Source of the DNA: a virus
Virus record (IMG/VR): IMGVR_UViG_3300036768_000279
Coordinates: 64,001 to 128,000 of that record
Strand: one strand, 5' to 3'
DNA length: 64,000 nt
The notes beneath the pieces are model-generated. The model did not search any database and was not told the origin of the DNA. It saw only the letters and a program-made list of their open reading frames with translations. How positions within the stretch are numbered: position 1 is the stretch's first letter; each line of letters starts with the position of its first letter. The position numbers were made by a program, and so were the translations under genes. Below are positions 1-64,000 of this stretch, piece after piece.

Positions 1-13
1 CGAAGCCAACATT

Positions 14-397
14 TTGACGGAAATGTTGTGGCTGAATCGCGATCTGCGTACAGACATCTTTCCATGGCGTGGAGATAACGGCAAAGAGTGGGGGCGGTTC
101 GTATCAGCTTTCAAGAAGCTGATGGGACCGTCATTTGGTCTGTCGGCTGAGCAGTTGGCGTTTTACGTTTACAGGTGCAAGCCTCACTACATCAATCCGC
201 CAGAGTTTGCCAAAATGGCGGTCGTGGCCCGCAAGCTATTTCGTCGTTATAATATCGACGAAGTATGTAGACTCTATTCAGATCAACGCCGCGAGTCCAT
301 GAAGCCAGGACTCGAAAAAGCATCATACAAGCAAGAGAAACCGAAGTCATTCCTGACCTTTTTGAAGGAGCTAGAACGTGGCGAAGTCAAAGACTGA
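14..397 (+). CDS. hypothetical protein (frame open to window edge, probably 5'-truncated)
   Basis: ORF overlaps the recA start; no recognisable motif. Confidence 0.6.
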   Translation: MTEMLWLNRDLRTDIFPWRGDNGKEWGRFVSAFKKLMGPSFGLSAEQLAFYVYRCKPHYINPPEFAKMAVVARKLFRRYNIDEVCRLYSDQRRESMKPGLEKASYKQEKPKSFLTFLKELERGEVKD

Positions 398-1538
398 AAA
401 GACAGAAGAGCCTAAGATCGCGGACGCCGTGTCGTTTGGATTTTTTAGCGGTGAAATCACTGATGAAGAAAAGGGTGTGCGGGTCTTCGAGGCCAGCAGC
501 ATGAAAGACCCTGAGCCAAACAAGAGCGGCTCGATTACTTTGGACTACGATCTAGTTGTTCCTTTTCCAGAGGGTCGTATTGTTGAGATCTTTGGGGGGG
601 AAGGTACCGGAAAGACGACGCTAGCTCTTGAAGTGATTGGTCAGGCTCTTACGAGTGATCCCAAGAAGATTGCGTTATTTGTCAATATGGAGAAGAGTTT
701 GAACGTCTCTCTCATGAGAACGATCCGCACCCTTCGTCCATTCATTGATGATGCAATTGCCAAACAAGACGGGTGCCGTCTTTGGATTGTGAACGCAACG
801 ACTGGCGAACAAGCACTCGAAGCACTCAAGCAGTTTGCGTATATGGTACCTCACGGTATTGGTGTTCTTGACTCCATTGATGCAGCACAACCCGAGACTG
901 TTCTTGCTGGCGAGATTGGCGAGAACCGTGTTGGTAATCACGGCAAGCTTATGTCAGACGCCATGCGTAAGCTAGTCGGTATTGCTGAAGCCAACAGTGT
1001 ATGTCTCATCTTCATCAATCAGCTTCGTGACAAGATTACTATGTATGGTGACCCAGCCGAAACTCCTGGCGGCAAGGCTGTGCGATTCTATGCCACACAG
1101 CGTTTGCGTCTCAAGACGCCCACCAAGGCTGATATGATTACCGTTGCAGATGGTGAAGTTATTGGCAAGATGATCAATTACAAGATCATCAAGAACAAGT
1201 TTGCTCCAGAAGGCACAGAGAATTCATTTCCGCTACTCTTCAAGAACGGCATTTTCCGCGAACAGGAACTAGTCATTCAGTGTTGTAATTTTGGCATCTT
1301 GAAGCTTGGTGGCAAGGGTGGCAAACAAGTCTACTTGCCAACTCTAGACAGAAAGTCAAATGAGTTCGTCAAGAAGGGTGGCGAAATCGAGGGCACTTGG
1401 ATGAGTCAATTCAACGCTTCGCGTAAGCTGTTGTTGGATCCAGTCTTGACTTCAAAACTCAATGAAGAACTCATGAAGATCATTAACAGCACTCAAAATT
1501 CATCTGGCACATTTGATGAAGTTCAAGACGCTGAATAA
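378..1538 (+). CDS. recA: RecA-family recombinase
   Basis: GRIVEIFGGEGTGKTT Walker A, VLDSID Walker B, IFINQLR, TPGGKAVRFYA, KIIKNKFAP. Confidence 0.95.
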   Translation: MAKSKTEKTEEPKIADAVSFGFFSGEITDEEKGVRVFEASSMKDPEPNKSGSITLDYDLVVPFPEGRIVEIFGGEGTGKTTLALEVIGQALTSDPKKIALFVNMEKSLNVSLMRTIRTLRPFIDDAIAKQDGCRLWIVNATTGEQALEALKQFAYMVPHGIGVLDSIDAAQPETVLAGEIGENRVGNHGKLMSDAMRKLVGIAEANSVCLIFINQLRDKITMYGDPAETPGGKAVRFYATQRLRLKTPTKADMITVADGEVIGKMINYKIIKNKFAPEGTENSFPLLFKNGIFREQELVIQCCNFGILKLGGKGGKQVYLPTLDRKSNEFVKKGGEIEGTWMSQFNASRKLLLDPVLTSKLNEELMKIINSTQNSSGTFDEVQDAE

Positions 1539-1947
1539 CAAGGAAGTAAGACTTGAAATCTTGCCTAGCCGTTATCCTGTTAGGTCGAGAACTCAGTCTA
1601 AATCGCTAGGGCAATACAATCTAGGACGTACTATTCGAGCGATCTATGGTATGCATGCCTTGCTTCTAGAAGAATTTCCTATTCCAGATGAGCGTCTGTT
1701 TCTTGACTTCTACATGCCACACCACAAACTTGCGTTTGAGTTTCAGGGCGACCAACACGACACATTCAACAAGTTCTTCCATGGCGACAAGAGCGGCTTT
1801 GAGCGTTCTCAAGCACGCGACCAAAGAAAGAAAGCTTGGTGCGTTCTGAACGAGATTATGCTGGTTGAGGTTCGCGGTACGCTATCGACCGACCAACTCA
1901 AAGCTTTAATTCAATCACAAAGAGCGGATCATGAAGAACACGATTGA
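1513..1947 (+). CDS. Vsr/DUF559-like PD-(D/E)XK endonuclease
   Basis: LDFYMPHHKLAFEFQGDQH...RDQRKKAWC pattern. Confidence 0.7.
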   Translation: MMKFKTLNNKEVRLEILPSRYPVRSRTQSKSLGQYNLGRTIRAIYGMHALLLEEFPIPDERLFLDFYMPHHKLAFEFQGDQHDTFNKFFHGDKSGFERSQARDQRKKAWCVLNEIMLVEVRGTLSTDQLKALIQSQRADHEEHD

Positions 1948-2151
1948 AAAATTCTGGCAGAAGGTCGAGCAATGTGTAAGGTGATGTATGGCGAGTCTAA
2001 TCCATCATCTAAACTGACCAAGACAAAGATGCGGTATATGCGATGGCTAAGACATAAAGGATGGACTCTCGCTGCACTGGTTCAAAAATACGGAGTGTCT
2101 ATTGCTACCGTTCATAGAATTGTGCATTATGTTACCTGGAGAGAAGTATAA
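1931..2151 (+). pseudogene. internally deleted HNH homing endonuclease
   Basis: MKNTIEKFWQKV N-terminus, then in another frame GESNPSSKLT...LVQKYGVSIATVHRIVHYVTW (HTH tail); HNH core absent; TAATG overlap with dnaB. Confidence 0.8.
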
Positions 2152-3647
2152 TGTCCAATATTGCAGCCGAGAAGGTATTTTTGGCGGGCGTCATTGCGAA
2201 CCCGACCAAGTTGTTTGACTATCTCGACTATCTAGATGAGAATGACTTTCAGCACGCGGCCACAAAGATGACATTTGAGGCTGTGCGTTCCTTGATTCTA
2301 AACAAGGAAGCGACAAGCCTAACCAAAGCCAAGCTAGTTGCGGAAGCCAGGGCTCTTGGTCACCAGAATTACTTGTCGGCTACCAAGGACGGTAAGTGGA
2401 TTGATGAATTGTACGAAGAAAAGGTTGAGGAGCAAGAACTCACCGAACTCTTCTTGGAGATCAAGCGTCAAACACTGAAAGAGAATTACAAGCGAGCCTT
2501 TGAGGAAACTAGCAATTATCTGACCACTACGTCGGATCCGCTATCTGTTATGATTGGTAGGGTTGAAGACTCTATCATCAGTCAAGTCAATTCACTTGAT
2601 CGTGGCGAGAATGCTCCAGTGCTTCTGACAAAGGGCATCTTCGAGTTCATCGATGATCTGGCAAACGACCCCGGTAATTTAGGTATTGACCTTGGTTATC
2701 CAGTATGGCAGGATCGTATTGGTCAGTTCCGAAATGGTTCCGTAACTTTGGTGGTTGCAACCGCCAAGGCTGGCAAGTCTCAGTTTGCGTTGCGTGCTGC
2801 TCTGAATACCGCACGCAAAGGACTGCCGGTCATATTGTGCGACAGCGAACTTAACAAGAATGACCAGCAAATTCGTTTGGTGGCTATGATGGCCCGCGTG
2901 CCATTTCAGTACATCGAAACTGGTTTCTGGAAGATGACACCAGAGCAGTTGAAGACTCATGGCGTCACTGATGAGCAGCAGATTTCACACATCATGGAGT
3001 GTGGTCGTCGCCTTCGTGATCCAGAGCTACGTCAGCGTGTTCTGGCACTACCTATTACGTACCAATCCATTTCTGGCATGGACGTGCCAGCAGTCATTCC
3101 GCATCTACGTCGTTGGATTCTCAAAGACGTAAAGCCGGATCGTACTACCAAGAACGCACAGTGCCTGGTTGTATATGACTACATTAAGCTCGCTACCATT
3201 ACAGACCTTAAGGCCAATCGCAACATTGCTGAATGGCAGATGCATGGTATCAATGTAGCATTGCTACACGATACCATGAAGCGATACAATATTCCCTGTC
3301 TAGCCTTCGGTCAGACAAATAATGAGGTCGATGAGGGCATTCAGTGCGTTGCCGGTGGTAAGCGTATCAGCGAAAACGTCACGTCAGTCAGTTACTTGAA
3401 GAAAAAGACAGACGATGAAAGAGCGTTTGATGGGAATGGTTCTCACCTTGTACGTGTATTTGCTACCCGTTATGGTGCGGGCACTCCGATTGGTCACATT
3501 AATTTCGATGCTGATCTAAGTTGCGGCGATTTCAAGGAAATCGGACTAAGCACGGTCAACTTCAACGAAGAGCGTCAGAAGCGTCTAGACGAATACAAGA
3601 AGGGCCGCGATGCAAAGAGAAAGAATGATGACGACGAGGATGACTGA
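2151..3647 (+). CDS. dnaB: DnaB-like replicative helicase
   Basis: N-terminal AEKVFLAGVI, Walker A ATAKAGKS, VVYDYIKL, ATRYG. Confidence 0.9.
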   Translation: MSNIAAEKVFLAGVIANPTKLFDYLDYLDENDFQHAATKMTFEAVRSLILNKEATSLTKAKLVAEARALGHQNYLSATKDGKWIDELYEEKVEEQELTELFLEIKRQTLKENYKRAFEETSNYLTTTSDPLSVMIGRVEDSIISQVNSLDRGENAPVLLTKGIFEFIDDLANDPGNLGIDLGYPVWQDRIGQFRNGSVTLVVATAKAGKSQFALRAALNTARKGLPVILCDSELNKNDQQIRLVAMMARVPFQYIETGFWKMTPEQLKTHGVTDEQQISHIMECGRRLRDPELRQRVLALPITYQSISGMDVPAVIPHLRRWILKDVKPDRTTKNAQCLVVYDYIKLATITDLKANRNIAEWQMHGINVALLHDTMKRYNIPCLAFGQTNNEVDEGIQCVAGGKRISENVTSVSYLKKKTDDERAFDGNGSHLVRVFATRYGAGTPIGHINFDADLSCGDFKEIGLSTVNFNEERQKRLDEYKKGRDAKRKNDDDEDD

Positions 3648-4686
3648 AACAGAGAAGAAGGCGTTGCGGAACCACGCGAACCGCAACATTACCTACTTAC
3701 TCGACAAGCTCGCCGTCAGCTATACTGATCGCGGGAATGGACTCATTCAATCTTGCTGCAAGTGTCAACAGCACGGTGGAAATCGCGACAACCCAACTGC
3801 CTTTAGTTGGCGTCCCGATCTAGGCAAGTGGGTTTGCTGGACACACCATTGTGAGGAGTTGCGTGGCAATGACATCTTTGGGCTTGTTAGTAGTATTCTA
3901 GGAACTAACTTTGCAGCGTCGGCTAAATGGATCCATGATCGTTTGGCAGAGAAAAGCGTTGACGTTACACAAGAGGCGGCACCGCCCGAGAATTTACATC
4001 GTGGCACAGCACTACATACCCACGAACCACTCAAAGAAGATAACCTGCGTTTCCTGCAAATGGACCCAGCGTATCTCATTCAGCGTGGATTTAGCAAGGA
4101 AGTTCTACGCGACTACAACGCAGGACTGTGGCAGCGTCCTGGGACATTCATGAATGATCGTGTCGTATTCCCTATTCGCGACCATGACGGATTCTTGGTT
4201 GGCTATACGGGACGCACCATTCATTCAGAACAATACTTCTTGGAAAAGGGCATTGAGTATCGCAAGTGGATTCATGGCCGTCACTACAATCTATGGCCAA
4301 AGCGTGGCGAACTACTTATTAGTTCCTTGCTCTTCAACTTGAATAGAGCCAAGCGGTATATGGGTCATCAGAAGAAGATGATTGTTGTAGAAGGTCCGCT
4401 GGACGGCATGAAACTAGAAATGGCTGGAATACACAATTGGGTGGCAACGCTAGGAACCACTTTTTGTGCCAATCACCGCACCCTTTTGGTCAAGTATGGC
4501 GTAACTGATTTGTACGTCGCATATGACGATGATGAGAACGAGGCTGGCGAGAAGGGCCTCATGCGACTCAAGCGTGTCGTCGGCGACATTTTCAATGTTC
4601 ACAAGGTCGATCTCCTCAACGCACACGATTGCGGCGACCTGACAGTAGAACAACTTCAACTCATTTTCAAGGGGATCGGATGCTGA
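3640..4686 (+). CDS. dnaG: DNA primase (Zn-finger + TOPRIM)
   Basis: CxxH...CxxxxC Zn site, RVVFPIRD..G..VGYTGR, VEGPLD, YDDD; start placed at ATG 3640. Confidence 0.9.
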   Translation: MTETEKKALRNHANRNITYLLDKLAVSYTDRGNGLIQSCCKCQQHGGNRDNPTAFSWRPDLGKWVCWTHHCEELRGNDIFGLVSSILGTNFAASAKWIHDRLAEKSVDVTQEAAPPENLHRGTALHTHEPLKEDNLRFLQMDPAYLIQRGFSKEVLRDYNAGLWQRPGTFMNDRVVFPIRDHDGFLVGYTGRTIHSEQYFLEKGIEYRKWIHGRHYNLWPKRGELLISSLLFNLNRAKRYMGHQKKMIVVEGPLDGMKLEMAGIHNWVATLGTTFCANHRTLLVKYGVTDLYVAYDDDENEAGEKGLMRLKRVVGDIFNVHKVDLLNAHDCGDLTVEQLQLIFKGIGC

Positions 4687-5648
4687 AACTCAAGTCATGT
4701 TCGCCGTCACGTATCAAGACATTTGATATGTGCAAGTTCAAATACTGGCTGACATATCATTGTCCAGATGTAAAACTCAAGTCGAACTGGGGGGCTGCTC
4801 ACGGTTCGCTGCTTCATGACATCTTAGAGAATCTTGCCAACAAAGAAGACACCGATTGGATGAGCCGCTTGTATAGAGGATATGCGGGCGAGCTTTCTAC
4901 TCTAGATCGCAATGGACAGCCCGAGATCATGGAGAGTCCGCTCGTGTGGGCAAAGTCCAAGGACTATCAAGACAAGAAGCCATACTGTGATACATGTCCT
5001 TACAAACAGGAAGAACGCTGCGGTATTTCCAAACAAGCCTTGTCCGAGCTAACTGGATGTCCGCGTTATCTGTTTGATATTTCTGTGTCTATGCTTGAGT
5101 CAACTATCAAGCGTTACCAGGGCGGCATTTGGGACAAGATGCTACGAGACGCCAAGGGCGTACCAATTGGAACAGAGTATTCCTTTGAAATCAAGATCAA
5201 GGGTACCGACGTACCTTTGATCGGCATTCTGGACCTCGTGATCGAGGAAGACCCTGAGACTATTCACATCATTGACTACAAGAGCGGTGCATGGGTACAG
5301 AATTACGCCGAATGTCGTGAGGACATTCAAGTCAAGATCTATTCGATGGCAAGCCGCAAAGAGTTCATTGAAGACGTGAACAATAAGGGCTACAAGTACA
5401 AGAATGTCATTTTGACGTTCGACTACTTTGCCAGCAATCCAATCACCCTCGCTTTTACAGCGGATGAGGACGCTGCCACCGAAGTGTGGACGGCAAACAA
5501 GATCAACGAAATTCAGAACACTAACTGGATCGATCGTATTGTGAGAAGCAATGACGACTTTACCAAGCGTTGGGCCTGGAAGTGTCGATCTCTTTGTGAT
5601 ACGGAAGTGTGTGCTTCCAAGTGGAACGGAAAGTTCAAGGCTGAATAA
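4680..5648 (+). CDS. PD-(D/E)XK RecB/Cas4-like exonuclease
   Basis: SPSRIKTFDMC, GSLLHDILE, GILDLV...IIDYKSG, C-terminal CxxxCxxxxC. Confidence 0.8.
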   Translation: MLKLKSCSPSRIKTFDMCKFKYWLTYHCPDVKLKSNWGAAHGSLLHDILENLANKEDTDWMSRLYRGYAGELSTLDRNGQPEIMESPLVWAKSKDYQDKKPYCDTCPYKQEERCGISKQALSELTGCPRYLFDISVSMLESTIKRYQGGIWDKMLRDAKGVPIGTEYSFEIKIKGTDVPLIGILDLVIEEDPETIHIIDYKSGAWVQNYAECREDIQVKIYSMASRKEFIEDVNNKGYKYKNVILTFDYFASNPITLAFTADEDAATEVWTANKINEIQNTNWIDRIVRSNDDFTKRWAWKCRSLCDTEVCASKWNGKFKAE

Positions 5649-6226
5649 TGATGGCACGAATCTCAAAAGACTGGGTTGACGCATATTTTGCGTATGGCGT
5701 TGACGTTGCTAATCGCAAGGTATTTTTGTTTGATGATGTTGACTCCAATAGCATTGGTGCCGTCATTAAGGGACTTTACTTGATGGAGGCACAAACCGAC
5801 AAGAAGCCGATCGAACTTTTTGTAGGATCTTTTGGTGGCTCCGAGTATGACATGTTCGCCCTGTATGACGTATGTCGCACTCTCGTCAGTCCTATTCATA
5901 CGACGGCTATTGGCAAGTGCATGTCTGCTGCACCATTGCTTGTTGCTGGTGGCGAAGAAGGACATCGTTATGCTACTCCCAATACCATGTTCATGGTACA
6001 CGAAGCATGGGAAGACTTCGGTGCCAAGCGTATGGATGAACTAAAGATCGATCTCAAGCACTATGATGAATTGGCGTATCGCTGGGGCAAGCTTATGGAG
6101 AAGCACAGCAAGAAGTCATCTAAGTTTTGGTTAGATCTTTGCAAAAAGGCTGGCGACACTTACTTCAATGCCGAAAAGGCTTTGGAGTGGGGATTGATCG
6201 ATCATATCTGGGATGAAAAGGAATGA
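5648..6226 (+). CDS. clpP: ClpP-like protease proteolytic subunit
   Basis: SFGGSEY, CMSAA (Ser), FMVHE (His), DTYFNAEKALEWGLID (Asp). Confidence 0.9.
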   Translation: MMARISKDWVDAYFAYGVDVANRKVFLFDDVDSNSIGAVIKGLYLMEAQTDKKPIELFVGSFGGSEYDMFALYDVCRTLVSPIHTTAIGKCMSAAPLLVAGGEEGHRYATPNTMFMVHEAWEDFGAKRMDELKIDLKHYDELAYRWGKLMEKHSKKSSKFWLDLCKKAGDTYFNAEKALEWGLIDHIWDEKE

Positions 6227-6227
6227 T

Positions 6228-6911
6228 ATGGCTAAATCATTGGTACGCATTATTTGTTGGAAGCGTTCACACGTTACCGAATTGGCTATGAACAAGGCTC
6301 AAGAGCAAAAACTTGAGTCTGACATTCCCAAGATGAAGAAGGTCTGTCCAGATTGTAAGCCAGAAAATTGTTCCATCACGATCGTGAATGGTGCTACCGT
6401 CTTCAATCCATCAAAGGCATATCGTTGTGAGCGAGGTCATTTGAGCCTAATCGCTCCGTTAGGTGATCAACTAAACATCTGTTTTGGGCCAGATCGCGAG
6501 GAGTGCGTAAACATTTCCGGTTCGCTGTCTGACTTGCCGAATCTGATTGACACAGGGGACATTGCTTGTAATCATGTAGTGGATGGAAAGCCATGCGACT
6601 GTAAGCTTACGCCTATCGACAACTTCCAGTTGAGCTATCCTTCCGCTCCCGCCATCAAAACTAGAATGCGAATCGGCGATTTGTGGGATCGTCACGGCAT
6701 TGAGCCCGTACGTTCGGGCAACTATGACGGACAAGGTGGCTACAACGAGAGCCGCAGCCAGAAAGCCCACAAGGAGCGTTTGGCACGCATGGCAAGACGA
6801 CGCAATATTTCAAAGGATCGCCAGCCGGGCAAGGTGATCAACAAGGCCACGAAGACGGATTATGGACGCCGCGACAAATCGTCCGTAAATCCAGACAGAC
6901 TAGTCGAATGA
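6228..6911 (+). CDS. Cys-rich hypothetical protein with basic C-terminus
   Basis: CPDC, CERGH, CDC motifs; coupled to dnaE. Confidence 0.6.
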   Translation: MAKSLVRIICWKRSHVTELAMNKAQEQKLESDIPKMKKVCPDCKPENCSITIVNGATVFNPSKAYRCERGHLSLIAPLGDQLNICFGPDREECVNISGSLSDLPNLIDTGDIACNHVVDGKPCDCKLTPIDNFQLSYPSAPAIKTRMRIGDLWDRHGIEPVRSGNYDGQGGYNESRSQKAHKERLARMARRRNISKDRQPGKVINKATKTDYGRRDKSSVNPDRLVE

Positions 6912-9900
6912 ACTTCACACATCTAAGCGTTCATTCTAAAGCGTCGATGCTATATGGATCGGCGAACGTCAATGACATCATCAAGCGTGTCAAGGAATTG
7001 GGGCAAACATCTGTCGCTTTGACGGACTACTCCAATCTCTTCAATGCTATTGAGTTCTATAAACAAGCCAAGGCCGCCGGTATCAAGCCCATTTTGGGCG
7101 TTGATGTCTTCTTCTGTGAAGATGCTGAGCAACTACGCATCCAAAAGGTACGTCAGGTTTCCCACCTGATCTTGTTGGCGGAGACGGACGCTGGATGGAA
7201 GAACATTGCTCGTATTGTTTCAGAAGCAAACAATGAGGTCAATTACTACTACAATCCTCGCGTTGATTTCAAGCTTCTCGAAAAGTACAAAGAGGGTGTC
7301 ATTTGCTTGACGGGTGGCAGTCTTGATGGCGTGATCGCGAAGCACCTGTACGACAAGCCTACAGAAGACGGCACGGGCGTTGAGCCTGCCGCTATCTTCA
7401 AGGCAGAAGGTCTGGTGCGTCGCTTCTTGAAGATTTATGGACCATCCAACTTCTTCTTGGAAGTTCAGTTTACTGGACTGTCTCAGCAAGAACAGATCAA
7501 TGCTCGCTTGCGTGCCATAGCACTCAAGTATGGTATTCGCACTGTTGCAACTGGCAATGTTCACTACGTGCATCAGCATGATGCCGAGTCTCACAAGACA
7601 CTGCTTGCTATGAGCGAGAATGCCTATAGCAAATTGACTTACACAGATTTCTCTCATGAGGAATACTATATCAAGTCTCGTGAGCAACTGCTTGCAGCCG
7701 GTTTGCAAGAAGCAGAACTTGACATCACGAATGAAATTGCCGCACGTTGTAATGTCAATATCGACATTAGTAAGCGTCGTTTACCCAAGTACGCCTTTGT
7801 CCCCGAAGGCAAAACGTCTGACGAATACTTGGCTGAGCTAGCCAACGATGGTTTGTCACGTCTTCCTAAGGTCGCTGGATCCGACCAAGAATATCAAGAC
7901 CGTCTTGATCGCGAACTAAACGACATTCGCGAAATGGGATTCTCTGATTACTTTCTGATCGTTCACGACGTGATTTCATGGGTGCGTAGCAAAGAGATTC
8001 TGCTAGGACGTGGGCGTGGTTCCGCTGGTGGCAGCTTGGTGAGCTACGCACTGGGAATTACAGAGATTGACCCGCTACAGTACGGCCTTATTTGGGAACG
8101 CTTCCTTAACAAGGGACGTGGCGGGTTGCCAGACATCGATACGGACGTTCCGCGTTCCAAGCGTCAAAAGGTTTTGGAGTACATCCGCAACCGTTTCGGT
8201 GCTGGCAACGTTGCACAGCTTGTAACGTTCAATGGTCTACAGGCCAGGGCCGTTCTCAAGGAAGTGTTCCGCGTCTACAATATGCCGTTCGATGAGGCGA
8301 ATAAGATTACGGCACTGGTGCCAGCTAAGAACGACGAGCACGTAGCTATCTCTCTAGATGAAGCTATTGAGTCAGTCAAGGAACTCAAGGAATACTCCGA
8401 GAAATACAAGCCGTGGTTCACGATTGCCCGTGCTCTTGAAGGCTGTTACAAGTCAACCGGCATACACGCGGCTGCTGTAGTTATCTCTGACGTGCCGTTT
8501 GCAGACAGTGCATATCCTCTTACTCGTTCCAAGGACGGCGACCTCATCTTTGGATGGGATATGAATACTGTTGATGCTCTCAGTTTGCTCAAGCTCGACA
8601 TTCTGGGACTCAATACGCTTGACGACATTCAAGTCACTATGGATTTGGTCAAGGCACGTCGCAAGATTGAAATCTCACGCCAAAGTGTGCCGCTTGACGA
8701 TCCGTTGACTTACGCCATGATTGGTCAAGGTTTTACGGTTGGCGTTTTCCAGATCGAAAAGCAGCTTGGTCGTACGTGGAGCAAGAATCTTAAACCCGAG
8801 AATATTGACCAGCTTTCCGACTTGGTATCTCTGATTAGACCAGGGCCTATGGAAAGCGGCATGCATACGCAATACCGTGACGTAAAGATGAGGGGTGCTG
8901 AGCCAACCTACATTCATCCTTCTCTTGAACCGATTCTCAAGAATACATATTCGGGTTTGTTGTATCAGGAACAGGTTATTGAAATCTGTCGTGTACTTGC
9001 TGGCATGTCTCTTATTGATGCCGACAAGGTACGTAAAGCCATGGGCAAGAAGAAGCCCGAAGAAATGAAGAAGTGGCAAGAAGTGTTCACTTCTGGCTGT
9101 AGCAAGAATGGGATTGATCCAGATATCGCATTGTCGATCTGGAGCTATATTGACAAGTTTGCTGGCTATGGCTTCAATAAGTCACACGGCGTTGGTTACG
9201 CCTTGATGGCGTACGAAACAGCTTATCTAAAGGCAAACTATCCGGTTGAATTCTTGTGTGCAAAACTCACAAACTCCGATGGCGAAGCCGAGAAACTGAG
9301 CAGTTTAGTTTATGACGCCAAGCTATTCAACATTGAAGTTACGCCTCCTCGTGTTACGCACGCCAACAAAGACTTCGATGTTGTGACGGACAATCATATT
9401 GCGTTCGGGCTCACGGCCCTTAAGGGCGTTGGCGTTGCAGCCGTTTCCGACATGATCAAGATGTCCAAAGGACTCAAGACATTCGATGAGATCATTTGGA
9501 AGTGGGCAACAACTAAGAGCAAGGTAACAAGTGCTACCATGATGGCGTTCATCAAGGGTGGAGCTTTTGATGACGTTCAAGAACATCGTGTACGCGGCGT
9601 TGCTCGATTGAAGTTGCTCGACAGTCTTACTGACAAGGAACGCGAAAGTATTACACACCTACGTCGAATCGAAACAGACATTACAGACTGGGTGCGTTTC
9701 GTGCGTTCGCTTGCTGACGATGCTAAAGTCGATCAGATTAAAGAGAAGTATGGCGTAGCCATTCCAAATGTGCGTCGTCGTACTACGATTAGAGAACTCC
9801 TACAGGAGTATGATGCTGGAGAACTGTTTGACAGTAAGGCACAGCGTATTGCCTGGGAACAATTCTATCTAGGCATCTCTCTCAGCGGTAGCGAAGCTGA

Positions 9901-10195
9901 CATCTACAAGGCACGCCACAAATGCGTGGACCTCGTAAAAGGTGCTTCCGCTGGCATGACTTTTGAAATTGCCGTATGCATTGATGGCGTTCGAGAGATC
10001 ACCACTAAGAAGGGCGACGCTATGGCCTTCTTGACGGCTCGCGATAACACCTATCAGATGGACAACATTGTTGTCTTCCCGAGAACCTTTGCGGCATGCA
10101 AGGGGCTTTTGGAGTCTGGTAACGTCATTCGGATTAAAGGCAAAGTCGATGATCGTGGATCGTTGATTGCCGACGTTGTGGAAAGACTTAAATGA
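6908..10195 (+). CDS. dnaE: DNA polymerase III alpha subunit
   Basis: PHP-like N-terminus, GRGSAGGS, PDIDTD, KLDILGL, GFNKSH, C-terminal OB fold; no intein apparent. Confidence 0.97.
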   Translation: MNFTHLSVHSKASMLYGSANVNDIIKRVKELGQTSVALTDYSNLFNAIEFYKQAKAAGIKPILGVDVFFCEDAEQLRIQKVRQVSHLILLAETDAGWKNIARIVSEANNEVNYYYNPRVDFKLLEKYKEGVICLTGGSLDGVIAKHLYDKPTEDGTGVEPAAIFKAEGLVRRFLKIYGPSNFFLEVQFTGLSQQEQINARLRAIALKYGIRTVATGNVHYVHQHDAESHKTLLAMSENAYSKLTYTDFSHEEYYIKSREQLLAAGLQEAELDITNEIAARCNVNIDISKRRLPKYAFVPEGKTSDEYLAELANDGLSRLPKVAGSDQEYQDRLDRELNDIREMGFSDYFLIVHDVISWVRSKEILLGRGRGSAGGSLVSYALGITEIDPLQYGLIWERFLNKGRGGLPDIDTDVPRSKRQKVLEYIRNRFGAGNVAQLVTFNGLQARAVLKEVFRVYNMPFDEANKITALVPAKNDEHVAISLDEAIESVKELKEYSEKYKPWFTIARALEGCYKSTGIHAAAVVISDVPFADSAYPLTRSKDGDLIFGWDMNTVDALSLLKLDILGLNTLDDIQVTMDLVKARRKIEISRQSVPLDDPLTYAMIGQGFTVGVFQIEKQLGRTWSKNLKPENIDQLSDLVSLIRPGPMESGMHTQYRDVKMRGAEPTYIHPSLEPILKNTYSGLLYQEQVIEICRVLAGMSLIDADKVRKAMGKKKPEEMKKWQEVFTSGCSKNGIDPDIALSIWSYIDKFAGYGFNKSHGVGYALMAYETAYLKANYPVEFLCAKLTNSDGEAEKLSSLVYDAKLFNIEVTPPRVTHANKDFDVVTDNHIAFGLTALKGVGVAAVSDMIKMSKGLKTFDEIIWKWATTKSKVTSATMMAFIKGGAFDDVQEHRVRGVARLKLLDSLTDKERESITHLRRIETDITDWVRFVRSLADDAKVDQIKEKYGVAIPNVRRRTTIRELLQEYDAGELFDSKAQRIAWEQFYLGISLSGSEADIYKARHKCVDLVKGASAGMTFEIAVCIDGVREITTKKGDAMAFLTARDNTYQMDNIVVFPRTFAACKGLLESGNVIRIKGKVDDRGSLIADVVERLK

Positions 10196-10407
10196 ACTAC
10201 GAATACGACTTTCACGACATTGGTCTAACTGAGGATCAGCGTCGGCTTGTTGACCTTGGAATGGTCAAGGTTGAGGACATCAGTGCCCGAATCAAAGAAA
10301 TCGTGAACGAACGGGCTAAGCAAGGATGGGAACCGCTCTACCCATTCACTGTGCCACTTCTGTGGTTCAGACGCATTCCTCCTACTCAAAAACGTAAAAT
10401 TCGCTGA
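10192..10407 (+). CDS. small DUF4177-like protein
   Basis: YEY...VNERAKQGWE...LWFRR pattern. Confidence 0.5.
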   Translation: MNYEYDFHDIGLTEDQRRLVDLGMVKVEDISARIKEIVNERAKQGWEPLYPFTVPLLWFRRIPPTQKRKIR

Positions 10408-10433
10408 CAGTCTAGTCAGTCGGTGTCATCATA

Positions 10434-10799
10434 ATGTTTGACTATGCAACGGTCCATATGCTTGGACGGGCTACTGGCGAAGCAGCCTTTTCAAGATCGG
10501 AAGATGGTCGCATTGTGAAGGCTGTATTCACAATAGCGTGTAACGTACCAATACAGCGTAACAACGAAAAGATCGCCAAGACTATCTATCGTACAGTCAT
10601 GGTGATCGGATCATATGCCAACTACGTAAGCAAGTGCCAAGAAGAGGACGGCCTCAAGGGACGCTTGATAAGCGTTGTTGGAATCATGGATGACGAAAAG
10701 TATACGGAAAATGGCGTCGATCGATACCGAGAAGTTACTCGCGTGTCACCAAGCGGATTCATCAAGATCATGGACCGGAGGGTGAGACATGATGGTTGA
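10434..10799 (+). CDS. divergent SSB-like OB-fold protein
   Basis: VHMLGR, FTIACN, LKGRLISVVG, YTENGVDRY; no acidic tail. Confidence 0.6.
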   Translation: MFDYATVHMLGRATGEAAFSRSEDGRIVKAVFTIACNVPIQRNNEKIAKTIYRTVMVIGSYANYVSKCQEEDGLKGRLISVVGIMDDEKYTENGVDRYREVTRVSPSGFIKIMDRRVRHDG

Positions 10800-11448
10800 T
10801 GTTCCCGACGATGCCGTAGCTCAGGTTCTCGAACAGTATCATCCGTTCGTGCGGCACATTGCAAAACGTGCCTGTCATTCCTCTTCTGCCCTAGACATCA
10901 ATGACCTGTATCAGGTTGGTGACATGGCAGTATTAAGAGCCGTTCGTGCTTATGATCCGTCTTCTGGCCGCAACATCAAGTCGTTTGTTACGAATTCAAT
11001 TCGTAATGCTATCTTCAATGAAGCCGCTCGTTTTCTCGGCGTTCTGACTGTCGATTTCAGAACTACAAATTTGGCATCTATGGCGTCTAAGATGCACGAA
11101 AAGGGAAAGAGCGATGAAGAAATCGCTACGGCTCTGACAGAGAAGTATGGACGCAATTTCGACGCTGCACATGCCCGTGATCTACGCATCACGTACAATC
11201 GCAGACATTACTCTCAAGTCCAAGAAGACCTTGCTATGGAAGGCATTGAAAATGACTTGTCCATCAAAGATCTCCTAGATAGCGTCGTCAAAGACGAAGC
11301 GGATCGTATTATCCTTGACAGACGCATTTTTGGCGGCTGCTCTATTGAGCAGATTGTTGCCATTCTTCACATTTCAAGAAAGGCTGTTTCCAAGAAGGAA
11401 GCATGTCTTAAGACAAGAATCAAGCGAGCCCTTGAGGACGCGGCATGA
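10789..11448 (+). CDS. sigma70-family RNA polymerase sigma factor
   Basis: region 2 DINDLYQVG.MAVLRAVRAYDPSSG...F; region 4 HTH SIEQIVAILHISRKAV. Confidence 0.85.
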   Translation: MMVDVPDDAVAQVLEQYHPFVRHIAKRACHSSSALDINDLYQVGDMAVLRAVRAYDPSSGRNIKSFVTNSIRNAIFNEAARFLGVLTVDFRTTNLASMASKMHEKGKSDEEIATALTEKYGRNFDAAHARDLRITYNRRHYSQVQEDLAMEGIENDLSIKDLLDSVVKDEADRIILDRRIFGGCSIEQIVAILHISRKAVSKKEACLKTRIKRALEDAA

Positions 11449-13253
11449 CATACAAGAAGAGAATCCTATTTGTTGGCGAAGCCAGCTTTCTGAACACTGG
11501 TTTTTCAACATACTATCGTGAGCTATTGCCTCGTTTGGCTGCGACCGGCAAATACGAGATTGCTGAACTTGGCTCATACGCCCGTCAAGATGATCCTCGC
11601 GTGAAGGAATTCATTGCTGGTCGTTGGCGTTTTTACGGCGTTATGCCGATGACCGAGGAAGAGAATCGGGTGTTCCAGCAGCCTAATCCTCATCCGCGAA
11701 CTCGCGGTCAGAATACGAATCAATTCGGCGAGTATCGTTTTGCTCACGCTGTGGCCGATTTTAAGCCAGACATCGTGATCGACATTCGTGACTGGTGGAT
11801 GTTGGAATTCCAGGAACGCAACGTCTTTCGTCCATGGTACAAGTGGATTGTGATGCCTACAGTAGACGCCGAGCCCCAACAGGAAGAGTGGGTGCAGACG
11901 TACGAGAACGCCAATATGGTGTTGGCATATTCTGACTATGGCATTCATACTCTACGTCGTCAGTCGTCGCTGACCCCAACCGGCAAGCGTGCGATGAAGA
12001 TCTTCCCCAAGCCGATGCGTCCCGGCGTAGACATTAACTCTTTCAAGCCAGTGGACAAGAAGACGATCCGTGAGCACTGGAATTTGGCCGCTGACATTCC
12101 TATCATTGGAACTGTTATGCGTAACCAGAGTCGCAAGCTATATCCTGATTTGATTGACGCTTTTGCGTTGATGAAGAACAAGTACAAGGGAGAGCCGCAA
12201 GTAGACAAGGCCGTGCTCATGATTCACTCATGCTGGCCGGATAACGTCTATTCGTACGACTACCCACGCCACATTTTCCGTCTGGAACGTTACGACTGGA
12301 TGCCGAATCACAAGAAGGGTATCCGTGGAGACATTCTGCAATCACTGTACTGCTATGCTTGCAAGCAGGCGTCTATGACGTTTGCCGCCAATCTGTGGGG
12401 ACGCCCTATTCAGGAGGGTCGCATCAAGATGCCGTGCTCATATTGTGGAGCGACCGAAGCTTCGCCGCCGAACACAAGCATGGGCTTTGATCGTGATGCT
12501 TTGGCTAAGCTGTACAACCTCATGGATCTCTATGTGCAGTGCTCTATCTGCGAAGGCGACGGGATGCCGATTCAGGAAGCCAAGGCTTGCGGCGTGCCCA
12601 CACTCGTAGTCGATTACACGGCCATGCGAGAGAAGGGACGCTACCCCGATTATTCTCATTTCGAGGAGTCTGGTATCAATGAACGCAATTACACTTGCCA
12701 CAAGGGCGGTGATGTAATCAACGTTGGTCGTTACTACTATGAACCTGAAACGTCATGTAAGCGAGCATTGCCTGACATTGCGGACCTTGCACGCAAGATG
12801 CGTAACATGATCAACGACCCAGAGCGTTTGAAGCAACTTGGTCGAGAGGCACGAGAATGTGTTGAGGCTAACTACGACTGGGATAAGTTGTGGCATCAGT
12901 GGGAATACGTACTCGATAACGTCAAGATTCTTGATCGTAACGATACATGGGATCGTCCCATCGCTCAAATTGACGATGTTCACGCCGTGCCTGTTCCGGC
13001 TAACTTGAGCGACGAGCAATACGTTCATTGGTTGTATTTGAACGTTCTCAAGTATCCGTCCGTTGATACGGAAGGTGCCAAGATGTGGATTTCGCACCTA
13101 CAACAGGGCGTGACACGCGATCAGTTGATGCAGCAGTTTGTTGCTATTGGTAATCAACAATCTAGTGCTAGCAAGATTCGCGATCAGATTCGTCTAGAGG
13201 TCGGCGGCAAGTTGGCGTCTCAGCCCGCGAAGAAGACTCAGGAGTTCGTATGA
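11445..13253 (+). CDS. GT4 (GT-B) glycosyltransferase with Zn-ribbon insert and C-terminal DUF4214-like domain
   Basis: NTGFSTY, RNQSRK, EGDGMPIQEAKACG; CYAC...CSYC insert; C-terminal LSDEQYVHWLY...EGAKMW. Confidence 0.85.
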   Translation: MTYKKRILFVGEASFLNTGFSTYYRELLPRLAATGKYEIAELGSYARQDDPRVKEFIAGRWRFYGVMPMTEEENRVFQQPNPHPRTRGQNTNQFGEYRFAHAVADFKPDIVIDIRDWWMLEFQERNVFRPWYKWIVMPTVDAEPQQEEWVQTYENANMVLAYSDYGIHTLRRQSSLTPTGKRAMKIFPKPMRPGVDINSFKPVDKKTIREHWNLAADIPIIGTVMRNQSRKLYPDLIDAFALMKNKYKGEPQVDKAVLMIHSCWPDNVYSYDYPRHIFRLERYDWMPNHKKGIRGDILQSLYCYACKQASMTFAANLWGRPIQEGRIKMPCSYCGATEASPPNTSMGFDRDALAKLYNLMDLYVQCSICEGDGMPIQEAKACGVPTLVVDYTAMREKGRYPDYSHFEESGINERNYTCHKGGDVINVGRYYYEPETSCKRALPDIADLARKMRNMINDPERLKQLGREARECVEANYDWDKLWHQWEYVLDNVKILDRNDTWDRPIAQIDDVHAVPVPANLSDEQYVHWLYLNVLKYPSVDTEGAKMWISHLQQGVTRDQLMQQFVAIGNQQSSASKIRDQIRLEVGGKLASQPAKKTQEFV

Positions 13254-14509
13254 AGCTATTGTTCACCGGCCCCCTTCTAGACTTCTCTGGATTCGCTCAT
13301 GCGTCACGCATTTTCTTGCGTACACTTGTGCAGGATTCGAATATGGAAGTTGTGGCTCGTGCCCTCAAGTATGATCAGCTAGATGCTGGACAGAGGTTCG
13401 TTCCAGAGTCTTGGCTTACTAAGGCTCTAGAGCGGGACTTGCAGGGCGTTGATATGGCCATTCAAATGACGACGTGTAATGTTGAGGCCGTGCCTATTCC
13501 AGGCATTCTGAATGGCCTATACACGTTTCTTGAGAGTAGCCACATGCAACTTTCTTGGGTTGCGAAGGCTAATGAATTCGACTTCCTCATGGTGCCCTCC
13601 AAAGCCAATGGCGAAGCTATGTTGAATTCTGGCGTAACGAAGCCAATCATCGTATGCGGTCTTCCTTGTGATGCGGACGTTTACGCAAAGGAATATGAGC
13701 CGTACGTTCTTGAGAACGCTGGAGATCGTACGATCTTCTACAACATCTGCCAACTGAGCAATAAGAAGGGCATTGATGCACTCTTGCGTGCTTATTATGC
13801 TGGCTTCTGGGATAGCCCAGATGAGGTTTTGCTAGTTCTGAAAACCTACATTCAGATGTCTAATCGTTCCAACGAATTGGAGCAAGTGAAACGATACATT
13901 CAGAACATCCGTGAGCGTTGTCGTATTCCTGTGTCGCGTTTCCCACCAGTGTTGCCTCTCGTTTTTACTATGAGCGATACAGAGATTAATGGTCTGCATA
14001 CTCGCGGAGACGCCTACGTCTGTTCTTCGCGTGCAGAGGGATGGGGCATTCCCGTCTTTGACGCACTTGGTTTTGGCAAAACTGTCATCACCAATTCCGC
14101 TGGCGGCATGGGCGATTTCGTGACACGCGATAATGCCCTGGTGTATGGCGGTATGCCAACTTACTTCTTTGACATGCCACACGGAGATCCTGGTTTGTAC
14201 ACGGGTGTCGAACAGTGTTTCGAGCCGTGTATTCCAGAAATGGCTATGGTCATGCGTAACTTCCACTTGCTCCGTAAGGGCAACAAGGAAGGCGTACTGG
14301 ACGCTGGCAATAAAGAACAGTGGGAGGCGGTCCTGACGCGACGCAACAACGCCAAGCTCGTTGGACAGAAGTACGACTATCGTCGTATCTCTCCAATTAT
14401 CACAACTCAACTACATTCTCTTCTCAAGATCTGGAAACAGACAGGAACGATCGTATTCAATGAAGCCGTCCAAGAAAGTAGCGAAGCTCAATCTTCGTCC
14501 GTGTCTTGA
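13250..14509 (+). CDS. GT4 glycosyltransferase
   Basis: SGFAHASR, KKGIDALLRAY, SRAEGWGIPVFDALGFG. Confidence 0.85.
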   Translation: MKLLFTGPLLDFSGFAHASRIFLRTLVQDSNMEVVARALKYDQLDAGQRFVPESWLTKALERDLQGVDMAIQMTTCNVEAVPIPGILNGLYTFLESSHMQLSWVAKANEFDFLMVPSKANGEAMLNSGVTKPIIVCGLPCDADVYAKEYEPYVLENAGDRTIFYNICQLSNKKGIDALLRAYYAGFWDSPDEVLLVLKTYIQMSNRSNELEQVKRYIQNIRERCRIPVSRFPPVLPLVFTMSDTEINGLHTRGDAYVCSSRAEGWGIPVFDALGFGKTVITNSAGGMGDFVTRDNALVYGGMPTYFFDMPHGDPGLYTGVEQCFEPCIPEMAMVMRNFHLLRKGNKEGVLDAGNKEQWEAVLTRRNNAKLVGQKYDYRRISPIITTQLHSLLKIWKQTGTIVFNEAVQESSEAQSSSVS

Positions 14510-14816
14510 GAACGAAATGCGGATTGCACGTCCGCAACTCGGTCAAAAGGCAGATTACGGAGGGGGTCGCACAGCGGCCATCCATCTGTTCTGTTTGTCA
14601 TGTATGGGCGGCAACCGCTCAGACGTTGTAGCTTGTAAGTCTTATTCGTGTCCGCTATGGCAGTTTAGACCGGGCGGAAAGAAAGGTGTTCAGCCTCCTG
14701 GTATTCCAACCGCTGAACAATACAAAACATTGATCAATGCCAAGGTCAGCGACAAGCAGCGTGAAGCTGGACGTAGATTGCGTGAAGGCGATGACGGTGG
14801 TGGGGGCGTACAATGA
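14460..14816 (+). CDS. small Zn-binding phage protein
   Basis: AIHLFCLSCMGG...C...CPLWQFR; start placed at ATG 14460. Confidence 0.55.
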   Translation: MKPSKKVAKLNLRPCLENEMRIARPQLGQKADYGGGRTAAIHLFCLSCMGGNRSDVVACKSYSCPLWQFRPGGKKGVQPPGIPTAEQYKTLINAKVSDKQREAGRRLREGDDGGGGVQ

Positions 14817-15820
14817 ATCAGATGTACTATGAACCTCAAATGAAGTCGATTGCGGAGCGAGTGAATCGCAAGCCGCGTCTGGTGCAATGCATTCAGATGT
14901 TGAACGAAGAAGAATTTGCACCACTCGTCTTGCGTTCCATTTACGATCAGGTTGATAGGATTCTCGTGATTGAGGGAGCGGTGCAAAATAATCCGAGATC
15001 TACTCCAGACGGACATTCGATCGATAAGACACGTGAAGTCCTAGCGGACTTCAAGGCGAATCATGACCACAAGAAGAAGATTGTAGTTATTTCCATCAAC
15101 AAGCATTGGAAAAACTTGGAGGAAATGAAGCAGACGTTCTTGGACATGTCTATGCCGGGCGACTGGATATTGATCAATGATGCGGACGAAATTTATCGCC
15201 CGGAAGATATTGAACGTCTTCGCAGGGCTATTGAATTGAATCCTACGGCCTGTGAATTTGTGCCGAACTTCCTGCATTTCTATCGTGATTTCAGTCACGT
15301 TGCCGTGCCCGGACCTGAATGGCAGCCACAGCATCAACGTGTTTTCAAATATGTTCGTGGCATGAAGTACAATAGTCATCCAGTTGTGACAGATCCGGCT
15401 GGACACTGTACTTATTTCTCGCCGCACTATCAGCATCGTAGAGTCATGCTGAACGACTTCTTCATCTATCACTATGGCTACGCTCGTAGTAACATGGATG
15501 AAATCATGAAAGCTAAACAAGAATACTATGAGAAGGAATTGGCTACACACGGTGGAGCCAACAAGAAGTTCGACCAGAAGGTTAAGGATTGGTTTGCTGG
15601 CACAGAGCCGGTTCTGTATTTTGACGGTCAACATCCTGCGGTTATGGATAAGCAAAGCGTTAATGTTCAGGTTCCGCGAAAGCCACATGAGCGTACGTGG
15701 CGTGATGATCCCTTCTACAGCAAGGTACTTGCTGGTGAGGAATATGGCAATATTTGGTTGTGTATGACTCGTCAGTCTGTGCCACACATGCATCATTATC
15801 ACAACGGAATGAAGGTCTAA
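14813..15820 (+). CDS. GT2-like (GT-A) glycosyltransferase
   Basis: NEEEF, SIDKT, WILINDADE (DxD), IYHYGY. Confidence 0.8.
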   Translation: MNQMYYEPQMKSIAERVNRKPRLVQCIQMLNEEEFAPLVLRSIYDQVDRILVIEGAVQNNPRSTPDGHSIDKTREVLADFKANHDHKKKIVVISINKHWKNLEEMKQTFLDMSMPGDWILINDADEIYRPEDIERLRRAIELNPTACEFVPNFLHFYRDFSHVAVPGPEWQPQHQRVFKYVRGMKYNSHPVVTDPAGHCTYFSPHYQHRRVMLNDFFIYHYGYARSNMDEIMKAKQEYYEKELATHGGANKKFDQKVKDWFAGTEPVLYFDGQHPAVMDKQSVNVQVPRKPHERTWRDDPFYSKVLAGEEYGNIWLCMTRQSVPHMHHYHNGMKV

Positions 15821-15918
15821 TCATGCTATTACAATGCACGAAAACGACCCAGAGCATAGTCCGTTCAAGACGCTGACTTCAATTCTCTCGACTCCAAAAC
15901 ACGCAGACAGTATTTTGA

Positions 15919-16101
15919 GTGATGAAATACGTAGCAGATAAAGACTGGTCTGACGACTATGAAGAGCGAGAGGCTAGAGATAACGCCCGTATTCGTCGTC
16001 AGCAGAAGATCGACGCGAAGAAAATAATTCGTGACAAGAAGCGTTCTGGCACCTACTACGAACTACCTCAGTGGCAAAGAGAGAAGCTAGAAGATGACTA
16101 A
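15919..16101 (+). CDS. small charged hypothetical protein
   Basis: ORF overlaps the next gene. Confidence 0.45.
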   Translation: MMKYVADKDWSDDYEEREARDNARIRRQQKIDAKKIIRDKKRSGTYYELPQWQREKLEDD

Positions 16102-16933
16102 ATTGTCATATCTTGTATCGACGTATGACTCTGGTCATTATCTTGATCGGCACATTGCTGATTTGATCGATAGACAGACGGATCCCGATTTCGAGATTGT
16201 CATCATGAATCCAGACTCGCCTGGAACAGATGGCATCATTGCCCAAAAGTGGGTAGGAATTGATTCTCGTGTCAAGTATTTGTATTGGCCAAAACGAGAA
16301 TGGTATGGCACTTCATGGCTTCGTGCTTGGCAGTGTGCGACCGGCGATTTCGTTGTCAATAGCAATACAGATGACTACCATCATCCAGAGTTCACTGCTC
16401 AGTTTCACAAGTACATGAGCTTTGCGACCAGCGGTATGCACGCTGGCCGCAAGATTGGATTCGGTTATGCTGGCATCAGCGTGATTGATGACAATGGCAA
16501 GCCGCTTGGCGGTGGCATTAAGCCGCCATTCGACTTTGAACTAATGAGCCGCGAATGCTGGGCTGGTCCTCAGGTTTGTTGGAGAAACGACGAAAGCTTC
16601 AAGAAGTCTCTAGACTGGGATTTGATGTTCCAGCGTTCCAAGGAATACAGATCGGCGTTTGATTACTGGCTATGGCTATACTTTATGTCCTTGGGGTACC
16701 ATGGTTATGTGATACCACAGGTACTAACGGTTTATACTCAAAGACCTGGATCGATCGAGAACAGCAACAAGTTCGCCAACAATTACGAAACTTACTCTGC
16801 CATTTCCGAGTTCTTCGGTCATCATTTCAGGGGACAGTTGAAGCATGCTATCGAGTTTGAAGACTTCAAGAACCGTCCTCCGCGTGAGGCGTGGATTGCG
16901 ACTATGCAGGCAGGTAAGAAATGGCGAGCATGA
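16094..16933 (+). CDS. GT2 glycosyltransferase
   Basis: LSYLVSTY, QT...FEIVI, ATGDFVVNSNTDD, DYWLWL. Confidence 0.85.
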   Translation: MTKLSYLVSTYDSGHYLDRHIADLIDRQTDPDFEIVIMNPDSPGTDGIIAQKWVGIDSRVKYLYWPKREWYGTSWLRAWQCATGDFVVNSNTDDYHHPEFTAQFHKYMSFATSGMHAGRKIGFGYAGISVIDDNGKPLGGGIKPPFDFELMSRECWAGPQVCWRNDESFKKSLDWDLMFQRSKEYRSAFDYWLWLYFMSLGYHGYVIPQVLTVYTQRPGSIENSNKFANNYETYSAISEFFGHHFRGQLKHAIEFEDFKNRPPREAWIATMQAGKKWRA

Positions 16934-17214
16934 GTAAAAATCTGTGGTATCGTATTGTCGCTGGCAGTCTACTGAAAAAGCTTCAGGATGCGGATATTCG
17001 CATTCACACTTTACTGAACACTGTTCATGTTCACAAGGTTCGCATTACCGAACTTGAAGAAGCTGCCAAGAAGTCAAAGTCTGATGCTGATATTGCTGTT
17101 CGCGTCATTCGTGACTTAGAAGCTGAGGTTGCACGACTACGTGCCGACAAAGCTGCATTGTATCCAGAGCTTGATAGATTGCGTGCAAAGTTAGCTAAGT
17201 TCAACCAAAGATGA
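16921..17214 (+). CDS. coiled-coil hypothetical protein
   Basis: heptad pattern; coupled to both neighbours. Confidence 0.5.
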   Translation: MASMSKNLWYRIVAGSLLKKLQDADIRIHTLLNTVHVHKVRITELEEAAKKSKSDADIAVRVIRDLEAEVARLRADKAALYPELDRLRAKLAKFNQR

Positions 17215-18296
17215 TCAAGGTATTGCACTATCTCCGCCATCTTGGTTTAGGCGGTACCGAGAAGACGTGTCAATTGTTTTTTGAGCACGCCGACACTAGT
17301 CATTTTGATGTCGCTGTAGCATACGATGTAAACGGCTCTCATCCACGAAAAGAAGAATTTCAGAAAGCCGCTTTAGTTTGTGGTGGCAAATTGTTGGGAG
17401 TGGATACCAAAAACCACACCGATGGTCGCGACCTGCAAAGGGTGATCGATACGTTTAAGCCAGACATCTTACACGTATATCGCAGCGGCTATCACGAATT
17501 CCCTAGTCCTGGTCATGACATTAGTGTGCCGCATTTCATTGAGACCAATGTGTTTGGTTTCTATGATGGCAATAGACATATCGACAGGTCGCTTTTCATG
17601 AGCAAATGGCTTATGCACAATACGGTGCGTCAGCTAGGCGTCAAGCCTGATCGATTTGACTTCGTGAATAATCCTGTAGAGCGTCCATGTACTGGCGATC
17701 AGTTTGAAATTGCTGCACGCTGGAAATCGGAAGGAGCTATTGTTGTTGGACGTTGTGGGCGTCCCGACAATGGCATTTACAACGCCGTCAATGTAGATGC
17801 CGTGCGATTGCTGCGAATGCAAGGATATGATATTCGCTTCTTAGTTGTAGCCCCACCGTCCAATATGCTACACGATTTGTCACGTTACGACATTCCGTTC
17901 TACATGATAGAGCCGACAGTCAATCCGCTCGTTCTAAGCATGTTCTACAATAGCGTAGACATCTATACCCATGCCCGTGCAGACGGCGAAACGTTTGGCG
18001 TGAACATTGCAGAGGCTATGATTCACGGCAATCCTGTTATTACACATATTGCTACACCAAGCGTTCCGGGCATGGGAGTGTTCCAGTCACAAACAGAGCT
18101 AGTAGACAACAACGTTACGGGCTTGGTAGTCAACAATACACCTGGAGAATATGCAGAAGCATTGAAGACCTTGATTGACGATCAGAAGTTGCGTCAGTCT
18201 ATGGGCGAATTCGGCAGACGTAAGGCCGAAGCCGAATATGAGGTTAGTGTGTGTATGCATAAGCTCGAAAGTATCTATAGAGAGATTGCACAATGA
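17211..18296 (+). CDS. GT4 glycosyltransferase
   Basis: GLGGTEK, GETFGVNIAEAMIHGNPVI; paralog of 18293-19447. Confidence 0.88.
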   Translation: MIKVLHYLRHLGLGGTEKTCQLFFEHADTSHFDVAVAYDVNGSHPRKEEFQKAALVCGGKLLGVDTKNHTDGRDLQRVIDTFKPDILHVYRSGYHEFPSPGHDISVPHFIETNVFGFYDGNRHIDRSLFMSKWLMHNTVRQLGVKPDRFDFVNNPVERPCTGDQFEIAARWKSEGAIVVGRCGRPDNGIYNAVNVDAVRLLRMQGYDIRFLVVAPPSNMLHDLSRYDIPFYMIEPTVNPLVLSMFYNSVDIYTHARADGETFGVNIAEAMIHGNPVITHIATPSVPGMGVFQSQTELVDNNVTGLVVNNTPGEYAEALKTLIDDQKLRQSMGEFGRRKAEAEYEVSVCMHKLESIYREIAQ

Positions 18297-19447
18297 ACAA
18301 GATTCGCGTCGTTCACCATTCGAAGACAGTAGGCTTTAGCGGCACAGACCGCACGTCCCAGTTGTTTTGCAAGTACCTAGCTCAGAGCGATAAGTACGAG
18401 CCGTTTATTGTCTATCGCGAAGGCGATCCGGCAAACAACCGCTTGGACATTGTGCGATCGTGGATCGGCGACGATCACGTAATTCCCTATCAATGGACAC
18501 CAGGAAAGAAGGGACAGCAGCCGCCCTATCTGCCGGAGTCTGACAATCTCTACGACGTTTTGAAGGCGATCGATCCACAAATTGTTCACGTCCACAGAAG
18601 TGGCTATACAGAGTGGCCGTGCTTCCGCTACATGGCACCCAAGGCCAAGTGGATTGAGACTAACATCTTCGGCTACAAGGACAATTCTCCAGAGCCGCAG
18701 ATTGATGTTAACATCTATATTTCGCAGTACATCCTAAACACAGCCCTTCGTGCTGGCGGGCCGAACGGCCCCGTGCTATACAACCCGATCGAAATGCCGG
18801 TTCTCGGGCTCTCGCCGGAGAGCAAGGAAGCTGCCCGCGAACACCTTCTTTCAACTTTCAAGCTACCTCACAACGCTGTATTGCTTGGACGTGTAGGTAG
18901 AGCAGACAACTTTGATCCAATCTCATTGAGAGCGTTCAAGGCAGTTGAGGAGTCGTATCCTAACGCCTACTACATTGTTGTTAATCCATGTCAAGGATGG
19001 CATGACACGGTACGACAATTGGGAATCAAGAATGTTCGTTTTTCAGGGCCGATCGTTGATGATGCCGACCTATCAAGATTCTACACAGGACTTGACATCT
19101 ACGCTCATGCTCGTCATGATGGAGAGTGTTGTCCGTGTAACATTCAGGAAGCCATGATGCACGGGCTACCTGTGGTATCACACGAAAGTATGATCTTCAA
19201 CGGTCAATCTGAAATCCTTGCTGAGAGTGGATTTGTTGTTCCTGTTGGTCACCACGAGGCATATCGCGACGTGCTTATGCAACTGGTAGAGAATCCAGAA
19301 ATGGCGAGCGAGGACGAAAAGTCTCGTGTACGTCTGCGTTCTCACTTCGGACGCGAAGGCCGTCGTCGTGCTATGCGTCACTTTGAAGCGAGCATCGTTA
19401 CGGGACAACTTGCCAAGATCTATGACTGGGTATTGAAGAACAAATGA
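18293..19447 (+). CDS. GT4 glycosyltransferase
   Basis: GFSGTDR, HARHDGECCPCNIQEAMMHGLPVV. Confidence 0.88.
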   Translation: MNKIRVVHHSKTVGFSGTDRTSQLFCKYLAQSDKYEPFIVYREGDPANNRLDIVRSWIGDDHVIPYQWTPGKKGQQPPYLPESDNLYDVLKAIDPQIVHVHRSGYTEWPCFRYMAPKAKWIETNIFGYKDNSPEPQIDVNIYISQYILNTALRAGGPNGPVLYNPIEMPVLGLSPESKEAAREHLLSTFKLPHNAVLLGRVGRADNFDPISLRAFKAVEESYPNAYYIVVNPCQGWHDTVRQLGIKNVRFSGPIVDDADLSRFYTGLDIYAHARHDGECCPCNIQEAMMHGLPVVSHESMIFNGQSEILAESGFVVPVGHHEAYRDVLMQLVENPEMASEDEKSRVRLRSHFGREGRRRAMRHFEASIVTGQLAKIYDWVLKNK

Positions 19448-20106
19448 AGCTGATCACATTCTCTCTTTGGGGCGATAGCCCCAAATATTGCATCGGTGCT
19501 CTCAAGAATGCCGAGCTTGCTAAGACCATCTATCCAGGCTGGACATGTCGCTTCTATCTGGGGACATCTGTCCCCAGAGAGATCGTTCATAAGCTGGCCG
19601 CTATGGACAACACGCATATTGTGTGTATGAATGTAGCCGGGGATTGGCGTGGCATGTTCTGGCGTTTTGAAGCCGCTAGTGATCCCGACTGCGAAGTCAT
19701 GATTAGCCGCGATTGCGACTCGCGGCTAGGGCTACGCGAAAAGGCTGCTGTCGATGAATGGATGGTTAGTGACAAAGGCTTCCATACCATCCATGATCAC
19801 TTCCATCATAACGTACCGATACTAGGAGGATTATGGGGCAAGAAGCGTGACTGCTTTCCAGAATTTAGCATATTTCTTGATGCGTGGCACCAGGAAGATA
19901 GATGGCAAACCGACCAAGACTTCCTTACCCAGGTTGTTTGGCCGCGAGTAGCCAATCAAACTATGAATCATTCTGAATTCCACACGCACATATGGCCCGC
20001 CAGACCAATTCCATTGCCACGTAGTGGTCGTGAGTTTATTGGTGCTACATATAATGAACATGATATCATTGATGTAGAGCAGCAGAGATTATTGTATGGT
20101 AGGTAA
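19444..20106 (+). CDS. putative GT-A-like glycosyltransferase
   Basis: FSLWG..PKY..GA..N, MFWRF, ISRDCDSR (DxD), DQDFL...VWP; lies inside the GT cluster. Confidence 0.55.
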   Translation: MKLITFSLWGDSPKYCIGALKNAELAKTIYPGWTCRFYLGTSVPREIVHKLAAMDNTHIVCMNVAGDWRGMFWRFEAASDPDCEVMISRDCDSRLGLREKAAVDEWMVSDKGFHTIHDHFHHNVPILGGLWGKKRDCFPEFSIFLDAWHQEDRWQTDQDFLTQVVWPRVANQTMNHSEFHTHIWPARPIPLPRSGREFIGATYNEHDIIDVEQQRLLYGR

Positions 20107-20457
20107 GAGACGCTATGTTTGTGATGATCGTATGACGCTGGAGTCATGTTATTGGGCTGGCTTTATTGCATCGGATGGCCACATCAATCCTGTGCCTCAT
20201 GGACTTGATCTAATTCGCCAATTGAATGCCGCATTAGACTGAATGGCGTGCATAGTTGGCTTGAAGCACTTGAAAAGAGATTCAACATTACGACCGCCAA
20301 GACTAAAACGTTACAGCCCCCAGCACTAAGTGGCAATCGTTTATGGGCCTTTGTTATTGGCTTTTTGGATGGCGATGGCTAAAGGAACTCTTGGATCGTG
20401 AGTTTCCTCAACAAGATTGATGTTCCCAAGCTTCAACGAAAGTGGTGTAAGGTATGA
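20096..20457 (+). pseudogene. multiply deleted LAGLIDADG homing endonuclease
   Basis: fragments YWAGFIASDG, LEKRFNIT..KTKTL, AFVIGFLDGDG and LNKIDVPKLQRKW are colinear with the intact paralog 22547-23185; ~360 vs ~640 bp. Confidence 0.9.
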
Positions 20458-21521
20458 TTCGTAAGGGATATTCATTTGACGACGTGTTGTTGGTGCCTCG
20501 GTATAACGACATTCCTAGCCGAAAGGACGTAGACACGTCCATCAAGTTTGGTGAACTGCATCTTAGTATTCCAGTCCTTTCGGCGAATATGGATACCATT
20601 ACAGGATCCAACATGGCTCGCGAGATTGCCAATCTTGGTGGTCTTGGCGTTCTTCATAGATTCTGTTCGATTGAAGACAACATCAAGATGTATTGTGAGT
20701 CTATTGATAGACACTACACCGACCCAGTTGCACAATATGGCATTGTGCCCCAATCGTATGAACGTCATACCGTCGTATCGCTTGGAGTGAATGAAGGTCT
20801 TGAACGTTGCGAAGCACTGTATCAAGTTGGTGCTCGCTACTTCTGTGTAGATGTGGCACACGGTCACACAAAAGCTATTGGCAAGTTTGTTAAGCTACTC
20901 AAGAAGCAATACAGCGACATCTTTGTTATCGGCGGCAACGTTGCGACGCATGCCGCCGCTGATTATCTGGCGTCGTGTGGTGCTGATGCAATCAAAGTAG
21001 GTATCGGTCCTGGTAGCGTGTGTACCACACGCATTAAAACTGGTTGCGGCGTGCCGCAACTCACAGCTATCATGGATTGTGCTAAAGTTGACCGCATCAT
21101 CATTGCTGATGGCGGCATCAAGACGCCGGGTGATGCCGTCAAGGCGTTGGCTGCTGGTGCTCACGTTATTATGCTTGGTGGTATGTTAGCTGGATGTGAC
21201 GAAACCCCCGGTGAAGTACAAGATGACCACTATCCCTTTGCGGGCAAGCACAAGCTATTTCGAGGAATGGCCTCGAAAGAGGCTCAAGAAGACTTCATGG
21301 GTTCTATGGCAGGCTGGAAAGCCGCCGAAGGTGTACAGATCAAAGTACGAGCCAAGGGGCCAGTAAAGAACGTGATTGCGGATTTGATGGGCGGCATTCG
21401 ATCAGGCATGACGTATTGTGGTTCACGCAACATTGAAGCCTTGCATCGCAATGCCGAATTCATTGAAGTCACGTCAAATTGTGTGAAGGAAAATACGCCG
21501 CACGGCGAAGGAAGACTATGA
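20454..21521 (+). CDS. IMP dehydrogenase / GMP reductase family protein (no CBS domain)
   Basis: [50 protein letters not shown]. Confidence 0.9.
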
Positions 21522-21658
21522 ACAACATTGTTGATAAATCGGCTCTAGATTTCTATAAAGACAAAAGTCGTCCTGATGGCATTTCGTCTCGTTGCAAAAT
21601 TTGTGACAAACAAAAGCAGGAACAATTACAGAGACTAGGCAGATTGTTACAGCCATGA
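21518..21658 (+). pseudogene. 46-codon remnant of an HNH/EndoVII-type endonuclease
   Basis: DFYKDKSRPDGISSRCKIC motif; ATGA overlaps at both ends; catalytic domain absent. Confidence 0.65.
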
Positions 21659-22557
21659 AAATTCTTGTTTCGTACCGAGCGATTCCTCAGTCGCCCGGTT
21701 GGGCGACGGGTGATTGTGTAGTGCGTGCCTTTCAGGCATTGGGGCACGATGTCACTCCGTACGGTAATTACTATCAGACGCAGAAACGTCTGGAGGATTG
21801 TAACGTACTCGCAGATGACTGGGATCTATTCTTATTTCTTGAATGTGGCGACGGCGATCCAGTCTACACAGAGCTAGCCAACATACGAGCACGTAAACGT
21901 GCGAGTTGGTTCTTTGACGCAGCCCTGTATCCTCAGCACTGGCTAGCCATCCTTCGCCTATTTGAGTTTGATGTCAACTTCATTGCCAATAGCACAATGC
22001 TATATGACAATCTCAATACAGAGTACCTGCCATATGCAGCAGATCCAGCACTACACTATAGATCCTATAAAGAAAAAACACGCGATTTTCTACTCATCGG
22101 ATCTGATAGGCCAGAAAGACGCAGACTTTACGATCTCATGAAAAGAGCTTGTCCAGATGCTAGAATAGATTTTATTCATGGTGTCTTTCGTGAAGCATAC
22201 ATTGATGCGTTAGCCTCTAGTCATTATGTGATAAATGATGTTGCTGGCGGTGGGGCGGGTCTTTTACCAATGAGATGTACGGAAACCATGGCGGCAGGTA
22301 GTGTATTACTGAGTGTGCAAGACCCGGCACTGCCGACCATTGGTACTAACTTAGAGCACTATATTAATTTTCGAGACGAGAATCATCTTTTTGGCACAGA
22401 GGTTAATGGCACTAATCACTTTCATCATATGTTTGCTTGTGGAGAAAGCTTCTCTAAGCGAATTGCATTGACTGGACAACAACATTGTCTAGAACATCAT
22501 ACATATCGTAATAGATGTCAAGCCATTCTTCAAAGACTTTTTCCATATGAGACGTAG
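21655..22557 (+). CDS. CgeB-like (GT-B) glycosyltransferase
   Basis: YLPYAADP, RCTETMAAGS, GQQHCLEHHTYRNR. Confidence 0.75.
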   Translation: MKILVSYRAIPQSPGWATGDCVVRAFQALGHDVTPYGNYYQTQKRLEDCNVLADDWDLFLFLECGDGDPVYTELANIRARKRASWFFDAALYPQHWLAILRLFEFDVNFIANSTMLYDNLNTEYLPYAADPALHYRSYKEKTRDFLLIGSDRPERRRLYDLMKRACPDARIDFIHGVFREAYIDALASSHYVINDVAGGGAGLLPMRCTETMAAGSVLLSVQDPALPTIGTNLEHYINFRDENHLFGTEVNGTNHFHHMFACGESFSKRIALTGQQHCLEHHTYRNRCQAILQRLFPYET

Positions 22558-23185
22558 GCAATACTCAGTCAATGACGATTTCTTTTCTAGTCCAACCCCA
22601 TTGAACTCTTATTGGGCTGGCTTTATTGCGGCGGACGGTTGCGTGCATGAAGACAAGTATTCCAAGTGGCTTGAAATTAGTATTGATTATAAGGACATAG
22701 ATCATGTCGCTCGGTTTTGTGAGGATGTTGAGTACAATGGACCTATTGCTAGATACGATCATATAGTGCGTGTTGTTATTTATAGTAAACAAATAGTTAA
22801 TGATCTTGAACGACACTTCAATATCACTCAACGCAAATCTTTGACATTACGGCGTCCTCATTTGTCAGATATCAATTCTCTTGCGTATATCATAGGATAT
22901 ATTGATGGCGATGGTTGTATTTACATTAAAGACAATAAATATTTAGGTTTGAATGTTGTTGGTACAACAGATGTGCTTGAGTTTATGATTGAGAGATTTA
23001 AGACAATGACAACGTGGCCCACGCATTGTAGACAGTCGTCTATCCGGCCAGCTACTAATTGTAAAACTAACATCACTAAGCAATATGCTATAGTCGGTGA
23101 TCATTGCAAGACAATACTGTCTAAACTCAATGCTATGGACGTACCAAAAATGAGTCGTAAGTGGCGTCATGTTTCTTCCAAATAG
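22547..23185 (+). mobile_element. free-standing double-motif LAGLIDADG homing endonuclease (intact)
   Basis: YWAGFIAADG and YIIGYIDGDG motifs; visibly more AT-rich than its neighbours. Confidence 0.9.
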
Positions 23186-23276
23186 CGATGGACAAAACGT
23201 GGTTTTGCGTGATCATACTTATGGCCGTCGTTGTGCTACCATTCTAGAAAAGCTGTTTCCACATGAAAGAGTCTGA
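23169..23276 (+). pseudogene. displaced duplicate 3' end of the CgeB-like GT gene
   Basis: translates as GQNVVLRDHTYGRRCATILEKLFPHE, matching GQQHCLEHHTYRNRCQAILQRLFPYE at the end of 21655-22557. Confidence 0.85.
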
Positions 23277-23937
23277 TACAATCAGTGTTTTGATCTGCTG
23301 TCACAGCGTCGATCATGAGCATGATGTGCTTCTGCAAGAAGCTCTTGAGTCTTTGACTCGACAGACATATCCGAATTTTGAGACCATTCTAGTCCTTGAT
23401 CAATGCCACGAAGACACGAAATGGACCGCTGAGCCATACAAAGACATTCTGAATCTCAAGATTCACGAACGTCCTCACAAGCAAGGATTGGCAATTGCCA
23501 AGAACTTTGGACTAGCCCATTGCACTGGGCAATGGGTTGCTTATCTAGACGCTGACGATCAGTGGATGGATTGCAAGCTTGAATGGCAACGCAACTTCTT
23601 GCTAGAAAATCCAGGCGTTGATTTCTGTTTCACAGAAGTATGGGATAGTACCGGTGGCGTACTCACCCCCAACTGCTTCAAGGTGGGACAATACGAAACC
23701 CATTCGGCAATTGCTGCTGCTATGCCGCGTGAAAATGTAGTATGCCATGGATCAGCATTGATTCGCAAGCTGGCCATCGATTCACTTGGTGGATATCGAA
23801 CAGACCGTTCTCTTCTGGGACGTGAAGACTGGGATTTGTGGAAGCGTGCTATTACTAGTGGATTCACGTTTTACAAGATTCCAGAACGTCTATACATCTA
23901 TTCGATGGGGACAAGCGTAACACGCGGCGAAGTATGA
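23263..23937 (+). CDS. GT2 glycosyltransferase
   Basis: ISVLI, QTYPNFE, GLAIAKNFG, YLDADD, EDWDLW. Confidence 0.9.
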   Translation: MKESDTISVLICCHSVDHEHDVLLQEALESLTRQTYPNFETILVLDQCHEDTKWTAEPYKDILNLKIHERPHKQGLAIAKNFGLAHCTGQWVAYLDADDQWMDCKLEWQRNFLLENPGVDFCFTEVWDSTGGVLTPNCFKVGQYETHSAIAAAMPRENVVCHGSALIRKLAIDSLGGYRTDRSLLGREDWDLWKRAITSGFTFYKIPERLYIYSMGTSVTRGEV

Positions 23938-24905
23938 AAGTTCTGTATGTTGGTTTGAAATACAATTACGGGAAGCATAACGAGGGCTTCTCGTATGAAC
24001 ACATGAATATCGAGTCCGGTATTCGTAACTGCGTTGCCCGTGACATGTTTGATGCTGAATACTGGTATCCAGATTCGTATGAATATCAGCCTTCCGCAGA
24101 AGAAGTGTTCACTGAAAACAAGTTCGACGCCATCTTCCACGTTGCTTTTAATGAATCTCTAGATCTTCCTGAGGGTGTAGCAAAGCTAGCACTCAAGCAG
24201 GATATTCCAGTTATTCAATGGGACTGTGACGCAAGTTGGCGATTCAGTAACTGGATCTTGCCACGCAAGAATCGTGTCAGTCATTTCGTGACCACTCACT
24301 CAGCGACGTTGCCGTTATATGAGCGACACGGCATGAAAGTGATTAAATCACAATGGGCTGGCTCTCCCAAGTATCAGCCCAATCGCAAGCTATACAAGTA
24401 TGATGCGACATTCGTTGGCCAGAAGCATGGACAGATGCCGAATGGCAAATTCTGGCGTAGCGAAATTATCGATCAGATGATGGCCGCAGGTATCAAGATT
24501 GACCTATTCGGCAATTACTGGGATGGCTATACAAACTGGCATGGTTATCTAACCGACTTCAATGAAGTGATCGACGTGTTCAATGCGTCTCGTGTCAATT
24601 TGAATCTATCTAATCCATGGCATCATGGCACTATGCCACAAATCAAGGGAAGACATTTCGAGATTCCGCAGTGTCAGGGCTTTCAAATCAGTACACCAGC
24701 AGATGATCTAGAGTCGTATTTTGTTCCAGGCAAAGAAATCATCATTGTCAATACCGTGACAGAGTTGATTGAAAAGACGCGGTACTATCTCAATAATTCT
24801 ACTGAACGCGAAACGATTGCGTTCGCTGCTCGTGAACGTATGTTGAACGAGCATCAGTGGCATCATCGCTTCCAGAAGATATTCAAGGAAGTTGGTGTGC
24901 TATGA
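23934..24905 (+). CDS. CgeB-like glycosyltransferase
   Basis: YDATFVG, SRVNLN, KGRHFEIP, EHQWHHR. Confidence 0.8.
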   Translation: MKVLYVGLKYNYGKHNEGFSYEHMNIESGIRNCVARDMFDAEYWYPDSYEYQPSAEEVFTENKFDAIFHVAFNESLDLPEGVAKLALKQDIPVIQWDCDASWRFSNWILPRKNRVSHFVTTHSATLPLYERHGMKVIKSQWAGSPKYQPNRKLYKYDATFVGQKHGQMPNGKFWRSEIIDQMMAAGIKIDLFGNYWDGYTNWHGYLTDFNEVIDVFNASRVNLNLSNPWHHGTMPQIKGRHFEIPQCQGFQISTPADDLESYFVPGKEIIIVNTVTELIEKTRYYLNNSTERETIAFAARERMLNEHQWHHRFQKIFKEVGVL

Positions 24906-25438
24906 TCAAGCTCAATCTAGCGTCTCACGGCGATAACCGCGAAGGGTTTATTAATATTGATTTCGATCATCCTACAGCAGATCTCAAGGCGGACGTAACC
25001 GACCTTCCGTTTCAAGACGACTCTGTTGATGTGATTCTTGCATATCATATTTTGGAACACTTTCGTGCTGGTGAATACGAGCCACATCTTGCAAATCCAT
25101 TAAATCCAAAAACAGCAATGGCGGCTCTTGGAGAGTGGCGTCGCGTTTTGAAGCCGGGCGGCAAGCTAGAAATCAAGGTGCCTGATTTTGAAAAGATTGT
25201 TTGGCTATACTATAACTATCCGCAATGGGCCAGATCAGAGTCGAGCGTTAATGCACCGTTTGCAAGCTATAGTGACTGGATTATTTCGAATGGACAGCAT
25301 CAATGTCTGTTTGACAAACGGACAATGACAAAGCTACTGACGGTCTGCGGTTTTACGAACATCACGTTCCTAGACGGGCAGCCAGTCGCGTCGATCAATC
25401 GAGCCAATCTTGAAATGTACGTGGTGTGCAGCAAATGA
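24902..25438 (+). CDS. class I SAM-dependent methyltransferase
   Basis: LNLAS, LPFQDDSVD, HILEH, RVLKPGG.LEIKVPD; start placed at 24902. Confidence 0.85.
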   Translation: MIKLNLASHGDNREGFINIDFDHPTADLKADVTDLPFQDDSVDVILAYHILEHFRAGEYEPHLANPLNPKTAMAALGEWRRVLKPGGKLEIKVPDFEKIVWLYYNYPQWARSESSVNAPFASYSDWIISNGQHQCLFDKRTMTKLLTVCGFTNITFLDGQPVASINRANLEMYVVCSK

Positions 25439-26070
25439 ATTACATGACACGTAAAGACAATCACGACTTCATGGACCCCGAGCATATCGCGAGGTTCCTG
25501 CGTAACCATCGTACCGGCACAGATAATCTTGGTCGGCATCGTCTCGCCGAAATGATTCGCGAACACGACAATCCCACCGTACTTGATGTTGCGTGTGGTA
25601 CATGCGTCAACTGGGAAGTATTGAAGGGGTTGCACGTTCAATGTCGCTATTTTGGGCTAGATCGCACACAGAAAATGCTAGATCACGCCAGAAAACTGTA
25701 CCCTGGCGAAATTGAATTAAAACAGGGCTATATCCAAAGTATTCCATTTCAAGATAATTCTTTTGATGTTGTCGTTGCTCGTCACATCCTTGAGCATTTA
25801 GGCGAGGGGTATGAAGCGGCGATCAAAGAAGTCTATCGAGTTGCCTCCAAGGAAGCGATCATTGTTCTATTTGTTGATCTGGCTGACATGCCTGCGGACG
25901 TAATCAAGGAGTCTGAGCCAGATGAGAATGGATGTACGTATTTCTGGAATACCTACGCTCACGACAAATTCATGGCATTCCTTGGAACATTGGGGTGTCG
26001 CGTAAGCGTTGAGTACGTGCCCACGCCCGGTGCCGCTGCAAATGACACAATTATTCGATTGATCAAATAA
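25426..26070 (+). CDS. class I SAM-dependent methyltransferase
   Basis: VLDVACGT, IPFQDNSFDVV, HILEHL. Confidence 0.85.
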   Translation: MQQMNYMTRKDNHDFMDPEHIARFLRNHRTGTDNLGRHRLAEMIREHDNPTVLDVACGTCVNWEVLKGLHVQCRYFGLDRTQKMLDHARKLYPGEIELKQGYIQSIPFQDNSFDVVVARHILEHLGEGYEAAIKEVYRVASKEAIIVLFVDLADMPADVIKESEPDENGCTYFWNTYAHDKFMAFLGTLGCRVSVEYVPTPGAAANDTIIRLIK

Positions 26071-26315
26071 TGCCTAAGTTGCTAGATCTACATGGCAAAC
26101 GTTTTGGTCGCTTGATGGCTACCAACCACATCAGCAGTCACTTAGCTGGGCCCAAAAGACTCTGTTATTGTGGATGTATTCGCAGGAAACCAAGGGGATA
26201 TGCGGCTAGAAATGTTGTACTCAAGAGATACAAGAAGCATGCTAAGGGCACAATGAAGTTCACGGACTTTCGTTCTTGGGCAATGCGTATAGCTAAAGTG
26301 GTGGATACATGGTAG
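26070..26315 (+). pseudogene. collapsed HNH-type homing endonuclease
   Basis: LDLHGKRFGRL, CYCGC, YKKHAKG, F..W..RI are colinear with 54496-54916 but with large gaps. Confidence 0.7.
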
Positions 26316-27154
26316 ACGTTACTTTTGGTATTCTTAACTACAACCCTGATGCAGATGGTCCAGCAACGGCGGCTTTTATTGCTGCTGTTGAATCTCTTGC
26401 TGCCAATCGTAGCAAGAATCTGACGAGCGAAGTATATCTGATTGATCAGGCTAGTCAGCCTGAGTTGACGGCGAATCTTGCCGCTAAGTTTGGGTTCCAG
26501 GCCGTGTTATTGCGGAGCAACGTGGGGATAAGTCGTGGTATCAACCTGCTCGCCAATATGGCTCGCGGGAAGTTTGTGTCGCTCGTAACCTCCGACGTGA
26601 CATTCACGCCTGGATTGGACGACACGTTGGTCTCGGCTCTTCGAGCCGATCCAACAATCTATCAGATCTGTCCAGTATCGGATAACTCGTCGCTAGATCA
26701 CCAACGTGCTCCGCATGCTCGCGAAGATGGCATCCTGTTGCAGAACATTGTGCAAGAGTTGACGATTCAGTTTTGGCCACGTACCGTCTTTGAAAAGATC
26801 GGATACTTCGACGAACGCTGGAAGGCGTGTTACGAGAACATGGACTTCGCACTCAGAGCGTTTATTGAGGGTGGCTCAGTTGTAGTTCACCAGGGTGCAT
26901 GGTGTCATCATGAACACAACGGCACCACAAAGAGTGGTGCAATTCACAAGGCTTACGACGGCTATCTGCCCATGCCAAATGGACTTACGCACGACCTGTT
27001 GGGACAGATGTGGCGTAACAAGTGGCCCAATCTTGAGAGATACATGAATCATTATGAGACGTTTACTAAAGACATGGGTCCGACGCGGGCGGCAATGTTT
27101 CATGCGTATAGCAAGAACGTGTATCTACCGTATGTACAAGAGGTCACTTACTAA
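26309..27154 (+). CDS. GT2 glycosyltransferase
   Basis: NVGISRGIN, VTSD, KIGYFDERW..YENMDFALR. Confidence 0.85.
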   Translation: MVDVTFGILNYNPDADGPATAAFIAAVESLAANRSKNLTSEVYLIDQASQPELTANLAAKFGFQAVLLRSNVGISRGINLLANMARGKFVSLVTSDVTFTPGLDDTLVSALRADPTIYQICPVSDNSSLDHQRAPHAREDGILLQNIVQELTIQFWPRTVFEKIGYFDERWKACYENMDFALRAFIEGGSVVVHQGAWCHHEHNGTTKSGAIHKAYDGYLPMPNGLTHDLLGQMWRNKWPNLERYMNHYETFTKDMGPTRAAMFHAYSKNVYLPYVQEVTY

Positions 27155-27155
27155 C

Positions 27156-27746
27156 ATGAAACGTTATGACATTATTCGATACCTGATTGAAAAGCGTGGA
27201 TACAAGTCCTATCTTGAGATCGGGGTGCTTGGAAACGAAACGTACAATAGCCTGCCGCCTTTGGATGTGAAACACAGCGTAGACCCTAATGGTCAAGCGG
27301 TTTTCAACATGACATCGGATGAGTTCTTTGCTAACCATTGCAAGCAGAGTTACGACATAATCTTCATTGATGGTCTACACCTTGCAGAACAAGTTCAAAG
27401 AGATATCGAAAACTCATTGACACACCTAAACGACGGTGGCATAATAGTTGTGCATGACTGTTTGCCCTCTGCGGAGTACGAGCAGTTACGAGAAGGCATT
27501 AGTGGCAAACCATGGACAGGCGACGTATGGAAGGCGTTTGCGGCCATGCGAGCTGATCGTCGTGATTTGATTATGCGTGTTGTAGATACGGACTATGGAT
27601 GTGGACTGATTGAGCGTGGCGTTGACCCCTGTATGCTTGTTGAGCTTCGTCCAATCGACGGCTACACTTGGGATTTCTTTTGCAAGCATCGTAACAAGAT
27701 TATGGGTGTAATCACCGTGGAGCAATTCCTTGGACATTGGCAATAG
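27156..27746 (+). CDS. SAM-dependent methyltransferase (Methyltransf_24-like)
   Basis: YLEIGV, YDIIFIDGLH, GGIIVVHD, WTGDVWKA; start placed at 27156. Confidence 0.85.
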   Translation: MKRYDIIRYLIEKRGYKSYLEIGVLGNETYNSLPPLDVKHSVDPNGQAVFNMTSDEFFANHCKQSYDIIFIDGLHLAEQVQRDIENSLTHLNDGGIIVVHDCLPSAEYEQLREGISGKPWTGDVWKAFAAMRADRRDLIMRVVDTDYGCGLIERGVDPCMLVELRPIDGYTWDFFCKHRNKIMGVITVEQFLGHWQ

Positions 27747-28245
27747 ACACTGGATTGAAGCTGAGGCCGCAGTACGCATGCCCTTTACCAAGGATATGCG
27801 AGTGCTTGAAATTGGTAGCTGGATCGCTCCTGGTCAAGAAGATATTATTTGCCGAAAGACAATAGCACCACAAGTACTAGAGTATATTGGCCTTGATATG
27901 CAAACGGGACCGGGCGTTGACGTGGTTGCAGATGCCAAAGCCATTCCGTTCCCCGATAATCACTTTGATGTGATCATCAGTACAGACTGCTACGAACACG
28001 TTGATTGGCCTCGTGAAGTAACTCATGAGGCTTTTCGTGTTTTGAAGCCGGGTGGCATCTTCTATCTCACATCAGTCTTTGACTTTGAGATCCACGGTTA
28101 TCCAGATGACTTCTGGCGTTTTACGCCGAACTGCATCAAGCTACTACTCGAAGACGCTGGCTTTGAAATGGTAAGCAATGGCGGCGTTGGTGGTCCTCAC
28201 AATAAACGTCCTTGCATCGTGCGAGGGATCGGACGTAAGCCATGA
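27730..28245 (+). CDS. class I SAM-dependent methyltransferase
   Basis: VLEIGS, GPGVDVVAD, EHV, RVLKPGG, HGYPDDFWRFT. Confidence 0.85.
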   Translation: MDIGNRHWIEAEAAVRMPFTKDMRVLEIGSWIAPGQEDIICRKTIAPQVLEYIGLDMQTGPGVDVVADAKAIPFPDNHFDVIISTDCYEHVDWPREVTHEAFRVLKPGGIFYLTSVFDFEIHGYPDDFWRFTPNCIKLLLEDAGFEMVSNGGVGGPHNKRPCIVRGIGRKP

Positions 28246-29159
28246 AAGTCTTAGTTACTGGCGGCAATGGATTCGTTGGCAAGCATGTCGTTTCGGTACT
28301 GCGTGCCGAAGGTCATGAGGTCATAGCACCTACAAGTGCTGAGATGAACCTATTCTCTCAATTCCAGTACGAATCGCCAGACACTGGCTTACTGTATTGG
28401 TTTTCCAATTGCGATGCCGTTATTCATCTTGCTGCCATTTGTGGTGGAATCGGCATCAACAAAGACAACCCCGGCAAGTTCATGTATGAGAACTTGCAGA
28501 TGGGATTGAATGTTATCGAGGCGTGTCGCCTTGCCGGGGTTAAGAAGCTTGTCAACCTCAGCACCGTCTGTTCATACCCCAAGCACACACCAGTGCCATT
28601 TCGAGAGAGTGATATCTGGAATGGCTACCCAGAAGAGACCAATGCTCCATATGGTATCGCCAAGAAAGCTATCGTAGAGCTTGGTATTGCATATCACAAG
28701 CAATATGGTCTCAACGTAACGAACCTTGTGCCAGTCAATATGGCTGGTGAGCACGATCACTTCGACTTGTATTCGTCACACGTACTACCAGCCATGATCC
28801 GCAAGTTCGAAGAGGCTCAAGACGTTGTGGTACTATGGGGAACTGGCTCTGCCTCTCGCGAGTTCCTATATGTTGGCGACTGTGCGAGAGCTATCGCCAT
28901 CGCTATCGAGAAAGACACTGATCCGCAGCCTATCAACCTTGGAACTGGACAAGAGATCACTATCAAGGAATTGGCGGAGACTGTCAAGAGAATTGGTGGC
29001 TATACCGCTACCATTGTTTGGGATAGCACAAAGCCCGATGGACAGCCGCGTAGATGTCTAGATGTTTCGCGTGCCAAGAGTGTTCTAAATTGGGAGGCCA
29101 CAACATCAATCCAAGATACTGTCGCCAAGACAATCAAGTGGTATCGCGATGCAAAGTAA
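28242..29159 (+). CDS. fcl: GDP-L-fucose synthase (epimerase/reductase)
   Basis: TGGNGFVG, STVCSYP, YGIAK, SSHVLPA, WGTGSASREF, KPDGQPRR. Confidence 0.92.
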   Translation: MKVLVTGGNGFVGKHVVSVLRAEGHEVIAPTSAEMNLFSQFQYESPDTGLLYWFSNCDAVIHLAAICGGIGINKDNPGKFMYENLQMGLNVIEACRLAGVKKLVNLSTVCSYPKHTPVPFRESDIWNGYPEETNAPYGIAKKAIVELGIAYHKQYGLNVTNLVPVNMAGEHDHFDLYSSHVLPAMIRKFEEAQDVVVLWGTGSASREFLYVGDCARAIAIAIEKDTDPQPINLGTGQEITIKELAETVKRIGGYTATIVWDSTKPDGQPRRCLDVSRAKSVLNWEATTSIQDTVAKTIKWYRDAK

Positions 29160-30171
29160 AACTGCAATCATCACTGGCGTGACCGGCCAAGATGGCTTCT
29201 ATCTCGCCCACTACTTGCTCCAGTTGGGTTATCGCGTCGTTGGCATTCGTCGTCGTACGTCTATGCCAACAGACGGACGCCTCCGCACGCTACGTGGAAG
29301 TCCCAATTTCGTTGTAGTTGACGGAGACATTTCTGACATTTCAAGCATTCAAGATGCCGTTCGAAAGTTTCAACCCGACGAGTTCTATCACTTGGCTGCT
29401 CAATCGCATGTTGCTATGTCTTGGAAGTATCCAATTACCACATGTGAACTGACGGGACTTGGTGTTCTGAACTGCCTTGAGGCCATTCGTCAAGAGAAGC
29501 TAGATTGTCGCTTCTATTTTGCCGGTTCAAGCGAACAGTTTGGGAATCCAATCCACAACGGCAAGACAGCGAGCTTGAATGAAGATACGCCGATGGAGCC
29601 CGAATCGCCTTACGCTGCCGCTAAGGTATTCGGGTTCAATATTACACAGGTCTATCGTCGCTCATTTGGTATGTACACCGCTTGCGGCATCTTGTTCAAT
29701 CATGAGTCTCCACTGCGTGGCGAGGAGTTCGTAACCCGCAAAATCACGAGCAATCTAGCCCGCGTGAAGTGGGGACTGCAAGAGCATGTTGAATTAGGCA
29801 ATATGGACGCTTGCCGCGACTGGGGATTCGCTGGTGATTATGTGCGTGCTATGCACGCCATGCTACAGCTTGATGAGCCAGATGACTTTGTAATCGCAAC
29901 AGGCAATACGTATTCCGTACGTACATTCTTTGATGCCTGCTGCAATTTTTTCGATCTGGAACCGGAGAAGGTCTACAAGATCAATCCTGCTTTTAAACGC
30001 CCCAAGGATGTTGAGGTTTTGTTGGGCGACAGCACCAAGGCTAGAAAGAAGCTCAACTGGTATCCGCAGTGTGACTTCAATCAGCTAGTACACAAGATGT
30101 GTCGGTATGACTTCCACTTGCAATCTCCCGACCCCGCGTTTGTCCGCAAGGCAGACGAATTCCTTTTCTAG
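29149..30171 (+). CDS. gmd: GDP-mannose 4,6-dehydratase
   Basis: ITGVTGQDG, LAAQSHV, SPYAAAK, GILFNHESPLRG..FVTRKI, RDWG. Confidence 0.96.
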   Translation: MQSKTAIITGVTGQDGFYLAHYLLQLGYRVVGIRRRTSMPTDGRLRTLRGSPNFVVVDGDISDISSIQDAVRKFQPDEFYHLAAQSHVAMSWKYPITTCELTGLGVLNCLEAIRQEKLDCRFYFAGSSEQFGNPIHNGKTASLNEDTPMEPESPYAAAKVFGFNITQVYRRSFGMYTACGILFNHESPLRGEEFVTRKITSNLARVKWGLQEHVELGNMDACRDWGFAGDYVRAMHAMLQLDEPDDFVIATGNTYSVRTFFDACCNFFDLEPEKVYKINPAFKRPKDVEVLLGDSTKARKKLNWYPQCDFNQLVHKMCRYDFHLQSPDPAFVRKADEFLF

Positions 30172-30179
30172 GAGTTATC

Positions 30180-30866
30180 ATGAATAAAAATGAAGATAAG
30201 CACGAGATCACTGAACGTGAGAAGCGTGCATGGAAAGATGGGGCCAAGCCTCGTAGACGTGAACGTCCCAAGCTTACAATGCCGCAGAGAATTGAGTTCT
30301 TGAAGCTAATTGCACAGCTTGCAAGCAACTCAACGTTCGAACGGAAGCTTGGATTGGACCCAGCAGACATTGAATACTACAAGAAGCAATTCGATGTTGA
30401 GAATCAAGACGATGCACGTCGTTTGTACAAGCGTCTTGAGATTGCTATGGTCGAGGGACGCGAAGAAGTCATCATCAACGAGACGAGCAAAGCTCGTGCT
30501 GCCGAAGAGACCGCTAATCTCAGGCTCAAAGAGCTTGAGTTGCGTCGCACTATTGAGAAGCGTGAAAAGGCCGTAGGCACACCTGACGGCAACAAGGTTC
30601 GTGCAGAAGATGCCGAACGTCAGCAACGTTTTCAAGCTGAGCAAGAAGCTAAAACAGCAGAGGCTCTAAGCAAGAGCGAACCCTGGTCTCTGCCTCTCGC
30701 AGGTTCTGAGTCTGATAGACGCGGCATCATTGACCGCTTCCGTAGAGATCTTGAGAATTGCGGTATGCAGTTCTGTATCAACAAGTATCACGCTTCGCCA
30801 ATGCAATTGAAGGCGGAAGCGAATAGACTCAAGCTTCGCGTGAATTGGGATCGCGTTAAGCGATAA
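30180..30866 (+). CDS. charged/coiled-coil hypothetical protein
   Basis: AGGAG RBS; coupled to the next gene. Confidence 0.6.
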   Translation: MNKNEDKHEITEREKRAWKDGAKPRRRERPKLTMPQRIEFLKLIAQLASNSTFERKLGLDPADIEYYKKQFDVENQDDARRLYKRLEIAMVEGREEVIINETSKARAAEETANLRLKELELRRTIEKREKAVGTPDGNKVRAEDAERQQRFQAEQEAKTAEALSKSEPWSLPLAGSESDRRGIIDRFRRDLENCGMQFCINKYHASPMQLKAEANRLKLRVNWDRVKR

Positions 30867-31585
30867 TGAAATTGACGAAGCAAGGTTTACAGGAACTCTA
30901 CGATACAATGTCGTTAGATGAAATGGCAGCCTATACGGGCATGCCAAAGTCCACTCTGTATTATCACATGAAGAAGCTGGGCGTCGTTCGCAGAAACAAG
31001 AGCGACGCTCAGCGTAAGCATATCGATACTGCCGGGCATCAAAGACTTGGTAGTCATCATTCGCTAGAAACGAAGGAAAAGATTTCCACGGGCACGAAGG
31101 AGTTCTGGGAGTCTGAACGTGGCCAAAATCAGAAGGCCGTGTTACGTAAACTACGTCGTCAAGAATGGGCAAATAGCACGAGCAAGAAGCGTGCGGACGT
31201 GATTGCACGCCTCCAGGAAGCTCACCGGCCAGAACCCGGCGAGCTTTCAAATTTCGGCAAGAAGCTAGCCGACTTTCTTTCGGGCCGCGAACGTGTTTCT
31301 ACCGGAATCCGGCTGACGAACGATCACGTCTCTGACATCATACTAGAGGACAGGAAAGTGGTTGTAGAGCTTATCCTGCCTATTAGTATCTATGGCGAGC
31401 AGCAGCAACATCGACTTGAAGAGCGGTACGAGCGTATCACACAACATTTGAATGCTGCTGGCTATCGCGTCATGATCGTTGAGGACAAGTCAAACTCAGT
31501 ATCCCGGGCCCGCTGTAAGCGTGTGTACGACCAACTTTGTCTCTTTTTTGAAGAGACGCAACCAGTGAAGACAATCGTTTCATGA
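30866..31585 (+). CDS. HTH + NUMOD3-like + degenerate DUF559-like protein
   Basis: SLDEMAAYTGMPKSTLY HTH, GSHHSLETKEKIS, SDIIL..KVVVEL, L..AGYRV. Confidence 0.55.
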   Translation: MKLTKQGLQELYDTMSLDEMAAYTGMPKSTLYYHMKKLGVVRRNKSDAQRKHIDTAGHQRLGSHHSLETKEKISTGTKEFWESERGQNQKAVLRKLRRQEWANSTSKKRADVIARLQEAHRPEPGELSNFGKKLADFLSGRERVSTGIRLTNDHVSDIILEDRKVVVELILPISIYGEQQQHRLEERYERITQHLNAAGYRVMIVEDKSNSVSRARCKRVYDQLCLFFEETQPVKTIVS

Positions 31586-32298
31586 CCATTACACCCAAAA
31601 CTCAGCGTTACGGAACCAACTGGGAAGAGCAATTCCAGGCATCGGAAGTAGGAGTCCGTAAGGAAGACGGCAAAGAAATGAGGGTAGTGTACCTTCGTGG
31701 CTTGCAACGCCTGGCCCAGGAAGCTGGTATTGTACGTAGTCGCTGCCAATTCAACTTCATTCCCAAGGATCAGACTGGCTCTGTTGGTATCATGCAGGCC
31801 GTCTACGAAGCTGAGTTTTCGGATGGTACTATTTGGGTTGGTACCGCTGACTGTAACTCGGCTAATACTTCTGGCAAGTTCATGGCCTACCCAACTGCTG
31901 TTGCCGAGTCGCGTGCAGAAGCTCGCTGCTTACGCAAGGCATTGAATATCGGTATCATGTCGTCGGAAGAAGTCGGATTTGTGGATGGCGGGGCGATTGA
32001 ACAGATCGCCGCATCGACCAGCAAGCAAATCGACTCGCAGGTGGTAAAGGCCATCGAAAAGCTATGTGAATCTCGCAATGCTACTACAGCCGAAGTCCTG
32101 GAAGCTATTCTTTCCAAGGAACGTAATAGCTCAGTCTTTGAGCTTGGCGAATTGACAGTAGAAGAAGGTCAGAAGGCTATGGCTTGGCTAAATGACCGAC
32201 AGCCCACGAAGGCTAAGCCGACGAAGTTGTCGGCTGCCGAAGAACGAGAGGCCCGCAAGAAGGAATTGCAGGCACAAGCAGATAAGGACAATCAATGA
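31582..32298 (+). CDS. phage protein, possibly Rad52/Sak-like ssDNA-annealing protein
   Basis: GLQRLA, AVAESRAEARCLRKALNI; family call tentative. Confidence 0.45.
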   Translation: MTITPKTQRYGTNWEEQFQASEVGVRKEDGKEMRVVYLRGLQRLAQEAGIVRSRCQFNFIPKDQTGSVGIMQAVYEAEFSDGTIWVGTADCNSANTSGKFMAYPTAVAESRAEARCLRKALNIGIMSSEEVGFVDGGAIEQIAASTSKQIDSQVVKAIEKLCESRNATTAEVLEAILSKERNSSVFELGELTVEEGQKAMAWLNDRQPTKAKPTKLSAAEEREARKKELQAQADKDNQ

Positions 32299-32633
32299 AG
32301 ATTACGTATTCAAGCAAGAACGGGCGTCTAGCCATCGAAGTTTCTGGCGACTCTCAGAAGGACGTTTTCCGTCAGATTTCTTCTTTTCAAGAAGTATTCG
32401 AGGAGCAGCATTGTGGCTCATGTGGCCAAGACAATCTACGCTTTGTAGTGCGTAGCGTGGACGACAATCAGTTCTATGAACTGCATTGCAACGACTGCTA
32501 TGCTCGTCTCGCCTTTGGTCAGCACAAGGGCAAGGAAGGCACTCTCTTCCCTCGTCGTAAGGGTGACGACGGCAAGGTGATCGGCAAGCGTGGTTGGACC
32601 AAGTGGAATCCTGAGACGAAGAAGGAAGAGTGA
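32295..32633 (+). CDS. Zn-ribbon phage protein
   Basis: CGSC...CNDC. Confidence 0.6.
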   Translation: MKITYSSKNGRLAIEVSGDSQKDVFRQISSFQEVFEEQHCGSCGQDNLRFVVRSVDDNQFYELHCNDCYARLAFGQHKGKEGTLFPRRKGDDGKVIGKRGWTKWNPETKKEE

Positions 32634-32995
32634 TGGGGCTATCATTCGAAGAATATCAGCGGCGTGCCGCCGCTACTGCCGTCTATCCATACATCAAAAC
32701 GTGGCAAGACAATCGATATAATGATTCCTCATACTTGTATCCAGCATTAGGACTATGTGGAGAAGCTGGTGAAGTGGCTGAAAAAATCAAGAAGATGGTT
32801 CGTGACAAAGGTGGCATAGCAACGCCCGAAGATAGGGTCGCCATCAAGAAAGAGCTTGGTGATGTTTTGTGGTATGTCCATGCTCTTTGCGATGAGTTTG
32901 ATTTGGACATGGGCGATGTCGCTCAAGGCAATCTTGACAAGCTAGCTGCTCGTGCCGCAAAGGGCACGCTCGGTGGTAGTGGAGACAATCGATGA
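32630..32995 (+). CDS. MazG-like nucleotide pyrophosphohydrolase
   Basis: LGLCGEAGEVAEKIKK...ELGDVLWY...NLDKL..R...GSGDNR. Confidence 0.9.
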   Translation: MMGLSFEEYQRRAAATAVYPYIKTWQDNRYNDSSYLYPALGLCGEAGEVAEKIKKMVRDKGGIATPEDRVAIKKELGDVLWYVHALCDEFDLDMGDVAQGNLDKLAARAAKGTLGGSGDNR

Positions 32996-33282
32996 AGCGT
33001 TTTGGTGGTAGGCCCGTAGACAAGAAGATCTTCACTTGTCCGCAATGTAAGAAGCTGCGTATGTCCCGTGTTATGGATCATAAGGTCAGCACGGAACAGA
33101 AAGAATTCAAGACGCGAGACGGATCAACCGTCTCGCTATTTGTGGATGTTTGTGATCCTTGTATCGCACGCAACTACCGCAAGTATTTCGAGCCGACAAG
33201 ATCGGATATTCGCAAGGTTCTCAAGGCCATGAATGAAGAGGCGGCTACCGTCGATGATGTCTCGCTAGAAGAGCTGCTATAG
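32992..33282 (+). CDS. Zn-binding hypothetical protein
   Basis: CPQC...CDPC. Confidence 0.55.
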   Translation: MKRFGGRPVDKKIFTCPQCKKLRMSRVMDHKVSTEQKEFKTRDGSTVSLFVDVCDPCIARNYRKYFEPTRSDIRKVLKAMNEEAATVDDVSLEELL

Positions 33283-33283
33283 T

Positions 33284-34507
33284 ATGGTTCGACACGCTAA
33301 TCTGTGGTTTGAATCATGCCCAACCAAGCATAAAGTCACGTCTGGGTTGATTAAGAATGTAGACACGCTCATTATCGGCGGCGGACTCGCTGGGGTGAGC
33401 TTGCTTTACTATCTTGTCAATAGTGGCATGCTCAACACCTATCTGGTCGAAGAGACATCTGTAGGATTTCATGCATCTGGTAGAGGCATGGGACAGCTAT
33501 TACTGCGAGGCAGTAAACTCTTCCATGAAATGCCAGACGGCGAAGACTATCTGCAATTCGTTGGTGACAATAATCGTCGCTTCTTGAATGGTCTGCGAGC
33601 CTTGTCGTTCGATCACGATCTTCGCGAAACCGGCGGTCTGCGGCTCGCTGTTAGCGAAGAAGAAATGTCCAAGCTCGAACTAGAGTCTCAGTTTATTTCT
33701 CGTGTACGTGGCATTGAATGTCCATTGCTTTCGAGACGCCAACTAGACTTAATGGTACCAGCGAAGCACTTCGTTGGCGGAATGTTTGTACCTAATGAGG
33801 CAACATATAATCCATATAAGGTCGTCAACGGCTTAAGAGACGCGGTGGAGAAGAGCGGTACTCGTGTCTTCACTAACACGCAGGCAGAATCTGTAGTTGC
33901 GAATGCCGATGGTAGTTTGACTGTTTCAATTCGTCACAGAGGAACCATTCGTGCCAAACAAGTAGTGTACTGTACTGGAGCGTACACAAGTAGACTACTG
34001 CCAGAGTTTGGAGACATCATTCGTCCCTTTCGGGAGCAAATGATCGCTACCGACTACCTTGAAGCTGATGTTGTACAAGCCCTTCCAACCATGAGCATTT
34101 CATGCAACAATGGCAACGAAAGGTTCCGCCAGTATTCGTCGCGTTTTGTGATGGGAGGGATGCGTCAAGCCGTACGAGGCCAACAAGAAGGTATCGTATA
34201 CGATGGCGAGATTAGCCCTGCCGTGTATGACAAACTAAGCTCATTCTCGCACGAGTCCTTCCCTCTTTTGAAGACGGCCAAATTCAGTTACGTTTGGTCT
34301 GCCGTATTTTGTGGAACGGCAGATGATAAACCTCTAATTGGACCAGTGCCTAATCGTCCCAATCAATACATGTTGACTGGATTTGGTTGCTATGATTCTA
34401 GCAATGCAATTCTTGGCAGTATGTTGATTAAGGACTACATCAAACACAAGGACTCTACCGGGTCAGGCCACAAGATTTTGAATCCAGGACGCTTTTTCAA
34501 TGTTTGA
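33284..34507 (+). CDS. FAD-dependent oxidoreductase (DAO/glycine oxidase/PuuB-like)
   Basis: IIGGGLAG, ASGRGMG, NPYK, VVYCTGAY, TADDKPLIG. Confidence 0.85.
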   Translation: MVRHANLWFESCPTKHKVTSGLIKNVDTLIIGGGLAGVSLLYYLVNSGMLNTYLVEETSVGFHASGRGMGQLLLRGSKLFHEMPDGEDYLQFVGDNNRRFLNGLRALSFDHDLRETGGLRLAVSEEEMSKLELESQFISRVRGIECPLLSRRQLDLMVPAKHFVGGMFVPNEATYNPYKVVNGLRDAVEKSGTRVFTNTQAESVVANADGSLTVSIRHRGTIRAKQVVYCTGAYTSRLLPEFGDIIRPFREQMIATDYLEADVVQALPTMSISCNNGNERFRQYSSRFVMGGMRQAVRGQQEGIVYDGEISPAVYDKLSSFSHESFPLLKTAKFSYVWSAVFCGTADDKPLIGPVPNRPNQYMLTGFGCYDSSNAILGSMLIKDYIKHKDSTGSGHKILNPGRFFNV

Positions 34508-36461
34508 TATTGCAACACCTTCGTTCACTCTTCCCGAATCATTCGTCTCCAAGTATCGTGGCAAGCAGCCCGACTGGGGGCCTTTGGGCTATTTCACTTA
34601 CAAGCGAACATATTCGCGTGCAATTGAAGGCGAGAATCGTTCAGAGGAGTATTGGGAAACATGTCGTCGCGTAGTGGAAGGTACTTTCAGCATTCAAAAA
34701 AACCACTGCAAGCGTAGTCATTTGCCTTGGAATGACGCTAAGGCTCAGCGTACTGCCAAGCGTATGTTCGAACTGATGTGGTCGTTCAAGTTCCTGCCGC
34801 CTGGTCGCGGGTTGTGGGCGATGGGCACAAAATACGTTCAAGAGCGTGGTGGTGCTGCTCTCAACAATTGTGCGTTCGTAAGCACAAAGGATCTCGCTAC
34901 CGATCCCATCAAGCCGTTCTTGTTCATCATGGACATGAGCATGGTTGGCGTAGGCGTTGGCTTTGATACTATGGGTGCTGGCAAGCTCTTCATCAAGGAT
35001 CCGATCGTCAATCAAGTGAATCCATTCGTTATTCCAGATACTCGTGAGGGTTGGGTTGAGGCGTTGCGACTTGTGCTCGAATCGTACGTAAATGGTACTC
35101 CGGCACCGTGGTTTGACTATAGTCTTATTCGTCCAGAAGGCTCACCTATCAAGGGATTCGGCGGTACAGCTAGCGGTCCCCAACCTCTCATCGAAATGCT
35201 ACAAGACATTTCGGCCATCCTGAGAAGCCGCATCAATCAAACGTTATCGTCCGAAGACATCGTTGATATTGGTAACCTCATTGGTCGCTGTGTCGTGGCT
35301 GGTAATGTTCGTCGTTCTGCCGAGATTGTGTTTGGCGAGCCTACAGATGAGAAGTTTGCTCTTTTGAAGCAAGACAAAGACAAGCTCATGCATCACCGTT
35401 GGGCATCCAACAATTCTATCTTTGCTACGGTAGGAATGGACTATGCTTGGCATGCACGTCAAACCGCAACCAATGGCGAACCCGGTTACATGTGGCTTGA
35501 TAATGCTCGTGCATACGGACGCATGAAGGATCCCGCGGATTGGGCAGACCGTGAGGCCGTTGGTGGCAATCCGTGCCTAGAACAGACGCTACATCAATAC
35601 GAACTATGCACTCTTGTCGAGACATTCCCTGCGAGACACGAGAGTCTCGAAGAATACTTTGAGACATTGAAAATTGCATACTTGTATGCAAAGACAGTCA
35701 CTCTGATTCCTACTCACTGGGCAGAGACGAATGCTGTCATGGCTCGCAATCGTCGTATTGGTCTAAGTCAATCCGGCATCATCAAGGCGTTCGGGCGTCA
35801 CGGGCGTCGCGAAATGTTGCGTTGGTGCGATAAAGGCTATGAATTTATCAGCGGGCTTGACGTACAGTATTCCAATTGGCTGGGCGTACCCAAGTCAATC
35901 AAGAAGACATCGGTGAAGCCGAGTGGCACCATCAGCTTGCTAGCTGGCGAGCCGCCCGGTATCCACTATCCGCATTCTGAATACTACATTAGGCGAATCC
36001 GCGTGGGCACGACTTCGCCTTTGGTAGAGGCCGCACGCCAAGCGGGCTACAAGATCGAGCCTGCCATTGGTCAAGAAGCTAATACCGTCTGTATCGAGTT
36101 CCCAATTCGCGAGGAGTTCTTTGTTCGCTCCAAAGATGATGTGTCGATTTGGGAACAGGTAGCTAATGCGGTTGCGTACCAACGTTACTGGGCCGATAAC
36201 CAAGTGTCTGTCACTGTCACTTTCAAGCCGTCTGAGAAAGAAGACATTCAACACATCCTCGAACTATATGAGGACTCATTGAAGGGGATTTCCTTTTTGC
36301 CAATCGAGGAACATGGCTACGTTCAAGCTCCATACGAAACAATCACCGAAGAACAGTATCTTGAAATGTCCAAGAACTTGAAGCCTATCGTTTTTGATGA
36401 CGCCTCGGAAGGCGACGCGGTAGCTCCAAAGTTTTGTGATGGAGACTCTTGTACTATCTAG
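34500..36461 (+). CDS. nrdJ: monomeric class II (AdoCbl) ribonucleotide reductase
   Basis: YKRTYSR, PPGRGLW, NNCAF, GNVRRSAE, NPCLEQ, LCTLVE, VKPSGT, C-terminal CDGDSC. Confidence 0.95.
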   Translation: MFDIATPSFTLPESFVSKYRGKQPDWGPLGYFTYKRTYSRAIEGENRSEEYWETCRRVVEGTFSIQKNHCKRSHLPWNDAKAQRTAKRMFELMWSFKFLPPGRGLWAMGTKYVQERGGAALNNCAFVSTKDLATDPIKPFLFIMDMSMVGVGVGFDTMGAGKLFIKDPIVNQVNPFVIPDTREGWVEALRLVLESYVNGTPAPWFDYSLIRPEGSPIKGFGGTASGPQPLIEMLQDISAILRSRINQTLSSEDIVDIGNLIGRCVVAGNVRRSAEIVFGEPTDEKFALLKQDKDKLMHHRWASNNSIFATVGMDYAWHARQTATNGEPGYMWLDNARAYGRMKDPADWADREAVGGNPCLEQTLHQYELCTLVETFPARHESLEEYFETLKIAYLYAKTVTLIPTHWAETNAVMARNRRIGLSQSGIIKAFGRHGRREMLRWCDKGYEFISGLDVQYSNWLGVPKSIKKTSVKPSGTISLLAGEPPGIHYPHSEYYIRRIRVGTTSPLVEAARQAGYKIEPAIGQEANTVCIEFPIREEFFVRSKDDVSIWEQVANAVAYQRYWADNQVSVTVTFKPSEKEDIQHILELYEDSLKGISFLPIEEHGYVQAPYETITEEQYLEMSKNLKPIVFDDASEGDAVAPKFCDGDSCTI

Positions 36462-36490
36462 TAGACATTCGGCTTCGCCGAAGTCATCAT
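36462..36490 (+). promoter_or_regulatory. sigma70-like promoter TAGACA-N17-CATCAT with a hairpin in the spacer
   Basis: exact 17-nt spacer; TTCGGC/GCCGAA inverted repeat; ATG 36497 begins 7 nt after the -10 box. Confidence 0.5.
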
Positions 36491-36496
36491 ATCAAC

Positions 36497-36784
36497 ATGA
36501 AGAACACACAGAAGTATGTATTGATTTTTGCCAAGGACGAAAACGGTAACGAGATTCCTTATCGTTTCATGCTATCCATCAACAAATCAATCAAGGCGGT
36601 TGAGAAGTCGCTGCTTGAGGCCCTCATGGGTACTGAGGGCGTGGATCGTATGGAAATTCATGGACGCTACACAGCCGAGGTTGTCATTGGTCGTGCCTTT
36701 GACGCCGAAGAAGTGTTGGCAGAATTGAGGACAAAGCTGGACTCTGTTCTCAGCGACATCATTACTCCGAAGCTTGTCCTATGA
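36497..36784 (+). CDS. hypothetical protein
   Basis: ATGA-coupled to thyX; start placed at 36497. Confidence 0.55.
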   Translation: MKNTQKYVLIFAKDENGNEIPYRFMLSINKSIKAVEKSLLEALMGTEGVDRMEIHGRYTAEVVIGRAFDAEEVLAELRTKLDSVLSDIITPKLVL

Positions 36785-37485
36785 TTGAAAAAGGCTACAC
36801 CATTCCTGTCCTTGGACAGGGTTACGTCCGCTATATCGACCATCTAGGCGACGATCTTCGTATTGTCGAGACGGCACGGATCAGCTATAAGTCGCCTAGT
36901 AAGGGCGAAGAAGCTGACAAGAAGCTCTTGATGTACCTGCACAAGAATCGGCACACGAGCCCCTTCGAATCATGCAGCATTACGTTCAATATCAAGATGC
37001 CCATTTTTTGTATGAGGCAGTTTGTGCGTCACCGCACATTCCGCTTGAACGAATGGAGTGGACGCTATAGCGAATTGGCGGACGAATTCTATATGCCGCA
37101 GAAGTGGCGTATTCAGGATACCAAAAACAAACAAGGTAGCTTGGAGCTAACTGGTGCTACCGAATCAGAAGACTTTTGGCATAGCCATAATACATCCATT
37201 GCTGAGAGTGTTTTTAAATCAGCTTATGCTGGTTATCAAGAGCTTTTGAGTCGTGGCGTAGCCAAAGAACTAGCACGTATCGTTCTACCAGTGTCGATGT
37301 TCACTGAGATTTACGTTTCGTGTGACGTTCACAATCTGATGCACTTCCTGAACCTTCGCCAGGATCCGCATGCACAGCTTGAAATCAGAGAGGTTGCAGA
37401 CGCTATGGCCTCTATTTTCAAGGAACTCTATCCGTGGTCGTACGAAGCCCATATAAAACACAAGCTTAAAATGATTGAAGCTTAG
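36781..37485 (+). CDS. thyX: flavin-dependent thymidylate synthase
   Basis: ARISY, HTSPFE, RQFVRHR...NEWSGRY, ARIVLP, HAQLEIR. Confidence 0.96.
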   Translation: MIEKGYTIPVLGQGYVRYIDHLGDDLRIVETARISYKSPSKGEEADKKLLMYLHKNRHTSPFESCSITFNIKMPIFCMRQFVRHRTFRLNEWSGRYSELADEFYMPQKWRIQDTKNKQGSLELTGATESEDFWHSHNTSIAESVFKSAYAGYQELLSRGVAKELARIVLPVSMFTEIYVSCDVHNLMHFLNLRQDPHAQLEIREVADAMASIFKELYPWSYEAHIKHKLKMIEA

Positions 37486-37492
37486 TGTACTT
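37482..37492 (+). promoter_or_regulatory. candidate late promoter motif TTAGTGTA
   Basis: same motif at 37980, 39696, 40910 (TTAGTGTG) and 51748-51755(-), each 28-56 nt before a start codon. Confidence 0.5.
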
Positions 37493-37511
37493 GAATGCCA
37501 GTAGGTACCAC

Positions 37512-37934
37512 ATGGTACAAGCACAGCAGGATTTCGCACAACCAATTGGCCCCACGCCCGAAAAGGTTCTTTTCGATGCGTTGCCAATCAATGAAGATCC
37601 AGATAACTACGTTCTGACGCACGCGGCAATTGCTGTTGCGAACTCAGGATTGTATGAGTGTACATATACCGTGAATGCAGGTCTTGGATCTGGCATCGGT
37701 GGCAACCTCACTGCTTATGTTGTTCTGAACGATGGCAGTGGTGCAGAGAGCATGATCCGCGAGAGCGTGTCTTTTGAGGACGTGTCTTCATCTTCGCCCA
37801 AGGCAACTTTGAATAACACATTCCAGATTGCTCTGCCTGCTGGTTGTGCTCTCAAAGTGTTTGCTGGATTCGTAGGAACTGGTGACGTGAATACGCTGCC
37901 ATTCTGTTCGATACTGGCTCTGAAACAATTCTGA
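37512..37934 (+). CDS. putative virion protein with BclA/C1q-like beta domain
   Basis: SGLYECTYTV motif; first gene of the structural block; start placed at ATG 37512. Confidence 0.5.
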   Translation: MVQAQQDFAQPIGPTPEKVLFDALPINEDPDNYVLTHAAIAVANSGLYECTYTVNAGLGSGIGGNLTAYVVLNDGSGAESMIRESVSFEDVSSSSPKATLNNTFQIALPAGCALKVFAGFVGTGDVNTLPFCSILALKQF

Positions 37935-37955
37935 TTAGAGTCTAACGATCTTTTT

Positions 37956-37990
37956 CTAAGGGGCTGCTACGGCGGCCCCTTAGTGTATTT
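37956..37990 (+). terminator. intrinsic terminator hairpin overlapping the next TTAGTGTA motif
   Basis: CTAAGGGGCTGC-TACG-GCGGCCCCTTAG followed by TGTATTT. Confidence 0.7.
37980..37990 (+). promoter_or_regulatory. candidate late promoter motif TTAGTGTATTT
   Basis: recurrent intergenic motif upstream of 38036. Confidence 0.5.
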
Positions 37991-38035
37991 GTATGAGGTC
38001 AGGTATCGTTTGGTACCCTTTCAAGGGAGTCTAGT

Positions 38036-38473
38036 ATGACTTCAATCGTAGCAGCAATTGTCGGTAGCGGCACGCTACCTTATACACGCGGCATTCTGCC
38101 TGCGTCTCAGCGTGGCAATCAATCAAATGGTGAGGGCGTGCGTACTGGCACGCAGGTGATTCTTGCCAATCCCGAGGATTTGAACTCGGTTGATGCTTTT
38201 GCCGCTTCTGGCATTACGGTAGGCACGTCGGCAGTTGAAGTTTTGGCGTTCAATAACAACCCACTTCCAAGATGTGGCAATGTTATTGTCAAAAATGGTG
38301 GATCGTCAGTCGTTCTGTTGAGTCATAAGCAAAACTTCACAGACACCGAAGGATTTCCGTTGGCAGCTAACGGTACTACTGGCGACACGGTTAGTATTCC
38401 TGTGCTCAAGAACGTTTCTATTTGGGCTCGTTGTGCGTCTGGATCAACTAACATAAAGTTGCTGATCTACTGA
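38036..38473 (+). CDS. small beta-rich putative virion protein
   Basis: paralog of 38504-38941 (GSGT.P start, NPE, I(T/S)VG, PL, N.G). Confidence 0.6.
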   Translation: MTSIVAAIVGSGTLPYTRGILPASQRGNQSNGEGVRTGTQVILANPEDLNSVDAFAASGITVGTSAVEVLAFNNNPLPRCGNVIVKNGGSSVVLLSHKQNFTDTEGFPLAANGTTGDTVSIPVLKNVSIWARCASGSTNIKLLIY

Positions 38474-38503
38474 GGCATTTCCCTTTAATGGAGGGAACCC
38501 CCA

Positions 38504-38941
38504 ATGCCCAGAGAATACAACGCAGTCATAGGGAGCGGCACAACTCCCCACGTAGCACACGCTCCGCCTTACGGTATTACGCCCGGCACATATCCTGTGC
38601 CCGATCAGCGTACCAATCTTCGTCATCGACAGGGCGACGGCATTATCGTTCTCAATCCAGAGAACGCTTCTGTTTCTATTGGTTTAAGCCAACAGGCTAT
38701 TTCTGTTGGCGGATCGCCAACAGCAATTCCAAGCTCGCCGCTCGAAAATCGAAGAGCATTGGTGATCTACAACGCCGGTCCCGGCACACTCTATGTCGGT
38801 ACGTCCAACGTGACGACATCCAATGGTATGCCTATGGCGGTTGGCGAAAAGATCGCCTTCGATATCCAAGGTACTCCGAACGTCAAAGTGTACGGCGTCT
38901 CTGACTCAACGTCCGACGTTCGTATCTTAGAGTTGGCATGA
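38504..38941 (+). CDS. small beta-rich putative virion protein
   Basis: PLENRRALVIYNAGPGTLYVG...G.P; paralog of the preceding gene. Confidence 0.6.
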   Translation: MPREYNAVIGSGTTPHVAHAPPYGITPGTYPVPDQRTNLRHRQGDGIIVLNPENASVSIGLSQQAISVGGSPTAIPSSPLENRRALVIYNAGPGTLYVGTSNVTTSNGMPMAVGEKIAFDIQGTPNVKVYGVSDSTSDVRILELA

Positions 38942-39699
38942 GTATTGGCGTTGGTGGAATCGTATCGCTTGGTGGAGGGTCTGGCGGAAGCAGCGGATCT
39001 ACTTCCGGCATTCAGTCTATCAACGGCCAGACAGGACCCACAGTCGCCATCACTGGCGTCAATGGAGTTGTTGTTACGGCGGGTGGCAACCTCATCACGA
39101 TTGATGGTGCGGGAGCGTCTGGCACCGTTGGTCCGGCGTCTTCTCAGTCTGGTGTCATTGGAGTCAATGGTATCACCGTTGAACAAATTGGCGGCAACTT
39201 TGTCGTCAATGGTGCCGCTCTGTCTGGCCTTATCGGCACGATTACGGACGTTTCAATTAGTGCAGTTGCTTCGTACACTGCATCATTCACCCATTTAGTT
39301 AGTGGAATATTTAACCACAACTTTAACACCAGAGAAACAATAGTTCAACTCTACGATAACTCGTCACCGCCACGAGTCATCGTGCCAGATGAGATCATCT
39401 CGGAAAACCTCAATCAGGTTGGGGTGATCTTTAACACGCCACAGACTGGTCGCGTAGTTATTCATGCTCCATCTGGTGTACCTACTGGCGGCGTTAAGAA
39501 GTACGCTGAGTCATTCACTAACTTGAGAAGCGTAGTCATTACACACGGATTGAACACGGACGATGTGATCGTACAGGTGAAGGACACGAGCGTTCCTCCT
39601 AAGCTTATCATACCAGACGACATCGAAATCACCAGTGCCAACGCTGTGTCAATAGTCTTTAATTCCATTACAAGCGGAAGAGTCTTGGTCATTGGTTAG
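38938..39699 (+). CDS. putative tail-fibre/virion protein with two tandem C-terminal modules
   Basis: SINGQTG fibre motif; 2x SFT...H..NT....VQ..D.S.P...I.PD.I.....N.V...FN...GRV. Confidence 0.65.
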   Translation: MSIGVGGIVSLGGGSGGSSGSTSGIQSINGQTGPTVAITGVNGVVVTAGGNLITIDGAGASGTVGPASSQSGVIGVNGITVEQIGGNFVVNGAALSGLIGTITDVSISAVASYTASFTHLVSGIFNHNFNTRETIVQLYDNSSPPRVIVPDEIISENLNQVGVIFNTPQTGRVVIHAPSGVPTGGVKKYAESFTNLRSVVITHGLNTDDVIVQVKDTSVPPKLIIPDDIEITSANAVSIVFNSITSGRVLVIG

Positions 39700-39725
39700 T
39701 GTATTATCTTTGCAAGGAGCTTGCA
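39696..39725 (+). promoter_or_regulatory. TTAGTGTA motif followed by SD-occluding hairpin TGCAAG-GAG-CTTGCA
   Basis: motif at 39696-39703; perfect 6-bp stem enclosing AAGGAG. Confidence 0.55.
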
Positions 39726-39730
39726 CGTAA

Positions 39731-40909
39731 ATGGGAACAATTATAGGCGATTTCACACCGGCTGTCAGCGGAGGGTCACACCTTGGCGTGAGTAGAACCA
39801 ATCTGAACAAGATTGATAACTTCTCTACTGTCGTGCCCTTCGGTAATATCCATCAGTTGAGTGGAGTGTTCCATAACTTGTATGGTCAGTCTGGTGTCAT
39901 CAGACTTGGAACGAGTGGTTTTGAATTCTCAACCGATGGCGGCAAGACTTTTGTGGGCACCGCTACCGTAGGCGGCAATAACGGCGACGTACTCTTCAAT
40001 GATGGCGGATCTATTGGCGGCGATTCCTTAGGATTGACATTCAATCAGTCCATCGACGCACTAGGTGTCAGTGGCGAGCTACAACTAGGTCGCAAGACTC
40101 TTGACCGCACCGCTATTGGTCCCAGAGCTGGATCTGGCGTCTCTCGATTTGTTGCAATGAATTTGGCTGAACGCCCTATATTCGGTGGAAGTAACTCTGG
40201 CATGAACCTGCCATACTTTTTCCAGCCAGCCCTGTTCAATAAGTTCATCTTCATGGCATTGCCGTCAGTGACGACAACCATTCAAACGTATGGCAACACA
40301 TTGACAAGCGTAGGTACTGTTTCGCACCCGACCCCTAACGTTGAGTCGGGCGTTATGGTTAACATTGCGTCCGCCGCTACCGCCGCCGCTACCTGTGGTA
40401 CTGGATCAAACAGCACTCTGTTCTGCCGTGGTGCGACATCTGGCGTGAACACTGGCTTCTTCTACGCAACTCGTATTACACAGCCAGACGCTAACTTTGA
40501 TGCTGGTAGAATTTTCTGTGGATTGGTCGCTGGCAGCATGGCTTCTTCTGTTAGTGCTGACGATCCTGGCGTAGACTCTTGTGGTTTCTCGTTCTCCACG
40601 ACACAAAACGTAGCTAAGAACTGGCTGTTCTCCACCAAGGATGGAACAACAAGAAGCACGCAAGACACCGGAATCTCGTGTTCTGGCAATAGAATCTGGG
40701 ATATGTATATCTATTCGCCGCCGTTCCCAAACAACAACGTGTTGTACTGGACGCTGCATGACGTTTCATGGAATCGCATTGCTAATGGCTATGCGATCAA
40801 CAATCTTCCTCGCGTTAATGTCTTGCTTCGTGCCGGTATTCAACTGAACAACATCACCGCAAGTGTTCGTAACCTCAGATTTACGCACATCTATTGCGAG
40901 TCCCTATGA
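39731..40909 (+). CDS. putative tail-fibre/receptor-binding protein
   Basis: N-terminal module GD..P..SG..HLG...PFGNIH..SGV...GQSGVIR...STDGG.TF shared with 40938 and 42397. Confidence 0.65.
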   Translation: MGTIIGDFTPAVSGGSHLGVSRTNLNKIDNFSTVVPFGNIHQLSGVFHNLYGQSGVIRLGTSGFEFSTDGGKTFVGTATVGGNNGDVLFNDGGSIGGDSLGLTFNQSIDALGVSGELQLGRKTLDRTAIGPRAGSGVSRFVAMNLAERPIFGGSNSGMNLPYFFQPALFNKFIFMALPSVTTTIQTYGNTLTSVGTVSHPTPNVESGVMVNIASAATAAATCGTGSNSTLFCRGATSGVNTGFFYATRITQPDANFDAGRIFCGLVAGSMASSVSADDPGVDSCGFSFSTTQNVAKNWLFSTKDGTTRSTQDTGISCSGNRIWDMYIYSPPFPNNNVLYWTLHDVSWNRIANGYAINNLPRVNVLLRAGIQLNNITASVRNLRFTHIYCESL

Positions 40910-40920
40910 TTAGTGTGTTT
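40910..40920 (+). promoter_or_regulatory. candidate late promoter motif TTAGTGTGTTT
   Basis: variant of the recurrent motif, 28 nt before ATG 40938. Confidence 0.4.
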
Positions 40921-40937
40921 TTTGACGGGGGAATCTC

Positions 40938-41708
40938 ATGGTAAGACTTAACGGCGATCTCATTCCCGGTAGTAGTGGTCAAGCCCACTTGGGAATCAAT
41001 GGTGGCGTAGGCGGCTCATTTGATATAACCACGCTCACGCCGTTTGGTAATATCCATATGAACTCTGGCGTTTGGCATGACCCGATGTCGGGCCAGTCGG
41101 GCGTCCTTAGATATAGCCAAGCCGCTGGTGCGTTCCAAATTTCGATTGACGGGGGTAGAACGTTCACTGCACTCGTGACGAATGCTGGTACGGTCACGTC
41201 GGTTGGTCAGCTAGGTGGAGCGGACCTTACTGGTGCGGTTGACATTGCCAGCAAGGGCAGTGGATTCATTTCTGTTACGGACACGGCTGGCGTCAGTCCA
41301 ATTCTTATTGGCGTTGACAGTCTTGGTCTTTCTGGGTTGTGGCGTTTCCCAACTCAGGGCTTCAATGGCTCTATCGTCAACTCATTGACCGACTTCAACG
41401 GCACAACCGCCCAAGGTGCAATCAATGTTGTTGGTGCATCTGGTGTTTATGTAGACATTATTGGTCAGACAATGACCATCACTGGTGCCGCTACACCTAT
41501 TAAGAGCTTTGCAGCTTCATTCGGTGCTGCTACTTCATGGACCGTCTCTCACAACCTCAACACAACGGACGTTCAGGTGGACGTATATGATGCAAGCACT
41601 CCTCGTCTTGCTATCATTCCTGATGCTATCGCACTCACTGACGCGAACACAGTAACGATCACATTCAATGTGGCACAGGCTGGAAGAGTAGTAATCACGG
41701 GCTTCTAA
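40938..41708 (+). CDS. putative tail-fibre/adaptor protein
   Basis: N-terminal module shared with 39731/42397; C-terminal module shared with 38938. Confidence 0.65.
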   Translation: MVRLNGDLIPGSSGQAHLGINGGVGGSFDITTLTPFGNIHMNSGVWHDPMSGQSGVLRYSQAAGAFQISIDGGRTFTALVTNAGTVTSVGQLGGADLTGAVDIASKGSGFISVTDTAGVSPILIGVDSLGLSGLWRFPTQGFNGSIVNSLTDFNGTTAQGAINVVGASGVYVDIIGQTMTITGAATPIKSFAASFGAATSWTVSHNLNTTDVQVDVYDASTPRLAIIPDAIALTDANTVTITFNVAQAGRVVITGF

Positions 41709-41709
41709 T

Positions 41710-42396
41710 ATGGTGAGTTTGTATGACATTTTGCGTGGAGACGTAATACCGCTTAGCGGAATTAATGTCTCTATTGGCAGAAACACATATGACGGGGCGG
41801 CACCAGCCGTTCCTATCAATGACTTGCATTTGCGTAGCTTGAATTTGTACGATGCCAGCACATCTGGCACTCTAACATACAATAACACAGACAAACGCAT
41901 TGATTTAATTAGAACGCCAAAAGAAACGTACCCTATTGTAACGGCAGTTTTCTTTCAAGTTGTTGATACTGTTGGTGGACAGACCATTACAACAGATACG
42001 CCAATAATATTCGACGCAACGCCAACTTACAATACGCATCCAAACATTTTTGTTTGGAATGGCTCCGATCAACTTAGCCTTGGTGCTGGTGGCGTATATC
42101 TTGTTAGCTGGTCAGTTACTCTAAGTCCTAACTCAACAGCAAAAGCATCGTCTTTTTCTGTTCGACTGATGATTGATAATGGTAGTGGTTATACGGAAGA
42201 GCCCGGAACAATTTGTTATGCAAATGAATCATTTGACTACAAAGTTGAAGCTACTCCAGTCACTATTTCTAAATCTTTCTTGATTACTTGTCCACCATCC
42301 CTGAGTAGCATCACATTGTATGCTACAGACAACACTACTGGACGGTCTGTTCAAAAAATCAACGGGTCTTCATTAACCGTTCAAAAGGTGTACTAA
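41710..42396 (+). CDS. putative fibre protein with BclA/C1q-like C-terminal domain
   Basis: divergent GDVIPLSG N-module, GVYLVSWSV; more AT-rich than its neighbours. Confidence 0.6.
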   Translation: MVSLYDILRGDVIPLSGINVSIGRNTYDGAAPAVPINDLHLRSLNLYDASTSGTLTYNNTDKRIDLIRTPKETYPIVTAVFFQVVDTVGGQTITTDTPIIFDATPTYNTHPNIFVWNGSDQLSLGAGGVYLVSWSVTLSPNSTAKASSFSVRLMIDNGSGYTEEPGTICYANESFDYKVEATPVTISKSFLITCPPSLSSITLYATDNTTGRSVQKINGSSLTVQKVY

Positions 42397-44628
42397 ATGG
42401 CACGCGAAGTAGGCGATCTATGGCCGCAGGCTAGCGGCTCTGCTGCTCTAGGGGCAGAAATGACGAATGGTGGATTCACCGGGGCTGTGCGTCCGTTCGC
42501 TGGTGTGTTCATGAACAGTGGTGTTTGGTATAATCCAAGCACTGGTACTTCTGGTGTTATTCGTTTTCAATTGAGCCAAGAACAAAATCTCTCTCTTGGA
42601 GAAGAGGTTTTTGGATTCTCAACAGACGGCGGAAGAACGTTCCCTCTTCAGCTTGGTGATAATGCTGTTGGACAAGGTGCCGACATCGTAGCTCCGTTTG
42701 GAGCAATGAGAATCATTGGTAGTGGCGGGATGGGAACGTTCTCGTTTGGTCCTGATGCTAGTAATCAAATGCTTGCAAATGATGGACCTTTAGTCCTTCA
42801 GGCATTTGGCGATGGCCTCGGAGGACGTGGTGGCGTCTTTGTTAACGCAAGACAGAATACCAATCTTTCACCATTCAATGGCAGTGGTCAACTAGAATTC
42901 CGCTTTGGTCCGCACCAAGCTTGGTACGCCAAACTATCACACTCAAATACTGGTGGTCCAGACAACGATGGCTTCTGGCCAATTCCTCACTCTGGTCAAG
43001 TAGCTGCCATGATTGCTGGTGGTACTACCAGCACGACTCTCCAGGCCGCTTATAATGGCGGTGACGAGGTATTGCTAAAGAACGCCGGTACACGATCTGA
43101 CGGCGTTGTTTTGAAGCAACCAGAAATCACACGTCCTCTATTTCCAACCGACCCTATTGGAGATCAAGGATATGGTTTGGCAGTGAGTGGCTACACAAGC
43201 ACACCACTCAATCCACATAGCTATGGTATTGCGTATCTAAACCACAACGCATTGGCATTTCAAGGCTCTGGTACCTTTGGAACCAATGGTCATTTGTGGC
43301 TAGGTATTGATCCTGCCAATTCGAATGCTGGCACTATTGCAAGTAGCGGCTCGCTTAGCATTGCTAGTCACGGTCTCTCTGTTAATTCTGATGGCAACGT
43401 ATTGCACTACGTATCGAACGGCAGCTTCAAGATTTTTGTACAAAACTCATTGTTGCAATTGCAGTCGATGACATCTGACGCCATCTTGTCTGCTGGTACT
43501 GCTCTTTCGTTGAATGCTGGCACAAATGCAACGCTTTCTGCCGCCGACGATGGCATTAGTATTATAGCATCAGACAATAACTTTGGTAGCAATGCTAACA
43601 TTGCCTTGACGGCAGACACCGATATTAGTGCGTCGGCGTTTGGCGGTAGTGGACTCTTGGCATATCGTTTTGGTCCGCATCAATCTTGGTACATCAAGAC
43701 TTCGCACAGCAACACTGGTGGTCCATTCAACAATGGATACTGGCCTATTGCTCACTCTGGTAATGTCGCCGAGATGATCGCTCGGTCTGCCGGAGGATCT
43801 ACATCACTCCAGCAAGCATATGTAGCTGGTCGCTCTATCATTACTCGTAGTGTTGAGGGTGGACCAGTTAGAGTGTCTGGTCTAACCGCTGCCGCACTTC
43901 GTCTTGAAACTAACGAAGGTGGTTTCGCTCACCTTGAGTTGTCTGGTGTATTGAAGACGCCGACTGGATTCACTGAGCAGGGCAGCATCATTTTGATGCG
44001 TCACGGCTTGAATCTTGACAGCACTCATATCGCCAACATTAATCACCAAGATGACATTTCGTCTATTTCTGCCGGTATTCCTACGCTCTGGCTTCACTGT
44101 GGCGGATCAGGCATTGTTCCATTCAGAACGGCCTCTGGTGTTGCACAGTTCTTCAACGTTTCGGCTTCGACTGCCATCAATGAAATCGGCCTAGCACTGA
44201 ATTTGACAGAAACCTCGCAGTCGCATACTGATAGATTTTTCAGATCAATCACAGGTAGCGGAGTTCAGGTTTTGGTTCCTGGACTATACAGCATTAAGTA
44301 TGCTGCCTCTATAGAGAAGACCGCTGGGGAGCTTGAGCAAAATGTCAAGGCTGAGGTAAGACTGTACGATCAGTGGGGTCAAACTTGGCGAATATTGGGC
44401 GGAGTTTCTTACGTTACTGTGCGAGACTTGTCTGCTCCATTTGGAACGGCCAATGGTCAATGTGTATTTGACATCAATGCTGGCGAGGTTATCAATCTTT
44501 TCGCCTCAACAACCTCTGTTCCTGTTGCACCAAACTCTGTGCGTTTCCCACAACGCTCGGCAAACTTGGTTGTAGAATATCTTGGTCCTCAGAGATCAAT
44601 CACTGGCCTCAGACAGAAGGTGTCCTAA
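42397..44628 (+). CDS. long Gly/Ser-rich tail-fibre-like protein
   Basis: shared N-module, internal ~60-aa repeat, C-terminal PGLYSIKY beta domain. Confidence 0.7.
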   Translation: MAREVGDLWPQASGSAALGAEMTNGGFTGAVRPFAGVFMNSGVWYNPSTGTSGVIRFQLSQEQNLSLGEEVFGFSTDGGRTFPLQLGDNAVGQGADIVAPFGAMRIIGSGGMGTFSFGPDASNQMLANDGPLVLQAFGDGLGGRGGVFVNARQNTNLSPFNGSGQLEFRFGPHQAWYAKLSHSNTGGPDNDGFWPIPHSGQVAAMIAGGTTSTTLQAAYNGGDEVLLKNAGTRSDGVVLKQPEITRPLFPTDPIGDQGYGLAVSGYTSTPLNPHSYGIAYLNHNALAFQGSGTFGTNGHLWLGIDPANSNAGTIASSGSLSIASHGLSVNSDGNVLHYVSNGSFKIFVQNSLLQLQSMTSDAILSAGTALSLNAGTNATLSAADDGISIIASDNNFGSNANIALTADTDISASAFGGSGLLAYRFGPHQSWYIKTSHSNTGGPFNNGYWPIAHSGNVAEMIARSAGGSTSLQQAYVAGRSIITRSVEGGPVRVSGLTAAALRLETNEGGFAHLELSGVLKTPTGFTEQGSIILMRHGLNLDSTHIANINHQDDISSISAGIPTLWLHCGGSGIVPFRTASGVAQFFNVSASTAINEIGLALNLTETSQSHTDRFFRSITGSGVQVLVPGLYSIKYAASIEKTAGELEQNVKAEVRLYDQWGQTWRILGGVSYVTVRDLSAPFGTANGQCVFDINAGEVINLFASTTSVPVAPNSVRFPQRSANLVVEYLGPQRSITGLRQKVS
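42880..43830 (+). repeat. diverged ~180-bp internal direct repeat (~42880-43060 and ~43645-43830)
   Basis: GSG.L..RFGPHQ.WY.K.SHSNTGGP.N.G.WPI.HSG.VA.MIA....T.LQ.AY occurs twice. Confidence 0.85.
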
Positions 44629-44629
44629 T

Positions 44630-44956
44630 ATGCTTGCGGAATCAATCACCAGCTTCGGCGATATTGTTAGCATGCTCATTCAACAGTATGGTATTACTGG
44701 AATAGCATTTGGTGGTTTGCTATGGCTGCTTTGGAAGAACAAGAAGGACGCGGATACCCGCATTACAGAGCTTGAAAAACAAGCAGATGCGAATCAGGCA
44801 CAGCAGATCGCCAACTATAAAGAAATGATTGGCGAGTATGTCGAGCTTGTGAAAAACAAGACCGAAGTGCTTGCTAAGCTCACGACATGTCTTGAATCTA
44901 TGAATAACACGCTGCTGCGGCTAGAGGATAAAAAGCAGCAAGACAAGTCAGACTAA
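44630..44956 (+). CDS. putative holin-like membrane protein
   Basis: QYGITGIAFGGLLWLLW TM segment plus coiled coil; last gene of the structural block. Confidence 0.5.
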   Translation: MLAESITSFGDIVSMLIQQYGITGIAFGGLLWLLWKNKKDADTRITELEKQADANQAQQIANYKEMIGEYVELVKNKTEVLAKLTTCLESMNNTLLRLEDKKQQDKSD

Positions 44957-44961
44957 ACAAC

Positions 44962-44983
44962 CGGGGCCGCAAAAGCGGCCCCG
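44962..44983. terminator. bidirectional terminator at the convergence of the two arms
   Basis: CGGGGCCGC-AAAA-GCGGCCCCG perfect stem, TGTTT on both sides. Confidence 0.85.
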
Positions 44984-44989
44984 AGTGTT

Positions 44990-45241
44990 TCAGATGATAC
45001 GCGGCTTGGCATTTCCAGGGTCGCCACGCTTCTCGATCCTTTCTTTGTCGGCCGCCACACTCGCCTCAGGCGTCATGACACAGGCACCGAACGGATTGCG
45101 TTCTGGTCGTCCAAAGAACGTCATGATTTCAGTACGGAGAGCCGCACGTACTTCCTGCGGAACATCGAATTGTTCGAGGCGTTCACGCAGAATGCGATCC
45201 AGCGTCAAGCCAGTTTCGTTACTTATTTGTCCACTATTCAT
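44990..45241 (-). CDS. hypothetical protein
   Basis: start overlaps the upstream stop. Confidence 0.5.
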   Translation of the reverse strand: MNSGQISNETGLTLDRILRERLEQFDVPQEVRAALRTEIMTFFGRPERNPFGACVMTPEASVAADKERIEKRGDPGNAKPRII

Positions 45242-45737
45242 TCTTCCACGTCCTTTTGAAGCGAGCAATGGCACGGGTCTTGAAAGACTGTGCCGCTTCC
45301 TTTTCTAGTTGGGTTAGCTTTGTAGCAAGCTCATTGAGCTTTGCCGGATCACCGGGAGTCAACAAGACCTCCCCGGACTTGACTTGCGACTTGATGTACT
45401 CTGCGTTCTTCTTGCGGAAGAATACCAGCGATCGAATAGCCGGTACGAGTTCGCGTCTGATGGTCTGCTGCCACTTACGACAAACATCGTCGAGGGGTTG
45501 CACATCGCCATTGAGTTCGTCAACGATCCGCGTATCATTGTACACCAGCACATCGCCCTGAATATCTCTTTTTCGAGCCACTTCTCTCAGGGCTAGAAAC
45601 AAGACTTTGTAGGTATGATGGATCTCGTTGAAGATAGGATATCCACGTTCGTCTGTAGCCGGGGAGCATTTGAAGCTAGCTTCAACGCCTTCCCCGGCTA
45701 CATAGTAACCGTCCTTGGTGACAAATACCAGGATCAT
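45234..45737 (-). CDS. degenerate RNase H-like fold protein
   Basis: TYKVLFLALRE...VLVYNDTRIVDELNG resembles RNase HI EY.AL..AL...V..DS.LV..Q..G. Confidence 0.4.
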   Translation of the reverse strand: MILVFVTKDGYYVAGEGVEASFKCSPATDERGYPIFNEIHHTYKVLFLALREVARKRDIQGDVLVYNDTRIVDELNGDVQPLDDVCRKWQQTIRRELVPAIRSLVFFRKKNAEYIKSQVKSGEVLLTPGDPAKLNELATKLTQLEKEAAQSFKTRAIARFKRTWKNE

Positions 45738-46273
45738 TGTGAACTACGACAGAAGTCGGCCTTCATGCCGCTAGCTTGTGTCTTTTCTTCTGGTGTAACC
45801 GTGCCCGCAGTACGCAAGCTAGCAGCGATGATCGTCAGGATCTCCTGGGTGCGTGGCGATAGCTCAAACACGTTGGTTTGAGGGTTTAGCCATTCAAGAG
45901 CACCGCGTGCTAACAACTCCTGCTCGGCAACGAGTAGAACAAACTCAACCTCATCGTTTGAGAAGCCAGCCTTACGTAGGGCTGGAACGATTAGTGACTT
46001 TGCTCCACCAGCAACGGGCTCGCCCTTGATGCCATCAATAGCCGCGGCAGCAATTTCAAGCTGCTCGTGATTGACTACGCCCTCTTCTAGTAGGCGGTTA
46101 GCACCGATCTTGACTCCCAACTGGATGTACAGCTTCCACTTGCTGTATTCCAATTCTGTCATCTGTTCCAACGGCTTGACGCCGTTACCATTCGTTGTGG
46201 TGCATCCGCTGCTAGCAACGATGCCACCAGCTAGACATAGACACAACATCAATACTGCAAAAGTGTTCTTCAT
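45734..46273 (-). CDS. putative lipoprotein
   Basis: MK + hydrophobic stretch + SSGC lipobox-like site. Confidence 0.6.
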   Translation of the reverse strand: MKNTFAVLMLCLCLAGGIVASSGCTTTNGNGVKPLEQMTELEYSKWKLYIQLGVKIGANRLLEEGVVNHEQLEIAAAAIDGIKGEPVAGGAKSLIVPALRKAGFSNDEVEFVLLVAEQELLARGALEWLNPQTNVFELSPRTQEILTIIAASLRTAGTVTPEEKTQASGMKADFCRSSQ

Positions 46274-46851
46274 TCGTTCTTCCTCTGTACAATTGAACTA
46301 TGGCCCTCTCTAGTGTCCGGCGGTGCCTTCGCACCAAAGAAAGCAGCCTTCTCGTCTTTTGTCTTCTCGTTGATACGCTTGCGACAATCGCGGCAGGTAC
46401 GATAGATGACTCGTTTCCCGTCGTGCATTGTTGTTTGAATTGGACTCTTGTTCAAGTGCATACAAGCAGAACCATCTACTGCCATTTCTGGCAGAATGGT
46501 AGGCTGATCGTTTGTCTTTTCACGCGGTGCGATATCCACTCCCTCAGCCGCTAGAGACCTCTTCTTTTCAGCAACGAACTGTTCGTCGCTATCTAAGTCA
46601 GCAAGTTTACGTGGCACCGAGTCAGCCTTGATGACCGACTCAGAGCTACGTGTACCGCTGCCAAATCCCCATTCATTAGGCAACTTGTTGCCCGACACAA
46701 GCTGCTGTTCAAGTTTGGCCGCAGCTTCCGGGGATAGTTCGTACGTGCGACCCTGCTTCTTGCCGTTCTTCTTAATGATCAATGTGACAGTCTCAGCCGG
46801 ATCGTATTCCTGCTTAGTCAAATCACATTCTTGAACAATACGTCTTGCCAT
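46270..46851 (-). CDS. protein with Lsr2-like N-terminal domain and C-terminal Cys/His cluster
   Basis: MARRIV..CDL...ETV.....G.TYELS...AAKL; CMH...CRDC. Confidence 0.45.
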   Translation of the reverse strand: MARRIVQECDLTKQEYDPAETVTLIIKKNGKKQGRTYELSPEAAAKLEQQLVSGNKLPNEWGFGSGTRSSESVIKADSVPRKLADLDSDEQFVAEKKRSLAAEGVDIAPREKTNDQPTILPEMAVDGSACMHLNKSPIQTTMHDGKRVIYRTCRDCRKRINEKTKDEKAAFFGAKAPPDTREGHSSIVQRKNE

Positions 46852-47540
46852 TATGGTAGATCCTTGCTTCTGTATGCTTCGTATCTACGAAGCACTTCCT
46901 TGACGATTGGCGAACGCTGTACCGTATCAATATTCTCCATCGATACGACACCAACGCCGGGCACGCCATTCAGAATGTTGATGGCCTCAATCAGAGCACT
47001 ATTCTCTGGACGAATGTCGCATTGATCCATGTCGCCAGCGATGACAAGCTTTGAATGCTTACCAACACGAGTCAGCAACATTTTCATGGCATCGCCATCC
47101 AGAGGAACGTTTTGTGCCTCTTCTACGATCACGAAACAGTTGTTGAATGAACGACCACGACACAGACTCAATACTGTGAATTCAAACTTCTCGCGGATGA
47201 TATTGTTGATGTCCTGTTCGTTCTGGAACATCAGACGCAGATTGTCTTTGAGGCCCAAGACATACGGCGTCACCTTCTCATCTACTGTGCCCGGTAGGGC
47301 ACCGAGTTTCTCCCCGGTGTTTGACTGGATATAAGGACGAACGATTATGATGCGTTGAATGCCACCCCTTTTGGGTGCGTTGAACATCATGGTCAATGCA
47401 TGATTGATCGCTAGAAATGTCTTTCCTGTACCGGCATAGCCGGTACAAATAGTGATGATGTTTCTCTCCAGTGAATCTTGGTACTCTTCTTGTCCCGGTG
47501 CTGGCTTAGCTGGGACAAAACGGACTTCACTTTTTTGCAT
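46851..47540 (-). CDS. phoH: PhoH-like ATPase
   Basis: GYAGTGKT, LGALPG, RGRSF, IVEEAQN, LTRVG, GDMDQCD, RSPIV. Confidence 0.95.
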   Translation of the reverse strand: MQKSEVRFVPAKPAPGQEEYQDSLERNIITICTGYAGTGKTFLAINHALTMMFNAPKRGGIQRIIIVRPYIQSNTGEKLGALPGTVDEKVTPYVLGLKDNLRLMFQNEQDINNIIREKFEFTVLSLCRGRSFNNCFVIVEEAQNVPLDGDAMKMLLTRVGKHSKLVIAGDMDQCDIRPENSALIEAINILNGVPGVGVVSMENIDTVQRSPIVKEVLRRYEAYRSKDLP

Positions 47541-47543
47541 CTA

Positions 47544-48257
47544 TCAGCCTCTATTGGCCCTACGCGAAGCCCTTGCACGCTTGCTACGGGCACGACGATC
47601 CGCAATTACCTTGCGACGGTGGGGGGTAAGTTTCATGCCAAATTTGGTTTGGCGGACTTGTTTTGCGACTTCACGCTCAAGATGATGAGAGATCAGTACG
47701 CCATTCAAGTGGTCCATTTCGTGACAAATTGCACGAGCCCAGAACCCATTGAATACTTCTCGCTTGACTTCGCCGTCAAGCTCGTGATATTGAAGCGTAA
47801 CGCTCTTAGGTCTTTTGAAGACCGCACCGAATCCTGGCAGAGAGAGACATGCTTCGCCATTCTTCTTTTGTTCTTGGCTCTGCGACACGATCACCGGATT
47901 GATGAACGCACGGTTAACGCCGTTCTCACGAAGCAAGAAGATTCGTTTTGGGTAACCAACCTGCACGGCAGCCAGCCCAGCCGCAGAGTCACCCAACATG
48001 TCAAGCACAGCATCCATCTTGCCAATAACTGCTGCGTCCGTATCGTTCACCGGAAGACTGCATGGTTGTGACGGTCCTTCCAGGAGCGGCCAGCGTTGCA
48101 CGTCTGCGGGTGTAATGATAGGGTTTGCAACCTCGGGCTGCGTTTTTTCTGAAACCGCAGTAGCGGCTTCGACAGCAGGTTGTGGCTGCATTACCTTGCG
48201 TGGGTTGCCGTGGTTGTGTGATTCGTGTGTGCAGTCAGGTCCGCTACAATCGCTCAT
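47544..48257 (-). CDS. def: peptide deformylase
   Basis: GLAAVQVG, EACLS, HEMDHLNG; Cys/His N-extension and basic C-tail; start at ATG 48257. Confidence 0.93.
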   Translation of the reverse strand: MSDCSGPDCTHESHNHGNPRKVMQPQPAVEAATAVSEKTQPEVANPIITPADVQRWPLLEGPSQPCSLPVNDTDAAVIGKMDAVLDMLGDSAAGLAAVQVGYPKRIFLLRENGVNRAFINPVIVSQSQEQKKNGEACLSLPGFGAVFKRPKSVTLQYHELDGEVKREVFNGFWARAICHEMDHLNGVLISHHLEREVAKQVRQTKFGMKLTPHRRKVIADRRARSKRARASRRANRG

Positions 48258-49021
48258 GATAGAATCTCGTATCCTTTTTCCGTTACTAGAATGCAACGTT
48301 CGGAATGGGCTACTAGAGAACCGTCCGCTGATCGCACGGTCCAGCCATCCCCATCTACTATTATGTCAGTCTCGCCAAAAGTGACTACTGGTTCCAGACA
48401 AATTACTTGTCCAGCCTGTAGCTTATACTTCTCGTATTCGCGTTCAGCCTGCCATCGCTTGATCTGTGGAAGTTTGGGGTCGATGCAGTTAGGGATAAAC
48501 GGATCGACGTGAAGCTGCTGGCCTATTTGGTGACCTCCCCACTGAGGATAGATCTTAACGCCAAGCTCGGCTGCCCTCTGTTCGGCTATTTTGGCTATTT
48601 CAAGCAAGGTTCGGCCACTCTGGAGAATCGAGATCTCGGCTTCAAGTACACTCTCTGACGCAGCAGCCAGACGGTCTTGCAAAGGAAAAATACCAGGACC
48701 GATGACGCGAGTTCGGGCAGAGTCTACGCACCATCCCTCAAAGCTGCATCCGACATCAACTGTCAGGATGTCGCCGGACCTTAGAACGTAATCGTTGGGA
48801 ACGCCATGTACCACAACCTCATTAGGGGATAAGCATGACGCTGCTGGAAATCCTCTATAGCCCTTAAAGATCGGCACGCATTTCGAGGCGACGATGTGGG
48901 ACTCAATTGCACGATCGACCTCGCGAAGAGTTACGCCGGGTTTAGCGACAGAGAAGCCAGCCTCAATCGCCTCTCGATTGATTCGTCCTGCGTGACGTGT
49001 CGCTGCAATTTGATTCATCAT
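48254..49021 (-). CDS. map: methionine aminopeptidase type I
   Basis: YRGFP...SPNEVVVHGVP, DVG...DSART, GHQIG..LH, EP, DGWTV...AHSE. Confidence 0.93.
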   Translation of the reverse strand: MMNQIAATRHAGRINREAIEAGFSVAKPGVTLREVDRAIESHIVASKCVPIFKGYRGFPAASCLSPNEVVVHGVPNDYVLRSGDILTVDVGCSFEGWCVDSARTRVIGPGIFPLQDRLAAASESVLEAEISILQSGRTLLEIAKIAEQRAAELGVKIYPQWGGHQIGQQLHVDPFIPNCIDPKLPQIKRWQAEREYEKYKLQAGQVICLEPVVTFGETDIIVDGDGWTVRSADGSLVAHSERCILVTEKGYEILS

Positions 49022-49096
49022 TAGGCAGACAATCCCATCCTGATATCATCTTGTTGGGCTTGATATTGCCGCTTTTCCAGTCTGGAAAAATGCTTT

Positions 49097-49714
49097 CTAG
49101 CCAACCGAAGACGTTCGTCTGTTGCTCTCTACCCATTTCTTGATTTTCTGCCAGTGCGGCAGCGTTTCGCGATACGCTTTCTCAGGGCTTCGCAAATGAT
49201 AACTGGGGTGATAGGTGACAAGCACTTTAGACTCATGCCCGTCTACAGTATAATTCAACCAACCATCTTTGTTTGATACCTTGTCAAAGAAAAACTGATT
49301 GAGGGCACCTTTGATAGGTTCGCCGCGAAACTGTTCGAGAGCGGTGCGACCCAACAATATGATGAGCTTGGGACGCAGCAATTTGATTTGCAGATCGAGT
49401 CGCCACTTGCATGCGTCCATTTCTTCTTTTCGAGGCGTTCTGTTATTGGGTGGACGACACAATACAGAATTCGTAATGTATATGTCTTGACGTGAAACGC
49501 CAACGTACGTTAGAATTGAATCAAGTTTTTGACCGGCCTTACCAATAAAAGGAACGCCAGTCAAATCTTCATCTTCGCCTGGAGCCTCGCCAACAATCAA
49601 GATAAGCGGTTCATGTGAGCCATTACCGAACACTACCTTTGTACGTGTCTTGCAAAGGTCGCAAGATCCACACACCGACATCTGTTCTCGCAAGGCATCA
49701 AGCTGAGCGTTCAT
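49097..49714 (-). CDS. family-4 uracil-DNA glycosylase
   Basis: CxxCxLC, VGEAPG..ED..G.PF.G.AG, CRPPNNR, TYHPSY. Confidence 0.93.
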   Translation of the reverse strand: MNAQLDALREQMSVCGSCDLCKTRTKVVFGNGSHEPLILIVGEAPGEDEDLTGVPFIGKAGQKLDSILTYVGVSRQDIYITNSVLCRPPNNRTPRKEEMDACKWRLDLQIKLLRPKLIILLGRTALEQFRGEPIKGALNQFFFDKVSNKDGWLNYTVDGHESKVLVTYHPSYHLRSPEKAYRETLPHWQKIKKWVESNRRTSSVG

Positions 49715-50649
49715 ACATTATGTCCAGTGAACAATTCGTTCGTCCAATTGCCCTTAGACTTGCTCCGCAAAGCGTCTCCACCGAAGTGCAACAGATTCAT
49801 CATAGCGTCCGCTGATGCAGCGATACGGCCCTCAATTGTCTTGATGTCTTCAATTTCATTGCAAGAGTTTTCGAGTGCCTGCTTCTTTGCTTCCGGCACT
49901 TTCATATCAAGATCGCTTTCAACGTGAATCATTAGATGGTCTACGTAGCGGGCACTGGCTCGATTAACGCCCGTCATGTAGAATGCGTCCTTTGGACGCA
50001 GATATCCACTAGCGAATGAGGTTGAAGTATGCCATCCGATGTTGCGGAATATGCATGCAGCCAATACGAGCGACGCATTGAGAGGCATCTCTGACTCTTT
50101 GGCTTGAGCGGTCATAACCTTAGCTAATCGCAGCGAACCCGCGACATGAACTAGTAATCCGCCTCTATATGCCAGAGGTCCACTGAGTCCGTAAGGACTT
50201 GTCTTTAGGGCGTTCAACAGATCGAGACGATGAATGGCGTTTCCGACAACGTTTCGATAGTGTTCATCGTCCATCATTTCAAAGGCTTCCTCGACTGTTG
50301 CAGCACATGCAGCTAGTGCCGCATCACTCATTCCCTTGACGTAATCATGTACGTTGAGGGGCGTAGGAACCGCTGTGATGTTACTGGCGTCTACCGAGAA
50401 CTCTACCTCGCCCTTATACAGCTTGAGTTCCAGGGCCATACGATAGTATTGGCCTTCAACAAGAGTGCTGTCATAGTTCCAAACAACACCTTCGATTTCG
50501 CCAGTAATGTCGCGAAGCGTTACTCTAGCAAATCGATTGCCAGTAGCAGTGACCATTGCTTCATTCTGAGTCACCTTCTGCACCAAGAAGATTTGGCGAT
50601 ATCTACCAACTTTCAAATCCTTGATGGGAACGTACGTCTCAGTATTCAT
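49711..50649 (-). CDS. YhaM/CBF1-like OB-fold + HD-domain protein with degenerate HD motif
   Basis: LRDITGEIEG.VW OB fold; AYRGGLLVH; IFRNIG in place of LHDIG; start placed at 50649. Confidence 0.7.
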   Translation of the reverse strand: MNTETYVPIKDLKVGRYRQIFLVQKVTQNEAMVTATGNRFARVTLRDITGEIEGVVWNYDSTLVEGQYYRMALELKLYKGEVEFSVDASNITAVPTPLNVHDYVKGMSDAALAACAATVEEAFEMMDDEHYRNVVGNAIHRLDLLNALKTSPYGLSGPLAYRGGLLVHVAGSLRLAKVMTAQAKESEMPLNASLVLAACIFRNIGWHTSTSFASGYLRPKDAFYMTGVNRASARYVDHLMIHVESDLDMKVPEAKKQALENSCNEIEDIKTIEGRIAASADAMMNLLHFGGDALRSKSKGNWTNELFTGHNV

Positions 50650-50851
50650 ATCGCGTCCGCTTACCGCCCTTTGTGCGGTCGTCTTCCGCCTTACAGGTTG
50701 GACACTTGGCGACCTTTCGGGTGATGATGTAAACTTCATCTGGCTGTTCTTTTTCGTTGCCTGGATTGAGTGTTACCTTGAGTTTGTCACCGTAATAACA
50801 GCCTCGGCAATTGCTACACTCAATCAGCGTGATGGTCTTGGGCGTTTTCAT
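50639..50851 (-). CDS. small Zn-ribbon protein
   Basis: CSNC...CPTC; overlaps both neighbours. Confidence 0.55.
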   Translation of the reverse strand: MKTPKTITLIECSNCRGCYYGDKLKVTLNPGNEKEQPDEVYIITRKVAKCPTCKAEDDRTKGGKRTRYEY

Positions 50852-51362
50852 GTTGCAATCGTTTCTCTAGAAGCTTGATGAGTCTTTTGACGTGCATCGC
50901 CACACCTTGGTGAGACATGCCACTGTTCTTGGCAATCTTACGGAATGATTTACCATTGACATAATGCTCGACCAAAAAGTTGGCGTGCGGTTCTTCGGCT
51001 ACAGCACCAAAGATAGATCCTAGAAGTTCACTATCTTCTAGCGTCTTGTCTGTGTATCCGGTTTCGACTGCTTCCATGTCAGCATCAACACGAGCAGACG
51101 CAAGACGTGTCTTTTGAAGAATGTAACGTAGGATACGACCACGAATGTAGTGATAGGCGTAAGTCGTGAACTTGGCCTTTGTTGAATCGTAGTTCCTAGC
51201 AGCACTTAGGAGACCTACCCAAGCTTCTTGCTCCAGATCCTCTGCCGTAATGAGCGGATCATTCTTGGTAAACGACAAGAACGGACGCAGAATACTGCTA
51301 ATCAATGCATCCCATTCACTTTGCGGCAAAGAGTCTAGCGGACTATCGTTCATATGCGTCAA
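50820..51362 (-). CDS. sigma70-family sigma factor (second copy)
   Basis: EDLEQEAWVGLLSAARNYD...KFTTYAY..IRG; GKSFRKIA...GMSHQGV. Confidence 0.88.
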   Translation of the reverse strand: MTHMNDSPLDSLPQSEWDALISSILRPFLSFTKNDPLITAEDLEQEAWVGLLSAARNYDSTKAKFTTYAYHYIRGRILRYILQKTRLASARVDADMEAVETGYTDKTLEDSELLGSIFGAVAEEPHANFLVEHYVNGKSFRKIAKNSGMSHQGVAMHVKRLIKLLEKRLQHENAQDHHAD

Positions 51363-51720
51363 TTTGTGCGACCAACATTGTGATGTACGTGCTCTTCTCG
51401 TCGTCGGTGAGAGCCGTCCAATGAGAGATTACATCTGTGTTGCCGCCGTTTGGTACTTCTTCGTTACCCACTACTTGACGGTGGCGATATAACACTCGCC
51501 CCTCGGTGTCTTGTACTACGAATGTTAGTACATGGAGGTCTTCATCGTCCAGCAGATGCCAGAAAAACTTGAGCAGTTGATCGAACCGCACCACGGCCTT
51601 CTTCGGTTTGCCGCCCCGCTCGATCAGCACAAAAACAACCTTGTCGTTTTTCTGCCAACCATCTGATTGCAATTCCGCATGAAGTTGTTTTACTCGATCC
51701 CAATTGAGTTTGATCGCCAT
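51343..51720 (-). CDS. hypothetical protein
   Basis: preceded by TTAGTGTA motif and AAGGGGG SD. Confidence 0.6.
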   Translation of the reverse strand: MAIKLNWDRVKQLHAELQSDGWQKNDKVVFVLIERGGKPKKAVVRFDQLLKFFWHLLDDEDLHVLTFVVQDTEGRVLYRHRQVVGNEEVPNGGNTDVISHWTALTDDEKSTYITMLVAQIDAYER

Positions 51721-51731
51721 GAGACAAGTAC

Positions 51732-51755
51732 CCCCTTCAAAGGGGATTACACTAA
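51732..51755 (-). promoter_or_regulatory. TTAGTGTA motif with SD-occluding hairpin CCCCTT-TG-AAGGGG
   Basis: minus strand reads TTAGTGTAATCCCCTTTGAAGGGGGTACTTGTCTCATG. Confidence 0.55.
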
Positions 51756-51756
51756 T

Positions 51757-53013
51757 TTAGGCGACCTTTCCGTCTTCGATATAGACTCCCATGCGGTCAT
51801 CGCTATTGCGACTTGCATACTCAATCCATACCTGGAAGTCCTTGTCAGACGCCATTTCACGTACGATAGCCATGCTTTCGTCGTCCAACAATGACCCGTC
51901 AGAAATTCTGATGACGCGGAGCGTTGGGTTGGCTGCCATAGCGATAGCTAGAGAAATCTTCAAGCGTCTAGCGGCAGATGCCTGACAGAACGGAACGTCG
52001 GTGCCATCTTCGTTGATGATGCGAACGCCCTCTGCCGTGACCGTGAAGCCCTTGACGGGCAACGGTGCCGATTCTAGAGCCTCGGCCTTTTCAATGTCAA
52101 TGAGTTCCATCTTTGCATTCAAAGACGTAATCTCGGCCTCCACTTTGTCCAGTGCCGTACGTAGCTTGCGATACTCAAGCACTTCACGAGCACGCTTGTT
52201 ATTGACTTCGATATCTTTGAGCTGGCTCTGCAAGAACGCTACGTCGATTGGCTCAATCTTGTTAAGTTCAGCGGTGTTAGACTCAATGATTGTCTTTGCA
52301 TCAGCTACAACTTTTTGAAGACGAACAATCTCCGCCTCGGCGGATGCAATACTTGTCGTTAGCCGAATGTTTTCTGACTGCAAATCCTTGATACGTTGAT
52401 TGACAATCATCGCTTCGGAAATTGCTGTCGTCAATTCCAGGCTCGATAGCTCCTCGGATGGTTCCGCATCGGTCGGCGGTTTCAAATTGGCGAGCAAGCT
52501 CGCCAGTCTCTTCTTCTCACGATTGGCATCGGTGCGGGCATCATAAGCCGCTTGCTTACGAGCATCAAAATCAGCTAGATTCAGTTTGCCATCCGTGATC
52601 TTGAAAAGGAGATCCGACAGCATCGTACGCTGCTCTTGCTCGCTCTTACGAGAGAACTCCCAAGGATCGAAAGACAAGTCTCCGATCATGCCGTCGAGTA
52701 GCTTCTGCGGTCCGGTTACCTTATTGCCGTCTGATGTACGAACCTCAAGAGTGCTGCCATTCTCCGTGAAGCGTCGAGTGACAATGTATTCGCCCAGGTC
52801 CAGTGTAATGAAGCCATTCTTCTCTCCATTGCGGAGAGGCTGTGGCATGGACTTGGAGGCCGCACGATATTGCAGTGCCGACCAGATAGCGTCGATGACA
52901 GATGTCTTGCCATTCTCATTCTTACCACTGATGACTACCACATCATCGGTGGGAGAGATTTGGACGGCCTTGAGACGCTTGAAATTCTCTGCTTGTAGTT
53001 GGATGATTTTCAT
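51757..53013 (-). CDS. SMC/Rad50-like ATPase with coiled coil
   Basis: ENFKRLK, GKNENGKTS Walker A, long coiled coil, IRISDGSLLD. Confidence 0.85.
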   Translation of the reverse strand: MKIIQLQAENFKRLKAVQISPTDDVVVISGKNENGKTSVIDAIWSALQYRAASKSMPQPLRNGEKNGFITLDLGEYIVTRRFTENGSTLEVRTSDGNKVTGPQKLLDGMIGDLSFDPWEFSRKSEQEQRTMLSDLLFKITDGKLNLADFDARKQAAYDARTDANREKKRLASLLANLKPPTDAEPSEELSSLELTTAISEAMIVNQRIKDLQSENIRLTTSIASAEAEIVRLQKVVADAKTIIESNTAELNKIEPIDVAFLQSQLKDIEVNNKRAREVLEYRKLRTALDKVEAEITSLNAKMELIDIEKAEALESAPLPVKGFTVTAEGVRIINEDGTDVPFCQASAARRLKISLAIAMAANPTLRVIRISDGSLLDDESMAIVREMASDKDFQVWIEYASRNSDDRMGVYIEDGKVA

Positions 53014-53184
53014 GGTGTGCCACCGTCGTATGACTCGTGAAAATGAATTCGTTCTGCCTCGTCAATTGGTCGTGGAGTATACATACGCTCTCGATACTCC
53101 TCATCCCTTTATGATCCACTGTTTTAGGAGGTTGTGGAAGGCATCCATGTTAACTGTGGACCAAAATCTATCTTGCAAATTCAA
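53010..53184 (-). pseudogene. collapsed HNH endonuclease remnant
   Basis: [10 protein letters not shown], then HGCLPQPPKTVDHK in another frame; ends in an ATGA overlap. Confidence 0.55.
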
Positions 53185-53749
53185 ATGTCACTTGATCCGT
53201 TACTACAGGCAATCCACCACTTCCTATCATAGCATTCCACAACAATTTATCATGATTGTCTTGCGGCATCCATCCTGCTGTGCATTTGAATAGCTCACGA
53301 GTGTGAGCCATGCCTACTGTCAGTATGTCAGTTGTGTTAGGCTGTCCGATCTTGCGGACGGTATCTTTCGAGCGAGAAGACTTGTGTCTCCATGAGAAGG
53401 GCTGACCAGAGGTACGCACCATTGTAGCTTGCGGATGCTCAGAAAGCAAGCTTGAAATCGTTGAAAGGTGGTTGGGGAGCCACACATCGTCGTCATCGAT
53501 GTACGCGATCCATGGATTTGCACCCATGGCAATACCTCTATTGCGAGCCCATGCTCCAAAGTCTTCGTGGCACGGACCATTGGCACCGACAACAGTGACT
53601 CGCGGATCTTCCACTAGATACTCTAGACCGCCAATACCATCACACATCACCCACAACTGCCAATCGGCGTAGTCTTGGTGTAGAACTGACTCAATCGCAT
53701 GTAGCAGGCTGAGACGCCCTACGGACGGCAGGATGATGTCGAATTTCAT
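53168..53749 (-). CDS. GT2 glycosyltransferase
   Basis: [32 protein letters not shown]; start placed at 53749. Confidence 0.88.
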
Positions 53750-54014
53750 GACCAGAAATGTACGTATTATCTTGTGTAAATTCGTGACCTCGTTTACAGT
53801 GCGTTTTCTTTGTGGCAGAAGCGGCTTGTGTATTGCCACGCATCAGATTAGTGCGATATGTTACTGGCTCTAAGTGCGTCGGATTAACACACGCCCTATT
53901 TCTACAGACGTGATCAAGCTGAGTGCGTTTGGGATTTTCCCAACAAGTTGTGTGTAAGCATACCTATGAGCACGCCATCGTTTATAGTTACATTTAATTG
54001 ACACGGTACTTCAT
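53750..54014 (-). pseudogene. frameshifted/deleted HNH homing endonuclease
   Basis: [15 protein letters not shown], frameshift, [24 protein letters not shown]...[14 protein letters not shown]. Confidence 0.9.
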
Positions 54015-54499
54015 CTGAGAGGTCGCCAAATGAATTTCGAGACAGGTATCTTATATGACATCTTAGAGCCAAAACCTTGCCACGGAATTACTTTGCAAGT
54101 ATCTATGATATCTTGTAACGCCGCCGTTTTAAGCATTGTGTATTGCGGAATCTTTTCATTAGATCCATTGATCATTAGGATGGTTGCACCATCCCGTACA
54201 TACGACTTCACTTGAGAGACTTTCAGGTGAAAGAACTTATCCAAAAGAGGCTTGGAGAACTTGACTTCAATCTTACCATATCCCTCAACATTGAAGTCGG
54301 GATCCATTGACACTTCTTTGTCTGTCAATAGTTCGCCAGTTTGGCCACAGCCGGTATCAGTGTATGCCGGTCTCTTGCCGCTAATGCGTTCAATGAGATC
54401 AAGCCACAAAATGAATAGGGCTCGCTCCTCTTGAGTGCGAGACTTGATGTCTTTTTTGAACTGATCTTCTGAGCGATTGTCGTAACGATAGCTGCTCAT
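54011..54499 (-). CDS. putative PD-(D/E)XK nuclease
   Basis: DPDF...IEVK motif; start placed at 54499. Confidence 0.55.
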   Translation of the reverse strand: MSSYRYDNRSEDQFKKDIKSRTQEERALFILWLDLIERISGKRPAYTDTGCGQTGELLTDKEVSMDPDFNVEGYGKIEVKFSKPLLDKFFHLKVSQVKSYVRDGATILMINGSNEKIPQYTMLKTAALQDIIDTCKVIPWQGFGSKMSYKIPVSKFIWRPLR

Positions 54500-54916
54500 T
54501 GCACAATACTCCGTAACCAGTTCTTGCACTCTCTTGCAGTGCCAGTGCCTTTGGCTCTATTACAGAACTTGCAATACGGTACGCAATTCTTTATTGTATA
54601 ACCAATATCATTGTTCAGTCTGTCGATTCCATTTATCACACTCGGCCGCAGTCAATCGCCAACTAAGTCCACGCTTTTTGGCTTGAAGCTTGTACTGTTG
54701 CCATATTCTGTTACGGCAAGATTGACCGACGCCAAGTTTTCTAGTACAGCCACAACTTGTCGTTCTTCCCTGCGTCAAATGTCCAGTTTGGATCCATGAT
54801 TCTCTATCACAGTCACAGACACATTGGCGAAGTATCTGACCGTTGCGACGTTTCACTTTGCCGGTGACGATCAATTTGCCAAAACGTTTATGACTTAGGT
54901 CGAGAAAAGAACTCAT
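54496..54916 (-). pseudogene. frameshifted, internally deleted HNH-type endonuclease
   Basis: LDLSHKRFGKL..CVCDC..TTSCGC..YKLQAKKRGL, then in a shifted frame NGIDRLNNDIGYTIKNCVP.CKFCNRAKG. Confidence 0.88.
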
Positions 54917-55512
54917 TGAGTTAGACGCTTTATTACGTCTTCCTCAGAAAGCACCTTGCGGAATTTATGCAACACGCGGAAGCAAGCGATCGAATCAAAC
55001 AGAGCGGTGTGGAACTTGTTCTTGCCAACATCTGCCATGTCGATATTGAATGCCTTGACCGCCTGCGTCAAGGACGCCCCAGACTTCACGTTGTCATTGC
55101 CAGTAAACAAACGCACAACCGGCAAGGAGTCAATAAAGCGATACGTGAAGTTGGCCTCAAATTGCTGCGGCTCAATGCCGTAGATCTGATACGCCATCAT
55201 GCGTACGTCATGTTGAGTGTTGTGGCCACCCATAATCTGGGCACCATGATCATGCCACAAGTCCATGAACTTGTCCCGAATTTCTTCGGTAGTAATACCC
55301 TCAGAGAACGCCTGAGAGGGCGTGATTCCATGGATCTCTATAGCCTGGGGCGTAAACTTGTAATCATTGATCGATGGCAGTTTGTGCAGAGCTTCAAACT
55401 GAGAAATGATCTCGCCAGTTTCAAGATCGCCAACAAGGGCACCTATGGAAAATACCGAGTGGACCTTAGGATCAAGGCCACCCGTCTCTGTATCCATAAT
55501 CATAATTCGCAT
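54913..55512 (-). CDS. DEDDh 3'-5' exonuclease (DnaQ-like)
   Basis: MDTETGGLD, IHGIT, GHNTQHD, HTALFD. Confidence 0.9.
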   Translation of the reverse strand: MRIMIMDTETGGLDPKVHSVFSIGALVGDLETGEIISQFEALHKLPSINDYKFTPQAIEIHGITPSQAFSEGITTEEIRDKFMDLWHDHGAQIMGGHNTQHDVRMMAYQIYGIEPQQFEANFTYRFIDSLPVVRLFTGNDNVKSGASLTQAVKAFNIDMADVGKNKFHTALFDSIACFRVLHKFRKVLSEEDVIKRLTQ

Positions 55513-55760
55513 TATTTGTTTTTCTTTCTATAATAGAGGTCTAAGCATTTTTGATTATGGCAAACAACATGATCTAGCTGTAGACCACATTCAATAGCAC
55601 CGTACATGAATTTGTAAATCCATCTATGTGCCTGTACCCACTTGCCATTCGAATGATATCTACCATAGCCATCACGTTTGCCAGCAAGCCAACTCCAGCA
55701 CCCTCCATTAGGTTCAATACGAACCTTACTCATGAAGCGTGCTGGAATTTCTTTATTCAT
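55512..55760 (-). pseudogene. truncated HNH endonuclease
   Basis: RFMSKV..GCWSW..DGYG..AHRWIY..G.I..GLQLDHVVCHNQKC; the NPxHL...N half is missing. Confidence 0.8.
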
Positions 55761-56194
55761 GCTACAGCTTGGCTATTGACCGCCTTCACGGCCTCGTCGA
55801 ACATGCCGACGATCTTCTTCCACTGGTCGTCACGAGACATAGGCGTACGAACAACTACGTTACCAAGCTTGCCAACATTTGCAAACGTGGCGTCGCTACA
55901 AGTATGGTCTGGCTTAAATGCCTTGCGGAATTCGCGGACGATTGCACGAGCATCAGCCTTTTCGGGCAAGTGCTCTACAATACCAACGAACTTGACATTT
56001 CCATTGCCTTCAATCGTGCTCACAATACGCTGAGCGAGAATGTGACGGGCCAGCTTGCGGTTGAAGCTATCGCCATCACGAACGAAGCCAACTGCCATGT
56101 ATGCAACGCCAGCAATCACGGCAATGCCAACACTGATACCGTCATTGGGACGGTGAGAAAAGGCCATCGAGTCGATGAGATCACAAACCTTCAT
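55757..56194 (-). CDS. hypothetical phage protein
   Basis: coupled ORF; D.FNRK.AR motif. Confidence 0.55.
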   Translation of the reverse strand: MKVCDLIDSMAFSHRPNDGISVGIAVIAGVAYMAVGFVRDGDSFNRKLARHILAQRIVSTIEGNGNVKFVGIVEHLPEKADARAIVREFRKAFKPDHTCSDATFANVGKLGNVVVRTPMSRDDQWKKIVGMFDEAVKAVNSQAVA

Positions 56195-56375
56195 TTGGTG
56201 TTTGTCCTTGTGCGTTTTGCACAGGTGGTTGCACTTGGCTAAGCATAGACAGTGCTAGGAAAAGGTTAATGGTAACTCCGATTGGAGCACCGACATTAGT
56301 TGTACGGAGAGCGGCCATCAAAATACGAGCCTCGTCCCCGGACAATGCGATATTGGGTTGTGCTTGGTCAGCCAT
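56181..56375 (-). CDS. small hypothetical protein
   Basis: overlaps both neighbours. Confidence 0.45.
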   Translation of the reverse strand: MADQAQPNIALSGDEARILMAALRTTNVGAPIGVTINLFLALSMLSQVQPPVQNAQGQTPNEGL

Positions 56376-57135
56376 TGATCAGTCCTCGTGCTTTCAAAAC
56401 GCCACGTACGTAGTTTTCAAGATCCTCAAACGAGCCGTTATTCTGATACGTGTTCTCGAAAGTAAACCCGTCCAAAGCAACCTCGCTGGGGTGATTATCC
56501 ACAAACCCAGTAGACCTCTCAAGTCTAATGATGACGCCGCCAGCGTCTTCTGTCACGCTCTTTTCATTGGGAAACCGACAATCTGTCAAGATTACTACGT
56601 CGGCATCACCCCAATTACGATTGAATGGAGCTTTAGCCCATACCTGATCGTACATAGCTCGGAAGATGTCCGTCCCCACAATTTGCAGCACTTCGCGATT
56701 AGTCATTGGGCCGCTACGAGGCAATGACTGTGAGCGTGTCTCTGGCACGTCGCTAAATGAATCATACCCCTGATTGTAGATAGCAAACTCATTGCTGTAT
56801 TTCAAGCGGACTTCAAGTGGGAGGCCATCCCACATGATATGAGAAAGCGAGTTCTTTTGTGCGTCTGTACCATACACGCCCTCTGGCTTCAAGCCAAGGA
56901 TCTCGACACACATACGCTTGAGTGGTTCTGCAAAAGCGGTTAGCACCGTTTTCTTGCCATACTCTGCCATGATCTTTACGATCATGTTAGCTGCTGTATC
57001 TTTGCCAACCTGCTTCTTGCCAGATAGTGCAATGAATGCCGGACGAGTATGGGGGGTGTTTTTAGACATATCTTTCAAGTCCATGCACAACGACACCGCT
57101 GGCTCGCCATAGTCTACTTCATCAAACCAGTTCAT
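56368..57135 (-). CDS. deoxynucleoside monophosphate kinase
   Basis: SGKKQVGKDT, AFAEPLK, REVLQIVGTD..R, TDCRFPNE, HPSE. Confidence 0.9.
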   Translation of the reverse strand: MNWFDEVDYGEPAVSLCMDLKDMSKNTPHTRPAFIALSGKKQVGKDTAANMIVKIMAEYGKKTVLTAFAEPLKRMCVEILGLKPEGVYGTDAQKNSLSHIMWDGLPLEVRLKYSNEFAIYNQGYDSFSDVPETRSQSLPRSGPMTNREVLQIVGTDIFRAMYDQVWAKAPFNRNWGDADVVILTDCRFPNEKSVTEDAGGVIIRLERSTGFVDNHPSEVALDGFTFENTYQNNGSFEDLENYVRGVLKARGLING

Positions 57136-57159
57136 GTAACAACATTCTTGTGAAAATTC

Positions 57160-57182
57160 TAGGAGTCTGTGTCAAACTCCTA
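57160..57182 (-). promoter_or_regulatory. hairpin with TTGACA at its apex (terminator and/or promoter)
   Basis: TAGGAGTTTG-ACA-CAGACTCCTA followed by GAATTTT; weak -10 (CACAAG). Confidence 0.5.
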
Positions 57183-57581
57183 AGGTGTACGCAACAGCTT
57201 GGCCGGTGTATGAGCACTTGGCGTGATTAGTTGCAAATCGGCAGAAAAGCACGGTTGTCCAAACACTTGGGCCATTTGGTATTCAATCGTGGCCCCCTTT
57301 GATTCTTGCCAATCGGGCAGAAACACTACCGCGTCACAGATTGCTTGCTGTCTAATTGCATGTCTCATGCAAATAGCCCAGCCTTCTTTGAACTCCTGCG
57401 GATCGTCGAGTCTCAGGTATGCTGGCCACGATGTACGACGTGGATTTTCTACATCAAATCCCATCGCATGGAGGCGATCTTCCATTTCGGCAAACGCCTC
57501 CTTGTTGCCATTCGGCTTGCCTGAGATACCTCCACTGATATACACGCGGAGACGCTTCTTGATGTCATTTAGACTAGTCAA
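57180..57581 (-). CDS. DUF4406 / nucleoside 2-deoxyribosyltransferase-like protein
   Basis: VYISGGISG, NP, CDAVVFLPDWQESKGATIE. Confidence 0.85.
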   Translation of the reverse strand: MTSLNDIKKRLRVYISGGISGKPNGNKEAFAEMEDRLHAMGFDVENPRRTSWPAYLRLDDPQEFKEGWAICMRHAIRQQAICDAVVFLPDWQESKGATIEYQMAQVFGQPCFSADLQLITPSAHTPAKLLRTP

Positions 57582-58344
57582 TGTATTTCACCTTTTCTTG
57601 CAAAATAGATGGGTTGTTGGCAACTGCCACGAGCACGTCATTGATAGTTCCATCACAAATTGAATAGCCCTGTTTGGCGTACTTCAACATGCGACGCACT
57701 GTCGAAAGTGCGTGGTGTACGTTGTTGACACGCAATTGCTTTCGACCAATGTCATACAGAGTGTATTGCCCCACCATAAGCGTATTGCCATCGGTGAGGA
57801 ATTGACAATTGGTGTAATCAAACCACTCAAGAACCTCTTCCGGGCTACCGAAATAGAACTTGATTAGTTGTAGCTTGAATGGCTTTGATTGAGGAGCATC
57901 AACGGTTGGCGTGAGCGTGACTTCAAGCGTCACATTCAATTCATTCTCACTAATCACCTTGGTAGTTCTCCATGGTGTATTGAGAGTGTCTTTGAATGAT
58001 TGAAGTTGTGCTTCGCTGGCAAAGAATAGATCGAAATCGCTTTCGTCGTTGTTGCCATCGAAGAGACGACGAATCGAGCCACCAGCGAGCCACGGTCCAA
58101 CAACAAAATTCAATGGCTGAATTCCATTGACCACTTCCATGAAGCGGGCTGGATATCCGGTGGTTGGATTGTAGTGCTGACGAGCTACAAACTCAGTCAG
58201 TTTGAGGCAATACTGTTTGCCCGCCAATCTCGTCTGCAATTCTGAATTCGAATCCATAAGCTCTCTCCAGTTCTTTACCTCATTATCGTTTGTCGTGTAG
58301 CCAATACGCAAGGGCTTGTTATCAGGATTCTTGCGTTCACTCAT
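57574..58344 (-). CDS. poly(A)-polymerase/CCA-like nucleotidyltransferase head domain protein
   Basis: AGGSIR, DFDLFF, FDYTNCQ, RMLKYAKQGY. Confidence 0.7.
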   Translation of the reverse strand: MSERKNPDNKPLRIGYTTNDNEVKNWRELMDSNSELQTRLAGKQYCLKLTEFVARQHYNPTTGYPARFMEVVNGIQPLNFVVGPWLAGGSIRRLFDGNNDESDFDLFFASEAQLQSFKDTLNTPWRTTKVISENELNVTLEVTLTPTVDAPQSKPFKLQLIKFYFGSPEEVLEWFDYTNCQFLTDGNTLMVGQYTLYDIGRKQLRVNNVHHALSTVRRMLKYAKQGYSICDGTINDVLVAVANNPSILQEKVKYID

Positions 58345-59414
58345 TCGCTTGCCAAAACCTTTCCCTTTTCGTCTTTGACCTTTTCAAGGACGATTTTCCA
58401 GATCTTGTCATTTATGCTCTTCTTGTCCAAAAGACCGAATACGATACCAGTGAGTTCGTTTGGCGTATTAGCCTGAATCCACAACGCCTGCGTCTTGCGG
58501 TCCCCCTCGGGGATGCGAGCGGCGATACTCTCGGCTTGGATACGAAGCTTATCATGCATTCCCTGTACGTAGGCACGAATGTCATCAAAATCCTGCTGAA
58601 TTCCTTGCGGCAATTCCTTGACGGTGACGCCGTATTCATTGCCACGAATTAGCTCAATGATACCCTTGGGGCTCATGTGATTGAGCAGTCTGTGGACACG
58701 GAGATACGCAGGCGACTTCACCTTGACTCGCTTACCGCTCGCAAAACGGGCGACGTAGCCCTCTTCGTTCGACGCAAACGGAATTTCGCCGCGTAGGTCG
58801 ATGTTGTAACGACGAGGACGACGGAATCCGCACTTATCCGCGATCTGATCGACACGACGAGGATGCCATTCTTCGCCATTATGCTCGAAGATTGCGAGCA
58901 GACACAAGAAGGTCTCGCCTTTATAATCTACGACGATACGGTTTTCGGGATAGATAATCTCGAAGATCGGCGTGCAACCCTGAGGCAAGTGCTCCAGAGT
59001 GTACTGCGAATTGAGGATGGCGGTACCCGCTACGGCTTGATCCGACTCCATGCTACCCGGCGTGGCCAAACGCCAACGACCATCTAGCATGTAGCCAATG
59101 CCACACGAGCCATCGAGCTTTTCGTAGATCTCGACTTCCTCATGCCACGGCAGATTCTCCACCATGCTTTCCGAGACTTCTCCCAGGTTGAAAAACTTAG
59201 GAAAAGGTCGTGCAACGACCGTGCCATCGTCTCGGAAAATGATACCACGAGCCTGACGGTTCACGTCGTTCCAGAGACCCTGGATGTGAGTGTCCTGGGT
59301 GTACTTGAAAATCGTCAGGTCGCCCATCCGCGACGCGGATACGCGACCTTCCTCAACTTCCTTGAGGAGCTTTTCGTAGAGGATGTAGTCTTTCATTTCC
59401 AGTATCCGTCTCAT
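58341..59414 (-). CDS. T4 Rnl1-like RNA ligase
   Basis: ARGIIF, ARPFPKFFN, EKLDGS, FEII, NRIVVDY, EGYV, RVKVKS..Y. Confidence 0.92.
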   Translation of the reverse strand: MRRILEMKDYILYEKLLKEVEEGRVSASRMGDLTIFKYTQDTHIQGLWNDVNRQARGIIFRDDGTVVARPFPKFFNLGEVSESMVENLPWHEEVEIYEKLDGSCGIGYMLDGRWRLATPGSMESDQAVAGTAILNSQYTLEHLPQGCTPIFEIIYPENRIVVDYKGETFLCLLAIFEHNGEEWHPRRVDQIADKCGFRRPRRYNIDLRGEIPFASNEEGYVARFASGKRVKVKSPAYLRVHRLLNHMSPKGIIELIRGNEYGVTVKELPQGIQQDFDDIRAYVQGMHDKLRIQAESIAARIPEGDRKTQALWIQANTPNELTGIVFGLLDKKSINDKIWKIVLEKVKDEKGKVLASE

Positions 59415-60646
59415 GCGAGAGCCCTGGCTCTAGCCTGTTCCATCTTGGCTCTGATCTTCTCGCCATCGCGAAGCGACGCGAATTGGTCACCACGAACAGT
59501 ACGGAACTTATCTGCCGCGTCAAGCACGGCTTGACGCTGCGGGTACGGCTTGTCATGGAACAGCGGGCCACGTCCTTGAGCATCCGCCTGAGCGGCCAAC
59601 GTCACTCGTTCGATGAGCGTATTTCCGTGAGCGGCTCCGAGTCTATCGAGGAGCCGCACCTTCGTCATCGGCTTCAATTCATTGAAACGGTGAACGTTCA
59701 AGTGCTCGCGAGACGCGGCAACGCCAACGTCACGCATAGCATTCGGAACCTTCAAACGCTCACAGAATTGATGCACAAGAGGCACGCCAAGTGCTTCGTG
59801 ATTGTAGTGGTGCGGAAGATTGTCGTCATCCGTCACGGCCTTGCCTAGATCATGTACGAGTGCCGCAAACATCGTAGCGTCATCCGCTCCGAGTTCGCGT
59901 GCTCGGTCCACAACCAGAAGCGTATGAACGAACGCATCGCCTTCCGGGTGGTGCTGCTCGGACTGAACGCGACCTTGCAGTGCCGCAAGCTCTGGAAACA
60001 CCACATCTAGACAATTGAACACGTCCAGTGATTCGAAGAACTTGCTTGGCCGTTGCGAACGCAACGCCTTCATGAGTTCCGTGAATACCCTCTCTTGCGA
60101 AAGAGAGTTAAGCTCGCCACGCAAGAATTGGCACATATGAACAAGCTCCCACGTAGGCTCGAAGCCGCATTGTGCGGCGAACCTTGCGGCACGCAACACA
60201 CGCAGCGGGTCCTCTAGAAAGTGTTCGCTCACAGGAGCCAAACACTTTTCAGAAATCGCCTTGCGGCCACCAAACGGATCGATGATTTCGTCCGTGAATG
60301 GATTCATGGCCATCGCATTGATCGTCAAATCACGACGGAACAAATCTTCATGCAGCGAAACGCCATCCGTTTCACACTCGAATCCCGTGTGTCCAGCACC
60401 GATCTTGCGTTCTTTGCGAGCAAGTGCAATTTCGATACCGTCAACGATCAAAATAGGAAACGACTTACCAACGGGCTGTTCACCTTCCGGCAGGGCAGCC
60501 AAAAGCTGTTGCATCGTCATGCCAACTACGCACAGGTCCACATCCTTGGCCTGTCTGCCCATGACTAGATCGCGTACGGCTCCGCCAACCACAAACGGCT
60601 GGCCGCCAGCCGCCTGGATGCGGCGACATAGATCAAGATGCTTCAT
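59411..60646 (-). CDS. cca: tRNA nucleotidyltransferase (CCA-adding) with HD domain
   Basis: VGGAVRD, DVD, DLFRRDLTINAMA, EDPLRVLRAARF, HHPEGD, HDLGK. Confidence 0.93.
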   Translation of the reverse strand: MKHLDLCRRIQAAGGQPFVVGGAVRDLVMGRQAKDVDLCVVGMTMQQLLAALPEGEQPVGKSFPILIVDGIEIALARKERKIGAGHTGFECETDGVSLHEDLFRRDLTINAMAMNPFTDEIIDPFGGRKAISEKCLAPVSEHFLEDPLRVLRAARFAAQCGFEPTWELVHMCQFLRGELNSLSQERVFTELMKALRSQRPSKFFESLDVFNCLDVVFPELAALQGRVQSEQHHPEGDAFVHTLLVVDRARELGADDATMFAALVHDLGKAVTDDDNLPHHYNHEALGVPLVHQFCERLKVPNAMRDVGVAASREHLNVHRFNELKPMTKVRLLDRLGAAHGNTLIERVTLAAQADAQGRGPLFHDKPYPQRQAVLDAADKFRTVRGDQFASLRDGEKIRAKMEQARARALA

Positions 60647-60659
60647 GCCCTATTCTAGC

Positions 60660-60947
60660 TTACGCGGTAGGTGTAGTCAACTTCTTTCTAATATCCATCA
60701 ACGCCTTACCAAGGAAATTACTTCCTTTGCCGTTACAGACACCCCAGAACGTATCATTCCAAGTATTGCCTTCAATCAATTCGGCGTCGCCAGTAGCTAT
60801 CAATTGGTCTCGAAGCCACGGCTCTTTGAATTTGGCGGCAAGAATGTCGGCCGAAATGCATTCTCTGACGACGGGTATGTCCTCGTATTCGACCTCGCAG
60901 GGCCAAAAGTTACTCAGGAAGCGGAATTCGCCTGACATTCTTTTCAA
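60660..60947 (-). pseudogene. internally deleted NADAR (YbiA-like) gene
   Basis: FLSNFW and LIEGNTWNDTFWG..G.NFLGKALM are present; YPSSENAF lies out of frame; the central Q-A-x-K...W segment is absent. Confidence 0.8.
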
Positions 60948-61212
60948 AGCGATTGCACTCCGTCACCTTATTGAACACGAGCGGCGAGAACTTGGCATTC
61001 CAAAAGCACGCAGAACGAATCTTGTTCATCTCTACAGAGATCTGATTCATGCCAGGCTCTTCGCCCTGTCCTTCAAACGGATTTCCAGGCACTATGCCGG
61101 GCTGCATGAAGGTTTGCGTGTCACTATCGTGAAGAACCATACCGTGCTTGCAATTCCAGCACAGGCTATCTTGAGGCCGCAAGATCTCTTCGTCTTCATC
61201 CGACATATTCAT
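60910..61212 (-). CDS. small Cys-containing hypothetical protein
   Basis: GGAGG RBS before ATG 61212; CWNC...C...C. Confidence 0.6.
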   Translation of the reverse strand: MNMSDEDEEILRPQDSLCWNCKHGMVLHDSDTQTFMQPGIVPGNPFEGQGEEPGMNQISVEMNKIRSACFWNAKFSPLVFNKVTECNRFEKNVRRIPLPE

Positions 61213-61219
61213 TGCCTCC

Positions 61220-61260
61220 ATAATAGGACGAGGACTGGCTTGTGTCAAGCCCGTCCTCGT
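61220..61260 (-). promoter_or_regulatory. sigma70 promoter TTGACA-N17-TATTAT embedded in a 15-bp inverted repeat
   Basis: -35 at 61248-61243, -10 at 61225-61220; ACGAGGACGGGCTTG-ACA-CAAGCCAGTCCTCGT. Confidence 0.75.
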
Positions 61261-61283
61261 AAAACTTGAGCCGTCTCGGCTCA
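61261..61283 (-). terminator. intrinsic terminator after ssb
   Basis: TGAGCCG-AGA-CGGCTCA then AGTTTT. Confidence 0.65.
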
Positions 61284-61670
61284 GAAGAGCTTGCCTTCGC
61301 CGGTTGCCGCTTCGGTAGCAGGAGCCTCAGCCCCCTCCTTCTGTCTGCCGCCACCACCAACAAAGCTGAATCCGCCGAAATTGTCGAGCGTTACCTCGAT
61401 CTTGGAACGCTTCTGTCCGCTTTCCTTGTCTTCCCAGCGGTTCTGGCGAAGAGATCCCTTGACGATGATCTGCTTGCCTTTCTTGAAGAATTCCTTGATG
61501 GTTTCGACCTGTTTGCCGAAAGCCACACAATCAACAAATGCGGTTTCCTTGTTTTCACCGAAGCCGTTATTCACGGCCACAGTAAATCGAGCCACATGCT
61601 GGTCCTTGCCGACGATCTCGGGATCAGCCGTCAAGTTTCCCTGCAAAACAACAACGTTCAAATTGCTCAT
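61281..61670 (-). CDS. ssb: single-stranded DNA-binding protein
   Basis: LNVVVLQGNLTADPE, FVDCVAFGK, KGKQIIVKGSL..NRWEDK. Confidence 0.95.
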   Translation of the reverse strand: MSNLNVVVLQGNLTADPEIVGKDQHVARFTVAVNNGFGENKETAFVDCVAFGKQVETIKEFFKKGKQIIVKGSLRQNRWEDKESGQKRSKIEVTLDNFGGFSFVGGGGRQKEGAEAPATEAATGEGKLF

Positions 61671-61677
61671 GTCTACC

Positions 61678-62049
61678 TCAGTTACCTGTAGTCTGTGCCG
61701 CCTTCTTTGAGGCGATTACTTCTTGCAAAGCCTGCTCACGAGTAAGCAGACCGTTCGCATGTCGCTGACATTGTTCTCGACTCATACGGAATCGACGAGC
61801 AACACCAGTAGCGGCCTTCACTCTTTCAGAGAAATTGTCCGTCGTCAGTCCATCTTCTAAATAGACAGAATCGGGGATTTCAGGCTTACGAGGCTTTAGC
61901 TTGGCGACTCCGCCGCTAGCCAAAAACTCCTCGAATGCTTGTTCTCTGGTCAAAGTTCCAGCCTTGACTCGTGCCTTTTGTTCGTTACTGACTCTAAAGC
62001 GAAATCCGGTACGAGCATGAAAATTCTCAAGTGTTAGATCATCGGTCAT
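61678..62049 (-). CDS. hypothetical protein with two ~40-aa repeats
   Basis: LT..NF...TG..RFR.S.EQ..R...G.LTREQA..E twice; GGAGG RBS before ATG 62049. Confidence 0.7.
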   Translation of the reverse strand: MTDDLTLENFHARTGFRFRVSNEQKARVKAGTLTREQAFEEFLASGGVAKLKPRKPEIPDSVYLEDGLTTDNFSERVKAATGVARRFRMSREQCQRHANGLLTREQALQEVIASKKAAQTTGN

Positions 62050-62070
62050 GTAAGTGCCTCCGTTACGTCT

Positions 62071-62099
62071 ATTATGTCTTGTTCGGCGTCTAGTGTCTA
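62071..62099 (-). promoter_or_regulatory. sigma70-like promoter TAGACA-N17-CATAAT
   Basis: exact 17-nt spacer upstream of the RBS and ATG 62049. Confidence 0.65.
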
Positions 62100-62126
62100 C
62101 CGCTTTTTCAGGATTCGTGTTAGTGA

Positions 62127-62294
62127 CTATTGTAGGTCGTTCGCAATGTCTTGTGTCGTGTGCTGCTTGAATGGATTTGTTGGCACGTCTTCGATGGAGC
62201 GACCTTGTGTTTGTGCTAGATAGCCCATTCTGAACGGCAATGATTTGTTCTTGGGAAAATGTGCAATTCTCCACTTTAGCTCATTCGTATTCAT
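62127..62294 (-). CDS. 55-aa hypothetical protein (below the ORF-track cutoff)
   Basis: MNTNELKWRIAHFPKNK...NDLQ; ATGA-coupled to the ligase stop. Confidence 0.4.
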   Translation of the reverse strand: MNTNELKWRIAHFPKNKSLPFRMGYLAQTQGRSIEDVPTNPFKQHTTQDIANDLQ

Positions 62295-63130
62295 AGATCG
62301 GCTTTTTCACGGAAGACAATACCAACTGGGAAACGCGGTAGTCCGTCGTCCGTGCGATCGAAGAAGCGTACCGTGAGTTTCTTGCCAATGTATTTCCTGC
62401 GATTGGCGTACATTTCGCGGCGTTCTTCTATTGTGGCCTTCATGGTGCATTCAAATGTCTGATCGCCGCACTTGCACTTCCAAATAACGCCGCCCTCCAT
62501 CTTGCCTTTGCCGTCACGGGCATCGATAACGACGAATTCGTCGTCTTGGAATTCCTTGACCTTGAGAAGCTCGGAAGAACGATAGCCCCAGAGGTACCGT
62601 CCGTGACCAAGACGCAGCATGGCACCTTCGTAGCCCTCTTGCATGAATTCGCCGTAGAGCACCATGTTCTTTGGAAGCCATGATTCCAACTGCTTTTGGA
62701 CTGTAGGCATGGAATAGGGCTTACCGGCCCGCGAGGTCAACGCCACCTTATTTCCATCCCATTCAGCCAAACAGCGAACGCCATCAAGCTTAGGTTGTAC
62801 CCAGGCTGGGTAAACAACGCTCTTACGCTTATCCTCGTACTTATGAGCTAACATCGGCAGCCGCAGTTCCTCTTGAGCGGCTTCCGGCGTCTCACTGTAC
62901 TTTCTCTCGATCTTGAAACGCCAGAGCGATTCGGCTTCGGCCTTGGCTTGTACCTCGGGAGTGGTCTCGTGCGAGCGTCCTATGTTCTTGGAGACCGCCT
63001 TTTTCGAGGACGTTTGAAGCTTGCCGCCTACTTGACCGTATGCAGTGTAGATCGTGTCGCCTTGGCTCCAAACTCGCCATTGGCGAAGGTCACCATTTTT
63101 CGCCTTATGGTATAAGATGGGCAACTTCAT
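62291..63130 (-). pseudogene. lig: ATP-dependent DNA ligase with in-frame internal deletion
   Basis: WGR-like N-terminus, PMLA, QPKLDGVRC, SR.GK, then VLYGE runs directly into EGYEGAMLR; motif IIIa is absent; LLKVK and PRFP are present. Confidence 0.8.
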
Positions 63131-63257
63131 GAGACGTGTTTCCAGCTTTTGTGTCGAACGACCTTATGAATGATGTTGTAACTTAAGTTTGGTCGCCAGT
63201 ATAAGCTCTACCCTTACTAGAATCACCCTTCTTAACCTTGGACCAAACTCTTTCCAT
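63127..63257 (-). pseudogene. collapsed HNH endonuclease remnant
   Basis: MERVWSKVKKGD...KGR, and in another frame IHKVVRHKSWKHVS; start/stop overlaps at both ends. Confidence 0.75.
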
Positions 63258-63379
63258 CAATGATGCTCAGTCCCGCCCTTGCGAGTCAAGTAATCTGGGC
63301 TGATGATCTTGAAGATGCGACGCTTCGGATGCGGACGAACCTCGTCAATCGTCACTACACGCACAAGTAGATCGCTCAT
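63257..63379 (-). pseudogene. 40-codon remnant of a DRB0094-family RNA ligase
   Basis: MSDLLVRVVTIDEVRPHP (family N-terminus) fused in frame to RRIFKIISPDYLTRKGGTEHH (family C-terminus). Confidence 0.8.
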
Positions 63380-63383
63380 GTTT

Positions 63384-64000
63384 TCAGCCCATGACGCGGG
63401 CACGGATTTCTGCCAGGGTATTTGTGTTTAGTTCCTTGCCGTCCACAAACACTTCGCGGAAGGCACAATTGTTCACTTCGTCCCAAGTGGCCTGATCCTT
63501 CATGCGGATCGTACCATCGGGATTATTGAAGGCCGCAATCAGGCCCTTCGCCGACTTCTTCGAAAAAGCTCCCTTGCTCGTCTTGGGATCCTTGAAGATG
63601 GCTCGTTCCTCGCCATTGACGACACCGTAGGTGGCCTTCATGGCAAAGCCAAAGGTGTCACGAGTATTGTACTGATACGTGTAGCTTCCGATACCAGCAA
63701 CCCAATTCGTAGAAGCGAAACACTTTTCCATGAGTCGCTGGTTGATTCGCTTCGCGAGGTCTCGCGTGATTGAGTCACCGTAGATGAGGCCGACGTGCGA
63801 ATCCAGTTCCTTGAATCCTGCGGCGTTCGTAGTGCCACCAAACAAGTCCCACAAGACTTCGATTGCACCCTTGTACTCGGGCGAGCCTTCGGGGGCGTCG
63901 GGATCGCCACAAATGATTTCCAAAGGCGTCTTCGGGCTTGAATCAGGACGAATGACCAGCTTGCCATTTCTTGCCAGAATTTCCTCCCGCAATTGCGGGA
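63384..64000 (-). CDS. nicotinamide phosphoribosyltransferase-like protein (NadV/Namat), 5' part outside the window
   Basis: VIRPDS, LIYGDSIT, GIGSYTYQYNTRDTFGFAMKAT, KDPKT, KKSAKG. Confidence 0.9.
   Translation of the reverse strand, partial: PQLREEILARNGKLVIRPDSSPKTPLEIICGDPDAPEGSPEYKGAIEVLWDLFGGTTNAAGFKELDSHVGLIYGDSITRDLAKRINQRLMEKCFASTNWVAGIGSYTYQYNTRDTFGFAMKATYGVVNGEERAIFKDPKTSKGAFSKKSAKGLIAAFNNPDGTIRMKDQATWDEVNNCAFREVFVDGKELNTNTLAEIRARVMG

Follow-up and report, generated by a model that had tools for sequence, protein, structure and literature searches.

A complete, 148-kb genome of an uncultured phage is very probably part-way through shedding dispensable DNA, by homing-cycle decay together with repeat-mediated deletion whose products are passively filtered. 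We analysed a window of 64,000 nucleotides, bases 64001–128000 of this genome, in which a first-pass annotation had counted about 12 internally deleted genes. That count is largely confirmed, with approximately nine decayed homing endonuclease genes (HEGs) and three internally deleted repair genes carried by the phage, although the HEG identity of two remnants (R5 and R9) is weak and that of a third (R3) is probable only. Damage was claimed to be mainly deletion, and deletions do dominate. The phage is a clear but expected case of unneeded genes being lost via deletion between short repeats.

Internally deleted enzyme genes

Three enzyme genes in the window lack internal segments:

60660–60947, minus strand: NADAR gene (PF08719), internally deleted when aligned with orthologues of 148 aa in G002, L107 and L110
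62291–63130, minus strand: ATP-dependent DNA ligase gene, internally deleted, with intact 359-aa orthologues in G002, L106, L107, L108 and L110
63257–63379, minus strand: RNA ligase remnant (PHA02142 OB fold and PF09414 type), whose flanks align to a 366-aa gene of G002

Intact alleles were sought in close relatives and found for all three genes, which are syntenic and full-length in five of them (G002, L106, L107, L108 and L110), encoding 366 aa for the RNA ligase, 359 aa for the DNA ligase and 148 aa for NADAR; the window retains 40, 279 and 95 codons, respectively, all in frame. The short alleles are derived, and the earlier description of these three as collapsed genes holds.

The RNA ligase, here the second RNA ligase of the phage, is reduced to 18 N-terminal and 22 C-terminal codons joined in frame, with both flanks aligning to the G002 gene and overlapping by 12 nt. 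The 978-bp deletion is bounded by an 11-nt direct repeat: G002, L106, L107 and L110 carry it at each breakpoint, and the window retains one copy. That short direct repeats give rise to deletions, by replication slippage or by short-homology recombination, is well known, as is the deletional bias of prokaryotic and phage genomes; our case resembles it in the single repeat copy kept at the RNA ligase junction and in dispensable genes that shrink rather than point-mutate, and holds nothing mechanistically new. The stub (40 of 366 codons) includes neither the OB fold nor the ligase catalytic domain, the Pfam domains found in the intact gene.

Compared with four orthologues, the DNA ligase is missing 78–80 codons, in frame, between motif III and motif IV. 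The gene is of the type with PF01068 plus an OB domain; the Pfam profile DNA_ligase_A_M is matched at positions 1–81 and 170–204 only, with 82–169 absent, so the window gene does not encode a complete nucleotidyltransferase domain (motifs I, III, IIIa, IV and V). The genome encodes no NAD-dependent ligase, and the gene at 62291–63130 is its sole DNA ligase. The junction falls within an imperfect repeat, with 17 of 21 positions matching in G002. The deletion looks recent, and the window branch of the DNA ligase is not accelerated, as would also be expected if the shortened protein were still under constraint.

NADAR has lost approximately 53 codons in frame, probably as two gaps, including the conserved E-H-x-x-Q-x-x-K stretch, and the Pfam NADAR profile is matched at 90–162 only, versus 8–162 in G002, leaving less than a full-length domain. 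Its window branch is accelerated (0.277), and hence the statement that retained segments are little decayed applies to the DNA ligase but not to NADAR. The suggestion of microhomology at junctions, measured here at two of the ~12 loci since the HEG remnants are without sufficiently close intact alleles, is borne out directly for the RNA ligase by its 11-nt repeat and is plausible only for the DNA ligase with its imperfect repeat.

Remnants of homing endonuclease genes

The remaining collapsed genes, together with one apparently intact HEG and its footprint, are as follows:

1931–2151, plus strand: R1, remnant of an HNH_3 homing endonuclease with a C-terminal HTH (phrog_20467 match)
20096–20453, plus strand: R2, LAGLIDADG homing endonuclease remnant (blastx against same-genome paralogs)
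21518–21658, plus strand: R3, a 46-codon ORF with ATGA overlaps at both ends (phrog_1035 profile 73–102 of 271, E 1.5e-4)
22547–23185, plus strand: apparently intact double-motif LAGLIDADG homing endonuclease of 212 aa (phrog_4645, E 3e-27)
23175–23262, plus strand: orphaned second copy of the final ~27 codons of the gene upstream (21655–22557), from C-terminal identity
26070–26315, plus strand: R4, collapsed HNH homing endonuclease in one open 81-codon frame (aligns to intact HNH genes of 179–181 aa)
53014–53167, minus strand: R5, possible N-terminal stub of an HNH_3 homing endonuclease (motif at 53152–53169; weak)
53750–54010, minus strand: R6, HNH_3 remnant keeping the core (P0001 residues 61–122, 60% identity, E 3e-20)
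54496–54916, minus strand: R7, HNH homing endonuclease with an internal deletion and a frameshift (G002 intact HNH, E 8e-30)
55512–55760, minus strand: R8, HNH_3 remnant with 82 open codons (70% identical to P0001; phrog_826 E 1e-17)
63131–63256, minus strand: R9, possible HNH_3 stub between the RNA ligase and the DNA ligase (motif at 63234–63251)

Six of the nine proposed HEG remnants are solid (R1, R2, R4, R6, R7 and R8), with significant matches to full-length HNH_3, HNH or LAGLIDADG proteins; R3 is probable, and R5 and R9 show a short N-terminal motif only. The HNH_3 profile (PF13392; phrog_826) is matched by both R8 and R6. R8 corresponds to residues 1–74 of a 188-aa protein (custom profile score 65 bits), breaks off inside the HNH motif and ends in a short tail whose stop overlaps the start of the next gene. 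R6 covers approximately residues 40–120 of the 188-aa protein, in two frames and with both ends gone (81 bits with the custom profile, plus a frameshifted upstream piece; phrog_826 E 3e-22), and borders directly on a GT2 glycosyltransferase gene at the start of the latter (53749). A long ORF at 53168–53839 was rejected as a gene, being a spurious upstream extension of this glycosyltransferase, whose true start was placed from G002.

R1 comprises a 17-codon N-terminal stub (1931–1984), a frameshift and then a 59-codon ORF (1972–2151) encoding a complete C-terminal HTH, with the nuclease core absent. This ORF matches the phrog_20467 HNH endonuclease (profile 61–107 of 112, E 5e-6), its tblastn matches are the C-termini of annotated HNH endonucleases, and a single protein, Mx9 p93, combines the N-terminal motif of R1 with an HNH_3 core and C-terminal HTH repeats. 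A complete catalytic HNH motif is found in none of the three, R8 being broken within it, R6 frameshifted and without ends, and R1 without a core; R1, R6 and R8 are predicted from these sequences to be remnants, not working HNH_3 nucleases.

At N-terminal positions only, and weakly, R1, R5 and R9 match the HNH_3 profile (R9 at positions 8–30), with score ranks of 11, 114 and 16, respectively, among 1448 fragments. Their 6-residue N-terminal motif, a pattern defined post hoc, occurs three times in the whole genome, only in R1, R5 and R9, compared with 0.02 times in shuffles. R5 shares a 9-nt identity with R9 and shows no similarity to the Cys-rich gene that occupies the same site in G002, L106 and L107. 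R9 sits where the two ligase genes abut in all relatives, its start overlapping the RNA ligase stop and its other-frame stop overlapping the DNA ligase start.

Five differently deleted copies of one HNH family could be aligned. R4 retains its N-terminus, its C-terminal tail and a segment in between, with the zinc region and HNH core deleted. R7 matches residues 37–130 (frame 2) and 160–204 (frame 3) of the intact G002 HNH protein, as well as phrog_374 and phrog_1035, and its internal deletion of ~29 codons takes out the first catalytic stretch. R3 is probably what remains of the zinc-finger region in an HNH endonuclease of the phrog_1035 type, although the evidence is weak; across 34 aa it shares 38% identity with an intact 191-aa HNH protein of G004.

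R2 consists of three pieces in two frames, namely motif 1, motif 2 and the C-terminal end, which match G000 49826–50701 (residues 22–46 and 69–136, E 3e-13) and the window gene at 22547–23185 (residues 105–141 and 208–224). Two LAGLIDADG motifs in one open frame of ~200–300 aa are present at 22547–23185 and not in R2, which has two short frames with segments missing; that only one HEG is intact is correct within the window. GC content dips to 0.42 at this intact gene, which is absent from all relatives (G001, G002, G004 and G006 checked). The duplicate at 23175–23262, downstream of it, is an insertion footprint, matching the C-terminus of the G002 orthologue at 78% identity and that of the upstream window gene (21655–22557) at 54%.

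Most collapsed genes were said to keep their ends, which is true of R1, R2, R4, R7, R8 and the three enzyme genes, but not of R6, which kept its HNH core and lost both ends.

Site states in relatives and the homing cycle

At homologous sites among the relatives, empty, intact and degenerate alleles all occur, and the degenerate ones are differently eroded. The exact site of R4 holds an intact 181-aa HNH gene in G006 (93402–93947) and is empty in G001, G002 and G004, and the site of the G002 HNH gene is intact in G002, collapsed in G006 and empty in the window. The R1 site is empty in G001, G002, G004 and G006, and the R6 site in G002, G004 and G006. At the R8 site, empty in G002, G004, L109 and L122, shorter remnants sharing the first ~25 codons and the tail are found in L106, L107, L108, L110 and L115, forming a nested decay series (249 bp in the window, ~125 bp in L110 and ~115 bp in L106, L107 and L115) in which a 1-nt indel shifts the start out of frame. 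The relatives also show end-preserving collapses of their own, including that of a non-HEG accessory gene shrunk to ~42 bp in L110.

The homing cycle of HEGs (the Goddard and Burt model) is reviewed in PMC1654191 and discussed for T4-like phages in PMC2988022; our data share with it the three allele states at homologous sites and the loss of nuclease function after invasion, followed by erosion. Unlike the homing-cycle passengers of introns and inteins, the HEGs here are free-standing, at junctions of overlapping phage genes, and their erosion takes the form of large internal deletions that leave both gene ends, with several stages in one genome. In ICP1 vibriophages, which carry HEG islands, an in-frame 228-bp deletion between degenerate repeats has been described inside a phage HEG (PMC10055350). 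That system is similar in its repeat-mediated in-frame HEG deletion, in the small gene fragments beside HEGs and in HEG content that is unstable between related phages; however, the ICP1 deletion was read as altering the specificity of a still-functional T5orf172 HEG, whereas the deletions here take out nuclease cores, and the ligases and NADAR are struck by the same process as well. HEG decay in our phage represents the phase of degeneration in the known homing cycle, combined with ordinary repeat-mediated deletion.

In these phages, 60% of intragenic direct repeats of 8 nt and 77–94% of those of 11–12 nt share codon phase. Because such repeats are already in phase at rates of 60–94%, the in-frame alleles (6 of 7, or 7 of 11) show no excess over the base rate (P 0.16–0.53), and the in-frame bias arises without need for selection. 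The selection for translational coupling proposed in the first-pass annotation is neither supported nor needed. Relative to known short-repeat deletion, quantifying codon-phase bias as the source of in-frame products in this clade is what our analysis contributes.

We suggest that free-standing HEGs of three kinds (HNH_3, a second HNH family and LAGLIDADG) invade junctions between conserved genes and would decay, as in the homing-cycle model, after empty targets run out, while the same process would strike three accessory repair genes (the second RNA ligase, the DNA ligase and NADAR), presumably with loss of enzyme function. Decay would proceed mainly by deletions between short direct repeats, through slippage or short-homology recombination. 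Because overlapping stops and starts pack the genes, only gene-interior deletions would survive this filter, leaving both ends in place; the ends are most simply retained through the overlapping stop, start and ribosome-binding signals of neighbours. Since repeats in coding DNA are mostly matched in codon phase, many products could be in frame without selection on the product.

Alternative readings and implications

An active, break-induced purge, in which HEG, CRISPR or restriction cuts are repaired through microhomology by phage recombinases such as RecA or a Sak-like protein while selection keeps frames and overlaps for coupling, appears unlikely. It would accommodate the microhomology at the RNA ligase junction, the location of R9 between two collapsed ligase genes, the nearby genes for an SbcC-like ATPase, a DEDDh exonuclease and SSB, and the ATGA/TAATG overlaps kept by many remnants. 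However, the in-frame excess vanishes once the codon-phase base rate is allowed for, frameshifts are tolerated in about half of the remnants (R1, R2, R6, R7 and R9), no deletion is linked to any cut site, and slippage accounts for the same junctions without a break. The supposed purge of selfish nucleases is no dedicated mechanism but the phase of the homing cycle in which such genes normally degenerate and are lost (PMC1654191); non-selfish genes collapse too, here and in relatives.

It is decidedly unlikely that either the mini-ORFs and stubs are kept as translational-coupling spacers, not proteins, or the phage belongs to a ‘deletor’ lineage with a crippled DNA ligase. Taken separately, we give little credence to a lineage in which repeat-mediated deletion became more frequent because the sole DNA ligase was lost or because replication or recombination changed in some other way. 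Such a lineage would explain the ~12 collapsed genes here versus ~4 seen in G006. Ligase-defective T4 shows raised recombination in classical work, the only DNA ligase is crippled here, remnants outnumber those of the relatives, whose counts are not exhaustive, and HNH_3 remnants were found in this genome only, by a profile scan of genomes other than G006. Against this, the ligase deletion looks recent, but the R8 remnant is older because it is shared with relatives, and the surplus of remnants may simply reflect more past HEG invasions.

The idea that certain short forms work as small proteins or as domesticated domains (for example an R1 HTH regulator, R4 or the 279-aa ligase) is similarly improbable. 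R3, R4, R8, the RNA ligase stub, the DNA ligase and NADAR each have an open frame running from a proper start to a proper stop, and the complete HTH of R1 and the unaccelerated DNA ligase branch point the same way; but the short forms are unique to this genome, relatives differ in length and frame at the sole shared site (R8), and catalytic cores are missing (ligase profile 82–169, HNH motifs, NADAR motif). An assembly artefact, with reads collapsed or mis-joined at repeats and full-length genes in the real phage, is highly improbable: the short alleles come from one assembly, a single metagenome-assembled record, and the exact RNA ligase junction was found in no other public contig, but assembler k-mers are far longer than repeats of 7–12 nt, the error would have to recur at twelve separate loci, comparable collapses occur in relatives assembled from other samples, and terminal repeats close the contig at 147.9 kb, near the relatives' 151.8 and 154.4 kb.

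Passive shedding by homing-cycle decay and repeat-mediated deletion, our preferred reading, makes this genome an unusually complete natural record of free-standing homing endonucleases dying in a phage, in which related genomes show the same junctions empty, occupied by an intact allele or eroded in various ways, and one deletion junction is resolved to an 11-nt repeat. Should the coupling-spacer or deletor reading be true, gene collapse in packed phage operons would be selected or lineage-specific rather than passive decay. The codon phase shared by short repeats in coding DNA means that compact genomes can give rise to in-frame ‘mini-genes’ with no selection involved, a reason for caution in annotating small phage ORFs. 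In this phage group, gene remnant is the appropriate annotation for many small ORFs and seeming intergenic gaps, and this phage should be recorded as one predicted to have no functional DNA ligase, second RNA ligase or NADAR.

The shortened genes and their setting

The source record is a complete genome of 147,927 bp with direct terminal repeats, and the window spans its bases 64001–128000. In the window, genes are tightly packed, on the plus strand to ~45 kb and on the minus strand beyond, with boundaries formed by stop/start overlaps of mostly 1–4 nt (for example ATGA or TAATG). The phage encodes a DnaE-type polymerase; no tRNA genes were found in the window, and megablast against the annotated phage collection returned no near-identical phage for it. 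Syntenic relatives (G001, G002, G004, G006, L106–L110, L115 and L122) are available at ~60–90% protein identity.

Genes proposed to be shortened in the window: nine homing-endonuclease gene (HEG) remnants, R1–R9, and three enzymes. P0001 is a 188-aa full-length HNH_3 protein.
1931–2151, plus: R1, 17-codon N-terminal stub and complete C-terminal HTH in another frame
20096–20453, plus: R2, the two LAGLIDADG motifs plus a C-terminal piece, split over two frames
21518–21658: R3, match to phrog_1035 (E 1.5e-4)
26070–26315: R4, single open 81-codon frame
53014–53167, minus: R5, N-terminal HNH_3-type motif
53750–54010: R6, P0001 residues 61–122 at 60% identity (E 3e-20), upstream piece frameshifted
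54496–54916: R7, two-frame match to an intact 179-aa G002 HNH gene
55512–55760: R8, 70% identity to P0001 residues 1–74, ending inside the HNH motif
60660–60947, minus: NADAR, 95 aa
62291–63130, minus: DNA ligase, 279 aa
63131–63256, minus: R9, N-terminal HNH_3-type motif, between the two ligase genes
63257–63379, minus: RNA ligase, 40 aa

The minus-strand remnants sit within a nucleic-acid repair and metabolism module comprising an SbcC-like ATPase, a DEDDh exonuclease, a dNMP kinase, an intact Rnl1-type RNA ligase, a CCA-adding enzyme, SSB and NAPRTase. Its RNA-repair/NAD genes (58341–60646 and 63384–63992), namely the intact T4 Rnl1-type RNA ligase, the CCA-adding enzyme with its HD domain and NAPRTase, lie beside the collapsed NADAR, DNA ligase and second RNA ligase. 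A further variable accessory slot (57180–58344, minus) holds a DUF4406 protein (133 aa) and a 256-aa protein without a family match; both genes are missing from G002, G004 and G006, and the DUF4406 gene is present in L109 and L122.

Deletions in the ligase and NADAR genes

The first-pass annotation had described the three enzyme genes as shrunken, and intact alleles of all three were found in five syntenic relatives (G002, L106, L107, L108 and L110). There NAPRTase is followed by the RNA ligase (366 aa, with a PHA02142 OB fold and PF09414) and then by the ATP-dependent DNA ligase (359 aa), with NADAR (148 aa) farther along, adjoining the CCA-adding enzyme. The window RNA ligase is an in-frame join of 18 codons from the N-terminus with 22 from the C-terminus, and its alignment flanks overlap by 11–12 nt relative to the intact gene. 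An 11-nt repeat (at most one mismatch) lies at both breakpoints, 978 bp apart, in all four relatives examined; the window junction carries a single copy, and this difference gives the RNA-ligase loss the signature of a deletion between short direct repeats. The exact junction was absent from the viral and metagenome contigs searched, and is thus without independent confirmation.

The DNA ligase lacks 78–80 codons between motif III and motif IV; its Pfam match covers only positions 1–81 and 170–204 of the 204-position nucleotidyltransferase model. The junction falls inside an imperfect repeat, whose copies in G002 agree at 17 of 21 positions. As the genome encodes no second DNA ligase, ATP- or NAD-dependent, the phage presumably relies on the host enzyme. 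NADAR lacks ~53 codons, among them a conserved N-terminal motif, probably through two in-frame gaps. From the missing motifs we infer that the shortened enzymes have lost their function; the intact Rnl1-type ligase may make a second RNA ligase redundant.

In a three-taxon rate comparison against thirteen intact neighbouring genes, the window branch of the DNA ligase (0.122) was not accelerated relative to its neighbours (0.06–0.15), which indicates that the deletion is recent or that the remaining gene is still under constraint, while that of NADAR (0.277) was accelerated, marking it as older debris.

Close by, a 240-bp gap (62050–62290, minus) is occupied by a 55-codon ORF (62127–62294), at a site where G002 carries a 309-aa SPFH/band-7 gene and a small membrane ORF; no remnant of either G002 gene was detected there, and no clear remnant was assigned. 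The annotated 198-aa ORF at 61678–62274 is an over-extended form of a 123-aa gene.

Homing-endonuclease remnants and their alleles in relatives

The nine proposed HEG remnants proved largely real, with R5 and R9, identified through an N-terminal motif, as the weak members. R4 and R7 belong to one HNH family. The parts of it that align in R4 are the N-terminus, a segment from the middle and the C-terminal tail; R7 lacks 29 residues relative to the G002 gene, including the first catalytic stretch. The HTH of R1 matches the C-termini of annotated HNH endonucleases in tblastn against phages, which gave some longer relatives where database search gave none, and Myxococcus phage Mx9 p93 has the full architecture uniting an R1-type N-terminal stub with the C-terminal HTH. 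Just upstream of R1, a 144-aa gene (1513–1947), ~80% conserved in all relatives, matches PHROGs of HNH, homing and intron-encoded nucleases (phrog_559, phrog_9084) in their DNA-binding parts; given this conservation, it may be a domesticated HEG domain.

Most remnants keep their ends, as had been claimed, with the exception of R6, in which the core is present and both ends are gone. R6 lies directly against a GT2 glycosyltransferase gene that truly begins at 53749, which makes the long ORF from 53839 a spurious extension; an in-frame fusion of R6 to this downstream gene was rejected, as the HNH piece lies in a different frame.

Among LAGLIDADG genes, the pieces of R2 match two full-length paralogs of the same genome. 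The intact LAGLIDADG gene (22547–23185) has no counterpart in any relative and is inserted in the 3′ end of the upstream gene (21655–22557), the last ~27 codons of which are duplicated on the far side of the insert, up to 23262; this duplication is an insertion footprint. The downstream orphan copy is the version nearest the relatives' sequence, which suggests that the HEG arrived with a gene end of its own.

R3 is only a probable HEG remnant. R5 and R9 carry an N-terminal motif typical of the HNH_3 family: a six-residue pattern, set after R1, R5 and R9 had been seen and hence a post hoc test, occurs three times in six frames of the 148-kb genome (0.02 in shuffles), at R1, R5 and R9 only and always on the coding strand. 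None of 32 full-length family members matched the strict regex, looser versions being present in them, and a search with the HNH_3 profile at E ≤ 10 picked up none of R1, R5 and R9. With an independent family profile, R1, R5 and R9 ranked 11th, 114th and 16th of 1448 similar-length fragments, all three aligning to its N-terminal positions. At the R5 site relatives carry a Cys-rich accessory gene; R5 is not similar to it and was rejected as its remnant. In another gap (15820–16094), to which no clear remnant was assigned, a 35-codon ORF (15834–15941) has a short motif in common with a 111-aa G002 gene at the same site and a 1-nt insertion relative to G002 ahead of the stop; it may be another truncated accessory gene.

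The R4 site is occupied in G006 by an intact 181-aa HNH gene, in the exact position between the same two orthologues, and is empty in G001, G002 and G004. Conversely, G002 has an intact HNH gene at a site that is empty in the window and that in G006 holds an 81-codon collapse, in which ~45 N-terminal residues run on in frame into 36 C-terminal ones; a third G006 copy of the family lacks ~66 N-terminal residues. The three G006 copies (92415–92783, 93402–93947 and 96828–97073) lie within 5 kb. At the R8 site, L106, L107, L108, L110 and L115 carry remnants of 115–125 bp, shorter than R8, with its first ~25 codons and a short tail in common, some with a further 10-bp deletion; in L110 and L115, a 1-nt A-run indel shifts the start out of frame, and the site is empty in G002, G004, L109 and L122. 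The forms differ in length and frame, and they do not represent conserved microproteins. No HEG was found in relatives at the R1, R6, R7 or R9 sites, which are empty or nearly so (R1, R6, R9) or hold only a short unrelated ORF (R7, in G002 and G004). The Cys-rich gene, a non-HEG of 115 aa present in G002, L106 and L107 (L107 16505–16858), is cut in L110 (16215–16250) to ~42 bp, where what survives is the start overlap, 17 nt from the middle and ~25 nt at the 3′ end. Since collapses occur in relatives and in a non-HEG gene, end-preserving collapse is a property of the clade, specific neither to the window genome nor to selfish genes; the relatives together display all states of the homing cycle.

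Reading frame, gene ends and the homing cycle

The first-pass annotation had proposed for the collapses a strong deletion process, possibly microhomology-mediated repair of breaks, combined with selection for translational coupling, and had suggested that this could purge selfish nucleases. Of this, deletion is supported, and microhomology is seen at the RNA-ligase junction and is plausible at the DNA-ligase one. Selection for coupling seemed to be favoured by the in-frame alleles, which number six of the seven mappable on an intact reference, or 7 of 11 with poorly mapped ones added, and look significant against a naive expectation of one third (P 0.007 and 0.04). Yet in 131 coding sequences from the window and G002, exact direct repeats separated by 60 nt or more fall in the same codon phase in 60, 62, 65, 77 and 94% of cases for 8-, 9-, 10-, 11- and 12-mers, and against p = 0.6 neither count stands out (P 0.16 and 0.53). 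At both resolved junctions, the repeats that are joined code for an identical short peptide and share its phase. The codon-phase base rate therefore makes coupling selection unnecessary for the in-frame pattern, although such selection may still act; as an explanation it over-reaches, as do break induction and an active purge. The ends may persist because overlapping boundaries make crossing deletions damaging: a deletion across a boundary would harm a conserved neighbour or its ribosome-binding site, leaving interior deletions as the survivors.

It is established that HEGs go through a homing cycle, from invasion and fixation to degeneration and loss (PMC1654191). The cycle has been discussed for T4-like phages (PMC2988022), and ICP1 phages show in-frame repeat-mediated deletion inside a phage HEG, with gene fragments in HEG islands (PMC10055350). 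The window collapses are of this known kind. They add to it homologous sites caught at several stages of decay, one junction traced to its repeat, the same process acting on DNA ligase, RNA ligase and NADAR, and a codon-phase explanation of in-frame debris.

Follow-up and report, generated by a model that had tools for sequence, protein, structure and literature searches.

Glycosylating mycobacteriophages use a few glycosyltransferases (GTs) and modify mainly capsid and tail-tube subunits. In Che8, Corndog, and Myrna, GTs of the phage itself attach the glycans of the virion (Freeman et al. 2023, as relayed in PMC12363180 and PMC12582341). In chloroviruses, virus-encoded enzymes produce GDP-fucose and decorate the capsid protein with glycans in the cytoplasm (PMC5408694). 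In this study, a window of 64,000 nucleotides from the 148-kb genome of an uncultured phage from a microbial mat was analysed. A 19-kb island in the window (11445-30171), corresponding to 13% of the phage genome, encodes ten Pfam-supported GTs, one GT-A-like protein, four SAM methyltransferases, an IMPDH/GMP-reductase-like enzyme, an Fcl-like enzyme, and Gmd (Table 1). As in the mycobacteriophages, a tailed phage carries its own GTs; there, the GTs decorate the phage's own virion proteins inside the cell, as is proposed here. Unlike the mycobacteriophages, this phage possesses about 11-13 GTs, together with four methyltransferases and a GDP-deoxyhexose pathway. Besides the ten Pfam-supported GTs of the island, three GTs lie elsewhere in the genome. 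In addition, the candidate sites are located on tail, baseplate, and fibre proteins with none on the capsid, and a short sequon-like motif is proposed. The likeness to the chloroviruses of the PBCV-1 type (PMC5408694, PMC7826918) covers virus-encoded GMD and GMER/Fcl, several soluble GTs, methyltransferase activity, and a cytoplasmic assembly, predicted in our case, without lipid-carrier or ER machinery. However, the chloroviruses are eukaryotic viruses, and their glycans are N-linked at atypical sites of the major capsid protein. The major capsid protein of this phage contains no SG, which runs counter to both precedents, in which the capsid is the main target, though it might carry glycans at other sites.

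Another comparable island is that of S-SCSM1 (ORF113-135), which was described as 'cell wall synthesis and modification' (PMC9602691). Both are large lytic phages with Gmd, Fcl, and a run of GTs. However, S-SCSM1 is a T4-like cyanophage of an unrelated lineage without a GT602-type enzyme, and its structural proteins do not show a directional Ser-Gly (SG) excess (SG 1.20 vs GS 1.23).

Table 1. Genes of the glycan island and of the putative fibre block. Coordinates are window positions.
Feature	Position	Strand	Basis
Phage sigma-70-family factor	10789..11448	+	Pfam Sigma70_r2 E 1.6e-12, r4_2 weak; 45-84% in four relatives
GT602, GT4-type GT-B	11445..13253	+	Pfam Glycos_transf_1; C-terminal helical DUF4214
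GT419, second GT4-type	13250..14509	+	Pfam; alignment
GT2-type GT	14813..15820	+	Pfam PF00535; 75-78% identity in four relatives
GT2-type GT	16094..16933	+	Pfam PF00535 E 8.5e-14
GT4-type GT	17211..18296	+	Pfam PF00534, PF13692
GT4-type GT	18293..19447	+	Pfam PF00534, PF13692
220-aa protein, GT-A/hexosyltransferase-like, lead only	19444..20106	+	ESM Atlas
IMPDH/GMP-reductase-family enzyme, without CBS domain	20454..21521	+	Pfam IMPDH E 1e-101
Glyco_trans_1_2-type GT	21655..22557	+	Pfam PF13524
Free-standing LAGLIDADG homing endonuclease	22547..23185	+	Pfam PF14528
GT2-type GT	23263..23937	+	Pfam PF00535 E 4e-19
Glyco_trans_1_2-type GT	23934..24905	+	Pfam PF13524 E 3.7e-28
Two class I SAM methyltransferases	24857-25438 and 25426-26070	+	Pfam Methyltransf_11, _25, _23
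GT2-type GT	26309..27154	+	Pfam PF00535
SAM methyltransferase, Methyltransf_24	27156-27746	+	Pfam; start revised to M35
SAM methyltransferase, Methyltransf_11/23	27730-28245	+	Pfam
Fcl-like GDP-4-keto-6-deoxymannose epimerase/reductase	28242..29159	+	Pfam Epimerase; NCBIfam
Gmd, GDP-mannose 4,6-dehydratase	29149..30171	+	Pfam PF16363 E 5e-106
Three small S/G-rich proteins, 149, 145, 145 aa	37485..38941	+	Sequences
253-aa fibre-like protein, 9 SG	38938..39699	+	Weak PHROG matches 'virion structural protein', 'head decoration'
392-aa fibre-like protein, 10 SG, common N-module of ~85 aa	39731..40909	+	Sequence, paralogy
256-aa fibre-like protein, 7 SG	40938..41708	+	Alignment, AF2
228-aa S/T/N-rich protein, same block	41710..42396	+	Sequence
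743-aa fibre-like protein, 16 SG, 12 GS, common N-module	42397..44628	+	Sequence
124-aa protein, lysis-type, hydrophobic stretch, closes block	44582..44956	+	Weak PHROG Rz-like spanin match

The first-pass annotation had listed about eleven GTs, four SAM methyltransferases, an IMPDH/GMPR enzyme, Fcl, and Gmd directly behind a phage sigma factor. All of them were recovered, ten of the eleven GTs by Pfam, and the stop codon of the sigma gene overlaps the first GT start (ATGA). Its description of one coupled operon holds for the gene content but not for the coupling throughout, as several junctions are non-overlapping with spacings of about 80-350 nt. It also missed the LAGLIDADG endonuclease, which is absent from the corresponding site in three relatives (G001, G004, and G005) and is an insertion in the island outside the pathway. 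The 220-aa protein did not give any Pfam match. Its ESM Atlas features are 0.99 similar to phage 'hexosyltransferase' clusters and its structure matches a GT2-bearing cluster with a TM of 0.94. Its structural neighbours from cells are TPR-fused proteins. The start of the third methyltransferase was moved to M35 because the tblastn alignments with G004 and G005 start only there; the alignment with G001 starts at residue 1. The IMPDH/GMPR-like enzyme is ambiguous between IMPDH and GMP reductase in NCBIfam with every score below the cut-off, and would probably serve in guanine-nucleotide supply. Gmd matched TIGR01472 over its full length with 336 bits against a cut-off of 415. The Fcl-like enzyme scored best with the NCBIfam model of GDP-L-fucose synthase, a full-length match of 266 bits (cut-off, 500). 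Because both enzymes score below the equivalog cut-offs, another GDP-6-deoxyhexose is possible.

The first reading had also noted the lack of a flippase, polymerase, and lipid-carrier transferase. In a Kyte-Doolittle scan, none of the island proteins has two or more hydrophobic segments, and the sole ORF of the whole genome with two such segments is 76 aa long. Since there are no multi-pass proteins apart from this ORF, the phage encodes no flippase, polymerase, phosphoglycosyl transferase, or oligosaccharyltransferase. By the same scan, no initiating phosphoglycosyl transferase, flippase or ABC exporter, or polymerase/ligase of a Wzx/Wzy or ABC pathway is phage-encoded. The island as a putative soluble glycan-building pathway is thus a supported part of the earlier interpretation, as is the SG enrichment described below, whereas the identity of the sugar as fucose was weakened by the scores of Gmd and Fcl.

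Four relatives with TerL identities of 61-90% have the island in full synteny. Its GTs are 60-85% identical in these relatives, which is the same conservation as that of the portal protein. The pair of GT602 and GT419 together with Gmd persists at 32-40% TerL identity, and Gmd was found in all of the 15 relatives searched. In the deep relatives, Gmd and a GT are located directly upstream of the terminase gene, heading the structural genes; in G011 and G013, the GT that sits with Gmd beside the terminase gene is a homologue of the one at 23934-24905. In the best explanation, the island forms a core module in a lineage that is large, uncultured, and phage-only.

All nine genomes that were compared in full carry GT602, as do three further fragments. 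GT419 always adjoins GT602 throughout the lineage, and adjacent orthologue pairs were identified in G001, G003, G004, G005, G009, G011, G013, and G015. More than 2300 homologues of GT602 were found; the best 120 of these share 55-100% identity, and several homologues lie on phage-sized contigs. Some homologues contain inteins, elements reputed to reside preferentially in conserved and important genes. A tblastn search of GT602 against 50,697 phage records gave one weak cyanophage match only. Among 185,579 species genomes, GT602-type enzymes occurred on two contigs only (104-158 kb), which are taken to be mis-binned phage contigs. GT602 is the hallmark of the lineage.

The alignment of GT602 shows an invariant Cys4 ribbon insert (C303, C306, C331, and C334; CxxC...CxxC) and an intact E370-x7-E378 motif. 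In its AF2 model (pLDDT 88), the Cys4 insert forms a small beta-ribbon. The best PDB fold match is B736L of chlorovirus NY-2A (3oy2, E 1.4e-18), another likeness to the chloroviruses, and other generic GT4 enzymes are nearly as close. All of the fold matches are GT4-type, and the nearest include MshA, BshA, sucrose-phosphate synthase, and GlgM. These are generic GT4 enzymes that act on small molecules or on lipid-linked acceptors, and none is a known protein O-GT; TibC and GtfA are not among the fold matches listed. Like the autotransporter heptosyltransferases TibC and AAH (PMC4358343), GT602 has a GT-B-like core with a Cys4 insert, a putative metal finger that may correspond to the iron finger of TibC. 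TibC and AAH are soluble cytoplasmic enzymes acting on many serines of beta-rich surface proteins, and the same mode is proposed here. However, GT602 is GT4-type by Pfam and fold rather than GT9/heptosyltransferase-type. Membership of the TibC/AAH family was ruled out, since GT602 does not have the heptosyltransferase (GT9-like) domain, and the resemblance is in possible mode only. A further, possible likeness is to GtfA/GtfB, the adjacent GT4-type pair of the serine-rich repeat adhesins with one catalytic and one accessory member. GT602 and GT419 are adjacent lineage-wide, and both retain the acidic EX7E/D motif in the alignments; Pfam did not show any family beyond the GT1-type and DUF4214 in them. 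GT602 with its constant neighbour GT419 is a candidate priming enzyme.

The block at 37.5-44.6 kb, previously annotated as the structural block (37512-44628), is plausible as a fibre cassette whose products would reside in the virion, but the main head/tail module lies outside the window, at 22.9-62.6 kb of the genome. The two 145-aa proteins are paralogues with an N-terminal GSGT.P in common and have orthologues in four relatives. The 253-aa and 256-aa proteins have a duplicated C-terminal beta-sandwich module in common; the AF2 model of the latter is confident for this module only. The 743-aa protein is internally duplicated once (approximately residues 120-230 and 390-480) and did not match any of the 50,697 phage records.

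The earlier hand counts of SG in the 743-, 392-, and 253-aa proteins proved exact, and the total in 37485-44628 is 52. Fixed SG positions in the paralogous N-modules were likewise borne out; PxxSG, SG(V/I)(W/F)H, and xSG(V/I/L)xR do not vary across 12 paralogues and orthologues. The first-pass annotation had doubted the enrichment as compositional, and expected counts were obtained from within-protein shuffles. In the fibre block, SG occurs 52 times vs 28.7 expected (1.8x, z 4.7) and SG[VIL] 26 times vs 6.6 (4x, z 8.1), while GS is not enriched (35 vs 28.7, z 1.3). SG[VIL] in the main structural block is also 4x expected (z 12.3). The shuffle test did not reveal any enrichment of GS, TG, and AG or of GS[VIL], TG[VIL], and AG[VIL]. 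Over the tail and fibre proteins, SG is the lone outlier among all dipeptides (183 vs 96.8, z 10.3; the next is 3.5), and it is no outlier in the rest of the genome. The serine of SG[VIL] is 88% conserved and that of other SG 79%, compared with 47% for other serines, 43% for the serine of GS, and 60% for all other residues. In the 256-aa fibre protein, six of the seven SG serines are invariant in 33 homologues. Because the motif codons vary (62 distinct 9-mers over 94 sites with both Ser codon families), the signal is at the protein level. The flanks are diverse, and internal repeats account for only about 6 of the 94 sites. The motif is found in sheath-like, tube-like, baseplate, and fibre proteins, which have different folds. 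The major capsid protein contains no SG, and the portal and tape-measure proteins do not show an SG excess. The motif is tail-specific and not virion-wide, and the SG enrichment in the tail and fibre proteins is real, directional, Ser-specific, and conserved.

The comparison across related phages, which had been suggested as a check, was carried out. The four close relatives exhibit an equal pattern of SG[VIL] excess. Four deep relatives have 1.4-2.1 times the expected SG in their tail blocks (z 5-12), and the largest SG-rich tail proteins there have no BLAST match to this genome. The excess accompanies GT602/GT419 and Gmd into the deep relatives. Outside the lineage, five unrelated phages gave SG[VIL] observed/expected ratios of 1.1-1.6. 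Two of the five, T4-like cyanophages, lack a GT602-type enzyme despite having Gmd, Fcl, and GTs, and their SG excess is weak. As a sequon, SG would be tied to the GTs of the lineage itself and not to the fucose genes. Since the GTs and the motif are both lineage-wide traits, their co-occurrence amounts to approximately one independent event.

The best reading is that soluble enzymes O-glycosylate the SG serines of tail and fibre proteins, which we hold tentatively as a real but less than even prospect. The following scheme is our inference as to which proteins are glycosylated and where, which sugar is used, and in what order the steps occur. Gmd and the Fcl-like enzyme would supply a GDP-6-deoxyhexose, probably GDP-L-fucose. 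About eleven GT-A/GT-B transferases may add single sugars stepwise, with GT602 and GT419 as candidate primers, and the four SAM methyltransferases may O-methylate the sugars. The most likely acceptors are proteins of the phage itself (sheath-like, tube-like, baseplate, and fibre), and the attachment site would be the Ser of Ser-Gly-(Val/Ile/Leu) at the starts of beta-strands. The predicted product is a methylated, deoxyhexose-containing coat on the tail. The fuller claim, that a widespread, uncultured lineage of 110-180-kb phages, using soluble phage enzymes throughout, places a methylated 6-deoxyhexose O-glycan on an SG[VIL] sequon of tail, baseplate, and fibres through the phage-only GT602/GT419, is put forward with more reserve and is doubtful as a whole.

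It is rather unlikely, but deserves weight, that the island instead serves as an auxiliary metabolic module in which peripheral GTs and methyltransferases lengthen or modify a lipid-linked glycan of the host (LPS O-antigen, EPS, or S-layer) for superinfection exclusion or for avoiding adsorption to lysed cells, with SG as an unrelated structural feature. Soluble GT2/GT4 enzymes without membrane helices are normal in the Wzx/Wzy and ABC-type pathways of O-antigen and EPS, and the initiating transferase and the exporters that the phage does not encode could come from the host. Microbial mats, such as the one this phage comes from, are rich in EPS. The GT2 genes of the island weakly match the polysaccharide transferases EpsE, TuaG, and HpsN in NCBIfam, and Gmd occurs in 86 phage records. 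Comparable cyanophage islands were published as host cell-wall modification (PMC9602691), although that reading is itself putative. On the other hand, such remodelling sits poorly with the 13% of the genome spent, with a synteny held into deep relatives, with the absence of any phage-encoded initiating, flipping, polymerising, or ligating component, and with the restriction of GT602-type enzymes to the two presumably mis-binned contigs in the species genomes. The SG motif, the strongest signal of the genome, would also be left unexplained. The remaining acceptors, phage DNA or a free or secreted methylated oligosaccharide or glycolipid, are very improbable. MazG, class II RNR, ThyX, and a glycine-oxidase-like flavoenzyme are encoded just downstream of the island, and small-molecule enzymes are among the nearest folds of GT602. 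However, PF00303 (ThyA-family dCMP/dUMP hydroxymethylase) is absent from the complete genome, which has a ThyX-type synthase only and bears out the earlier statement on DNA hydroxymethylase, and the hydropathy scan did not find an exporter. To our knowledge, about eleven GTs, four O-methyltransferases, and a GDP-deoxyhexose supply exceed any known DNA sugar modification.

Alternatively, the island may glycosylate virion proteins elsewhere than at SG. The motif would then be a lineage-specific structural element, for instance one that caps the passage from turn to strand in trimeric beta-rich tail proteins, or it would be recognised by a different modifying enzyme or by an assembly factor. We consider this improbable. 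A lineage-specific structural turn motif would yield identical statistics and conservation. Where the 256-aa model is confident enough to be read, SGV opens beta-strands at S43, S54, and S168. The glycine of the motif is more conserved (94%) than the serine, as a conformational requirement predicts. Many O-GTs accept Ser and Thr alike, while Thr replaces the motif serine in only 5 of 32 substitutions and TG is not enriched. However, a strict Ser preference has precedent among protein GTs, namely xylosyltransferase and the autotransporter heptosyltransferases. Furthermore, T4 and the four other unrelated phages have comparable beta-rich tail and fibre proteins without a comparable excess, the motif spans unrelated sequence contexts and different folds, and the excess is kept in deep relatives whose largest SG-rich tail proteins are unmatched here.

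The fuller claim, if true, would give bacterial viruses their first example of sequon-directed protein glycosylation, a prokaryotic parallel to the capsid glycosylation of chloroviruses. If the best reading is right, virion glycosylation would be a core and costly trait of a large environmental lineage, beyond a few mycobacteriophages. The question would be testable without culturing the phage, because the reading would define a short acceptor motif recognisable in sequences and point to a candidate for the priming step. The finding would also bear on the reading of many GT islands of large phages that are currently labelled as host cell-wall modification. A glycan coat on the fibres would bear on host recognition and on the resistance to proteases and grazers in mats.

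The source record is complete at 147,927 bp with direct terminal repeats, and its DNA originates from a microbial mat metagenome; a search of sequencing runs listed just two DNA runs from microbial mats, with no RNA run among them. Genes were called by a greedy longest-ORF rule. The phage gene set includes a DnaE-type polymerase, its own sigma factor, a class II RNR and ThyX. No cultured relative was found by near-identity and protein searches of 50,697 phage records with the fibre block, the sheath-like protein, TerL and the major capsid protein. In these records, the best TerL match reached at most 27% identity across 60% of its length, the major capsid protein weakly matched Bacillus phage G, and the sheath-like and fibre proteins had no match. 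The first-pass annotation had treated the fibre block, eight Ser/Gly-rich proteins, as the structural block. However, the main head/tail module, which carries TerL, portal, major capsid protein, a 1774-aa tape measure and giant baseplate and fibre proteins, is located upstream of the window. Therefore, the fibre block is a second, separate cassette. The feature coordinates are collected in the table. In the nucleotide-metabolism run, the best ThyX match in the IMG/VR relatives G001 and G003 is just about 30% identical, and the RNR is matchless in G003 and G005.

Coordinates of the features discussed (window and whole-record genome numbering kept apart)
Feature	Location	Strand	Setting	Basis
Glycan island	window 11445-30171			
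GT602, GT4-type enzyme	window 11445-13253			
GT419	window 13250-14509		adjoins GT602	
220-aa protein	window 19444-20106			ESM Atlas
LAGLIDADG-type homing endonuclease, free-standing	window 22547-23185		interrupts island	Pfam
LAGLIDADG-type homing endonuclease, free-standing	genome 49856-50704, outside window		within tail module	
Methyltransferase, revised start	window 27156			chiefly G004 and G005 matches
Near-consensus sigma-70 promoter	window 27417-27445	+	inside island	
Extra GT gene	window 53168-53839	-		
Extra GT gene	genome 19614-20558			
Extra GT gene	genome 21386-22204			
Fibre block	window 37.5-44.6 kb			
Main head/tail module	genome 22.9-62.6 kb			
ClpP/S49-like 'head maturation protease' homologue	window 5648-6226		amid replication genes, between exonuclease and DnaE, outside head module	
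MazG, glycine-oxidase/DAO-family flavoenzyme, class II RNR, ThyX	window 32630-37485		between island and fibre block	
Intein-related loci in relatives	G011 14098-16242; G011 84537-87437; G015 135933-138638			
Structural genes with mild SG excess	DSL-LC03 (OR003938.1) 48604-55329 and neighbouring genes			

Ser-Gly (SG) dipeptides were counted against expectations from within-protein shuffles, and the earlier hand counts proved exact. The fibre block contains 52 SG against 28.7 expected (z = 4.7), and 26 SG followed by Val, Ile or Leu (SG[VIL]) against 6.6 (z = 8.1). In contrast, GS, GS[VIL], TG[VIL] and AG[VIL] were all at expectation. The same pattern appeared in the main structural block, with 68 SG[VIL] against 16.8 (z = 12.3), and shuffles gave no SG excess in the GT operon or the remaining proteome. 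The comparison of SG with GS in virion and non-virion proteins, which the first-pass annotation had proposed for its unproven enrichment, thus came out in its favour. When all dipeptides of the tail and fibre proteins were tested, SG was the sole outlier (183 against 96.8, z = 10.3; runner-up z = 3.5). The excess is carried by sheath-like, tube-like, baseplate and fibre proteins; the major capsid protein contains 0 SG, and TerL, portal and tape measure show no excess. SG[VIL] seemed to be avoided in the non-virion proteins of this genome (observed/expected, O/E, 0.5), but relatives gave 0.8-1.3 and the idea was dropped.

The signal lies at the protein level, because the codons at the 94 motif sites vary: there are 62 distinct 9-mers drawing on both serine codon families, which rules out a DNA-level motif. 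The sequence flanks are diverse. A windowed repeat search revealed a duplicated stretch within both the 743-aa and the 253-aa protein, and a short zone of repeats in the one of 1605 aa; inflation by tandem repeats was rejected, as repeats account for just about 6 of the 94 sites. In orthologue alignments with four relatives, serine was conserved in 88% of SG[VIL] and 79% of other SG, against 47% for other serines, 43% for GS and 60% for all other residues. When 33 homologues (53-86% identity) of the 256-aa fibre, encoded at window 40938-41708, were compared, six of its seven SG serines never varied, whereas its other serines averaged 38% conservation (Mann-Whitney p = 0.008). The fixed SG positions earlier noticed in paralogous modules were borne out by the N-terminal module common to the 392-, 256- and 743-aa proteins, where three are invariant in 12/12 paralogues and orthologues.

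The comparison of phages with and without the GT locus, also proposed earlier, was restricted to unrelated phages because Gmd occurs in all relatives of sufficient size to judge, as does GT602 wherever examined; the two fragments in which GT602 is missing have a completeness of only 32-46%. The SG[VIL] O/E was 1.13 in T4 structural proteins (SG 0.98), 1.22 in Pseudomonas phage Y1 and 1.39 in a gut phage contig. It was 1.46 in the T4-like cyanophage S-SCSM1, which has Gmd, Fcl and GTs (SG 1.20, GS 1.23), and 1.56 in the T4-like cyanophage DSL-LC03, also positive for Gmd and Fcl. A search for a GT602-type enzyme gave no confident match in either cyanophage. Since these five unrelated phages, including two with Gmd and Fcl, give only 1.13-1.56, the fourfold directional SG[VIL] excess is neither general to phage tails nor tied to a fucose island as such. 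Some giant structural proteins of DSL-LC03, a cultured freshwater phage, have a mild directional SG excess (for example, SG 42 vs 25.9 expected, GS 22, SG[VIL] 17), which may be the same phenomenon in a weaker or a different form.

Pfam supported most of the gene inventory drawn up earlier for the glycan island. Ten GTs were confirmed, namely four Glycos_transf_1 (GT4-type), two Glyco_trans_1_2 and four GT2, together with four SAM methyltransferases, a CBS-less IMPDH/GMP-reductase-family enzyme, an Fcl-like enzyme and Gmd. About eleven GTs had been counted; the eleventh would be the 220-aa protein, which had no Pfam match and is only a lead, based on an ESM Atlas resemblance to a phage GT-A/hexosyltransferase. 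The best full-length NCBIfam models were GDP-L-fucose synthase and GDP-mannose 4,6-dehydratase. Because both scores fall under the equivalog cut-offs, the GDP-6-deoxyhexose predicted as the product is probably, not certainly, fucose. Three further GTs lie beyond the island; two are just upstream of the terminase gene and are kept in most close relatives. Both homing endonucleases are missing from the same places in most relatives, and the G003 copy is sited elsewhere.

The description of the island as one coupled operon holds in part: overlaps of 1-50 nt join most neighbours, while gaps of about 80-350 nt separate the genes at several junctions. A scan of the island for sigma-70 promoters and terminators found sites no more numerous than in shuffles, and a k-mer search of 13 plus-strand intergenic gaps found no common motif. 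The near-consensus promoter in the table (TTGACA, 17-nt spacer, CATAAT, with TG) precedes the genes for the last methyltransferase, Fcl and Gmd. The reported lack of flippase, polymerase and lipid-carrier transferase agrees with a hydropathy scan, in which no island protein had at least two hydrophobic segments; the only such ORF found in the whole genome encodes 76 aa with two. Likewise, no ThyA-family hydroxymethylase was found in the genome, as had been stated for DNA hydroxymethylases.

Many relatives were found in IMG/VR, and Gmd is present in 15/15 large records searched. In four with TerL identity of 61-90%, the entire island is syntenic and the GTs are 60-85% identical. Structural blocks in relatives were bounded by orthologue positions; in these four, SG[VIL] is 3.4-4.2x expected within the structural and fibre blocks, against 1.0-1.3x outside them. 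In four deep relatives (TerL identity 32-40%), the island is mostly different, yet the adjacent GT602-GT419 pair and Gmd are kept in 4/4. G011 and G013 also keep a methyltransferase and a GT323-like (Glyco_trans_1_2 type) enzyme, whose gene adjoins Gmd; in these two and G015, Gmd is directly upstream of the terminase gene. In the tail blocks of the deep relatives, SG still reaches 1.4-2.1 times its expected count (z = 5-12), and GS does not depart from expectation. Their most SG-rich proteins, such as one of 2216 aa with 66 SG and 20 GS, have no BLAST match to this genome.

The homologues of GT602 number more than 2300. Identity is 55-100% for the top 120, many of the homologues come from contigs as long as 183 kb, and inteins occur in several. 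Several homologues, in a group comprising P0004, P0006, P0044, P0049, P0100 and P0106, measure 946-981 aa and contain LAGLIDADG or intein-splicing Pfam domains. The G011 Gmd gene is a 714-aa ORF bearing an insert of about 1 kb, and more than one site in the glycosylation genes appears to have gained an intein. A search of 185,579 species genomes located GT602 on two contigs only, of 104-158 kb: NZ_JAILWB010000012.1 (L176; 157,945 bp; 74% identity), filed in a Hydrogenophaga MAG, and SHMW01000005.1 (L177; 104,353 bp; 36%), filed in a Promethearchaeota MAG. Their sizes match phage genomes of this lineage; both probably represent phage contigs that were mis-binned, and they give no evidence of host. 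The GT602 alignment (A2) has invariant cysteines C303, C306, C331 and C334 and an intact EX7E motif. The AF2 model (pLDDT 88) has a GT-B fold in which the cysteines lie in a small beta-ribbon, and its DUF4214 tail is helical. In the PDB fold search with this model, the chlorovirus NY-2A GT4 protein B736L ranked first (3oy2, E 1.4e-18, TM 0.79), followed by the generic GT4 enzymes GlgM, sucrose-phosphate synthase, MshA, PimB', BshA and PglA; the predicted fold does not reveal the acceptor. Sequence searches of PDB chains with GT602 and GT419 gave nothing informative. The Cys4 insert is reminiscent of the iron finger of the serine-heptosyltransferase TibC (PMC4358343); however, GT602 is not a member of that family.

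The SG excess would look the same if the dipeptide were a lineage-specific structural cap. The AF2 monomer model of the 256-aa fibre is poor (pLDDT 65), and SGV is placed at beta-strand starts in its usable parts, which is consistent with a cap. The PDB fold search with this model gave nothing significant, only weak rows with pyocin and phage fibre domains. The island may instead modify the host cell wall, the interpretation published for similar cyanophage islands (PMC9602691), and the membrane steps absent from it may be supplied by the host. In addition, the association of the GTs with the motif is one evolutionary event. Because of this single event, the equal fit of a structural cap, the published cell-wall reading and the possible supply of membrane steps by the host, our confidence that the phage glycosylates its own tail proteins at SG is kept somewhat below even.

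Nevertheless, self-glycosylation at SG is favoured because the pathway is soluble, it is conserved across the lineage, and the SG serines are exceptional within outward-facing tail proteins. Precedents are virion glycosylation in mycobacteriophages (Freeman 2023, cited in PMC12363180) and glycosylation in chloroviruses (PMC5408694). The proposed glycosylation of the tail proteins at candidate SG serines by the enzymes of the phage itself is the most economical single explanation.
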